A DNA stretch of 60,183 bases, the filler included, from Sluysia triapertura (lineage: Eukaryota): the NCBI GenBank assembly GCA_046118255.1. It is 4 parts of 4 records of this genome, joined end to end, with 100 filler letters (N's around TTAATTAATTAA, not from the genome) between each part and the next. Parts side by side here need not be neighbours in the genome. Positions count along the whole stretch, not along the records: positions 49,407 to 60,183 come from JBJNIA010193649.1; 3 more parts are not named here. One strand, written 5' to 3'. Shown here piece by piece: positions 1 through 60,183 of the stretch. The position numbers and the translations under genes were made by a program. The notes beneath the pieces are model-generated. The model was given only the letters and a program-made list of their open reading frames with translations. It was not told the origin of the DNA and made no database searches. The stretch's first letter is position 1. Each line of letters begins with the position of its first letter.

Positions 1-71
1 TTTGTTTGGGGCGCTAAGTAATATTTATTCTGAAAAGGGGGCGGTATGACCGAAAAGTTTGGGAATCACTG
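1..71. mobile_element. Terminal end of a hAT (Charlie-like) DNA transposon
   Basis: Ends in ...aaaagtttgggaatcactg (reverse complement CAGTGATTCCCAAACTTTT, a typical hAT-Charlie TIR), followed by the 8-mer atttaaac. The other end lies outside the window. Confidence 0.55.
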
Positions 72-1579
72 ATTTAAACATTAATTGACTTTAATTTATA
101 TATTTTGTATAAATTTTATTTAACGCAATTCTAGTCTATTCATCGCGAAATTAGGATTAAGTCACTCTAAAAATTACAGAAAATATAAACATTTAAAATA
201 ATCTTTACAGTACAACGTATATAGCTAAAGCACATAGGCTAAATCGTACATCGTACATCGCTTAAACATGTAGAATTTCAATCTAGTGGTAATGTGAATA
301 CCTTTTGTATTAGATTAACTAATGAGTGTGTTTTATATAGTATATTTTATGTTTTTACAAAAGCATCATTGTAAAGTTTAACTAGTAAAGGTTGATGTGG
401 CTTATTTTTAGAAGTAAATTTAATGAACTTGAATTTTAGCGATATTGTTGTAATTTTATAATTGATAAATCTATTCCATAAAATTTAATACAGCTTTAGG
501 AATTACAAAGCAATAATTTTTATTCAAGATTATGAAACAATCATTATTAGGACAAATTATTACGTTTGATAAAAGGTGAATTTATTACAATGATTTTTAC
601 GAAATCTAAAGATTTTACACTAAATAGACATTACTAAAAATCCTTACAGTATTTGAAATCAATAAAAGGCAATCTTTTGAGTTCTTAAATGAAAATGAAA
701 CAAATAACTATTCTATATACTGTGTTAATACTGTGTTACAAAGAGTGATAGAACAGACATTTCTAAAATTGTCCTTAAACATTTTTTGAAATATACGACT
801 TTTTACAGATGCATTCCTTGCTGATAACGAGTTGTTTTATTCATATAAAAAACTTTAATATTACTAAAGGCATTTGAAAATAGTATTATATTTTTTAGTA
901 TAAAAAATGTAATAACAGATGAAACATTTTTCATGAAAAGTTTAAAATAAATTATGTTAACAAATATTTGTTTATATTTTATATTTTCAAAAAACAAAAG
1001 GCAGTTAAATTTATAAAATGACTAATTAATGAAATGCTGCTACATTTAAATGATCATAATGTATCAAAGAATTTTTTCAAAGGCAAAATATTGATTTGCG
1101 GATTCGAAAAATAATCACTAATCACCACACAAGTTGAATAATGTAAAATAAATTATCACAATTAGTCAATCTGGAAGTGTAAGAGTATTTTCAAAACCAA
1201 AACGCATTTGCCAACATATAAAGAGAATATATCTTTGTTTATTTTAGAAAATTTTCTGTTTCTACTTTTTTATATCAAGAAAACTTAGCGTTTTTTAGGA
1301 AAACATTTAATTACAAACAAAATTAATATTTGTTATTTATTTAGCTAAAGCCTAATTTGGATTGTATGTACTAATCTGAATCTATATTTATATTCTGTCT
1401 TGTATAAAACATTCATTACACAAATTTGGAAAGCAATTTTAGAATTTAATTATGAATTTGACATTACAATCTCAATATTCATTTTGTTATATACATAAAT
1501 CGGATTTATAATAAATATTATAATTATAATTAGTGTATTTTTTATTTAATTATTGTCTTGATTGATTTACTTATTTCAG

Positions 1580-1693
1580 CTGCAGAACACTCCTTTACCT
1601 TCTGCAGACAGTGGTAATAATGATGATGACATTGATAATGTATATAATAATAATATCAATAATAATAATATTAATAATAATAGCAATATTTAA
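1580..1693 (+). CDS. Putative terminal exon of an unidentified upstream gene (LQNTPLPSADSGNNDDDIDNVYNNN...NI*)
   Basis: Acceptor ttatttcag at 1571-1579, then an open phase-0 frame with an Asn/Asp-rich tail to TAA at 1691-1693. Confidence 0.4.
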   Translation: MQNTPLPSADSGNNDDDIDNVYNNNINNNNINNNSNI

Positions 1694-2281
1694 CAAATAA
1701 TTGCAATATTATAATTAACATTTATCAGTATTCTGTCAAAATTTTTCAGTACAATATGACTCTATGTTGCATACATAAAAACAAGAGTTTCAATTTGAAT
1801 CGTTTTGTACTTGAAATAATTTTAGATGATATTTTTGTACATTTTGTGCTTTAGTATTCGTATAAAATTTTATTTACAACTGTAATGTTAAATATAATTT
1901 AAACAACAATTTTACTATCTGTATATATTGTAATTCTATTTTGCATATGAATTAAATAAAGGTCGATTAATTCGTCTTGCAGAGACATTACCTGAAAATA
2001 ATTTTGCAAATTAAGATTAAAAGTATATTTCTAAATATTAATGAAAATATGACGGATAAACTATATTTTATTTTAACATTATTTTTAGTTAGTTTTAAAT
2101 ATATAATGATATAATTTATTTGTAAGGTATTTTAAATCTAATATGCTGTTATATAATTTGCGGAAGTATTTTATCATACAGTTAATTCATTTGATAGATA
2201 TATATTCAGTAGTTTCGTAATTATAGAAATCTATTAAAGGGTCAGCATTGAAATCATTAAACTCATTTTGATGGATAATGT

Positions 2282-2418
2282 NNNNNNNNNNNNNNNNNNN
2301 NNNNNNNNNNNNNNNNNNNNNNNNNNNNNNNNNNNNNNNNNNNNNNNNNNNNNNNNNNNNNNNNNNNNNNNNNNNNNNNNNNNNNNNNNNNNNNNNNNNN
2401 NNNNNNNNNNNNNNNNNN
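2282..2418. other. Assembly gap (N run)
   Basis: 137 consecutive N. Confidence 0.99.
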
Positions 2419-2512
2419 CGATCATTTTTTGGCACAAAATTTAAAATTTTAAGAAAAGTCTTACGTTCGATTTAACTTTAGTTTAGAATTTAACTGTTTG
2501 GAAAGCGAATAA

Positions 2513-3523
2513 ATGATGGAAATGTACCGATATTTATTAACTTTACAAGAAAAATTTAGTACATTTAAAGGCATTTTATCAGATCTTGAATGTTTTATGG
2601 CTATTAGAGTTGGTAGAGAATTCCAAGCTTTTATTCCAGTTTTACCTGCATATGTATACGATTTAAATGCGATGAGTAGTTATCATGTATGGACAGATTT
2701 AATGCATGATGACTTAAAAGATGATAAAGATGTTTCATATTTACTTTTACGTAACAAGTTCAATGTTAAGAAATTTTTAATTTGTATTTACGAACTTGAC
2801 TTTAGTATGAGTAGTTATCATGTATCGACTGATTTAATGCATGATGACTTAAAAGATGATAAAGATGTTTTATATCTATTTTTAAATAACAAGTTCAGTG
2901 CTGAAAGATTTGTGATTTCGAGAATGACTACGTTACTACCAAGTTTAAAAATTTTTGAAATTGAATATCTTGAAGTTATGTCATTTAGTTTTGACTGTAT
3001 ACGTTGGTACGAAAGTATTAATAAAACTACTATTTGTTCTAAATATTCTTTTTTATTATTAAATCATGTTATTTTATTCGAGTCACCGTGTTTTATCAAG
3101 AGTAGTAAAACTTCCTGTATTATTGTCTGCGGGAATGCTGATGGGGCGTTTCGAGCTTGGAGTGGAGAATCTGGATCGTGTTTAGCTGTAACATTCGGAC
3201 ACGACAACGCTATTGAACTAATCAGGCCGTTATCGGACAGATCATGTATTGAGAATCTAGTTGTGGATACATTTAAAATAAAAATTAATTTTAATAAAAT
3301 TTCAATATGTTTTTATAATGAATTTTGTTTTCAAATTTTTAAATTAAAATATTTCAAGTGCCTTAAGCACGAATCTTATAATAATGAATCGTTGCATACT
3401 AAAGATAAGATTAAAAAGTTAAAATCCAAGAATGATGAACAAACAAAAACCCCTACGCCCATTAAATTTGTTGTGTCTTTTATACCTTATTATTTTACAA
3501 ATTATCAATTAAAAATTCAATGA
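2513..3523 (+). CDS. Intronless chimeric ORF: ELM2-like segment (partly duplicated) fused to a WD40 fragment, possibly WDR12/Ytm1-like
   Basis: IRVGREFQAFIP matches the ELM2 signature IRVGxxYQAxIP. A 135-bp-period duplication starts at 2672 and 2807. FEIEYLE and IVCGNADGAFRAW...FGHDNAI form a WD40 repeat. The low-complexity C-terminus suggests a non-functional or young ORF. Confidence 0.5.
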   Translation: MMEMYRYLLTLQEKFSTFKGILSDLECFMAIRVGREFQAFIPVLPAYVYDLNAMSSYHVWTDLMHDDLKDDKDVSYLLLRNKFNVKKFLICIYELDFSMSSYHVSTDLMHDDLKDDKDVLYLFLNNKFSAERFVISRMTTLLPSLKIFEIEYLEVMSFSFDCIRWYESINKTTICSKYSFLLLNHVILFESPCFIKSSKTSCIIVCGNADGAFRAWSGESGSCLAVTFGHDNAIELIRPLSDRSCIENLVVDTFKIKINFNKISICFYNEFCFQIFKLKYFKCLKHESYNNESLHTKDKIKKLKSKNDEQTKTPTPIKFVVSFIPYYFTNYQLKIQ

Positions 3524-3586
3524 TTAAACAAATTCAAAATCTCGATATATTCTTTGAATTATCACAAAATTACAACTAAACGATGT

Positions 3587-3977
3587 TGTTAGACTTCATA
3601 AAATGGACTGACCGGGGATCATACCCGGGACCATCGCTGCGCAGTTCGATAGCTCTACCACTGAGCTATCAGCCCCGTCAAACGATTTTATTTTATTATA
3701 GTCAATTTTACCAAATGGCACTTTAGGCCTTTTTAACCCAACATATCTCACTAAATTCAATTATGTTTGTCCTCAAATATCATATAAATCATTAATTTCA
3801 ACATCAGAATGGTATTCGATATGTGGGCTCACCAAATGTTTGACTTCATAAAATTAACTGACCGAGGATCGAACCCGGGACCATTGCTCTGCAGTTCGAT
3901 TGCTCTATCACTGAGCTATCAGCCCGTCTGACGATTTTATTTTATTATAGTCAATTTTACCAAATGGAACTTTAGGC
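3587..3977 (-). mobile_element. TRIM-like non-autonomous LTR element with tRNA-derived LTRs (LTR 3837-3977, truncated; internal 3744-3836; LTR 3587-3743)
   Basis: Two direct repeats, the complete one with TGTT...AACA ends. Each holds a 72-nt tRNA-like unit (3604-3675, 3854-3925). On the minus strand the first LTR is followed by tt-TGGTGAGCCCACAT (PBS-like), and the second is preceded by a weak purine-rich AGTGAGATA. Confidence 0.7.
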
Positions 3978-4112
3978 AGCGTCCCTCAGCTAGAAAGTTT
4001 CCTTTAATCTTCTTAGCTCTATCTCTTTTCTTTTTTCTTACTGCTTATATAGCAGTTTATGATGCTTTTAAGAAATTAAAAATAAGAAATTGAACAAGAC
4101 GAAAATTAAAGC
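3974..4112. repeat. Unclassified interspersed repeat, copy 1; abuts and truncates the tRNA-LTR
   Basis: aggcagc(g/a)tccct...ctagaaagttt...actgcttat(a/g)tagcag...aattaaaaataagaaat(t/c)gaacaaga...aaattaaagc is shared with 22342-22506. Confidence 0.75.
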
Positions 4113-7100
4113 TATTTATTCTCTTTCAGTCGATAATAAGCCAACTGATTTTACTGATTGAATTTCGACAGCAATTTCCGTATATGTACAGATTAAATCT
4201 CATTATAATTATCTAATGATAATAGGATTTGTGGTAAGCAATCCATTTTATATTGTTAATATCATCTAATTAAAATTTAAAATCATTATTACAGTATCAA
4301 TTTGATATATATTTTACTAATACTCAGATATTGGAACATATTTAATCTTTAATTTTAAATTACAAAATTAATTAATTTTTACGTTATCTACATCGACGTG
4401 CTTGCAGCACTTCATCATTAAAACCACTAATAAAACTCAACATTATACACTTAATTTAATATCATTATATCATGAGCAAACATTTTTTATTGACTTATCA
4501 AATTAAATAAATTTTAATTAAGTAAATTAACAAAGGTACTTTAGTATTTTAACAAACAAAAACCTTGATTCAGGTATTTCATATACTTATCTTATCATTA
4601 CAATTTATCATAATCCCCTATCTCAATTCTTCAATGATGTTCACCTTATTCTGTTATCCTGAGTCTTGAACCTTTATATCTACCTTTACCTTCAATAATC
4701 CCAACAAATTACTTTAACTATGCTTAAATGTTAAATGTTCTACTCTGTTAAATTCCTTTTTTTAATAACAAAATATCAGACTTCCTTTCACTTCAAATAA
4801 TATTAAGAAAACATATCTTAACAAAAATATTATGATTTTCTTTCTATTTTAATAATCAAAAGAAAGCAAATTCAAAACTCTAAGGTGTATTATGTAACAA
4901 AATAGAATAGTCTTTTAACTAAAGCTGAATAATATAATAAATAATGCTAAAATAGATATAATAAATGACAAAAAACAATAAACTTTCAATAACAATATAT
5001 GATGTTAAATTATAATTAGAATTAACGTCTAATTTTTTAATATATGATTTTAACGTTAAAATTATTCATAACATAAAATTAGAGATATGTGAATTATAAA
5101 TTTGAGTAGGAAATTATTACTTATCAAAATAAGTGAACTTAGAATTACTAACTTACAAAATCTTCTTAAAAATCAGCAATCGGTTGTCTAAATCGTTCAA
5201 TAGATCAGGAGAAGTCTTTTTAAGAAACTTGTGCGATTGTTGTTTTATATCCACACAAAATTCAGATGTTGTTAGTTTTTAATTTAATTTATTTTATTTT
5301 AGGTACCATTAAAAATAAGTAAGTTTTGATTTATTTTTAATATAGTTAAATCAAATAGAAATCCAGAGCAAGACTAATTGTTTTTATTTACATTTATTTA
5401 ATATTTTGGGTAATTATTAATTATCATCCTCTTTATAATTTCAGACTTGGGTCGTTACATTACGATAAAAATTAATATTGTATTAATATAGAATAAATAA
5501 ACGAACGTGTAACTAAAAACTCTGAATTATTATGGTGAAAATTAATATTGTAAATTTGTATATTAATAATTTTGTAATTTAATTTTCTAAGTATAACATT
5601 TAGTAAATTTTAATAAACGCAGGATAATAATACATTTTTTCAATAAATTTTCTTGATACATACAACAAATAGTAATAAATTTAAAAGTAGTATAAAAGAA
5701 GTTTTACATACAATATTTTCTAAGCGATTATTAGACAATTTTTGATAGAGATTGGTTATTTTTCAACGATCTGGCTCAACCAACTCATTATTAACTAATG
5801 ATTTTATTCAACAATTTTAATTTGATTCGACCATTTCATTATCATTCAACGACTTCAGTAAACTATTCAAATAAACGATTTATTTTAACATTTTAATTTT
5901 AAATTTGAAGTTAAAAGTAAGTCTTACCTGAATTTAATAAAATACTAAATTAACTTTATCGATAAGGAAAAAATTAAAGTAACTGATAAATTCTTTCTTT
6001 TATATATTTACATATGAAATTTAATTGTTGTAGACTAACTGAAAAATAATTTTGTTTATATGTGTCAATAAATATTTAGTTTAAAAGTTTAGATTTTTGA
6101 AGAGATTAAGTAATAGTTATAGAATTTTAATTATGAACAAAGACAAGTATTGAACTTAATCACCAAAATTAAATTCATAAAAGAGATATTTAATAAATTA
6201 AACGGGGTGTTATTATACGTTTAAGATAAAGTCACAGAGAATTTAGGTTTAAGAAAGAAACTGGTAAAAGGTAAAAAAATTAGGTAAAGAATCATTTAAT
6301 AAAAGGTTAGATTTTAGAGCTCAGTCAGTAAAGAATTATGGAAAATAAATTTTGAGTGATTTGTTAGGTTATGAGTGAAATGTTAGGTAGTCATCACAAC
6401 CCTCTAAAATCATTAAAGAAAATTTTAAACATTTAAAATTACTTTAAAAATATTTATTTTCCAAAAAAGAAATTATTTTTCAAAAAAAAGAAAATTCACT
6501 TCTAAAAATAGAACAGAAGCTTCTAGAATATTCTAGAAAATTCTGTCGATTCCCATTGGCTGATGACTAGTGTATAACTAGCACCAATTTAATGAGATTC
6601 GCCATTTTTAAATTTTTAGTTTTTTTGTTAGCCATTTTCTTTTGTTCACGACATACTTAGTTAATCTATTGGCATCAGAACCAACTTTCCATGTATTGCG
6701 TAAGATATTTTTCTAAGATCATATAATATTTACATATTGTAAACTCTACGTAAAAATTTATTGTTAAACCTTAAGTTTTCCTCATACATTGAGGGATAAA
6801 ATACAAGAAGCATAATAAAAGACAATTAAAGGCCTCTACAACTTTAACTGTAACATTGAATTTTCGCCTTTTGATATCTTTGTTGTGGCTTAATATTATT
6901 AAAATTTCTTAAAGATTTTAGGTTAATATTAATTGGTTCATCAATGTAATTAGTCTTTAAAAAAAATAAATAATTGACAATCTCAAAAAAGGTAATATTT
7001 TTTAGAAACTTTGATTTTTCATTATACTTTTTCATTATAATTTCCAATAAGTTTTATTATGACATTTAAAATTTTTACATTTTATGTTTACAATTTGTTT

Positions 7101-8744
7101 TCCTTTGATATTCCCTAGAGAATGTTTCTGTTTGGATGTAATAAAAGTCCTAAAAAATATAATAAAATAAGATTGAAGTTCATATTTCTGATTACATTAA
7201 CACATTAACAAAATTAATTACTTTTAGCTTGATTGTAATATTGCCAATTGCACGTTCCAGAGTGTTGACGTATTCAGTTGATCGCGAGGAATTCGTTGAT
7301 TTGATCAGAGATTGTAGCAGAAAAACTGTATTGTGGTGATAAGCGTTGTTAATCAAGTACAATTGGTGATATCTGGATAGGATTTTGTTGAAATTGGAAT
7401 CTAGATTCAATTTTAGCTCCTTACAACTAATAATGTCTTGATTAGAGCAATCGTATATGTCATGTAAATTGGTTTGCACACTAATTAAACTTCGTTTTGA
7501 ATCTTTAATCATATAAGGCGGTTGCAGCATGAATCGTTACCTTTTGTTTTAAGGTTGTCAACAAACACTTGTAGTGACATAATAACATCCTTGATCATGT
7601 ATATATTGCGTCTTTAAAACTTGTTAAATATTAAACTTACTATTATTATCTTGATCAGTTTAAACCTTAATAATTTCAATAGTTAGTATATCAAGTATAA
7701 TTTTATCGGGATCTACCTTTGTAAGTATATCAATAACTATTATCTCAAATTCAAATTTTTGGAATAAAAATCAAAACTAAGTGGATAATGTACTATTAAA
7801 CAAAAAATTCATAACACAATTTATTATTAATGAAAATCTTTATTAAATGCTGATAATCACTCAAATGACGATAATGTTTATAATAAAATTAATAACACTA
7901 CAATCCAATTAAAACAAAACAACCAGGAGTGACGCAATAACCAAAAAGAATTGGATATCCAGAAGTTTAGAATAGTAATCTTAAATCAAAATATTTTAAA
8001 AATAAATTGTGCAGAATGTTGTCTCTAAAATCACTTTAAAATAACTGAAAATCAAAAGTATTTTAAATATATAATTCTTAACAAAAATTGTGCAGAGTTT
8101 CCTCTAAAATTACTGTAAAATAATGTAATATTAAAATTATCCGAATTAAAATAAAATTAATTAATAATATTATTCTAATAAAACAGCAAATAAACAAAAA
8201 TTAAAAAAATTTACTCTATGCATGGATTTTCTCCGGACATAAGTGAATCATCATTATTGTCATTGCATGTCTTATTAATATTGTGTCGTAAAAATTCTGA
8301 AACCCCTATTTTATACTCTCTCATCATCCAATCAATTCACAATCTCACAACAAAACACTCTTTCACACAAATCACCCAAACCTCTTTGAGAATCAAACCG
8401 ACAATAACAACTTTGACAACTACATGGCACGGTCTGTCAAACTCCACTAGGTACAAAACATAGAAAATCTGATTTATTATCAACCACCATTTCCTTTTAT
8501 TGTACTCAATCTATTTTTACTTAAATTACTTCTCACATTGAAATAACAATCAGCAATACTGTTAACATACATTAAAATAATGAATTTAATTTCACTTTTT
8601 ATTATTTAATTAATTTTCCATTTTTCACACCCAATTTTCTAATGAAAATGTTTTAAGGTTCTTATTCTCAAACGAACAATTTCACTCATAGATTCTCCTT
8701 TTTCAAAGCAATCATCTCATATTCCATTCATCACATTTGCATCA

Positions 8745-9330
8745 CTCTCAGTATTAAAAATTCAACATTCCATAATTAAAAATTAATTAAAATTTGACTT
8801 TGCTCATTATTAAGGCTTTCCTTGAATGAATTCGGTCAAACATTCAAAAGTTATTCACAAAACTTACTTTTTCTTAATTAATTTAATTAAGATTTTAATT
8901 AATTAATTTATTTTTAGACTTAGTTTTATTTTATGTCTACTACTTAATAAAGCTATTACTTAATAAAGGCATTCAGGAGGCTCTAGAAGTTTTAACCTTC
9001 ACCTTTCTGATTCTTTTTTCTACTTCTTCATGTTAATTATTACTGTGTTAAACTTATCTTTATTATCTTGAGCAATGATTTTATTTCTCAAATATTTTAA
9101 AGATTTTAAACACTTTATAATATTACTCAAAGATCTTAGATGTTTATCAAAGTTTCAAGAATATTTAGAGGTTAATAAGGTCTTAGATGATCTCAAGATT
9201 AACAAGCCCAAAGGTACTTTAATGCCATCAAAGGTTTTTCAAGTCCATTTCAAGCTTCAATAGGTCTTTCGAACTCCAAGGTATTCTTCAACTGTTAACA
9301 CTGTTATAGATGTTTTAACTTTCATGATTC
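8745..9330. repeat. Decayed coding-like repeat, copy A (inverted relative to 10140-10775)
   Basis: Colinear reverse-complement similarity, e.g. aaggcattcaggaggct vs agcctcctgaatgcctt and aatttgactttgctca vs tgagcaaagtcaaatt. ORFs 9075+ and 10449- translate to similar peptides. Confidence 0.75.
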
Positions 9331-9489
9331 TCAATCCAAGAATGTTTATAATGTTCAATCCATCACTTTGTATCAGTTACTTCTTAATTTTGTAGTTCTA
9401 TATGGTTCTCAGGCATTTTTTGATGCACAGTAGTGCAATCCCAACATCATGGATATTGTAGAAATAGAGCAGAAATCAGATTAGCAGAT

Positions 9490-9575
9490 ATTACATGTCC
9501 TACGATGTAGTTGAGCATCTGCTAGAGGTGTTTATGCGAAGTAGCAATAAGTGCAATATCATCTGCATGAGCAAG
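9490..9575 (-). mobile_element. Non-LTR retrotransposon reverse-transcriptase fragment
   Basis: Translates LAHADDIALIATSHKHL*QMLN, matching the LA(Y/F)ADD...LQxML motif. Confidence 0.65.
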
Positions 9576-9593
9576 TTAAGGGAAAAATGATAC

Positions 9594-9685
9594 CCACTGA
9601 CTTATCAGCCCTGTATGACAATTTTGTTTTATTATAGTCAATTATACTATCATTATTCTACGGCACTTTAGGCCTGTATCCAAAC
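9594..9685 (-). mobile_element. Degenerate partial copy of the tRNA-containing LTR
   Basis: ccactga-cttatcagccc...ttttattatagtcaatt...ggcactttaggcct matches 3657-3730. Confidence 0.65.
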
Positions 9686-9699
9686 TTATTTTTTCTAAA

Positions 9700-9820
9700 T
9701 CTTCATCAAAATCATCATCATTGTCATTAATAAGAAAATGGTGTCCATAATTTAGACTTTGATTCTTCTCCAATCAGTACCTCTTGTCGTTGGATAGTGC
9801 AATCTTCTTTGATTTCAATA
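9700..9820 (-). mobile_element. Polinton/Maverick-type protein-primed DNA polymerase B C-terminal remnant
   Basis: Translates KSKKIALSNDKRY*LEKNQSLNYGHHF, resembling the pPolB tail KxALSxxDDKRY...TLA(W/Y)GHY. Confidence 0.55.
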
Positions 9821-10139
9821 ATTTAATAATAATTTTTAACTTTAAAATTGGGAAGACATTTAGATTCTAAAGCTAAAAGTAAGTCATCTAATTTATCTAA
9901 CTTCCAATGTATACCCTATTTCACTATTTATAGTATCTGTATTTGGTAAATTTATTTATATTATAAATCCATTCAAAGATTATTCGGTAATTGATATGAT
10001 AAGATAGTATAACTATCGGTTCGTGCACAATGTTGTTGAAATGTGTCGTTTTATTGTGATTACCCAACCGTAGAAGAGAAGATGAATGGGAATTGCATGA
10101 AATCCTAAGTGCATGAAGAATTAATACAAAATGATGAAG

Positions 10140-10775
10140 ATGGAAACAATTATAATTGTGTTGAGAGTTGAATATTACCTTTGAATTCCAAAGACCTAAC
10201 TGAGATGTTGAGACATTGTGGAGGCTTGAGATGGATTTGAAGAACATCTAAAGGCATTAAGGTACCTTTAAATTTATGAACCTTGAGATCATCTGAGACT
10301 TCATTAACCTTTATATATTCTTGAAAATGTGTTAAACATCTAAGACCCTCGAGAAATCTTATAAAGTATTTAAAATCTTTAAGATATTTGAGAAACAAAA
10401 TCATTGTTATTGGTTTTAAGGATAAATATAGTATGGAAAGAATTAACATGTAGAAGTAGAAAAATGAATAAGAGAGGTGAAGGTGAAAACATCTACAGCC
10501 TCCTGAATGCCTTAATAAAAGCTTTAAACATAAAATAAAATTCTCTAAAAATAGATTAATTAATTAATAATCTTAATTAACTTAATTAAGGAAAAGTACG
10601 TTTTCGTGAATAATTTTTGAATGGGGAATTCTACATTAAATTGGAAACTGTGTATGTATTTGTTTTTAAAAGACCTTTTGATGAAAGTATGGTTTGAGTG
10701 AATTCATGCAAGGAAAGCCTTAATATTGAGCAAAGTCAAATTTTAATTAATTATGGAATGTTGAATTTTTTATAC
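10140..10775. repeat. Decayed coding-like repeat, copy B; the adjacent 10805-10925 also matches 4565-4690 in reverse
   Basis: Reverse-complement similarity to 8745-9330. ggataacagaatagg matches ccttattctgttatcc in reverse. Confidence 0.7.
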
Positions 10776-10945
10776 TTAGAATTGTTGGGATTGGTGAAGA
10801 ATAATGGTATATGTATAGGTCAAAACTAAGGATAACAGAATAGGTTCAGCATTATTAAAGAATTAAGATGAGGCATTATGATGAACTGCAATGGTAAGAT
10901 AAGCACATAAAATATTTAAATCGAAATAAAATAATGAGAGATACG

Positions 10946-11045
10946 NNNNNNNNNNNNNNNNNNNNNNNNNNNNNNNNNNNNNNNNNNNNTTAATTAATTA
11001 ANNNNNNNNNNNNNNNNNNNNNNNNNNNNNNNNNNNNNNNNNNNN
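10946..11045. other. Artificial contig linker N44-TTAATTAATTAA-N44
   Basis: Identical 100-nt spacer found three times; the 12-mer places stops in all six frames. Confidence 0.97.
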
Positions 11046-13620
11046 ATAAAGTATAGTGATAATTTGTTTAATCCAATGTCAACTGATTCCATGTTTCATG
11101 GTGCATTTCCATTTCCAACTAACAAGTCACTTTATCCTCCAAGTATTCAATATAATTTATTATCATTACAATATCAAAGGCCTCTCGGTATCAATAACGT
11201 ACGTTTCTTACATGAAAATTCTTGTTCCAGTCCTTTCCTAGAACACGTATTTTTATATTCGTTATTAATTATACATTTGTTTTATTGTTGTTTAATTTTC
11301 TTTGAAAAGATAACAAATTTTGTTAATTGGTCGAATTTCGTTACAATGTTAAATTGTCTAATTTTCGTAGGCCTTAAGCCTATTTTGTTAAATAAAATAA
11401 AAACATGTTCAAATTGTTTACGTTTATTTAATCCAAATAATTTATAAATTAAAATATTTTACGCCCTCCACACCTGTCAAGAACCGATTGCGTAAATTTA
11501 GGCTTTTAAGAATTTGTTTGAAAGCAAAAACTATTATTTTAAAATAATTTCATACAAAGTGTTAAATCAGATGTAATATATAGATGTTCGATTAGACTTT
11601 CATGTTCATAAATAAAGGAGTTATTTTTATTTATATAATTAACATAATTAATTATAATTAATTATTTATATAATTAATTATATTTATATAATTCATATAG
11701 GTTATTCGTTATACAATAAGTCCAAAATAATGAGTTTCATAACAAATGTTAATGTTAAAAAATTAAAAATATGAATATCAATTATTAAACATAAAAATTT
11801 AGCCTTCAAACATACAAGAGAACATTTTGAGTATCTTAACAAAATAAATTATTTCTGTCTATATTCCTAAATGCCTAAACTTATGCAATCCTCCTTCACA
11901 AGTTGTAACAATATACGTCTTTATTTTTTTAATCTATAGATAAGAAATTTAATATAAAATGAGAAAATAAGATTTTTAGTTATTTAAAGTTATGATATTA
12001 TAAAATTGTAATAGTAAAATTTTAAATAAATCTAAAATTATCTTAGTGAACTCAAAATAACCACCTTAAATATCCTAAAATTAAAAACGGAATGCAATAA
12101 CACAAATTTGAATTTGTCACATTTAAGTAACTGGTCAAAACTATTAAAAATCAAATATCTAATCAATATTTGTGTAAAGAGAAATACTTAATTGCAATTT
12201 GAAAAGAAAAGAAATATTTGCATGCATGTAGGAATGCCTGATTTAGTTCAGGATAAAATTTTGAGTAAAATCGTGTAATAATTTGCAGATATTTTAATAT
12301 TACCTTAAAGTCAGTCTAAACTTTATGCACTTTATTAAGTTTAGAAAGATAATTTTTAAATATTCACTTTTTCTTTGTATTCATTTACAGCAATTAAAGT
12401 TCGTCTATTTGGAATTTTTGATATTTAGATTAAGTAACGAATATTGGATAAGTAAATTCTACAGGTTTACCTACTCCGAGGTTATAAGATGTATACTATA
12501 GACGGACTTAGCATAAAATTAATTAAATTTACATTGTAATAACCCGGCATGTTTTTATAATTATTCTTCATAAGTGGACTAATCTAGATCATCGATTCAG
12601 TTTTATAAGTAAAGTTTATAATTTTATTTTTTAATTAAAAAATCCTTCAGTATAAATTTAAATGTTAATAAAATGATTCAACAAATGATTATATGAGAGA
12701 GATTTATGTAAATTGTAAAATTACATTCAATAAATGGAAGAATAAAGACCCAAATAAATTGTTTAATCATGATAGATCAAATTATTTTTAACCAATTTAT
12801 ACCAAATAAAAATTTGTTTCTGTTCCACTAGTTTTATATCGATTTTATATATCAGATTCATTTAACTTTAGAGTGACTGAGATTGGGAAGTATAAGTCAG
12901 ATAATAAATAAATCGAATTTTATAAAATTTCGAATTAGACACAAAAATGTCAATATTCCTAAATTTTATCAATTTTTGAGTTTTATCAAATTCATCAAGA
13001 ATATTCTTATCTATAATATCCTTTACATCTATTAACAAAAATAGAGTAGTTGCAGCCAACATTTCCGAGTGATTAATTTTATGTAATGAAAATAAAAAAT
13101 GAAGATTTGCCTTCTTTTCGACTATCAATCATTTGGGAGTAAATTAAAAAAATTATACAACAGTACGGACATCTGAATTAAATATATTGTGCTCATAAGA
13201 CAAAATGAAATAAATTATAATTCAGATGATACGATTAGATAGCTTTACTAAGTGTACATGCACCAATACAGCAGAATATTATAAGGATTTGATACTTTTA
13301 TTGAATTTTTCTTTTTACTAAACATTTATTTCTAATCAATACTAAAAAATAATTGGCCATCACTTTCATTATCATTTTCATTTAAGATAATGACTGTTGA
13401 TTAATTTTCATCCTAATTAATAGAAGTGTACTAATAAAAATTAAAAAGTTAATTAAGTTTTTCAAGGTGATCAGAATTTTGAAATTTTTTATTAAGGATC
13501 TTAAATACTTGAGAACAAAAACAGAATAGTTCCTGGGTTATGTTGTATTGTTAAAATGGAATGACTTACACATAATTGATAATATTAGTAATAATATAAT
13601 TAAAAATAATAATAATGCAA

Positions 13621-13668
<48 letters not shown>
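13621..13668. repeat. (AAT)n microsatellite
   Basis: Perfect trinucleotide run. Confidence 0.98.
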
Positions 13669-13669
<1 letters not shown>

Positions 13670-13799
13670 CGTTAAATCTAGAATCAAGACATTATTAATG
13701 TAAACATTTTAAAATTAATTGTTATACAATTTATACAAATTCATAGATAATAAGGTTATGTACCTTTAGTTTCAAAAAATAAACTAGCTACCAGCTAAT

Positions 13800-13950
13800 G
13801 TTAAATTACTGAAAATTATGAAATATTTAATAAATGATAAAGTTATTTCTATTTCAGAAATATAATGAATGATTTATTTTAAGCGCTTTTGAGTGCTTAT
13901 TTAAACAGTAGATTTTAGCGTGTTATAAATTAACGTATTTTTATTATTGA
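13800..13950 (+). mobile_element. 3' end of an L2/CR1-type LINE
   Basis: taagcgcttttgagt...cagtaga...agcg...ataaattaa matches the tail of the LINE at 35520-36180 (reverse). Confidence 0.6.
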
Positions 13951-16911
13951 TTTATTAATTAAGGCTTGGAAACTGTGATAAACGTTCTAAGGTAAGAGCA
14001 CATTAATTAATTTAATTAATGTTTTTTGAAATATATTCAGCTAAAAGTGATATTTCTAGAAAATTCATGCACTAAATGAAATAACAGTTTTTCACAATAA
14101 CTTTTCACAATCTAGCTAAGAAAATTAATAGAAATAACACAAAAATTATTTTAATTAATTTTATAAGTTTAAAACAAATTTATTTCATAGAATGAAGGGA
14201 AAATGAAAGGCATATACAAAACGAAACTTTGATATGATTTCGAATCGAATGGTCACTTTCTAGGAAAACGTAATGTTAACATATTACATATCTTTAAAAG
14301 TTATTATAAATATGAAAAACTATCTAAATTTAAGTAGACTAATACAATGTTAATTAATGTTTAAGCGAGTAGTCAAAAGAAATATAATTAATCAAATTAA
14401 TCATTATTAGAAGATTAGTTACTAGACGTTAATTTATCAAAAGATTTTCGGCTTGAGTAAACTCAGAGATTGGCTATGCCTATACGTCAAAGCAATTGCG
14501 CTGAGGTAGCCAAATTCACATTTGCATGCATAACAGTTAATTATAAGGCCTATAATTCGGCCATTTTGTTTTGAATAATTTTATTTTAATTATTATTATA
14601 GTATTACTTTTTTTAAATATTATTATTATATTATTAATATTACTTAATTTTTTTTATTTGCAAACTTTTTCTAGAATTCTTCTTAATACACAAACTTCTA
14701 CATAAAATTAACTAATTATTTGATGTTTGGATTGAAGGTATTTCGTAGAATGAAAGAGTATTAACTTCTTTTCTTCTTATTTTAAGTACATTCTTTATGT
14801 TTGATCTTTAATTTCTTCGTACACGAAGTCTGAATCATTTCATATATTATTTGGTATTTACGTATCAGATAGTTTAGTAATGTTTAAATTGATGTTATAA
14901 ATTGTGAGTATATGATGCACGACGCATAAAGAATTATTTAGCGATTTCTAGACCTGTGATAAGTGCATTTACTTATTTATATTGTAATGTTTTAATATTA
15001 TGTAAATATAATTTATTCACGTTTTAGGTGATCTTTAGGATGAGTTTATTAAGTATTCTAAAAATGTGTGGATATAAAGTAAATTAAATGAGTTATGTTA
15101 TAATCTATGTTATATTTTAATATTGTATTCATGTCAGTTGTTTGGTTTTATGCAGGGTGAATTTGTCTAATATTATTATTATTATCATTTAATTTCTACG
15201 TAATCAATAAAAACATGATGACGTATTAACATGGTGAATTTTACATAAAGCATAAATTATACTCAAAAAAGATTTTCAAAATAACTAATAAAAGATTGAA
15301 ATGAAACAAAAATAAAATATAAATAAAAATTATAAATATAATAAAGTTTTTCATAATAATAATAATAATTTAAAAATTTTTATACCAGCAAGAATAACAA
15401 AACAGACTAATAAATTTTAATAATAATAGTAAAAATAATTTAATAATAATTTGTTAAAAATAATTTAATATTTGTTAAATTCTTAAAATTAAGTTTTAAT
15501 ATTTACAAATTTTGTTTGGAATATCAAAGGCTGTGGAATGTTGTTTGAATAAAAGAAAGAGATTTTAATATTAAAAAGTTAAATAAAATTGAAATAAAAA
15601 AGAATTAAGAATTATTTAGAGGTTTTAGATATTGGCTCGTGCATTTATAACTGAACGCTTATTTGTGATAGTTGTGCTTTAATTTTGTGATAATTGATAA
15701 GTGCGATTTATTATTTTGATTATTGTGTTTAAATGTGAATAATTTAGCAAATAATAATATTGTTAAATACACAACATATCGAATCAATAAGCAAAATTGA
15801 CAGTACGGTAAAACAAATAATTTAGAAATTTCTATGATAAGTTTTATTTTTATATATTACACTAACAATCTTAACCAATCATTTGCGTATAATATTAAAT
15901 TAAACTGAAATCTTAAGAACCGTTTAGACATTTCTTTAAACACGTTTATGAAAAGGAAGAAATCAAATTGATGATGTTCCATTAATTAAATGAATAAAAT
16001 AATTTTTATAATAATTTTAATCAATAACAAAAAATAAAATCAAATCTTTTAATAATGAAATTTTTACAATTCATATTTAGTCATAATAACAATATTACAA
16101 TAAGTTATTGGTATATTTAATGATTATGACTATAATAATCATGCCAATCAATAAATAATACAGTTACCTTGACTTGGCTATACGAATAGATGATAGATTT
16201 ATTCGAATGGGCTTTGCTTAAGTTGAATGTCAAAAAAATAAAGGATTATTTAAACTATTATTATAATTGTGGTTACGTCATGAAACATCGAATAACCATG
16301 TTTTAATTTGATTTTGCATCAAAAGTTTAATAGCATGTATTTGAATTATATTATTACTATTAATGTTATTATAATCATCAAAATTGTAATTATTATTAGT
16401 GTAAAATAGGATATAGCAGATTAATGATATTACATTTTCTGTGTTATCAGTAAAATAATAAAAATAGAATATATTCAAACAATTAAGATACATTACCGAG
16501 TTTTATTTTATTATTACAATGTGATAACTAATCTTAATTTCCTAACAAAGTTTAATACATTGTATTTTGATTAATTTTTTGTATTGTATTTGCGGTGGTT
16601 CAGCCGACGACTACGTACACATCACATAAATCAATAACACGCAAACCTTGCCTATATCATTCATAACATTACATTATTCATCGCTCCTTCAACATTATAA
16701 ATTCACATATACCTAATAAAATTTGTTTCATTAACATTCTAAATTAGAACAGTAAGCATGACACCCACTGTCAGCCTGTCGTCATTGTAGCACACCTTTT
16801 CTCGTGTCTAAAATTTTCCATTTTTATATTTTATATTTTTTACAATTTTATATTTTTGCGATTGTATAATTACAAAATTATATAATTGCAAAAATATAAA
16901 ATTATATAATT

Positions 16912-17149
16912 TTTTTAAAGAAATTAATTACTGATTCAGGCCCAGGTAGAGTGATGAAAAGATTGGTTAAAAATGTTGTTGTTTTCTTATCAGTGCTATT
17001 AAGTTTATAATCATTCTACCTGGGCCTGAACCAATGAGTGATACTTCACAAACAATTATAAACTTAATAGTACTGATAAGAAAAACATTTTAAATCAATC
17101 TTTTCGTCACTCTACCTGGGTCTGAACCAGTAATTAATTTCTTTAAAAA
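16912..17149. repeat. Nested ~238-bp hairpin (MITE-like) with a third copy of its core motif in the loop
   Basis: Arms ttttaaagaaattaattactgattcaggcccaggtagagtga... and ...tcactctacctgggtctgaaccagtaattaatttctttaaaa. An extra tctacctgggcctgaacca lies at about 17015-17033. Confidence 0.85.
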
Positions 17150-17369
17150 TAAGTTTTGCACAACTAAATCAATCTTTATATCATCACATACTCACGGTCT
17201 TCGTCAAATATTTTAAAATAACATTCAATATGATATTTTGTACCATAAAAACTACAAAATAAGAATCGATATTTATCATGAAAACATAGTCTTATAACAG
17301 AATTTGTCATTAGGACAAATATTGCATCGATGACTGAAATATGAATGTTAAATTTGTTTCAGATTGTTA

Positions 17370-17810
17370 ACCAGTTTGAGGTTCATGAGATAAATATTGT
17401 CCAACGAAATTGTTCGCTGTACTTGAAAGATACTCTGACTGGGGTGGTTGCAATACAAATTGTACAATCTTTTCCATGACTTAACTTAAATTTAATATTT
17501 GAATTATAATAATCTCGGGTGATTGAATCACATGTTCCGAGGATTATTTAACATTGGAATATTTTTCTTCCCAAAAATCCAATTTAGAACAAACATATGC
17601 ATCAACTGATTGCAGTTTATCAGTAGCTATTAGCTCTACTTTATTGATAACCTTCAATTGATTTTCACTCCATGTTAAAGTAGAACTAAGTATAATTTTG
17701 ATTCTTTATCCCTTGATAATATTCACGGGATAATCAGCTAGCCTTGACAATGACTTTAAACCACTATTATTTAGCTGAGAAGTTTCTTCCAGAATATTAT
17801 TATCAATCAT
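17370..17810 (-). pseudogene. Perilipin (PAT-domain)-like gene fragment inside the foldback element
   Basis: Translates ...LSRLADYPV...LSSTLTWSENQLK...LQSVDAYVCSKLDFWEEKYSNVK*SSEHVI..., then after frameshifts SEQ/FVGQYLSHE. Perilipin motifs are RVxxLP, YACKGLDxIEExLPILxQP and SExxVDQYLP. Stops at 17706-08 and 17544-46. Confidence 0.6.
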
Positions 17811-19066
17811 AGAGTAAATAGTCTTGAAAGCTTTTTAAAACATTTTGAAATAACTTTAAAATTATGATGCCCTATTGCATAGGTCATTGCTTTGACCTGT
17901 ACCTTTCATGTAAACAAAAAATAATCTTTTTCAGATATAGCATAAAATTAAAAATTATAAAAATTCGAAATTACAAGATATCTAAATATAAAATATAAAA
18001 TTATATAATTATGTAATTATACAATTGCAAAAATATAAAATTATGCAATTATAGAATTATAAAATTGTAAAAAATATAAAATATAAAAATGGAAAAATTT
18101 TAGACACGAGAAAAGGTGTTGTGCTACAATGACGATGGGCTGACGTGGGTATCATGCTTACTGTTCTAATTTAGAATGTTAGTGAAACAAATTTTATTAG
18201 GCATGTGTGAATTTATAATGTTGAAGGAGCAATGAATAATGTAGTGTTATGAATGATATAGGCAAGACATGTTGTAATGTATTTTTGCAATGATGTTTGT
18301 GTGTTATTGATTGATATGATTTATGTGATGTGTACGCAGTCGTCAGTTGACCCACCACATTATTATACTTGACGTTGATTTCGAAACTGGAGATCGAAAT
18401 CTGATCTCAAAGACCGCAACTGATGTCATGGCAAAAGATTTTAGAAAGGTAGAAAAAAAAATATAATGAATAATGTTTAACAAAAAATCAGTGTTTAAAA
18501 TATTAATAAAAAACCACTTTTGGAACAATTAATTCAGTTAATTAAGGAGTGTAAAGTATGGTCCCAATAATTGTTTAGAAAAATGATGGTAAAAATTGTT
18601 TGAAAAATGAAACATTATAATGCTGGTAAACGATAAATCAACAATGCTAAAGTTTACACTTTTCATCAAAAACAATATTGAAACATAAAATGGAGTAAAA
18701 CTATATGATGATCTACCTTAATCAGAGTTGATATTCCATGCTTTTCAAAAAAATTGACAAATAAGAACTTTAGATGACTCAGTTGATGCGGAAAAGAATT
18801 TGAAATCACTCTAAGTAAAGGACACACTACTACACAGAGTGTAAAATGTTACTTAATGGAAAAGTCAAAACTAATGAACAGTAAAATAAAAGCGCAAACG
18901 TAATTGTTTAAAATTAAAGGAAAATAAATACCGAAAATAAAATAAGTACGATTACATATGTCTTAGAGTGAAAAAACATTTTTAATGTTTTCCCATACTT
19001 AGGAAAATGTATTGTTTATACAAAAATGCATATACATTAGGAAAAATTCAAACAAAAAAGACAAAC

Positions 19067-20886
19067 CTCTAACATGCAATCAACCCAACCCCCATGACCC
19101 ACTTGCAAATTCCGTACTATATCCAAGTCAAGATCAATTACAACTCGATTTCCCATTTGAATACCTTGACTCGTACCTCCAGAATTTGTAAATCCTAACA
19201 ATGGTAAATGATCTTTGTAAACAGAAAGCCCTTTAGCTTCTACCACAACCTGAAATCAAAAAATATATTCTAAATTGTTATTTTAAGATTACTATTAAGT
19301 TATGGAAAAATTACACAAAAGTGAGGTTTTCCTCGCGTTTTATTAAGCGCAGCCTGCTTGCAGAATTTATTTCAGTTTGTTTAGCTAAAATATTTTGTTA
19401 AAGTTAACATAAATTAATAATTGACTCAGTTGGAGAAAAAAATTAAAAACTATATTTCCATACCAGAGACAAGTCAAAAGTACGCACAATAATTTACAGT
19501 TATAATCATAAAATAAAGTGAGTAAAGATAATGAAACATCGATTTTCAATAAAAATATAAACCTAAGGTATAAATTATCTCATTATTTAAAATATCACTA
19601 AGAATACAATTCATATAATATAAAGAAAAAAATTTTTAAAAATTAATTCACAATGTGCACTGAGAACAATTACCGCATATCATGCTTAAAAACAAAATAA
19701 TAAAAACATTTTAATTATGTCTTTTAAAATTTTATGTATTTCATTATATGTTCATTACTAGAATGCGATATTATAAGATTCTACCATCATTTATTTTATT
19801 GTGATTAAAATGTTTATTTCTTCCTCAATAATTTTTATTTAAAACTATTAATTAAACTGTTAACTATACCTTTAAATCTGACATTCCATCATGACCCACT
19901 CGATAAAGATTTTTGCCACCACATTCCCAAATAACATAAGCAGCCGATCTCGAAGAGCTACCACACCAATCTTGAATTTCTGTAACTTTACCTTTATGAC
20001 CTGCCCCTCCGTCTTGATCACTCCATTGCCAATCTACACCACGAACAACTCGAGCACCTGTGAACAATCCTTTGCATAACAATTTTTTACTTTTCCGACG
20101 ACATTCTACAACCATTTTACTAAAAAATAAAAACCTTTATGTTTGTAATGTAATACACAACTTTAAATTATGAATGTTATAATAATTATATTATAACTAT
20201 AATAATGAATGTCACAAGGATTGTGTTATTTTACTTAAGTCGCATAATTTTAATATAAAGAAATATACAAATAAAATACAAATATGATAAAGTAAATATG
20301 ATAAATACAAATGAAACTCATTACAAATTTACCTTCATGAAATTTTAATAAATTCAAAAAACTTATGAATTAATACAAAATAAATAAAAACGGAGAATAA
20401 AACTTACGAAGTATTATTTGGATATATAATTCTAACAAAACGATGGCGTAAGTTATGCCGATCTCCATGATAACATAAAGAACATAAATCTGTATTTAAG
20501 CATTCAATACATTTCCAGCGAATACCTGTAATTGGATTCTAAATCAAAAATATGCATTTGATTAACAAATTTAAATTCTTTAAATACAAAACAATATGTT
20601 TAGTAAGAAATATTCAACATACCTGATGACAATATTCACACTTTACGTCAGCATGTCTCACTCCAGTGGGTGCATTATCAACTATGCGTAAATCATAATT
20701 TGAACCACATCTATAATTTGCAGCAGTGCCATTATCCCAAACAACGACAACTTCTTCGGCAGATTCAAAACTTCGTACAGTTCCCATATGACCTTCACCA
20801 CCATCTTGGCGATTCCATTTCCAATCTGGTCCTCTCATAACACGACTCCCAATGTCATCTTGGAGAAATTTTTGAGTTGCTGACAT
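19067..20886 (-). CDS. mib1: E3 ubiquitin ligase mind bomb, 5' part (exons 20886-20623, 20538-20408, 20119-19870, 19249-19067): MIB/HERC2, ZZ finger, MIB/HERC2, start of MIB repeat
   Basis: [21 protein letters not shown]...[17 protein letters not shown] finger [16 protein letters not shown]...[36 protein letters not shown], and YKDHLPLLG...LQVGHGGW. All junctions are GT-AG with consistent phases. Downstream exons were not found. Confidence 0.95.
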
Positions 20887-22341
20887 TCAAGAGTATTCGA
20901 AAGTAATTTTTAATTGTTGAAATAAGTGAAAGTAATTGGAATTGATTTTAAAAAGTTTAAAAATTAATATAAAAATTGTTATCAATTTTGTTTTATGGCA
21001 TAATTTTTATCAAAGTACAATATAGTTTCATGTTAAAAATTGAGTTTAAATTTTTTATTATCATTATGAAAAAATTGATTAATTTAAACAAAATTAATTA
21101 TTTATTTTAAAATTTTTATTTAATTATTTGAAATATTATGAATAAGAAGTTATATTAAAATTGTTCACTAAAAATTATAATATTTTAAATTAATAAAGAT
21201 AATTATTATAAAATTTTGATATGCACAAAACAAGTTTATTAGCCACCAATATAGTTTACTCGTGATTAATCTTCTAGCATTTGTAGTATAAACAGTTTTA
21301 ATCAAATAGACTATGTCTTTACTTAACCATCAAACTTAAGCGACGAAATTTTGTAAACATTTAAGTTAATCGTTTCACTTAATTTCAGATAACATCCTTG
21401 AATATTTAAACTCAAACCTTGAAATAAAAATATAATTAAGACATTAAATACATCACAAAAATACTAATAAAAATTAATAATACATATAAGTAGAGCTTAT
21501 ACCACAACGATTATAAAATCTAGTTTCTGAAATGAGGTCCAGATACATTGTTATAGTTAAACCAATACTAAATTTGACTAAATAAAAGTAATTTGTTAAA
21601 TATTCTTTATGGCATTTAATTCTGCATTGAAAGTTCCAAAGTACCATTTCCGTTAGAGTATTTTTCAAATGTAGTAGTAAAGAAAATTCTAAATATAAAG
21701 TAATTATTATTTTATTAATTTTTTATCATTATTAAAATGTTTAATCATTGTTTTATATAATTTTTATCAATCTTTTTATTTTATTATTTTTTGTGTCGCA
21801 TTATTTTTAAATTTTACGTTTTATGTGACCTTAAAAGTAATGCGAAAGTAATTCTATTTTTATAATTACTTAAATTTTTAAAAGCGATATTGAAGTTTGT
21901 AGTAATAATAACTGTATCATTAAAAGCAGCCATAATAACAAAAAATTGTGAGAGTGATAATAATGCAAGGTTTAATATGTTGTGTCTTCTAATACTTTTA
22001 TTTTCCCAAATTATTAAATTAGAACTCAATAACTAATAATCCATATATTCTTTATATTATCATAAGATTACAACTAAAATATTCTTTTAATAATAACAAT
22101 ACAAACTATTCTTTGCAACAATAATTGTACACATTATTCATTATAACAATATGAATTATTCTTCAATGACAAATATTAACCAGGGGTGACACAACTTATT
22201 TAAATTTTCGCACCCGTATTAATACAAAATATAATCAATATAAAATTATTCACTAACCCTTATTCCTCTAACTCTCAATATTTATTTTAATCAATTACTA
22301 AAGAATAAGCCCTGACATCACCGTTAATCACAGATGAATCA

Positions 22342-22506
22342 AGGCAGCATCCCTACAACTAGAAAGTTTTCTTTAATTTTCTTAATTCTTGTTTCTATCG
22401 CTTTTCACTTCTGTTTTTCTTGCAGAAATGTAACTGCTTATGTAGCAGGTTTTATGGTAATTAGAAAAATTAAAAATAAGAAATCGAACAAGATGGAAAT
22501 TAAAGC
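22342..22506. repeat. Unclassified interspersed repeat, copy 2
   Basis: Colinear with 3974-4112. Confidence 0.75.
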
Positions 22507-22892
22507 GGTCGATTTTTTTAGTGGACAGATTTTTTTAGTTGAAGAACCAATCAGATCAGTTGTACATTTTAGTGTAATTATTAACTACTCCCATCAGTTA
22601 GAAAATTTTTATTATACAACTGTTGCACTTATTAACAATAATTGTGCAATTACAATTAAAACTTACAATTGACTATTTTTATACAATTATGAATAACATT
22701 TTTTGGTAATATTTTGTTATATCAACTTTGAAAGATGCTCTCCGCTTATTATATTGATATATTGAATAATATATTCAATCCTACAAATCCTAACGATCTA
22801 GTGAATATTTGAAAATATGTTAAACACTACAATATTAGATTAAAGATGAATAACAAATATAACATAATATTCAATCGCTTTTAGGAGCTAAT

Positions 22893-23150
22893 ATGGCGTT
22901 ATGTACAAATGAATTTAATAGATTAATTTTAGAAAGTCAAAAATTGCAAGATGATACTGGAAGAATCAAATATACTTTGGATTATTTACCCATTTCATTA
23001 AATTATATCCGAGAAGATCTTCAATTCAAATGGATTAAAATTAATAAAGAACAAAACCATGAAATTGTCATTTATAATGTTTGTTTTCAGTTCCTTTATC
23101 CTAGGCTCGATAGTAATGTTCTAAAACAATTTATTCATCAAAATTTAGAG
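22893..23150 (+). pseudogene. DNA primase small subunit (PRIM1-like) internal fragment
   Basis: FNRLILESQKL...LDYLP...CFQFLYPRLDSNVLKQFIH resembles the PriS motif LQYxYPRLDxNVSKxxNHLLK. It lacks the following KSPF and the N-terminal catalytic motifs. Confidence 0.55.
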
Positions 23151-23879
23151 AAGGTGATTACTTGGCTGGACATCACTGAAAGTATGCTCATTATAAATAG
23201 ATGTGAGGTTCATGATTACAAGTGTTAGTAACAAAACCAGATTGTGCATTAACAACTTCAGAAATCAAAAGATCAACTGAAAATGTAAAAGAGAATATAT
23301 TATGCGAACTTCTACTGAATTAATCAAAATTAGCAAAGATAAATTTAACATGACTCAAAATAAGCTCAATTTTCCAATGAGAAGAGATATGACGATTTTT
23401 ACTAACGTGAATAATCTAAATCAAAATTTTAAGCTCACACCAATAGTTAGTAATATAATCTGTGACTACTTTGAACCATGTAAAAGAACGTTGATTGCCA
23501 TTGTACAAGTTAAAGGAAATCGAGTATTACATATAAAATTAACTAGATGTTGGAATCACAACATTAGAAAAGACGAAAAATCTTAAATCATATGTTCCTT
23601 TATAGAAAGTTTGGTAAAATGCTTGATATCCAGAATTTTCCAGAAATAAAGAACGAGTCCAAAACATTAACTCGAACGCAACGACCAATACAGTGATTCA
23701 ATAGAGAATCACCAACGTCACTTGAATAATACTCGATCAATTCTATATTTCGATATGACCTTAGACAACAACTACGTACAGACTCTGGCCTGATCAATTC
23801 TTGTCTGATCGAAATTACTTTTCTAAAGTTGCTTTCTTTTGTAAAGGCATCTGAACTTTAGCATTTGAATTGGTGTTTG

Positions 23880-24002
23880 AACTTTTACATTCGTATATAT
23901 TGAAATAATCTATATATTTAAATGAATTTTTGAAATAATTTATGCATTTAAACTTTTACATTTGTATATATCGAAATAATTTATGTATTTAAATGAATTT
24001 TT
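23880..24002. repeat. Two-copy tandem repeat, ~71-bp period
   Basis: aacttttacatt(c/t)gtatatat(t/c)gaaataat(c/t)tat(a/g)tatttaaatgaattttt occurs twice. Confidence 0.85.
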
Positions 24003-38597: not shown

Positions 38598-39131
38598 CGA
38601 TATTTTATCTACAACTGCACTCCAACTTGATGATGTTTGTACACCAGAAACTGTATAACCTCGTTTATGCTCTTTACGATTCTTTTCTCTCATAGATAAA
38701 GCACCTTTAAACCAGAGTGGTGCTAATCTTTTACAATGTGATAATAAAATATGTATAAATAATGCTTCTGATGGTTTTGGATTGGATGGATTATTAGAAT
38801 TACAATTAATATTAGGATTGTTTGCATTACCGACTGAATTAAGATCATTAATACCGGTAGTATTATTAGTAGTCGTTAAATTTGTCAATGCACCAATTTG
38901 ACCACTTAATCCCATTGAATTGGTAGCAGAACCTATGCTACCAATATTAAACTTACTGGCAAATTGATTAAATCCGTTATAATGTCCATTAGAAGCTGCT
39001 TGTTCGGATAATAAGTAATCTTTGTCAGATAATAGATATTTTGGGGACAGAAAATCATTTTCATGGTAATGTAAAGGATCGATATCGCTTGTATTACTTT
39101 TTACATCAATTTGCAGTGGATCATGAGAATC
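38598..39131 (-). CDS. 178-codon exon of an unidentified gene; possible first exon at 39912-39856 (MDDYMKVEKRLSMEVDVSN)
   Basis: tttag acceptor at 39133-32 and GTTAGT donor at 38597, with a stop-free phase-0 frame. An Asn/Ser-rich linker precedes a structured segment EALFIHILLSHCKRLAPLWFKGALSMREKNRKEHKRGY. Confidence 0.65.
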
Positions 39132-42100
39132 CTAAATTAAAATAAATTCACTGTTTTTCAGTAGTAAATAATATTACACAAAATTTTACTTCTGATAAAA
39201 CTAAACGATTAGTAAACATAATCTCGAAATGAATTAATAAATAATTTCATAATATATCCATATAAAATCCAAAAAAAAGCGTACAATGTAATATACTTGA
39301 AACTTGTCTAGATATAACATTTCAATGATCTCTTGATTTAATCTTGTATGTCATCTTTGTAATTTGCTAATTTGCACATATCTCATCTCAATATGATAAC
39401 TATATCCGTTGTAGAAATAGTTAAATTTGAGATATATGTATAAAAAGATTATAAGATACAAAACAATTACTAATTTTCAATCCCGTACATTAATTTTAAG
39501 TACATCCTGTCCATAATAATAATAATACATTTTACTATTAATATATATTACAATATTTTCCTATCTATTATCACAAAATTTTCTCAATAAATGGTTAAGT
39601 TAAATAAGTTTTACTCATGCAATCATTATACAATCTTAAAGTCATTTATCAATATTTAAAATGATTATCAACATTTTTAAAAGTGTTTTTGAATAAATTA
39701 ATCATAATAAAATAATTGTTTAAATCACATTAACAAAGAACACTTAAAAATAAATTTTTAACTTTATTAATTATATTTAAAAATAAATAAATTAATAAAT
39801 AAATTTAAATAAATAAAATTTAATAAATAATTTAAATAAAATAAACAAAAATTACATTAGAAACATCGACTTCCATGCTTAATCTTTTTTCAACTTTCAT
39901 ATAATCATCCATTTAATTTATTACTGATTAAAATCGATGCTTCACGATAATAATGCAAGTCTATTGCTACACACAACTGAATTCACCTAGTTTCCTGGCG
40001 AATCAGATTTAATTTTGAATTTTTTAGAGGTTCGATCTTCATTATGAGTTAATAAAAATTAGATATAGTAAAACAAATGAATCTAATTCGTATTTTCCTA
40101 TCGTTGCTATTTGTACGATTTGTATTAGCTATTTACACTTTAAAAGTAGTTTGAAATGTAATATAAATTAGCACATCCTTTTTTAACTGTGATATTTAAT
40201 TTATATTTAAATTCTATTTATATATACATAAAATTAATTGATAAAACAGTTGGAAAAATTTTGAGATGTTTTACTTTCAAAGGTTGTTTTGTTAAAAATG
40301 ACTCAAAATATAAAAAAATATTTTAAAAATAAATTAAAAATTAGTAATTTTCTGTGACAATTTTTGCTTTGTTTATTTGTTTAAACGCATTATTAATTAA
40401 TTGAAATAATTGTATACGTTTATAATAACAATAAATAATAAAAAATTGTTCAATTTAGAATAAAAACTTAACAGTTTTACTGCTTGTGCAAGAAGAAAAT
40501 TAACTTAATAATCACATTAATTAATAATTAAATTTGTATCCTCATTTTATGGTTATCAATGTTATATATTTGAAATGTTGAAGTATTGAGTAAATAATTT
40601 AATTATTTTAGTTAACCTATTTATGTGCTATGTATGCTATTGCATTCATTGACGTATTCCTTGAAATTTTACTTGAATAAACTCTTAAAGCATTACTTTT
40701 ACAAAGGTCAATTTATAACAATACTTCTAAAGTTAAAATTGTCTACGAAAAGGTGAGTCAATTTATATTTTTGTTGGTAACATTGTCTTGACTTGTAAAT
40801 TAATTTTGTTGTGATTAATATTTATTTAGAAATAATTAATGGTGGCACTTGTAAAAACACCACATTTTCTTTTTAATACAGAAGTATTATCCTTCTGTTG
40901 AATATTATTTTACTAAATATATTGAGAAATTTTGATTATTTTTAATAGTTATGTGAAATGTGAAAGTGAGTACCCTACGATCCTACACTCATACACTTAA
41001 AGGGCTAGTTCGTAAATATCAGCAAGAATAAAAGTGGAAGTTTATTTTAAAATTAAAGTGGTAAAATCTTAAACTTGTCTTAATAGTAATTAGCTGTAAT
41101 TAACTCCTTAATCAGTAATATTTATTAATTTACGTAAAATTTTACTAAGGTATCCTTACTAAAATCAAATCTAATAATGATAATTTAAGTAAGAGTTTAT
41201 AAAAGGTATTCTTTATTTGGTTCTTTAAATAACCAAAATTAAAATAATAATTATATTAAAAGTATAATAAAAAGGTATACTAATAGATATTATATAAAAT
41301 AAAATTATAAATAAGTGATAATTTACAATAGCTAAATGACTTTAAAAATACTTGTACTAATATTTTACAGATAGAAATTATAACTGAGGGATAAAAATTT
41401 AACACGATTAATATATAATCGAAATAACAGATTTTAATTGAGATTTTAATTTACTACACCACTTTAAAAGGTCTTTCAAATAAAAATTACAAAATAAAAT
41501 TTACGTGGAGTTTGCTATCTATTAAAATAATGATGGTCTATTGTCTTCAAATAAGTAGCAAACATTTTTGAAAGTAGTCCACTGTTGAAAACATTCGTTG
41601 AAATAATTATGAATCGTGTAAACTGTAGAGAATTTTGATCCATATTGGAAGTAGAAGCAAAGAGCAATTGGTGGTAAATTGTCTAAAACAAAGTTAATGT
41701 TTAAATACTTTCTAATAAGGTGAACTTTGTTACTAAATGATTTGATTTATTCATTTTAAACAAAACATAAAACAAAATATTTGTAGATATTGTGTATAAA
41801 ATCTTTATAAATAATATTTTTAGAATATTTTACATAAGTAATCCTAATAAATTTTACATGATCGATATCATGATAACTTATTTTAATTTACATTAATAAT
41901 TTATTCTAATTTCATAATTGCATAAATTTACAAATAATTTATCTTATACATGAATTACATAAATATTAAAATTTTGCATAATTATTAAAATTCCTTAAAT
42001 TCTTTATACTTTAAACCTTGTAACATTATTGATGTAAATAATTAAATTGTAAACAGTTTTTCAAACGGTACTGATAAATAAATATATAAATAAATATTTT

Positions 42101-43089
42101 TGAATTTGAAAGATATACCATAAGTAACTATCCGATTAATTGACCTCCCGATTTAAAAGTACAAATTAACGAAAACCCTAGAGACAGGCTTATATTAAGT
42201 TATAAGTTGAACATGCAAACATTCATTCTTTGATTGCGGAATCGCAGAAAAATCCACCACTTCTATTTATAATAACTTTTAGCATAGAAAAACCATTTTC
42301 AATGAGTATTATGTCAAAGTTACATTTTTAGATTCAATAAACATTAGAATATAAGTTGCACTTCATCAAGGTTATGTGTTTCTAGTTTATCCGATTATTC
42401 CACCATAAGTAATCCTTTGTTAAAACTTTTAAATTTAATTAAACTAATGATTTCTTGCTTTATATTCGTTAATTTACAATGTGGGTCTTCAATTTTTCTA
42501 TGAGTGATAGGTTATGATAGTATTCCCCATTCAAAATAACTTTCCCAAAATAATACTTTAATCTAAAAGTATTTTACATGACGATTAATTTTCCGCCTAC
42601 TACTCTGATCCAATGAACCCGAGTGTAAATTTCACTAGTTATTTTCTAGTAATATGTTACTTCCTGACTTTTTATATAGACCAATATATTTATTTATATA
42701 TTTAAACTTTTTTTGTTTTATGAACTCATATAGTAAGCAATGTTAAATTAATTAACATATGTGGTGGTATGATATTTAGTTTTGTGTTGAATATGAAAGA
42801 TTGTATTGCTACACATAAATTTAACTTAATTTTACTAAAAATCAAATTCAAAAATTGAAAATTATTTCTTAAATTATCTTTTGTTAAAAATTTCGTTAAA
42901 CAGATTAATTCTAACAAGTAAAAATAAAAGCTAGATATATCTATTTTTATTACAAGTGGATGAAATTTAAATTTAATTCTAAATTGTTTAATTATTTTCC
43001 GAATATGTCCGGTCACGTTTTCCATTGTAAATCTAAAAAAATATGAATATAAAATAAAATAAAATAAATATAAATTGTGAATTTACTTT

Positions 43090-43535
43090 TAAGTCTTTCT
43101 GAATTACTGAATCAAATGGTACATTAATACAACCACAACTGTCAATGACAGAAAGACCAATGGACAAGCTTCGTTTTCCAAGTGTAATCGCCAAACTTGA
43201 TAAAAGACCATTTACTCCATCATAGTGTTCATTGTGATCTGCCGAATAACCGAGAATATCTTTGAATTCATTGAAACAGTGGTAATATTGACAAATTTTA
43301 CCCTATTTTGAACATTCACTAGTTGGTGTAGTTTCATATAGGCAGAGAGCCATCTTATAATGTTTGATGTCATTAACATAACTCGATAGATTTATATACA
43401 TAGGTTTATTACTATCATAAATGATGTAACTTTATTTGTCATGACAAATGAAACTAAATCTATTAATTTGTGAGCCATTAGAAGTACGTTAATGGGTACT
43501 GGTATAGCATGAACACCGATTGATAATATTGATCT
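43090..43535 (-). pseudogene. Second, more diverged Unkempt-like CCCH fragment
   Basis: One frame with three stops containing IKHYKMALCLYETTPTSECSK*GKICQYYHC (Unkempt YYKTxxCxxETDxxGxCxKNGxHCAFAH). A GT-AG intron-like interval follows at 43086-43033. Confidence 0.5.
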
Positions 43536-46500
43536 ATCAATACTTTTATCTAGCATTATTGATTTGTATTTCAAAGTACGTATATTTTGTACTTTGCTTA
43601 ATCTAACATAGATTTCATTAATTTTAAAATTTGAAAAGTTTGTAACTTTCGCTAGTACTACATATAAAAGCTAAAACCAAAACATAAAACCCAAAAGCTA
43701 AAACTAATTTTTTATTTGAAATTACTGGATAATTATTCTGGTTTTTAAAATATTGTAATAAATCACATCCATCTACACATATACCATCTTTTATTTGATT
43801 GCTGTTAACAGAATAAACAATATAATCACTTTTAAATTATCTACTTCACTAAAGTTGAGTAACATATTTCTAAAAACATATTTAGGTGACACGTAATAGA
43901 AAACTAATTGTCTTTTGAATATTCAATTCATTTAATGTAAGCATCCAGAAATTATTTTAACGTCTATTTTAATTTATAAGTAATATTGAGAAATAAAAAT
44001 TTTAATGACACCTTTTTTATAATCGTAATTATCAATGAAGTTACAGCTCAATTATGTTGTACAAAAATTTTTAATAATAAATTTTAATAGATACTCTTTT
44101 AAAATGAATGATTTGTGTGTCGATTAACTTTTCTCACCTTTGTTATTACTTTTTGTGTCACTGTGTTTGTGAATTAACTACGATTGGGCATTCAATCAGG
44201 AGTACAAAAGTAAGTAGTAAAACAGGACCGATTGGATGTCCAATTACAAATCACAGAAAATGCAGATCAGACATCTGCGTAAGTGACAGCTACTAGTTGA
44301 CAATCATAGCGGTAAATTATTGATTTTTCAATTTAAATCAGTCAGCTAGTGACAGATGCAATGAAAAATAATGGTTTTGTGATTGATTAATGATAATAAT
44401 AATAATATTAAAAAATGATAATTATAATAATGATAAAAATTATAATAAATAAACAATATTAAATAGTAATAATAATTATTATTATTATAATTATAATAAT
44501 AATTATTATTATTATAATAAATAAACAATATTAAATAGTAATGATAATAATAATAATAGAAATAAAGTAATGTCCTTTCTAAACACGATCTTTCTTATAT
44601 TTGATTCTCATTCTAAACTTATAATTAAATGAATTTAGAAAAAGTGAAATTCGTTGACTCAAAGTTACTAAAAACCATTAAAAGGTGTAAATGCTTGAAT
44701 GTGAATGAATTGAGCATTTGGAATGTTTTGAGTTAATTTCAAGATATATGCATGCAAATTTAAGGTGTAAATTGAGATTCGAATGTTATGAGATAAAGAA
44801 TAAAAAATGTTTTAAATAAATTTTTAAATGTATAGGTGGTTTAAGATGTAAATTGTAATTCTGGTGTGATGAAATAGTGGATTAGATGTTGACAGATTGT
44901 AACTTTGAAATGTTTCGAGGTAGGAAAATTGTTTTAGTTAATCTGAAAGAAATAAAATATGAAAAAGGTTTTGACAGAAAAATAGGTAAAATGTTATGGA
45001 ATGTTATTTCATGTACGATGTTTTGAATTGATTTTTTTAAGTATATCTTTGATGATTTTCGGTATTGCATATGATTTTGATGTTATGAAATTTTATGTTT
45101 AGAATGTTTGGAAGTATTAACAATTATGAAATGTTCTGAAGAATAATTTTTTTATATTTTGTTGATATAAAACTTCAAATTACTGGGTTGGCCACACAAC
45201 ATGTGTACTTTACCCATTTCATACCTTAAAACATATTTCAATGTGCTATTTTAAACTTGATACTAGTTTTCTGTTCTGTAGAATATATCCGTTTTATCAT
45301 TATTATTATCATTATCATTATTATTACTATTGTTGTTAGATTTAAGAAAACTTAACGCAAAGTTAACAATATTCGATTTGAGTAATTATAACTCTTTGCA
45401 AACTGAAAATATCTTTAAATATACTCTTTATGTGTATTGATAATAAATATACAATTTATTATCAATAACTTTATTTAGATCTTGTGTTTTCAAAATTTGC
45501 TTTCAAATTATCTTTATAGAATCTCATTTTCAAATGATTATTTTTTAATTTTAATCTACAACTAATTGTTATTTGTTCTTAAATTTTGAATTTATATTGA
45601 CTCTATTAAATCTCATTTTAAATTGAAGAAAAGCATTATAATCTTAATGAAAATTATTTTAATTTTACTTTAATAATTTTTATTTTAAATAAATTTAAAT
45701 TAAATCAATTTTAGATTTTAAAAATTAGTGAATATTATTATTATTATTATTGTTGTTATTATTATTATCTATAATCGCATTATTAATTTTCTATTAATTT
45801 TTATTAAATTTTATAATTATAATTATAATAATTATTATTACTTTTTGAAATAATATTAATTTTATTATAATTTTTAATTATAATACTGGATATAAACCTG
45901 ACGCATACCTAGTGGATGGGACAATAACTCACAAAATTATTATCTTATATTAATTATGATCAACGATATGTTGTTCAACGCAAAGTATATTTCATTCCAA
46001 CCCACAAATCTTATCAAACGATAAGAAACAAGTCATCTTTGCCAATAGAATTTTAACGGTTTCGACTTATTCGTAAAATTAACTCAAAATTTTAGCTAAT
46101 AAAATTATAGGTAAGTTATGATAAAATAAAAATAAATTTTATATAGAAAGTGGTTATGAAGATGGTTATGAATTGCTACGTAAGGCATTTTTAGATAACT
46201 AATATTGATGACTAGTCAAATCGTAGAATCACTTAAGTCAATAATAAACGTATTAGCAGACAAGTCAACGCAAGAAGATGTAAACATTCTGTAAATAACA
46301 TGTCTAAAATTTGCTGTAGCTTAAACTGATACTATTAACTTATTAAAATATCTCGAGGCAAATCTTTGAAAGCACCATTAACCTACATAAGAAACCTTAT
46401 CTAAAAATTAATCTTTCCTCGTAGCTATCTAGATCATGAAAAGATTAAAACAAAACATCATCTAAATTGTGTCGTTTGCTTGCAATCTTAGACGAACTTT

Positions 46501-48279
46501 TAGTAACTTCATCATTATTTTTAAGAAAAGCTGGTGTTTAATATTTGATCACTTGACGGTAATTTCTTATAATAAAAGAAACATCTTTAAAATATGAAAA
46601 ACCCACAAATTGACTGTATTTACAAAATATACTTGTACCTTTTCCTCGTTGTCTCAAGTTTTCAAGTCTTGGAAAATTGCTTAATGTTAGATAAATTGTT
46701 TTTTGTCGAAGAACATTTTAATAATTATTTTTTAAAATACGGTACGAATTTATTTTAACCCTAAAAAATAAATCTTTTTAAACATTTTGCTGAAGTCTTA
46801 TTAATTCGAGTGGTTGGAGATCCGGAAGCACTAATAGAAATATTTTTAAAATTGTTGCTAGAACTTAGTTCAAATAATAGACCACTTCTAGAACTGTTAG
46901 ATGGTCAGAATACCACAAGTGAAAGATGTAGTAATTTTTGTTACATATCAAAGTTTCAAGTGTTTATTTTTGTCTTTTTTGCTTTAAGGTTGGATCCTAC
47001 CCGTTGAATTTCAAAATAGTGCGCTTTTTCATAATGATCTTTAATAATCATAATGTTATAATAATAATAATAAAGTTCTATAAATAACCTGAATTAAGAT
47101 TTTATGTAAATTATGAAATAATAAGATTTGATACTAAGAATTTAGTTTTAAATTTAAAAATGGTGATTAATGTAGCATAATAAATCATTACCATTTACAC
47201 AATAAGCCTTCTAAGTGAAATTCTTTTGTCTACAACAAAGCATCAGAACACCTTTTAATTACTACATATTTTTACTCTAGATAATGTTGAATTTTATACA
47301 TAGCACTATTAATTCATTTCTAAGATAAGTATCCACTTTCAAGCAAAGAAAAGTGTCTAACATATATTGAAATAACAAACCTTAGGATCAAGAGAAGACC
47401 CAAATTTATTTGATGCAAGAATTAAAAGGAGAATCGGATGTAAGACACTATAGGCAGACCAATTGATTATCTTTATTTTGCATAAATAAGTCACTTCCAT
47501 AAGTTAAGACATAGCAGTATCTATGAATTATGATGGTGAGAACGTTTGAGATGAAATGAAGAGTTTGTCTTTATGTAAAAATAACATTATAATTTTTAAA
47601 ATAAAACATTATAATTCTAAAAATAAATAATTTTATTAAAATAAATTGCTCAATAAACTTAAGCAAAACTTAGAAATTTGAAAATTAGAACTACGTATTT
47701 CAAAGTAAGCTCAAAAGATGATGAAATAAAAATAAGAAGGAAGAATGAAACGTATCACAGTTAATTAGCCAGAAAAGAAGCTACAGATCTAACAAGAACG
47801 TAGAAGTGCAAAAAACAAGAAAATGTAAATGTAGCTATAATATAGAATAAATAAGGAATAAATAATAGATAAATATAGCGGATGAAAATATGACCAGAAT
47901 AATAATAATAATGTAAAATAAAATTAACGATCACATGGAAAAAATTGGTCATGCATGAGTAAAAATATGTAGAATAAGATATATTTTATTGTAAAATAAA
48001 ATTGACTATAAAATGAAACTATTATAGCATAGAATTGGTTATAATGTAATGTAAATGAAAAATACTACAAAATGACTTTGAAGATATTAACATTTAATTT
48101 TATTTTGTTCGAAATATTAGATAACATTTGATTGTATAATAGCTGAAATTTTGAAAAATATTCTGAGACGCTAAACAATAAGTATGACATCTTGAAATTA
48201 AAATTCAGGCCTAAAAACGTTCACGTTTTTTATTATTCCACTTAAATTACCTATGGTATTATTATTAATATCATTATAA

Positions 48280-48282
<3 letters not shown>

Positions 48283-48336
<54 letters not shown>
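48283..48336. repeat. (ATT)n microsatellite
   Basis: Trinucleotide run. Confidence 0.95.
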
Positions 48337-48338
<2 letters not shown>

Positions 48339-48965
48339 AATTTTGGTTCATTTTGATATTTTTAATTCTTTATTGAAATTTTGAAAGATATTTGAGAACT
48401 TTATTCGTATTTCCATCTCTAATATCATTAAAATAATAACTTCACAGATAAACGCTGAAGTTTTGAAATCATCTGATATTAGTTACAGTATTGTGACAGT
48501 TTAAGTAATTATTATTAAGTCAATTATTAAAAAGTTAAATTAGAATAAAGAATCAAAAGTAAAAGTTTCATGTAGTTTATAATTGCATAACATTCTTTTA
48601 TTAATGTAATCATTAATACAGACCAAGTTTAAATTTTATATATTTAATTTTAATTTAAAATAAATACTTATAAAATTTTAGTATACTTAATCTAAAATCT
48701 GATTTAGAAGCATTTTATTATGACATTCATTTATGTCGTTTCATTTGATTCTATCATACTTAAAACATCATTGAAATCCGAGAAACTGTACACTTTATGC
48801 ATTTCTTGTCTGATTTCACATTATTTATTAAAACATATTGTTTTCTTTTTCACCATTTTATCTCAATAAATGATGTAGACAACTTTTGTAATCGTAAAGT
48901 AATATATTTTATCAAAATACATACAAATCTAATAACATCATCTAAATATATTACGACTAACTACT

Positions 48966-49306
48966 TTAACCCTTTAACCGCTGGTGAGCGCATTTTTGCG
49001 AACATAAATTTCGTTGCGAGATTATATGAAATATATGTGAGAAAAGCTATTAAAAGCTGGCGCCACTTGCGTTTGTGTTAATTTCAAAATTAATAAAAAA
49101 TGTAAACTTTTTCATGAATTTTCAATAAAATAGCATAAAATGTAAAATTTGGTAAATTTAGTATTCTCTATCAAAGTGTAATATTGTGTGTGGAATGTTC
49201 TAAAGCAATCTGCTACTTTCTAACCAAATTAATAACTTTAGACTTTATAATATTTTCACTTATTTTATTTGATTCAAATATTTTTCTCACAAAATGGTGG
49301 TATATT
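48966..49306. mobile_element. Probable piggyBac-type element end, cut by the linker
   Basis: TTAA|CCCTTTAACCGCTGG start followed by a GC-richer subterminal region. Only one end is visible. Confidence 0.4.
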
Positions 49307-49406
49307 NNNNNNNNNNNNNNNNNNNNNNNNNNNNNNNNNNNNNNNNNNNNTTAATTAATTAANNNNNNNNNNNNNNNNNNNNNNNNNNNNNNNNNNNNNN
49401 NNNNNN
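49307..49406. other. Artificial contig linker N44-TTAATTAATTAA-N44
   Basis: Same spacer as 10946-11045. Confidence 0.97.
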
Positions 49407-50432
49407 TAAAAAATAGACTTTGTACTAATTAGACTTTATGTAAATTTGTTTTAAAAATTTCGTTAAAACTTTCGTCATTACATTATTATTATAAAACAAA
49501 ATTATTTATTATATATAGATCGTATGTACAAGTGAGTAATTAATTTTTGTTTTAAATTATTCCTTTCTAAACTGATTTTATTTTATTTAATTTTGTGCTT
49601 CTAATCTTAATTTAACCACTTCACAGTTTTGCCCTAACTTCATTCGGGCGCGAAACGTTCTCGTAGGATTGTGTATTGAATGTTTCAAAATATATCATAC
49701 TAAATAAAAAAGTGACAATTTTAAAAAATATCCGACTGCTAAGTTGATTTTGTTTTATTTACAGAATGCCTTATTTTAAAATGACTTTGATGGATTGTAA
49801 TATTTTTAAGTTTAATTTCATATTATTCCTCAATAATAATCTTAATTTAAGATGACATATAACTTGATTTCGTATTCTCAAAGGTTTTATTTATCTTTTC
49901 TTCAAATGCGAGCATAATCAAGGTACTACACAGTATTATAGACATGCAATTTTATTTACAATATTTTTTATAAATTTTATGAGAAAATTTATAAGTATTT
50001 TATATATATTTTATGAGCATTATGTCATTCCACACTATAAACACGAGAAACTGGATATCGTATTTGCACCCTCTTCTAATTTCTGAAATCGTTAAATAAA
50101 TGGTTGATTTGATTCATCATATGACGTATACAAACAGTCGATTAAATACAATGAATTGACCGAATAACTAAAACAATCAAATAATTAATTAATATTGCAA
50201 AAAGAAATAATAAATTTTGTAATGACTGTTTACTACAAGTAAAATATTAAACAAACATTTTTATGCCCAGAGTGGAAAATGGTTTTATATAATGTAACTA
50301 TAATATACTTTAAAAAAGTACCAAAATATATCATGTAATTTCGTCATTGTGCATATCTAAGATGTTTGTCACAAAAATTCTGTAATTTGTAAATAGTTTG
50401 TAAGTAACATTAATTATTAGTTATAAAAATAC

Positions 50433-50568
50433 TGTTGGGGTAAAAAGCCTAAAGTGCCATTTGGTAAAATTGTTAGACGGGGCTGATAGCTCAGTGGTAG
50501 AGCATCGAACTGCGCAACGAGAGGTCCCGGGTTCGATCACCGGTCAGTCCATTTTATTAAGTCTAACA
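50433..50568 (+). mobile_element. Solo tRNA-containing LTR (tRNA-like unit 50480-50551)
   Basis: TGTTGGGG...CTAACA ends. GGGCTGA/TCAGTCC acceptor stem, A box TAGCTCAGTGG, B box GGTTCGATC, then TTTT. No TSD retained. Confidence 0.8.
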
Positions 50569-51378
50569 TTAATATTGATTTAATTCTCCATTAATACCTT
50601 TTATATGAGTTCACATTTGACATTAAGTGATTGCACTACTTCATCAAAACTATTATTTATCAATCTCGGTAAGTTTTTCATAAACATTCATTTGCGAAAT
50701 CCTTTAAGCAAGCCATTTCGTACGACTTGTACCAACTCATTAATTCATGTCACTTGTGATCACAGGTTATATTTACATTAAGAAAATTACTTCAAAGATA
50801 ATTCGCCGATTTGTCCAACGGATGTGATGCTCAAGGCCCGAAGATTAATAAAAATTCGGTTCCACATAATTTAAATAATTGCCACTTATAGCTTATGCTG
50901 AGGATTACATATTATCCTCTCAAGGCATCACAATAAAGTATTCATTTGATGTTTGAAAACTAATGTAATTCAGAATAATTATCAAGCAGATCATAAATTA
51001 TCCATTAATTACCTTTTAAAATCGAGTTCTTATGCTTAGTATTAATTAGCACCACCATAAAAATATTATTTTTGGAATATATGGGCGTTACATACTTAAG
51101 TTACTAATTTTATATATTTAGGCGTTGCCCGAATAATTGAAAAAATTATTAATTATTATAATTATTGTGCAATGCTAATTAAAGGATGATGACCTTAGGA
51201 CTTGACAATTTATTATTTTAATATTACTATTTAGTTCTGATGTTAGATTCGTACATTATCGAATATATTTTACAAAAATACTAATACAATTTTGATATAT
51301 AAAATATATTTTACAAGAGTAACTAATGCCAAACAATGACTACAAAATGAAAAATGCACTTCGAATCAAAACTGCCTT

Positions 51379-54300
51379 TCAACAGCTTGGTGATAGTCTT
51401 AAACCTCCATCAATTCTTATAAATGCGCCATTTATCATTCGATTTTCAGTAATCTTTTGAACACAATGAGCAAATTCATCTGGATTTCCAAATCGTTCCG
51501 GATATAATGTGTAAAAAACATAAAAATCTTTTAATTTAGGACACATACTTTCATTTCCATCATTCGTAAAAATGCCTAAATTAAAATTTACAATATTTAT
51601 TCGGAAATATGTTCATGTTAATTTAAAAATAAATATAATTATTACGTATATTAAATTACTTTAACGAAGAAAGAAATTAAATTAATACCAGATAACAGTT
51701 AACATAAACGAAATTAGACAGACTAACGAAACTGATATCTAAACTTATTTTAAAAAATTGTTTCATCGTTTAAATTTTGTTATAAATAAAATAATTTTAA
51801 TTTATTATATTTTTCTTTCTAACAAGGGATTGGTAACAGAAATAGTGGACAGAATAGAGAGTTATAAAATAAAAGTATTCTTTAAAATAATCGAATAAAG
51901 TATTTGATCTTGAAGCGTAGATATATAAAATAAATAAAGGTCCAGATAAAGAATAGAAATTTAATTAAGCAATTAGTAACTAATAAACACCTCCATCTCG
52001 AGTAACTGAGACGAGTATTCGAGTTCACACTTCCAGATAAGGCAAATGTAATAGACAAAGTATAGATATTTTTGCAGAGTTAATCAATAGAGAAAATTTA
52101 CATTAGTAAAAGATTGTAAATCCAAGTAGTAATATAAAGTGAGAATGCTATTAAAGAAGTTTAGATTATTACTAAAAAATAAGAGTTCATTACAAGCACA
52201 TACAAATTCTGTAAAATAAAATACAACATAATAAAACCACATTAATATTTTTTACACACTCTACAATATGACATTGTACTGCTATCATTTTGTTACTGTA
52301 TTATTGTTCTATCACTATGTTATTGTTATTATTCCTTTTTTCTTTCTCCTGTTACTTTATAACTCTCTCTATTATTTTAGTATTACTTCTTTTGTTAAGT
52401 ACTACCACCCCCTGCTGCTCAATAAGGTACTGTGATCGCTGAACCATCGTAGATGTCTAACAATTGTGGTCAAATTTAAATGGAAGTTCCAACAATTTTA
52501 GTAATACTGAATTAAATTAACTATGTCTTTAGCAGATTTTTAAGGTTTGAAATGATAAAATTGTTAAATTCGTAACGTAATATTGGTTTGCTTAATTTTT
52601 GAGCTTAATAGTTTGAACAAATTTTTAAATTAATTATGTAATAACATAGTAAACAAATTTAAAATAATAATATAGTTTACATCACATATATAAACAAAAT
52701 TTCATCTCTAACATATATCAAAACATACTCTGCATATGCCATTGAATAGCATTACTTAATTCCAATAACTTTAAGCACATCTAAACTATTACTTTTATTT
52801 ATTACCATTATTAAATTTTAACTTTTCTAAAACATTAGTCATTCTGATGAAATCTAAAAATTCAATTATTATTATTATTGTACAATTCGAAAAAGGTAGA
52901 TGCCATCATAAACATTAAAGATTGCAATGAGTCTTATTATAACGATAATAAGTAATTAGCAATGCTTTAATTCACATTTTACAGTTATATATATTCTAAA
53001 GCTAAGTCACTTGTTTAATGGGTTATTGAAAATACATTGTGACCCTGCTTAATGAATTTTGAGAGTGAACCAAAAGTGTTCAAAATGAAGAATCTGTTTA
53101 AGATATTCATTATTCAGAAGTTTTGAATTCTGAAGTTCATGACTATAGTATCGATTTTTATAGGTTTTCAACTGGTGAAAGTGAAGACAATTCGAAAACA
53201 TGGAAAGATTACAAAATGAAGTTTTACCTAGAATCGTTCGTTTCTTAAAAACAGAATAATAAATTTTTAAGGTTACTTTAAACAATCAACTGTTGAAGCA
53301 AAACCCAATTGGATAGAGTAGAATGTATTGAGAAAGTATATGAATTAAATTAGAAAAGGCGTAAAAGCTTAATTTTGATTCATTGAGCCTGCGATACTGG
53401 TTGTACAGATATAGCTAAATATTTACTCGATATTGATGTTTCTTTTAAATTATTGAGTTCAAAATACGTTTCTCTATTTGTTTGATTGCTTATCAAAAGA
53501 GAAAGAGAAATGATTTATTAGACCAAGTTCGATTAATGCGATCACTAAAATACCATGATATATCTAGTATTAAAGATAATTCTCTTAGTAATTTATGCCT
53601 TAATATAAAAGTTTGTAAACGAAACAATGAATCAATTAATAAATTATTTTTAAAAAAAGTTTTCGTTATATTTTTAGAATGTTTTAAAGCATCTATGGTC
53701 CACCATTTGCGTGATGCTCTAAATTGTTCGCACGATGAACATATTATTTATGAAGCGCTGCCTCCTTTTTCTGCATATGTGGAAAAGAACGCTATTACGT
53801 TAGAACATTATTTTACGCTCTGTGATCCAAATTAGACTTTAAATATTCTAAATATTTTTTTAAAAATACAATAAATCTGTGCTTACTTTGTAATCTATAA
53901 CGATAATAACATCAAAGTTAAAAATTCCTTAATCACTATAATAAAAATAAAGTAGTCATTATTAAGTACGTTATAATGATACAATTAAATGTCCTCAAAT
54001 GTCATTAAATTTAAAGCTTAAAGCACTAAAAGTTAAACATTACTTTCACAGTATTCGCATAGTATTTTATAAAAAGTAATATACAAAATATTTTGTGACA
54101 TTTTAATAATTTTTACTTAATTAAATCAGTAAATAAAATTTAGAAAATGAAATTTTTTTGCTTTTAATAATAAAATAATTTAGAGAAATTTCTTTCTTCT
54201 AAATATTGATTCCCTTTGTTTAAAATATCATAAATTATTTGTTATAATTATGTTTCTACAAATTCAGCAATATTGTTTCATTTTGTTAAGTCATTTTTTC

Positions 54301-57300
54301 AACAAAAAATTTGATTCATATTGTTTTTCATATTAGTTAGTTTAAATTTTATAAGGCTCTTCATTCTTCCGTGGAAAAAATCCACGTTAACATCTTTTTG
54401 TAATTACTTTTGTCGATTTAATGAGGGCTAAAGTCACGTCAAGATCCTAAAACTAAGACTATCGTCACAATAATATAAATATAATTTTCTTTTATAAATT
54501 TAATATAATAAAAATATTAATATTATTATCACTAGCGTTTGGTCACAAAATAAGAGTATATGGTACTCCGTAGTAACATCAAGACAGAGTACATATGTGT
54601 ACTCATAATATCAGGCAATATAAATAAGCAATTATGCGCATTAAAGATTCATTATTTTATTTTTAATTTGTGCAACAATATCAACTTTTATAATTATTAT
54701 ACAATTGTTACGATTAAATTGAAATATTATTATACAATTTTAAAAATACAATCTTTGGTGTTGTGAGACAAATTTTTAGTTAAAGTAATCAAATCTGAAG
54801 GAATAATTTTACTGTTCAAAGATATTACAAAGATAAGAATATCTAAGACTTTAGTTTTGGTTATTTAAGTCTTTCTCTACATAATATAGACTTGAAATCT
54901 ACGAAATTTCCTGATATTTTTTAACATTTTAAAACATCCGTAAAATTATTATTTAGATTAATTTATAATTTACCTTAAATTATAAACTTTATATAACTAT
55001 CTACTAGTCATCTCTGTATACCTATTTATTAACTTGATTAATTGAAGTATTCCGTATAGAAATTATTTTATTTTGTTAACCCCTCCCCAAACGAGTAAAA
55101 TAAACGCGTTAAGTTTGCAAATCATTTTTAAATAGGATCTAAAATAAACGAGTGTAAATTTTAGAGCTGCAATTTCATAAAATCCATCTATTTTGTAAAT
55201 ATTTTACCGTCAGTTTAAATACTCAAAAAGTACTCAAATATATTAATACTAAAAAAAGTATTCAAATATATTAATACTAAGGAGTTAATAAAAACTCAAT
55301 CAGAATAAGCATAGCAAATTACATAAAATTAGCAAGATTTATAAGATTATCACGTTTCGAGTAACCTAATTGACCGGTCTCCAAGAACTGCACACTATTT
55401 ATAAATTTATAAGTCACTATGCTTACCCATTCGACCATACTTGAATATTTTATACTTAAATCCTGCGGTCGAGCACTTAATTGCGTGAGACTTTGATCAC
55501 ACGCGAAGCCTTAAAATATTAAAATAATTGCGACAATAGGCTTTCATTAAGAAACCACATCAATCTCATTAAATATCATATAAAACTAAAAGAAATTAAA
55601 GGCAAAGGTCTTTAATTTTAAAATAAACCTCCACATATTTAATTCAGCTATCTGTTTATTTTCATTTTGATTTGTAATATTTTGAAATTTTTTCGAATAA
55701 AATATTAAGTAATTTTAAGTTCTTATTTTTGCTAATAGGGAAATACATAGAAGATAGATACAAAATACCCATGACACTAAATTAACATATTTTAATAAAT
55801 AAAATGGTAGTTTTAACATTTTTACTCTGCATAATTAAATTCATAATTGCAAACGCGCTTACTACACGTTATAAATCACAGATTATAGATGAACCTATTA
55901 GGATTACTTATTTTCCTTTTGAGAAGTTCAAAAGTTTTGTCATTATATATATCAGGTGTGCGCAGACTTTTTAACATACTTATTTTTGGCGCCCCTAAAT
56001 TAATAAAAAAATCACTATAAAAAACTTCATAAATAAAATAAATACCTTTTTAATAACAAAATGTATTTTTCTGTTTCTTATAAATTAAGTATTATTAATT
56101 AATATTAAATAATTCTTTAGGAAAAATAAAGAAAAATTAGCAAAATTGAATTTTAATTCTTTATATCAATAATGCAATATTGAGTCTGTTATTATTTCAC
56201 TTCTGTGAAATTTCAATATTTTTTCAACATGTCGCTGCTATTTCGCGATTGTGATAGCAGGCTGCTAACGTTATTTTTAATTAGCAGCTAAAATACCAAA
56301 TAGCATAACATCTCTAGTGCACATGTATAATTGCTTTGAATTTGTAATTGTATTTGCTTTGAAATTTTATTCTTGATTATTGTTCTCCATCAAGAACGTA
56401 AATTATGGAATTAGATGATGGAATTACTTGAATTGGTAAAAAACAAAAAATATTTAAATAAAAAACAAAACTTTGTAAAATCTAACAATCCGGGGGTTCG
56501 ACCCCTTGTTTGCGCACCTTTAATACATATAACCTCATATGATATTTAATTTTAATAAAACTCAGAGGACATATGGAGTGCTTATAAAATATTGCTTAGA
56601 TTATCTAACCAGTAAAAATAATAACAAGTATCTGAAATATGTAAAACCAACCTAACATATTATTTAGATTTATCAGTAAAAAAATTTTTTTCAATAATTT
56701 AATTCTCTACATAATTTATCTACGATACACCATTAATTTTTAACTTACATATAACACTTTCAACACAAACTTACCAGGACATATAGTATTAATTCTGATT
56801 CCTAAATCTTTCAGTTCACGTATTATTGGCAATACCATAGAATGTTCAGCTTCAAAATTTCCAGAACATAAAGTATGACCAGACTGGCCATCTGTACTCT
56901 GAATACCTGTTACATTCACAATTACACCACGTTCACCATCGTCATCTGGAGCATTATCTTTGAAAAGCTCACAAGCCATTTGTATTAAAGAGAATGTATT
57001 ATAAATATTACTCTGTTGAAATATTAAAATTTAATTTCACATTAGATTATTTTAAATAATCAAAATAATTATAACAGTTTATCTGGCGCCACTTTTGGGT
57101 GTTTTGATAATACAGCCTTTATATATCTGAATATAACCGAACAGATGACCTACATATTTTAAACATTTAATCTAATTTAGATGTATTACTCACTCTAATC
57201 AAAGTGGAAAGATAATTGTGACTGCATTACTTACAAACCATTAAATCAAAATAAATAATAATCATATTAAATTACTTCACACTTGAAGTGCATAATTTAA

Positions 57301-58395
57301 GATATAAAACTGTATAGTACCGACAGGAATACAAACGTTTATTCCTGAGCTACGAAAAGGGATAATTCTAATGTATCCATTTTACTTATATTTTACAATC
57401 CCCTTTTAAGTTGACTTAAAGACAAAAGACGCAACGAACTTTTTGACTCAGATATTGCTTGCAGAACATACTTATTTTATCTCCAATCTTACTAATTTCT
57501 TTAGTTAATTCGAAACTCTCTCACAATTCATTGCTAGTTTCATTTGCTTGAAGTTTTAAATGAATTTTTGACAACTATAAACGTTAGGTTTCAAAAAATC
57601 AAGTGAAGATTTTTTAGTATACATATTTTCAATCAACAAAAAATTATGTTTAGTGGCAATATGTTATAGGTTTACTGGTAAAGTAAGATCCATATTGAAA
57701 GTGTAAATGCTTCGAAAATCTACGTCAAATTCAAAAAACACTATCATAAAATAATGCAGATCTAACTTCATTTTCTAGTTCATAAGCTGTGAAATACGTA
57801 AAAACACTAAAATAATTTAAATAGACACATTATAAAACAAACGTGACGGACATTTACATTAAAAGAAACTGTAGTTAATCATCATAAGCGATTTCGTCAG
57901 ATACTCGAATAAACTAAAAACGGCACATTTGCCTAATACACATAATGGCATAATTTATGTTTATGTGCAGCTCACTCAAATTAATAGTAATGCATGGTAA
58001 ACTAACATCGAAAGTATTCTGAAATTTATCATCTAAAACCATAGTTTTTATCTTCTTACAATAGACATAACGTATACAATTTACAAATACTCTTATATTT
58101 TGATTTCTAACTTTGTTAATACTCTGCTTAATACTATTTGTATCTTTTAGCTTAAATTATATTCATTAATTACAACTAAAAATAGTTACATCTGTTTCTA
58201 AGAAATTATATGTTTTGTATAAATTTAATTCTTCTGCTTCCTGATTATCAATGTTGAAAACATTGCAACCGTGTTTGACTAATCTAAATAAAAGTACATA
58301 ATTTGTTGATTATACCACCTCAATATTGTAGCCGCACCTAAACCAGACGAACCACCAACAATAATAGCACCTAATCCCTTAATTGATTTAATCAT
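51379..58395 (-). CDS. HSD17B10: HSD17B10/scully-like short-chain dehydrogenase, divergent (exons 58395-58319, 58283-58190, 58150-58007, 57012-56775, 51575-51379)
   Basis: GGSSGLGAAT Rossmann motif, NAPDDDGERGVIVN, MVLPIIRELKDLGIRINTICPG|IF and YPERFGNPDEFAH...NGAFIRIDGGLRL. All GT-AG junctions are in phase, with no internal stop. Confidence 0.88.
53310..53480 (+). pseudogene. Ankyrin-repeat fragment within the last HSD17B10 intron (opposite strand)
   Basis: LIH*ACDTGCTDIAKYLLDID fits the ankyrin consensus LHxAxxxGxxxIVKxLL; in-frame stops. Confidence 0.5.
55953..56522. mobile_element. Non-autonomous hAT-like element
   Basis: Imperfect TIRs caggtgtgcgca / tgcgcaccttta, with 8-bp flanks atatatat / atacatat (7/8 match). 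Confidence 0.5.
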
Positions 58396-58659
58396 GTTAT
58401 TTAAAAATATAATACATAAATGAAAAAAATTAACCAAATAAATAAAAAATTTAAAAATTAAAAAATTAAAAAATAAAATAAAATAATAATAAAACTTTTT
58501 ATTTCAATATTCTTAAATAGCATAATAAAGATCATCTATAACATTTATAAAAATAGTATTTTTAAACAAAATTCATAAAATTATAAGTTAATTCTTTTTT
58601 GATGACAAATAACATAATTATGAATAATTTTTGAGTAAATTAAGAAAAAATACACTTAA

Positions 58660-59710
58660 TGTAGTCTACGAGAGCAAATGAGACATCTCTATGATAAAGT
58701 ATATGTGACAAGTTACAAATGTATTGTTATGGCGTTTATTATAAATTGTATGATTTGGAAGATTATATCTAATGTGATTATATAAATTTATCAGTAACGG
58801 TTTATTATAAAATTATTTGGGAGTTCTGACCACAACATTTGAAAAAGTGAAATTTTTGGCAGACTAATGAGTGAAGTACTATATATCTTCTAAATGTAAA
58901 AAATTTGAGGTACAAATAAGACAAGAATCAGAGTGCACCAATGAATTACTAGTAACATATGGGAAATTACAAACATATTTAGAACCGGTTACACCAGTAT
59001 TACTACCGAATGATAAAATTAAGCCAAAAACTATGCATTGTTCAAACGTCATGGCACACGAGTACAGGATATGTTAGACTTCGTAAAATGGACTGACCGG
59101 GGATCGAACCCGGGACCATCGCTGCGCTGTTCAAATGCTCAGCCCAATCTAACAGTTTTATTTTATTATTGTCAATTTTACCAAATGGTACCTTAGGCCT
59201 TTTTACCCCAACAGATAGATGACAACTTATGGATTTCTCTACCATATAGAAGTCTGGTTAAAACACCAGAAGTTATAGGTTTAACTGAATTAAAAGGTAA
59301 ATTAAAATTTTTAGCAACAAAAAATATTCATAATTCTGGTATTTATACTAATGATGACATACAAGCCGCATGGCATGAAATTTTATTCCCAATTAAGATG
59401 TCTATGGTTTTAACAGACATTGTAGATAAGACAATTGTAGAGAAAGATGGTCAAGTTAATTTTGAACTATTATTAGGACCTGATCATTTTAAGAAAGCTG
59501 CTCAGAATACATTAAGACAGATTTTTGGGGTAGTTTCTTAGTTTTAGGACAAGCTTTTTCTGGTTTAATAGGAATTTATATTATTATTAAGCTAATAGCT
59601 TTGATCATATCTCAAGTATTTTCTGTTTAGGAATATATAAGTTATCAGGATTAACCTGGCGATTAATCATATTATGTTTTCCTTTCTTAGTTAAATATTT
59701 ACTTCATCAC
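58660..59710 (+). pseudogene. Endogenous chuvirus/gB-like envelope glycoprotein, C-terminal half, frameshifted and interrupted
   Basis: REQMRHLYDKV...EVLYI/SKCKKFEVQIRQESECTNELLVTY...YLEPVT...CS...EYRI[insert]DDNLW...NSGIYTNDDI...IFIP...LLGPD...TM-like LGQAFSGLIGIYIIIKLIALII...YKLSGLTWRLIILCFP. This follows the motif order I recall for chuvirus-type glycoproteins. Confidence 0.7.
59072..59213 (-). mobile_element. Solo tRNA-containing LTR with a 4-bp TSD (GATA) inserted in env
   Basis: gata|TGTTAG...CCAACA|gata. Removing the element and one TSD restores the frame EYRI-DDNLWISLP. The D-arm/A box is deleted in this copy. Confidence 0.9.
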
Positions 59711-59949
59711 AATGCAAATTCTCAGATAAACGCGTTAAAAAAGGAGCGCACCCAAGTTAATGAAAACACGTTATTACAGAACACGAATACGATTCAAAAT
59801 AGTGAAGTTCAGGAAGAAAACACGGAAGATATTAAAGAAAGTAAAGAAGAACCAAAAGACAATAAACATCTTTTATATCCAATTCCTCCAAAGTCACCAC
59901 CCAAGAATGTACTCTATATGATTTGTGCCAATAATAATTATTATGGTGC

Positions 59950-60183
59950 GAAACGACCGATGGTTAAAATAAGAATCAATTGTATGATAATTTCAGTATT
60001 TAATTGACAAAGGAGTGGTATCCTCCTTAATAAATGAATCTTTCTTAACAAGTGAAGAACTTCACAATTTAAAGGACCATGTTTCCAATTTCGAAGGTGT
60101 AACGGTAGATGCTATAAAAATAGTAGGAGTGATGAAAGCATTTTGTGAATTAGGAAAAAACAAGTTTGAAATAAAATTAAGAG
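59950..60183 (+). pseudogene. Retropepsin-like aspartic protease, frameshifted, runs off the window
   Basis: KRPMVKIRINCMIISV/LIDKGVVSSLINE...FEGVTVDAIKIVG fits RPxxxIxINGxxxxxLIDTGAxxSLI...IxIxG. Confidence 0.7.

Follow-up and report, generated by a model that had tools for sequence, protein, structure and literature searches.

Host-gene fragments and G-poor, TG-started arms in a 60-kb window of the Sluysia triapertura genome: evidence for capture and shuffling on mobile cassettes

The window, meaning the whole stretch of 60,183 nucleotides analysed here, is AT-rich animal DNA from Sluysia triapertura and consists of five contigs, with uniform 100-nt pads in three of the four gaps; no gene-piece fusion spans a gap. 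An initial annotation had described scrambled fragments of host genes, and all of its loci lie where it had placed them. Of the eight pieces that it named, four are firm (the VARP N-terminus, two Unkempt finger-3 copies and one WD40 repeat) and two are weak (ELM2 and ankyrin), while perilipin and primase yielded no confirming match. Bulk scans matched 5 of 300 ORFs to apparently unrelated things at E values of 0.004–0.013, so that values of 0.001–0.02 are near chance level.

The VARP+finger unit lies on the plus strand and has a TG-started leader (36880–37213). With 28 G and 38 C this leader is scarcely poor in G, and none of the other arms in the window could be aligned to it. It is followed by an N-terminal piece of VARP/ANKRD27 (37214–37564), with one stop within it and another directly after it, and by an Unkempt finger-3 exon with an Unkempt-derived tail (37670–37920). 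The VARP piece matched library protein P0143 with an E value of 2.2e-5 among 1.84 billion proteins; blastp gave 34% identity over 116 aa, and the PDB entry 9NVT was matched with an E value of 0.097. The finger itself (37676–37850) was matched by the Pfam family zf-CCCH_UNK (PF25427) at 6.2e-10 and 39.3 bits, above the cut-off of 31.1, and by PDB entry 5ELH at 3.5e-8. Both pieces are homologous to known domains, but are only small parts of their parents. VARP and the Unkempt finger occurred together in none of the 88 library matches, a protein search with the VARP-finger ORF gave no match near full length, and metagenome scans with the finger ORF gave none. A very abundant repeat at 38002–38087 (plus strand), which we tentatively take to be LINE-like and which had no match in Pfam, has an inverted copy at 36096–36180. 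This pair was rejected as terminal inverted repeats (TIRs) of the unit, since it occurs at a depth of 9,000–76,000× and continues as a common repeat. Further downstream, 38589–39131 gave only a sub-0.9 SH2 lead in an Atlas search.

Copy number was assessed over 36815–38080 in a public DNA-like contig set (run X1), possibly derived from the source sample itself, in which contig depth is a rough measure. A total of 3704 contigs aligned to the VARP+finger stretch (772, 1108, 1069 and 755 in the four identity classes), and the longest of the listed pieces had depths of 13–21. Relative to a difference-free contig, the summed depth was about 60–250× for VARP and 29–113× for the finger, values that include GC-richer bins. 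The depth goes from about 1× to 4–5× near the leader start, is only 4–5× in the AT-rich leader bins, rises about 16-fold at the VARP start codon and drops past the finger, to 8–13× in the tail. Two other contigs link VARP to the finger in frame with a shortened linker in each (net 279 and 117 nt), and the frame is kept in 4 of the 6 joints with known letters, for which the chance expectation is about 0.1. Together, the depth and the in-frame joints in two other contigs indicate that the unit is multicopy and no assembly chimera. The initial annotation had allowed that the fragments might be single-copy, parts of normal genes or products of chimeric assembly; at this, the one locus accessible to a copy-number test, that does not hold. 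A second run (X2) gave only depth-2 traces on the VARP+finger unit, which were not counted as evidence.

The copy in the window is broken and drifting neutrally. Its VARP and Unkempt parts share a frame, as the initial annotation had claimed, but two stops separate them, the first of which is a sense codon in 28 X1 contigs. On a partial list of sites, 8 of 32 differences from the family majority are synonymous, against 20–25% expected without selection.

The finger retains a trace of its source. Among 70 Unkempt matches with enough upstream sequence, 46 lacked finger 2, and at position −19 every one of these had R or S, for which the codon is AGN. The window finger has AGT at −19, so that the AG of the conserved Unkempt intron acceptor is retained in register. 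This points, at the level of sequence, to copying from a genomic, unspliced template, although only two weak candidates were found for an in-frame donor.

A second, strongly diverged finger-3 copy lies on the minus strand (43096–43430), with one stop and an AG directly before it. Its core (43258–43368) was matched by Pfam at 2e-5 and 24.8 bits, below the cut-off of 31.1, and a purpose-built profile gave 3e-5 against 1.6 for the best reversed control. Unkempt therefore does appear twice in the window, and no third copy was found there. Over 86 aa the two copies share 26% identity, and they have no match at the DNA level, which rules against recent local duplication, as the initial annotation had argued. 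The frames read from the sequence upstream of the second finger (43431–43865, minus strand) could be assigned no identity.

The other fusion that had been claimed is a single open frame of 336 codons (2513–3520, plus strand), compared with longest frames of 89–151 in 20 shuffles. It joins an ELM2-like piece (2603–2728) to a WD40 repeat (3110–3226) and contains an in-frame internal duplication of 135 nt. The WD40 repeat matched FBXW7 in the PDB at 1.2e-13 summed over repeats (13.8 bits for the best single repeat) and Pfam at 0.0014. The ELM2 piece reached an E value of 0.001 in Pfam, with 20.4 bits against a cut-off of 21.7, and had no ELM2 match in the PDB. The sequence upstream of the frame extends only 95 nt before a gap, and the end of the frame overlaps a repeat arm that starts at 3469.

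The clearest sign of a mobile unit is a cassette at 16591–18359. Its left arm (16591–16913, plus strand) starts with TG, and its right arm (17997–18359, minus strand), which has inner 8-bp subrepeats, ends with CA. The arms are 94.6% identical over 296 aligned columns, and the TG and the CA mark the precise limits of their similarity; this is the one unit in which long TIRs were seen on either side. The flanks match at 4 of 5 positions, a candidate 5-bp target-site duplication (TSD) with a chance probability of 0.037 per length and seven lengths tried; at other lengths the match was 2/4 (4 bp) and 2/9 (9 bp), so that a 9–10-bp TSD of the Pack-MULE type was not found. Within the cassette, a 238-nt foldback (16912–17149) has arms about 94% complementary and a DNA-fold z of −20, and a stop-broken frame (17386–17905, minus strand) lies in sense with the right arm. 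We tentatively take this frame to be perilipin-like from a motif likeness only; several profile and protein searches gave no relevant perilipin match. Metagenome scans with this arm, denoted subfamily beta, gave no match.

G-poor arms of two further subfamilies lie elsewhere in the window. Alpha arms are located at 3469–4190 (plus strand), which has a TG start and is interrupted by two tRNA-like repeats (3587–3977); at 15669–15776 (minus strand, start only), with cargo of no assigned identity; and at 21978–22566 (plus strand), which has a TG start and lies 915 nt ahead of the next cargo ATG. Gamma arms are located at 28268–28480 (plus strand) and at 44805–45201 (minus strand), which has a TG start and leads toward the second finger. 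Within a subfamily, the alignments begin no more than 10 nt from the TG starts (3469/21978/15776 and 28268/45201), with z scores of 7–21 against local shuffles. TGTNR is found at seven of eight arm starts, a count partly built into the search pattern; the start motif was derived from three of the four loci that it “predicts”, with a chance of 0.24 per locus. Four of six testable pieces lie 0.3–1.3 kb behind TG-started leaders, three of which are G-poor arms, and in each of the five arm-led cases arm and cargo have the same sense. All three subfamilies have members facing one another, while the two alpha arms that are most alike (3469/21978) form a direct repeat. No TSD was found at the facing pairs 3469/15776 and 28268/45201, which may be unrelated insertions; all five arm pairings examined beyond the cassette at 16591–18359 gave none.

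Fragments of unrelated housekeeping genes that occur fused or alone, mostly behind similar sharp-ended repeats, with one pair in many copies, were likely captured, rearranged and dispersed by jumping DNA. The capture-and-shuffle process that the initial annotation had proposed is supported in the form of mobile cassettes. A single system is not demonstrated: the arms form at least three subfamilies that align over their first bases only, 272 pairwise tests among 17 regions revealed no leader or hairpin common to all loci, and no arm was found beside the ankyrin piece or the frame near 25650. These two pieces may be unrelated debris. The density of fragments, called unusual in the initial annotation, is seldom seen in animals as measured against the literature rather than a genome-wide background.

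Of the mechanisms that had been suggested, a Pack-type process fits best. We tentatively prefer, at slightly less than even confidence, the reading that most pieces are cargo of non-autonomous Pack-TIR-like elements with TG...CA ends of the Gypsy/Ginger type, by which host-gene pieces were probably copied out of genomic DNA, joined and spread. The arms, which precede several pieces in the sense orientation and flank one cassette on both sides, would serve both as TIRs and as inward promoters. Pieces would be gained when templates are switched in the course of gap repair or at stalled forks, a step that the arm subrepeats and foldbacks would favour, with the Unkempt acceptor as the sign of an unspliced template. 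The finger-3 exon, captured once, may then have become a common 3′ module behind exchangeable N-terminal cargo, as its two copies suggest; both follow an AG. Amplification to many diverged copies, observed for VARP+finger only, would depend on an integrase-like transposase acting in trans, after which the copy seen here broke and drifted.

Known elements share parts of this picture. The inner subrepeats and foldback recall FB-type TIRs, and Drosophila Ssk-FB4 (PMC8277862) also encloses host sequence within long inverted repeats that are themselves repetitive, is non-autonomous, became multicopy after capture and has no assigned enzyme. However, FB4 is MULE-like, with TIRs of about 700 bp and 9–10-bp TSDs, in contrast to the TG...CA ends and candidate 5-bp TSD found here. 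The TGTNR starts follow the Ginger/Gypsy end pattern; Ginger1 and Ginger2-Tdd have such termini with TIRs, and TDD-4/5 give 5-bp TSDs (PMC2836005). Their TIRs are 40–270 bp long, compared to about 300–360 bp for the arms here, and their TSDs are 4 bp (CCGG/CCGT, or RTATAY targets); the cassette flanks match at 2/4 for 4 bp and 4/5 for 5 bp. The arms also lead host pieces, whereas the consulted part of the Ginger report mentions no passenger host fragments. Plant Pack-MULEs and Helitrons show similarly dense multi-fragment capture (PMC6431247), but the window has neither a 9-bp TSD nor a CTRR hairpin end, and the host is an animal. Against the Pack-TIR-like reading, both ends were found in only one cassette, whose cargo label is unconfirmed, and the VARP+finger leader resembles no other arm. 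Its low leader and tail depths, compared to 60–245× over the VARP coding part, are unlike uniform transposition of a whole cassette, and would fit either an exchange of arms or selection on the coding part of source genes. No Gypsy-integrase-like transposase was found among the window ORFs scanned, the only transposase in the window being a broken one of the pogo/Tigger type.

A bolder version, which we consider possible but doubtful, is that an undescribed TG...CA-armed family acts as an exon shuffler on a plant scale. Its arm would provide a promoter and the Unkempt finger an acceptor module, with dozens of housekeeping pieces swapped in front and each chimera raised to a copy number in the tens or hundreds, certain copies being kept open and expressed.

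Capture by LTR retrotransposons is a less probable alternative to the Pack-TIR-like reading. The arms would be Gypsy-type LTR ends, perhaps Burro-like, with reverse transcriptase switching templates among co-packaged RNAs, and the two-ended unit an inverted LTR-end dimer still accepted by integrase. TGTNR is equally a Gypsy end (PMC2836005), the cargo is consistently in sense with the arm, and VARP 1–121 forms a single uninterrupted frame. LTR-mediated retrocopies, including maize Bs1, are typically partial chimeras of several parents that follow the end of an element, and may be amplified further as non-autonomous units (PMC5131818); VARP+Unkempt and ELM2+WD40 likewise have more than one parent. 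A mononegavirus-type fusion-glycoprotein remnant is located at 59197, and Burro elements carry such env genes and ankyrin repeats (PMC6431247). However, those retrocopies have two direct LTRs and an mRNA origin, while no direct-repeat pair closely surrounds any cargo here, although gaps may hide partners, and the Unkempt piece has a genomic acceptor without finger 2. The retro-recombination named in the initial annotation is weakened accordingly. In addition, no polypurine tract was seen by eye beside the TG starts, and in the best unit the 300-bp arms are inverted.

Less likely again is a lineage-specific VARP-N+Unkempt finger gene family of single origin, spread by segmental duplication under selection, with the rest of the pieces as unrelated pseudogene remains in a genome rich in repeats and the arms incidental. 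The contig depth does track the coding limits, no leader is universal, and ELM2+WD40 is open throughout. The preserved frame at the joints agrees as well, but is compromised by its chance expectation, and the window copy is drifting with two stops. A gene family would also leave unexplained why a coding-like piece is enclosed by inverted arms with exact TG...CA limits, and why one kind of finger follows more than one front part.

Helitron or Helentron capture, by read-through of a rolling-circle terminator, is very improbable: multi-fragment capture at the DNA level is typical of these elements (PMC6431247) and would retain the Unkempt acceptor, but Helitrons do not end in inverted arms with TG...CA, and neither strand contains a hairpin with CTRR (0–2 in shuffles), a strict pattern that decayed or Helentron-type ends would escape. 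An artefact of joined or chimeric contigs, with which the padded gaps and the end of MIB1 after four exons would agree, is hardly credible and is largely refuted for VARP+finger, since separately assembled contigs reproduce the leader-to-VARP joint and, in diverged copies, the VARP-finger joint.

In animals, TIR transposons are considered to capture genes only rarely, with most captures in single copy: PMC8277862 counts 370 young Pack-TIR cases in 100 genomes, with a median of 4 in 55 species. Here, by contrast, a single chimera of two unrelated genes is present in diverged copies that number from tens to hundreds. Such capture is common in plants but seldom this dense in animals, and the open-access literature, supplements aside, yielded no description of a system of this kind. 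If the preferred Pack-TIR-like reading is correct, a genome with a two-ended cassette, several arm-led pieces and a multicopy chimera in one 60-kb window would be an animal counterpart of the rice Pack-MULEs, in which the mechanism of capture, the shuffling of domains and the birth of genes could be tested over many events. Annotation of the Sluysia triapertura genome should then be expected to include many false paralogues.

The remaining pieces are less distinct. A 111-codon open cargo frame (22893–23225, plus strand) is perhaps primase-like, by a motif only; repeated profile and protein searches gave no primase match, and Atlas nothing usable. A frame at 25600–25960 (plus strand) has 8 stops in 120 codons and matched nothing in profile or protein searches. 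The single ankyrin-like repeat (53330–53482, plus strand; Pfam E value 0.017 for 53345–53440) lies antisense between two short-chain dehydrogenase exons. No further MIB1 exons were found in the window. Two pieces can be added to those of the initial annotation. A weak R3H-like piece of PUS7L (23568–23693, plus strand) had Pfam E values of 0.0017–0.011, and a Hook coiled-coil exon that stands alone between AG and GT (29343–29555, plus strand), 1.07 kb behind a gamma arm, is either cargo or an exon of a large host gene.

Sequence searches gave firm identities to four of the eight gene pieces named in the initial annotation: the N-terminus of VARP/ANKRD27 (37214–37564, plus strand), one WD40 repeat, and the two Unkempt pieces, both of which are finger 3 (37670–37920, plus strand; 43096–43430, minus strand). 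The ELM2 piece preceding the WD40 repeat (2513) and the ankyrin piece (53380) gave weak Pfam matches, at E = 0.001 and 0.017, respectively. The primase-like frame (22893) had no support in Pfam, PDB, NCBIfam, Atlas or a large protein search, nor had the perilipin-like frame (17810) in Pfam, PDB or NCBIfam, or the frame at 25650 in Pfam or PDB; the primase and perilipin labels reflect a putative motif likeness. A bulk domain scan (329 ORF entries from 920 ORFs of ≥28 aa in the window) added a weak PUS7L-like piece downstream of the primase-like frame (E = 0.0017). Since five of 300 bulk-scanned ORFs had unrelated-looking matches at E 0.004–0.013, values of that size are close to chance. Both proposed in-frame fusions were examined. 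ELM2+WD40 is indeed a single open frame of 336 codons, compared to 89–151 codons in 20 shuffles. VARP and the finger share a common frame, but two stops interrupt it, and none of 88 library matches contained both parts in one protein.

The VARP+finger sequence (36900–38080) is present in two public sequencing runs, from which contigs were aligned on 36815–38080 at 80% likeness. The second run, X2, contained only traces over VARP+finger. The first, X1, which may be the source sample, yielded 3704 contigs and was taken as genomic DNA because a difference-free non-coding contig (depth 18.7) and the diverged contigs (13–21) were similar in depth. Relative to 18.7, the summed X1 depth, which is not a true copy number, was ≈1× at 36815, 4–5× in the leader (36880–37213), 60–245× over VARP, 22–92× over the linker, 29–113× over the finger and 8–13× over the tail. 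The AT-rich leader bins stay low, so the rise is not due to AT content. VARP is joined to the finger within two single X1 contigs, with shorter linkers and the frame kept. The frame was kept at four of six joints (eight were listed with letters; two within a very abundant repeat were excluded), and 28 contigs carry a sense codon in place of the first stop. VARP+finger is a multicopy chimera with many diverged genomic copies. Among the differences in frame after the ATG, 8/32 were synonymous, close to the 20–25% expected without selection, and the window copy therefore drifts like a pseudogene, on a partial set of sites (40 differences listed, with 366 further ones outside the listing).

The perilipin-like piece lies inside a 1769-bp unit (16591–18359) bounded by inverted arms, which share 94.6% identity across 296 columns and lose their similarity at TG and CA. 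The unit has 8-bp subrepeats at the inner arm ends and a 238-nt foldback inside, and its flanks match at 4/5 positions as a 5-bp target-site duplication (chance 0.037 for one length; seven lengths tried). Besides this beta pair, the window contains G-poor alpha arms (starting at 3469 and 21978, plus; 15776, minus) and gamma arms (28268, plus; 45201, minus), aligned to within 10 nt of their TG starts; between subfamilies, no alignment extended past the first bases. A TG-type start lies upstream in sense of four of six testable pieces, at 0.45 kb (perilipin-like), 0.92 kb (primase-like), 0.33 kb (VARP) and, to the first ATG, 1.34 kb (second finger); none precedes the ankyrin and 25650 pieces, and ELM2+WD40, which adjoins a gap, was left out. 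The chance was 0.24 per locus, with motif and distance fixed after seeing three of the four loci; the independent case is 36880, where contig depth steps up. CCAAT boxes were seen ≈330–380 nt before the cargo start at two arm-led loci (44190–44240, minus; 22545, plus), two of them 48 nt apart, a sample too small for statistics.

An inverted pair around VARP+finger was rejected as terminal repeats, since both members are copies of a highly abundant repeat (35510–36180, minus; 13753–13948, 33654–33743 and 38002–38087), which we presume to be LINE-like. These two copies end at nearly the same point, one in frame with the finger ORF. An older inverted pair, 76% alike (8746–9329/10130–10780, with 4567–4707/10782–10922), is linked to the alpha arm family; 800 nt within it presumably carry a reverse-transcriptase-like motif, and Pfam gave no match there.

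Among 87 Unkempt matches, 70 were compared after excluding five without an anchor and 12 too short upstream. Finger 2 preceded finger 3 in 24 and was absent in 46, all 46 having R or S at position −19, a codon in which the intron's AG is followed by a single exon base. In the window finger, AGT stands exactly at −19, with no finger-2 homology upstream, and the start of the second copy (43258–43368) is likewise preceded by AG. Because the acceptor AG is retained in register, the finger was most likely copied from unspliced sequence. The only two in-phase donors are both weak, which counts against an unspliced template. The tail behind the finger aligns with Unkempt's own linker in two matches (37%).

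The window thus holds fragments, arms, one two-ended unit and a retained acceptor; the points examined directly were both ends of the unit, contig depth for one chimera and the register of the acceptor. These features are perhaps best accommodated by Pack-TIR-like non-autonomous cassettes, working much as in Pack-TIR/Pack-MULE capture. The two-ended unit failed the target-site duplication test for a MULE, and assignment to Ginger would require a transposase. Capture might proceed through template switching on DNA, the route put forward for Ssk-FB4 (PMC8277862); the arms would act as promoters, modules would be exchanged around the finger exon, and an integrase-like enzyme would move the cassettes. 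LTR-mediated capture of host pieces (as in PMC5131818) stays a real rival, because TGTNR ends are common to Ginger transposons and Gypsy LTRs (PMC2836005); no direct repeat pair enclosing a cargo was found in the window. The main fact that the cassette model explains poorly is the steep depth rise at the VARP+finger start codon, which would suit either a gene family under selection or an exchange of arms. The suggested Helitron mechanism is unlikely: the two-ended unit has inverted TG...CA arms, and a strict pattern scan of the window gave no Helitron ends. Searches of the open-access literature yielded no account of cassettes of this kind in flatworms, and passages of a Dugesia genome preprint (10.64898/2025.12.11.693146) held nothing informative on them.

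Other remnants are present. A broken mononegavirus/chuvirus-type fusion glycoprotein (59197–59538, with 58871–59074, plus; PF24664, E = 7.6e-7) is interrupted by a tRNA-like repeat. Planarian Burro elements carry both ankyrin repeats and a mononegavirus-like env, according to PMC6431247, so the ankyrin piece and this remnant may be retroelement debris instead of host captures, the latter perhaps the env of a Burro-like element. The tRNA-cored repeat occurs in five copies, one partial (3587–3746, 3837–3977, 9594–9675, 50433–50570 and 59072–59216), two with Rfam tRNA matches. A broken pogo/Tigger-type transposase (DDE_1, HTH_Tnp_Tc5) lies at 30680–32000 (minus), and an Asn/Ser-rich open frame of 181 codons at 38589–39131 (minus) has an Atlas SH2 lead with a score of only 0.76.

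The window is animal DNA in five contigs, with 24% GC and uniform 100-nt pads at three of its four gaps. Animal placement, and none finer, comes from MIB1 matches (≈70% identity). Host-type spliced exons belong to MIB1, Hook (one exon) and a short-chain dehydrogenase. The well-conserved 5′ part of MIB1 (19058–20886, minus) comprises four exons (≈aa 1–282); no further exons were found in the 19 kb downstream, reflecting a very long intron, gap-hidden exons or a truncated copy. The multi-exon dehydrogenase (51382–58400, minus; ORF domain search) presumably lacks the usual catalytic Tyr/Lys pair. A mildly G-poor, TG-started stretch begins at 58837 (minus), ≈0.45 kb upstream of it.

What the first reader, a model, noticed from the sequence alone, without database searches (positions are those of the whole stretch)
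16591..18359. Long-TIR element carrying a perilipin-like gene fragment (Pack-type capture in an animal)
Seen: ~300-360 bp inverted arms starting TG and ending CA, no transposase, and an interior with a nested hairpin plus a ~440-bp degenerate frame carrying perilipin motifs. The outer ~145 bp of each arm looks LTR-like (TG...AATAAA...TAACA). Known: Pack-MULEs and related Pack-type elements are mainly documented in plants, and TGT...ACA long TIRs occur in Ginger elements with gypsy-like integrases. Inference: a non-autonomous element, or two head-to-head element ends, that mobilises host gene pieces.
Basis: partly seen in the sequence, partly recalled or inferred. Interest (0 to 1): 0.8.

Follow-up and report, generated by a model that had tools for sequence, protein, structure and literature searches.

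The report
Rearranged transposon carrying a perilipin fragment
This is a dead, rearranged copy of a small non-autonomous transposon family that picked up the front end of a perilipin-family gene and spread it to at least 14 places; the long inverted arms are a one-off inverted duplication in this copy, not the family's design.

Summary
Window 16591-16913 and 17997-18359 are inverted copies, 93.8% identical over the outer 225 nt, with TG and CA ends. The interior holds about 460 bp that is 91.8% identical to the 5' end of an intact, single-copy 345-aa perilipin-family ORF on another contig.

The long-TIR reading fails. The arm is the 3' end of a 1.0-2.2 kb repeat family, called X here. X has ends 5'-TATTGTGG...CCACCACA-3', a 12-nt imperfect TIR and 5-bp target-site duplications, five of them perfect. 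In about 60 other loci, and at 100 listed terminal 30-mer matches on 100 different contigs, the arm is never paired.

In this copy the first ~500 bp of X are replaced by an inverted duplicate of its own 3' part. The "nested hairpin" is the centre of that same palindrome. The two arms are sister sequences (support 96/91).

The capture reading holds. Complete X copies with their own duplications carry the perilipin piece: 12 copies of a 222-bp version, plus one other. In the 12-copy lineage it is fused at a 10-bp microhomology to a second coding fragment, giving in-frame chimeric ORFs.

This is a new member of a known kind, since Pack-TIRs are already described in animals. The superfamily of X is unresolved.

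The parts
16591..16913 (-). Left arm. It is an inverted copy of the 3'-terminal part of family X (about x1385-1707 of the reference copy). It has 9- and 28-nt deletions relative to the right arm, and its outer end is the family terminus (TGCGGTGG...).
   Evidence: sister of the right arm in the tree
16914..17011 (-). Left stem of the 'nested hairpin'. It is an inverted copy of X positions about x547-641. In other genomic copies this sequence occurs only once.
17012..17054 (+). Loop and turning point of the palindrome. This is where the forward X copy starts, at about x503; the first ~500 bp of X are missing.
   Evidence: (I13)
17055..17360 (+). Forward X backbone (about x547-850). It is 86% identical to the reference copy in L036 and includes the right stem of the hairpin. 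It has about 55 genomic candidates.
17351..17812 (-). Captured fragment of a perilipin-family gene. It runs from about 10 nt upstream of the ATG to about codon 166 and is antisense to X. It is 91.8% identical to the parent, with deletions of 3, 28, 2, 3, 1, 20 and 3 nt and in-frame stops, so it is a pseudogene piece. The sub-module 17447-17668 is the part shared with 12 other X copies.
   Evidence: parent ORF L031:1291-2325:- scores 39.4 bits for PF03036
17813..17996 (+). X backbone between the cargo and the arm. It is shared with copies L003, L016, L017 and L027 from about 17840 onward.
17997..18359 (+). Right arm. This is the genuine 3' end of this X copy, ending ...CCACCACA. It contains an AT-rich tract with 8-bp periodicity.
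16586..16590 (.). Left flank GTATT. It is a possible 5-bp target-site duplication partner of 18360-18364 (TTATT), matching at 4 of 5 positions.
   Evidence: chance of 4 or more matches out of 5 is 0.037 in this contig; weak evidence
18360..18364 (.). Right flank TTATT (see the left-flank entry).

Best explanation
The segment is one immobile, decayed copy of a non-autonomous transposable-element family, called X here. X copies are 1.0-2.2 kb with ends 5'-TATTGTGG...CCACCACA-3', a 12-nt imperfect terminal inverted repeat and a 5-bp target-site duplication. No transposase is encoded, so the family must be moved in trans by a DDE transposase or integrase that was not found.

In one lineage of X, about 0.5 kb of the 5' end of a single-copy perilipin-family gene replaced part of the interior. 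The likely route is a template switch at short homology during repair or replication (transduplication, 'Pack-type' capture). That lineage then transposed and diversified by internal deletions into three forms: this copy (462 bp of cargo), L003 (about 240 bp) and a 12-copy subfamily (222 bp). The 12-copy subfamily also gained a second coding fragment.

The long inverted arms are specific to this copy. Its first ~500 bp are replaced by an inverted duplicate of its own 3' part, a foldback palindrome with a 43-nt loop. An ~850-bp deletion later shortened the left half to the arm plus one hairpin stem.

Shown: the family, its ends and its TSDs; the parent gene; the multiple cargo-bearing copies; the uniqueness of the palindrome; the sister relation of the arms. 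Inferred: the template-switch mechanism, the class II nature of X, the foldback origin, and whether the palindrome was inserted as a unit.
For: **Family and ends.**
- The arm has 353 genomic candidates. Its terminal 30-mer has 149 matches against 0 in the control.
- The right end is sharp in 24 copies with unrelated flanks.
- A distinct conserved left end, TATTGTGGATGA, is present in 11 copies.
- Perfect 5-bp TSDs occur in L027 (CAATG), L032 (GTAGT), L036 (ATTTA), L053 (TCAGT) and L061 (CACCA); L025 and L040 match at 4 of 5.
- Internal-deletion derivatives keep both ends: L008, L027, L028 and L029.

**Cargo.**
- The parent is a 345-aa ORF scoring 39.4 bits for PF03036 against a cut-off of 33. 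All 30 top Atlas look-alikes are perilipins.
- Window 17351-17812 aligns to the parent at 91.8%.
- The parent's C-terminal half is single-copy.
- There are 14 places with perilipin DNA: the parent, the window and 12 X copies with identical module boundaries. L003 is an additional copy.
- Complete cargo-bearing elements have distinct TSDs: L061/L069 and L032/L074.
- The X|perilipin junction lies at the same X position in all lineages.
- The perilipin|second-gene junction lies at a 10-bp microhomology, TGATTTTCAC.

**Palindrome.**
- In every other locus, both hairpin halves map to one single place.
- No other locus has an inverted arm within the fetched sequence (up to ~1.5 kb on each side).
- The left and right arms are sisters with 96/91 support among 23 copies.
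- Homology stops exactly at the family terminus on both sides.
Against: - No autonomous partner and no transposase were found, so the class of X rests on indirect signs.
- Right ends outnumber left ends: 149 against 28 marker hits, at different stringency. Many arm-only copies have no detectable left end within 1-1.5 kb. That pattern could also fit decay, larger unseen cargos, or another transposition mode.
- Contigs are short (263,945 contigs in 619 Mb), so partners more than ~1.5-3 kb away would be missed.
- The backbone of the window copy is closer to a cargo-less copy (86% to L036) than to the 12-copy cargo subfamily (66-76%). A single capture therefore also needs recombination between subfamilies or uneven rates.
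- The junctions could not be checked on reads.
Confidence: 0.72

Rival explanations
1. This is a member of a true long-TIR, Ginger-like or foldback-like Pack family. The 300-360 bp arms are the family's TIRs, and they recur around different cargos.
For: The arms are real and end in TG...CA. The outer flanks match at 4 of 5 positions, as a 5-bp TSD would. The family's ends resemble the TGTNR ends of Ginger and LTR elements.
Against: No other inverted pair appears in about 60 loci. The 100 listed terminal 30-mers lie on 100 different contigs. Complete copies with perfect TSDs have a different left end. Ginger1 has a CCGG 4-bp TSD and 40-270 bp TIRs, and metazoan Ginger2 has a 4-bp TSD.
Confidence: 0.04
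2. Two independent X insertions landed head to head. A later deletion removed both 5' parts, leaving a pseudo-TIR structure by chance.
For: The family is abundant. Both outer ends are exact family termini. The left arm is only a little closer to the right arm (93-94%) than to L003 (90-93%).
Against: The arms are sisters with 96/91 support. The two halves are truncated almost symmetrically, at x547 and about x503 with a 43-nt loop, which one random deletion would rarely produce. The outer flanks match at 4 of 5 positions (p about 0.04).
Confidence: 0.15
3. X is not a DNA transposon but the LTR of an LTR retrotransposon, now mostly solo. In that case the perilipin piece sits inside an LTR, and copies spread by retrotransposition followed by LTR-LTR recombination.
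For: A 5-bp TSD and T(G/A)T...ACA-type ends with a short imperfect inverted repeat are typical of LTRs. All sampled copies look 'solo'.
Against: About 35 right flanks and 11 left flanks are all unrelated, so no shared PBS, PPT or internal region is seen. No direct pairs were found on any contig. Short derivatives keep both ends, and filler DNA is joined at microhomology, as expected from abortive gap repair of cut-and-paste elements. A 1.7-2.2 kb LTR carrying a 300-aa open frame would be unusual.
Confidence: 0.22
4. The palindrome is an assembly artefact: a chimeric join in the AT-rich repeat tract or an amplification chimera.
For: The assembly is very fragmented. The arm|hairpin junction lies in low-complexity AT-rich sequence.
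Against: The two halves differ by about 6% and by several indels, which is unlike artefactual snap-back chimeras. One public run's independent contigs hold 83% of the sampled words of 16300-18660, although it may be the source sample.
Confidence: 0.05

Closest known systems
Pack-TIRs in animals (Tan et al. 2021, Nat Commun 12:4280, PMC8277862), including the multicopy Ssk-FB4 family of Drosophila
   Same: A non-autonomous element carries a host gene piece whose parent lies elsewhere. [quoted passage not shown] Microhomology sits at the breakpoints, and chimeric ORFs are formed.
   Different: The family here has only a 12-nt imperfect TIR and a 5-bp TSD. Its superfamily is unknown, and it is not hAT, MULE or Tc1/mariner. 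The cargo is a 5' gene fragment, not a near-complete gene. No transcription data were obtained.
Pack-MULEs and other plant Pack-type elements, including GingerRoot elements with gene fragments (PMC6839031)
   Same: Gene fragments from more than one gene are joined inside one element and amplified.
   Different: MULEs have 9-11 bp TSDs and long TIRs, and GingerRoot has a 6-bp TSD and 100-150 bp TIRs. Here the long arms are not a family trait.
Ginger1 / Ginger2-TDD DNA transposons (Bao et al. 2010, PMC2836005)
   Same: TGTNR-like end (TGTGG at the 3' end, read inward). The 5-bp TSD matches TDD-4/5 of Dictyostelium.
   Different: Ginger has TIRs of 40-270 bp (Ginger1) or 50-180 bp (Ginger2). Its TSD is 4 bp in animals, CCGG or AT-rich RTATAY. 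No integrase-encoding partner was found here. The left end reads TATTG, not TGTNR.
Solo LTRs of LTR retrotransposons
   Same: 5-bp TSD, TG/CA-like ends with a short imperfect inverted repeat, and many isolated copies.
   Different: No direct pairs, no shared internal region, and no PBS or PPT next to any sampled end. Deletion derivatives and filler captures look like class II repair products.
Foldback-type rearrangements of transposons (inverted-duplication derivatives such as double-Ds-like or snap-back copies; from general knowledge, not tested here)
   Same: One copy turned into a palindrome with a short loop and two identical-type ends.
   Different: Here it is a single instance with no evidence of further spread.

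Membership tests
Pack-type (gene-fragment-carrying) non-autonomous transposon | Discrete element with family-typical ends and target-site duplication | tested here: met
   Ends TATTGTGG...CCACCACA. Five perfect 5-bp TSDs and two matching at 4 of 5.
Pack-type (gene-fragment-carrying) non-autonomous transposon | Interior holds a fragment of a host gene whose intact parent lies elsewhere | tested here: met
   The parent is a 345-aa ORF on C186137 that passes PF03036. The window fragment is 91.8% identical to it. The uncaptured half of the parent is single-copy.
Pack-type (gene-fragment-carrying) non-autonomous transposon | No transposase of its own | tested here: met
   No ORF over 61 aa in the window copy. 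Family ORFs give no transposase or integrase Pfam hit.
Pack-type (gene-fragment-carrying) non-autonomous transposon | Cargo-bearing element transposed after capture | tested here: met
   12 copies share the same 222-bp module. Complete copies L061/L069 (CACCA) and L032/L074 (GTAGT) have different TSDs. L003 is a third lineage.
Pack-type (gene-fragment-carrying) non-autonomous transposon | Terminal inverted repeats of a known TIR superfamily, with a matching autonomous element | tested here: inconclusive
   Only a 12-nt imperfect TIR, matching at 8 of 12 positions.
   No second inverted pair in about 60 loci. 100 listed terminal 30-mers lie on 100 different contigs. The palindrome junction is unique.
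Ginger (Ginger1, Ginger2/TDD) | TIRs of about 40-270 bp with TGTNR ends | tested here: not met
   The family TIR is only about 12 nt. The right end is TGTGG and the left end TATTG. Definition taken.
Ginger (Ginger1, Ginger2/TDD) | 4-bp TSD (CCGG/CCGT for Ginger1; 4 bp in metazoan Ginger2; 5 bp only in TDD-4/5) | tested here: not met
   The TSD here is 5 bp with no sequence preference. It matches only the Dictyostelium TDD elements.
Ginger (Ginger1, Ginger2/TDD) | Autonomous copies encode a Gypsy-like integrase | not tested
   No longer copy with the X ends could be retrieved.
Solo LTR of an LTR retrotransposon | TG...CA ends and 4-6 bp TSD | tested here: inconclusive
   The 3' end ...CA and the 5-bp TSD are met. 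The 5' end is TATTG, with TG only at position 4.
Solo LTR of an LTR retrotransposon | Some copies occur as direct pairs flanking an internal region with PBS and PPT | tested here: not met
   All sampled flanks are unrelated. No contig holds two termini. The test is limited by short contigs.
Perilipin family (PF03036), for the cargo | Significant match to the family profile | tested here: met
   The parent ORF scores 39.4 bits against a cut-off of 33, E 5e-10, covering profile positions 8-237. The genome scan gives 37.8 bits. Atlas look-alikes are all perilipins. The short pieces of the window copy alone give no Pfam hit; their assignment rests on 91.8% DNA identity to the parent.

The most novel reading that the evidence does not exclude
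X is a so-far undescribed integrase-type (5-bp TSD, TG/CA-like ends) cut-and-paste family in an animal. It repeatedly shuffles host coding fragments into in-frame chimeric ORFs: a perilipin N-terminus, a RING/SEDFI-repeat fragment and the element's own open frame. Through foldback it can also create new long-TIR derivatives that are still inserted as units. On that reading, the window copy with its 4/5 TSD is a snapshot of how long-TIR Pack elements are born.
Probability: 0.2. Interest if true: 0.6.

Novelty: new member of a known kind. Interest (0 to 1): 0.4.

Why it matters
Gene-fragment capture by DNA transposons is well documented in plants. In animals it has been catalogued (370 Pack-TIRs), but multicopy families that clearly transposed after capture are few.

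This case has three useful features:
- an identifiable single-copy parent;
- three deletion lineages that trace back to what looks like one capture;
- microhomology at the joins, and a second captured fragment fused in frame.

It is therefore a usable natural example for studying how such chimeras form. It also shows how a 'long-TIR' look can arise secondarily, which is a warning for structure-based TE annotation.

It does not open a new category. The cargo copy in the window is a pseudogene fragment with no sign of function.

Tried and rejected
- **Hammerhead or other ribozymes, or Penelope-like pseudo-LTRs.** The Rfam scan of 16300-18700 at E up to 10 gave only chance-level miRNA and snoRNA hits. 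Rejected.
- **Helitron.** Rejected, because copies have 5-bp TSDs and no TC/CTRR ends.
- **Transib** (5-bp TSD). The ends are not CAC...GTG (Transib ends recalled from general knowledge).
- **LINE-like 5' truncation.** Considered because right ends outnumber left ends. Arm-only copies show no variable TSDs or tails at their approximate left limits, and full copies have a fixed 5-bp TSD. Left open as a minor possibility.
- **Pfam on the window's four cargo pieces.** Blank.
- **Word search for homologues** of the parent ORF and of the 301-aa X open frame. Both blank.
- **Coding constraint on the X antisense frame.** Median dN/dS is 1.03, so no constraint is shown.
- **Empty-site search with both flanks.** The right flank is unique, the left flank holds only an unrelated short repeat, and no empty allele was found.
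- **Reads.** Those places were sent to no tool afterwards, and later analyses worked beside them.
- **Fetching more genome stretches** to look for an autonomous partner.
- **Organism.** Not identified. It is an animal-type genome: MIB/HERC2 and Hook-like exons lie in the contig, GC is 24%, and the assembly is 619 Mb.
Full report
**1. What is in the sequence**

The two arms exist. Window 16591-16913 is the reverse complement of 17997-18359. The best stretch is 122 nt at 95% complementarity. The outer 225 nt align at 93.8%, with three gaps of 9, 28 and 3 nt in the left arm. The inner ~100 nt of each arm are an AT-rich tract with 8-bp periodicity. The outer ends read TGCGGTGG... and ...CCACCACA.

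Between the arms lie three things:
- a 240-bp hairpin, with stems 16912-17011 and 17055-17149 and a loop at 17012-17054;
- no ORF longer than 61 aa;
- on the minus strand of 17370-17834, a frame broken by three stops that reads like the N-terminus of a perilipin.

Rfam finds nothing above chance. The contig is 24% G+C. It also carries a MIB/HERC2-type exon and a Hook-like exon, so it is animal-type nuclear DNA.

**2. The arm is the 3' end of a repeat family, not a TIR**

Positions are written in three ways below. "q" is the position within the finding, counted from window 16591 (window = q + 16590). "x" is the position in the reference X copy (x1-1707, defined below). "y" is the position in the complete X-P copy of L069 (y1 = L069 206).

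The first 220 nt of the arm have 353 candidate places in the 619-Mb assembly. The terminal 30-mer, allowing up to 3 mismatches, occurs 149 times (75 forward, 74 reverse) against 0 for the reversed control. The 100 listed places lie on 100 different contigs.

In 28 arm-seeded loci and about 30 interior-seeded loci, each fetched with up to 1.5 kb on either side, both window arms hit the same single place. No second inverted pair exists.

The outer end is sharp in 24 copies with unrelated flanks. Many copies are collinear with the window interior, in the order q~420-770, a variable middle, then q~1250-1769.

Using L036 (reverse-complemented, positions 860-2566, called x1-1707) as reference, the family extends ~500 bp further left than the window copy. 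It ends in a conserved 5' terminus, TATTGTGGATGA, seen in 11 copies with unrelated flanks.

Complete copies of 1.0-2.2 kb carry 5-bp target-site duplications. These are perfect in L027 (CAATG), L032 (GTAGT), L036 (ATTTA), L053 (TCAGT) and L061 (CACCA), and match at 4 of 5 in L025 and L040.

The two ends share only a 12-nt imperfect inverted repeat: TATTGTGGATGA against TGTGGTGGTTCA, 8 of 12 matching. Short derivatives keep both ends (L008, L027, L028, L029). I call the family X.

**3. Why this copy looks like a long-TIR element**

Mapped onto X, the window reads as three parts:
- RC(x~1385-1707) at 16591-16913;
- RC(x547-641) at 16914-17011;
- forward x~503-1707 from 17012 to 18359.

The first ~500 bp of X are absent within 1.5 kb. 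So the "nested hairpin" and the "long TIRs" are two parts of one palindrome that turns round in a 43-nt loop. The left half has additionally lost the counterpart of q560-1406, about 850 bp.

In every other copy, the two hairpin halves map to one and the same single sequence. No other place in the genome matches across the arm|hairpin junction or the palindrome centre.

In a maximum-likelihood tree of the outer 235 nt of 23 copies, the left and right arms are sisters. Support is ultrafast bootstrap 96 and SH-aLRT 91, with a path length of 0.086.

Homology stops exactly at the family terminus on both sides. The flanks are not inverted copies of each other. The outer flanks, GTATT and TTATT, match at 4 of 5 positions; the chance of that in this contig is 0.037.

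The near-symmetric truncation (x547 against ~x503), the sister relation and the exact termini fit best with a foldback of a broken copy. Either it was then integrated through its two identical ends, or it formed at the site. I cannot tell which, because no empty site exists in the assembly.

Two independent head-to-head insertions followed by a deletion remain possible, at about 15%.

**4. The cargo**

A scan of the genome with Pfam Perilipin found one place above the cut-off: C186137, with an open frame of 351 aa. Its ATG-to-stop ORF of 345 aa scores 39.4 bits (cut-off 33, E 5e-10) over profile positions 8-237. The 30 nearest Atlas clusters are all perilipins or LSD-1-like proteins, at a score of 0.92. 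A word search found no close homologues.

Window 17351-17812 aligns to the 5' end of this ORF, from ~10 nt upstream of the ATG to about codon 166. There are 437 matches and 39 mismatches (91.8%), with deletions of 3, 28, 2, 3, 1, 20 and 3 nt. The window piece is therefore a decayed pseudogene fragment. The four pieces between stops give no Pfam hit on their own.

The uncaptured C-terminal half of the parent is single-copy. The parent locus has no X sequence within ~1.5 kb. The direction is therefore gene to element.

**5. The cargo has been mobilised**

A DNA search with the fragment finds 14 places. These are the window, the parent, and 12 X copies that all hold the same 222-bp module, window 17447-17668.

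These 12 form a ~2.1-kb subfamily, X-P, whose members are 79-84% identical along their length. Complete members have their own TSDs: L061/L069 has CACCA and L032/L074 has GTAGT.

A further complete copy, L003 (1507 bp), has a canonical 5' end and an arm 87% identical to the window's. It carries three remnants of the same fragment, corresponding to parent L065 1501-1530, 1575-1667 and 1862-1989.

In all three lineages the X|perilipin junction is at the same X position. X-P differs from the window by an 86-bp deletion between short TTKCA repeats. That pattern argues for one capture of at least 516 bp followed by different internal deletions.

One point does not fit neatly. The window's backbone is nearer to a cargo-less copy (86% to L036) than to X-P (66-76%). 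This would need recombination between subfamilies or uneven rates.

**6. A second captured fragment and chimeric frames**

In X-P, the perilipin module is followed by ~300 bp that is 83-88% identical to part of long open frames on other contigs: L098 (413 aa) and L099 (379 aa). These frames have a RING-like start and SEDFI-type repeats. Mago-nashi pieces pass Pfam's cut-off in L098 (46.7 bits) and fall below it in L099 (14.2 bits).

The join lies at a 10-bp microhomology, TGATTTTCAC, present in both sources. At the window's X|perilipin join, the two sources share an imperfect 13-nt similarity.

The fragments are in frame with each other. They are also in frame with an open frame that runs antisense through the X backbone. 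This gives open frames of 153-189 aa in L069, L062 and L033.

The backbone frame reaches 301 aa in L038 and has no Pfam or word-search relatives. Median dN/dS among 23 aligned sequences is 1.03, so no coding constraint is shown. The scarcity of stops in a 24% G+C genome is unexplained.

**7. What kind of element X is**

The following points fit a cut-and-paste DNA transposon repaired by template switching, the accepted route to Pack-type elements:
- fixed 5-bp TSDs;
- short imperfect TIRs;
- derivatives that keep both ends;
- interior replacements joined at microhomology;
- the absence of any shared sequence next to ~35 right and 11 left ends.

However, 5-bp TSDs and TG/CA-like ends are also the signature of LTRs. 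The assembly is too fragmented to exclude old solo LTRs. I put class II at about 0.6 and solo LTR at about 0.2.

X is not a Ginger element by the published definition. Ginger1 has a CCGG 4-bp TSD and 40-270 bp TIRs. Metazoan Ginger2 has a 4-bp TSD and 50-180 bp TIRs. Only the Dictyostelium TDD elements have a 5-bp TSD.

Right ends (149) outnumber the left-end marker (28), though at different stringency. About half of the arm-seeded loci have no detectable left end nearby. I could not decide whether these are decayed fragments or elements with larger interiors.

**8. Comparison with what is known, and verdict**

Pack-type capture in animals is documented: 370 Pack-TIRs in 100 genomes. Only a handful are multicopy families, such as Ssk-FB4, that transposed after capture, with microhomology at the breakpoints (PMC8277862).

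The present family behaves the same way, so it is a new member of a known kind. What is somewhat unusual is the end and TSD type, the fusion of two fragments in frame, and the secondary foldback that mimics long TIRs.

Its interpretation is right about capture and wrong about the architecture.

**9. Limits**

Those places were sent to no tool afterwards.
- Only one DNA run holds the stretch, and it may be the source sample.
- The organism was not identified.

Noticed in passing
L098:486-1724 (-) and L099:283-1419 (-): Long open frames of 413 and 379 aa that look like mosaics. They have a RING-like start and repeated '...LSEDFI..F.DKV.W...' units. L098 also has two Mago-nashi fragments (PF02792, 46.7 bits); L099's Mago-nashi match is below cut-off (14.2 bits). 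DNA related to part of these frames occurs on many contigs, which suggests another gene-fragment-shuffling family in this genome.
   Followed up: partly
L038:918-1820 (+); also L036:1240-1722, L050, L040, L082, L059: The X backbone carries an open frame of up to 301 aa, antisense to the orientation used in this report. It is conserved in register across copies that are 70-85% identical, and it has few stops despite 24% G+C. It has no Pfam or word-search relatives, and dN/dS is about 1. Unexplained.
   Followed up: partly
L033:541-1107 (+), L062:1160-1702 (+), L069:1127-1585 (-): In-frame chimeric open frames of 153-189 aa inside X-P copies. They join the second-gene fragment, the perilipin module and the X backbone frame.
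   Followed up: partly
window 16810-16913 and the inner part of the right arm: An AT-rich tract with 8-bp periodicity (TATAAAAT-like units) inside every arm. Its length varies between copies, and it limits BLAST extension.
   Followed up: no
window 16337-16408: A short (~60-70 bp) unrelated repeat in the left flank, with at least 62 genomic candidates at about 82% identity.
   Followed up: no
window 20614-20886 (-) and 29352-29669 (+): A 90-aa open frame that reads like a MIB/HERC2 domain and a 105-aa coiled-coil frame that reads like a Hook protein (recognised by eye only). They indicate animal host genes near the element.
   Followed up: no
L004, L018, L007, L006, L029, L015, L030: Several arm-only copies begin to match X at nearly the same point (x1261-1289) and have unrelated sequence upstream. 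This may be a distinct short subfamily, or X elements with large unseen interiors.
   Followed up: partly

Follow-up and report, generated by a model that had tools for sequence, protein, structure and literature searches.

How does a viral-type envelope (env) glycoprotein come to lie directly ahead of an aspartic protease in animal DNA? This arrangement occupies the end of a 60,183-nucleotide stretch from Sluysia triapertura (GCA_046118255.1), which was analysed whole and is called the window here. A preliminary description had read it as an env-protease polyprotein, meaning either a second protease or an env-first gene order. We conclude, with a probability of roughly 0.88, that the window ends in a broken internal fragment (env tail, linker and protease) that derives from a Ty3/gypsy LTR retrotransposon, of Burro or GAG-ENV-POL type and likely present in many copies. 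Intact members of this family would likely encode Gag, env, protease (PR), reverse transcriptase (RT), RNase H (RH) and integrase (IN) as one polyprotein. The window copy contributes the env tail, linker and protease; the placement of gag, RT and integrase is taken from relatives. The gypsy assignment follows from the gypsy-type pol of these relatives, that of P0154 being closest to Ty3 (Ty3 Gag-Pol as best solved match, E 3e-130).

The window consists of animal DNA that is rich in AT (about 24% GC) and carries intron-split host genes, and the GC content of its final 1.3 kb is slightly higher (30-32%). Minus-strand exons of a short-chain dehydrogenase, which we take to be HSD17B10-like, lie at 58395 (start codon), 56743-57030 and 51382-51612 (Pfam adh_short E 2.4e-5 for one exon). 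The env fragment starts about 450 bases upstream of the apparent start codon of this gene, on the opposite strand. Minus-strand exons of Mind bomb (MIB1) at 19867-20886 are 64-74% identical to arthropod and vertebrate proteins alike (best 120 of 487 matches), which gives no lean for or against the earlier suggestion of a probably non-arthropod host. The host appears to be a long-branch animal, because MIB1 identity to animal proteins is at most 74% among the matches listed. Inverted repeats at 8755-10778 and 16647-18266 (299 nt at 81%, 122 nt at 95%) resemble DNA transposon ends, transposase-like frames can be recognized by eye at 30859-32000, and ARAGORN placed a tRNA-like sequence at 50480-50551 whose anticodon is not clear. 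No long direct repeat of the env-protease region was found within the window.

The fragment at the window end is composed of the following features.

58846..58890, plus strand: first recognisable env codons, in a 5'-truncated ectodomain (profile positions ~376-395 of 641, E 9e-5; tblastn with P0008 and P0020), with a frameshift at the end.
58892..59071, plus strand: env ectodomain piece (PF24664 positions 382-437, E 3.4e-7; env profile).
59072..59213, no strand assigned: 142-bp TG...CA insertion, a Helenus-like solo repeat that interrupts env (tRNA-like core, 4-bp target duplication).
59215..59529, plus strand: C-terminal part of the env ectodomain (PF24664 positions 441-544, E 7.6e-7; open frame 59197-59538), with a frameshift at the end.
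59529..59627, plus strand: likely env transmembrane anchor, in a different frame (Pfam positions 533-571), with a frameshift at the end.
59627..59779, plus strand: the weaker of two hydrophobic segments, leading into the env tail (profile positions 586-636, E 3.6e-14).
59780..59950, plus strand: acidic linker with a Leu-Tyr-Pro motif (from translation; the Tyr codon, at 59876, precedes the catalytic Asp by about 43 codons).
59951..60183, plus strand: aspartic protease of retropepsin type, truncated where the window ends (profile of relatives' proteases; frameshift near 59,999; D-K-G at 60006-60014).

The envelope homology was found with Pfam and with a profile built from relatives. PF24664 (Monjiviricetes_fusion) matched three frames from 58,892 to 59,620 (E 2.5e-7 to 2e-4), and the env profile matched down to E 1e-31. 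Env could be mapped continuously from about 58,846 to 59,779 (profile positions 376-636 of 641), across the insertion and frameshifts near 58,891, 59,529 and 59,627. The window copy thus retains the C-terminal 40% of an envelope protein of the chuvirus/herpes-gB type. Its 59215-59529 piece is 27-46% identical to 39 relatives in a profile comparison, and the region at 59627..59779 is 34% identical to P0001 over 107 aa. A structural model of the env relative P0007 (mean pLDDT 66) had herpesvirus gB as its best match (E 3.5e-11), with TM-scores of only ~0.25-0.3. The env profile gave no match 5' of 58,846, and the copy is therefore 5'-truncated. Env had been described as starting at 58660; its presence is confirmed by PF24664 and the profile, but homology begins only at about 58,846. 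The depth of family contigs climbs from ~58,860. A search of metagenome contigs with the 114-residue env frame returned 187 pattern matches, of which none was confirmed.

The stop-free frame reported at 59591-60007 is present, with 138 codons whose translation contains a hydrophobic segment, the acidic linker, LYPIPPKSPPK and RPMVKIRIN. A frame of this length arose in 1 of 2000 shuffles of the local 969 nt, and shuffles of the whole window (n=40) held a mean of 0.05 such frames. Two details of the frame had to be revised. Although it is open throughout, its first ~12 codons are out of register, and homology starts near 59,627. The hydrophobic segment attributed to env is there as well, but it is the weaker, charged one, and the likely anchor lies one frameshift earlier at 59,529-59,627. 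Relatives show the same pair of segments (12 measured, 14 tried): KD19 is 1.57-2.41 for the anchor equivalent and 1.01-1.58 for the second segment, which carries 1-2 charges.

The 142-bp insertion is flanked by the same 4 bases at 59068-59071 and 59214-59217, and contigs of other env copies lack it. Similar copies lie at 3587-3743, from 3837 onward and from 9594 onward. Its core, which we take to be tRNA-like, was judged by eye from a B-box-like stretch. A SINE was considered and set aside in view of the TG...CA ends and the 4-bp duplication. These ends, the tRNA-like core and the 4-bp target duplication are shared with the Helenus TRIM, as its defining features are given in the accessible part of the source (PMC10886601). 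A Helenus TRIM has two repeats enclosing a primer-binding site and a polypurine tract, whereas the insertion in env is a single repeat only.

The protease was scored with a profile of 24 protease domains from relatives, from which P0011 at 483 (a ubiquitin-like domain) was left out. The last 95 residues of the window, with X at the frameshift, reached 27.7 bits, compared with at most 9.6 in the 990 shuffles of 1000 that were scored; the match covers the N-terminal strands and the flap of a retropepsin. The piece 3' of the frameshift alone gave 22.7 bits and the in-frame part alone (~15 residues) 1.3 bits. The protease does continue past one frameshift, near 59,999, as had been proposed. The proposal that env is in frame with a retropepsin stands in that the open frame reaches the first strands, but just ~15 protease residues worth 1.3 bits lie in that frame. 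The claim of a shared frame rests on these residues in the window copy and therefore needs support from the family. Pfam found no protease family in the window, and pairwise BLAST of the window protease against P0001 was not significant (E 1.5). The catalytic triad lies after the frameshift and reads D-K-G, not the D-[TS]-G that is kept in 55 of the 56 protease domains detected in relatives by a profile seeded on that motif. Judged from its sequence, the window protease is a pseudogene of the retropepsin family and not an active enzyme.

From 58846 to 60182 the copy carries four frameshifts and one 142-bp insertion. Its aligned stretches (~395 codons) contain no in-frame stop, yet there are the four frameshifts and a difference of ~11% from the contigs of other copies described below. 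Some of the frameshifts may stem from the assembly, or subfamily differences may make up part of the ~11% divergence. The window copy is broken and unable to make an intact polyprotein.

In such a damaged copy, the env-protease junction might be an accident, a deletion or nested insertion that joined an env-last element to a pol fragment. The truncation, insertion and frameshifts show that this copy has been rearranged, and many single-copy deletion joints occur in the region in one sequencing run (X1). We aligned contigs from four runs (X1-X4) to 58,600-60,183, taking bridging as continuity of the alignment, which says nothing on stop codons. In X2 and X3, single contigs spanned 59,546-60,183 (638 letters, 70 differences, 10 gap letters) and extended 700-800 bases further. 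One contig in X4 spanned 59,674-60,122. The contigs of these three runs carry the env tail and protease in one piece and are ~11% unlike the window copy. In the deepest X1 contig across the linker (depth 2,398), gaps total zero. Because X2-X4 show X1 variants at a depth ~1/100 to 1/1000 of that in X1, they may represent carry-over and are not counted as separate species. Summed depth at the junction in X1, which is not a copy number, was 3,600-20,000, compared with ~17-36 in low-depth contigs. The env-protease fragment likely comes from a high-copy family. The junction is not private to the window copy, since contigs of other copies bridge env tail and protease. The bridging contigs and the in-register gaps of other copies, the same junction and spacing in 10/10 long relatives, and a Tyr-Pro motif conserved in the linker make an accidental origin extremely improbable.

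We examined the family through its proteins. A word-index search of longer proteins with the 114-residue env frame yielded 172 candidates and no match, and an exhaustive representative search then gave 26 matches. Of these, 25 contained env, and P0025, without an env match, was left out. A second search with an env+PR query among proteins of 1,570-4,997 residues returned 16 proteins, 12 of them new and all with env and protease; its length limit and query favour polyproteins. Every env relative that reaches at least 150 residues past env (10/10) has a protease there in the same ORF. Six of the 25 env matches (P0007, P0012, P0018, P0019, P0022 and P0023) stop within 35 residues of where env ends, and nine stop before that; either group may be truncated or may really end there. 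Some of those six could be true env-last forms or stand-alone envelope genes. The spacing from anchor to catalytic Asp is 154 codons in the window and 125-208 in compact relatives.

The env-first polyprotein of the preliminary description was borne out in this family. All 15 RT-bearing relatives encode env, protease and RT-RH-IN in this order in one ORF, P0020 stopping before integrase; their RT regions are 61-95% identical, and they are therefore not fully independent. P0160 reads CCHC, ubiquitin-like, Bcl-2-like, env, PR, ankyrin, PR, RT, RH, IN. CCHC knuckles (the Gag zinc knuckle) precede env in several relatives, including P0155 and P0160. Besides the query, a ubiquitin-like domain upstream of env was matched 12 times among 26 proteins, and a Bcl-2-like domain gave three clear matches. 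P0006, a 2,627-residue env-PR-RT-RH-IN polyprotein, is listed as a hypothetical protein from a metagenome bin assigned to Flavobacteriaceae, a bacterial bin into which animal DNA has likely strayed. P0163 has an immunoglobulin-like domain 3' of integrase (Pfam Ig_3, E 1.5e-5), and several relatives have a C-terminal extension resembling a membrane protein.

The env of Anakin elements sits downstream of pol. An Anakin-type BEL/Pao element with such a 3' env, or an endogenised chuvirus-type glycoprotein gene, could also have come to lie beside an unrelated protease. PF24664 is the family of Monjiviricetes fusion proteins and is shared with Anakin, and such captures are known in mosquitoes, where Anakin denotes BEL/Pao elements with a chuvirus glycoprotein (accessible parts of PMC7642597, PMC10084718 and PMC12440569). 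However, the nearest relatives of the window copy are gypsy polyproteins, and, unlike in Anakin, their pol is gypsy rather than BEL/Pao and env precedes the protease. Pfam scans of 38 relatives reported no BEL/Pao protease family, and env and protease share a frame. We consider such an origin very unlikely.

The relatives also bear on the suggestion of a second protease. They include P0002, P0030, P0152-P0158, P0160 and P0161, whose single ORFs span 2,600-4,800 residues and contain 1-7 retropepsin domains. Between env and RT, 2-5 proteases were found in 11/15 RT-bearing relatives and a single one in 4/15; another protease (one or two) follows integrase in 8/15. In a protease tree built without four near-duplicate proteins and domains shorter than 70 residues, 13/13 RT-proximal proteases fell on one side of a split with 95/92 support, and most extra copies fell on the other. 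The window protease could accordingly be an extra copy beside env, dedicated to env release, with the usual protease further downstream before RT. The frequency of additional proteases in relatives, their separation from the RT-proximal copies and the near-universal D-[TS]-G motif favour this variant. Four relatives nevertheless have one protease only, at the position of that in the window. The window piece itself reached 24.2 bits with the RT-proximal class as reference and 21.5 with the first-extra class, a weak lean to the usual type from a classifier that was right in 25/26 leave-one-out tests. Second proteases are thus common in the family, and for the window copy we hold the extra-protease assignment as tentative, at somewhat below even odds.

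The linker is variable in relatives apart from a hydrophobic-Tyr-Pro motif. This motif lies ahead of the first protease in 21/24 relatives and at 59873-59881 in the window. It lies 30-63 residues ahead of the Asp of the first protease, a range chosen after looking; in shuffles, a mean of 3.4 and a maximum of 10 relatives had the motif there. The forms YPx[LI] or YPxxx[LI] occur in 16 of the 21 motif-bearing relatives, versus ~6 expected from a 16% Leu/Ile background; the window copy does not fit them. Aromatic-Pro pairs are cleavage sites of retroviral proteases. YPXnL is a late domain that binds ALIX (accessible part of PMC12789967). On sequence grounds, the hydrophobic-Tyr-Pro motif may be a protease cut site or a YPXnL late domain for ALIX. 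In the literature on late domains, judged by titles, we found no Tyr-Pro motif in Burro-like or GAG-ENV-POL elements.

The preferred reading, a fragment of a Gag-Env-Pol polyprotein, suggests how an envelope protein could function between two cytosolic parts. Gag would be made in the cytosol. A predicted internal signal peptide just 5' of env would direct the gB-like ectodomain into the ER, and signal peptidase would free the ectodomain. A hydrophobic stretch precedes the env start in 19/19 relatives in which a start motif was found (20 tried), as expected of an internal signal peptide. The anchor helix would act as a stop-transfer sequence, with the weaker second segment on the cytosolic face. 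Linker, protease and Pol would lie in the cytosol, the place where they have to work, because the chain would cross the membrane once. The membrane-tethered protease would dimerise and then separate itself and Pol from the env tail, for which the conserved Tyr-Pro is a possible cleavage point. In an enveloped particle, env would act as the fusogen.

A bolder extension, which we regard as speculative and rather unlikely, is that Burro-like elements are enveloped invertebrate viruses. They would use a single polyprotein in which additional proteases have long been maintained, including one tethered behind env for its release. Tyr-Pro would be an ALIX-type late domain, with budding driven from the envelope side and not by Gag, and the window would hold a fossil of this module of env tail, late domain and protease.

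As found, the window copy adds another decayed example of an unusual but known layout and is mainly useful for repeat annotation of this genome. The comparison with relatives adds two testable details on the cutting and budding of a Gag-Env-Pol polyprotein, namely several intact-looking proteases and a conserved Tyr-Pro. Should either act as proposed, this would account for the way in which these elements cope with the topology of a polyprotein that has an envelope protein in its middle. Only two leads, the multiple proteases and the Tyr-Pro motif, were not found by us in print, and both are features of the family, not of the broken window copy. Multiple proteases per LTR element were not found in the literature, judged by titles and the opening of abstracts, although the figures and most supplements of PMC13524379 may cover them.

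We compared the window copy with known systems through the accessible parts of their descriptions. Troyka was considered in this way and then dropped. The planarian Burro (GYPSM1) elements of Arkhipova and Yushenova (2019; PMC6431247) are giant Ty3/gypsy elements with an internal region of up to 25 kb. Their env is placed between gag and pol without a break in frame, is flanked by Bcl-2-like and protease domains, and matches mononegavirus fusion proteins. Decayed copies with stops and frameshifts are described from Dugesia japonica. Chary and Hayashi (2026; PMC13524379) described GAG-ENV-POL gypsy errantiviruses with an HSV/gB-type env in Nematoda, Bryozoa and Platyhelminthes, with one Schmidtea element present in as many as 215 intact copies. 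The novelty that had been implied for the env-first order therefore falls away, as the order is already in print in both papers. The main text of PMC13524379 uses "protease" once and "in-frame", "fused", "polyprotein" and "Burro" not at all, and its supplements or figures may cover these.

Two features of Burro-like and GAG-ENV-POL elements could be checked in the window, and both are present: a chuvirus/HSV gB-type env, and env directly 5' of protease and in frame. Gag, ubiquitin-like and Bcl-2-like domains are missing from the truncated window copy and are found 5' of env in P0155 and P0160. We call the fragment Burro-like and not Burro because the comparison was with the published description and covered these two features of the window. 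In contrast to Burro, 1.3 kb of the element is known here, and the accessible Burro description names one PR and mentions neither multiple proteases nor a Tyr-Pro motif. Like Burro, the family places env and then protease in one ORF, and the ubiquitin-like, Bcl-2-like and ankyrin domains of relatives follow Burro's published order. With the elements of PMC13524379 it shares gene order, gB-type env, gypsy pol and high copy number.
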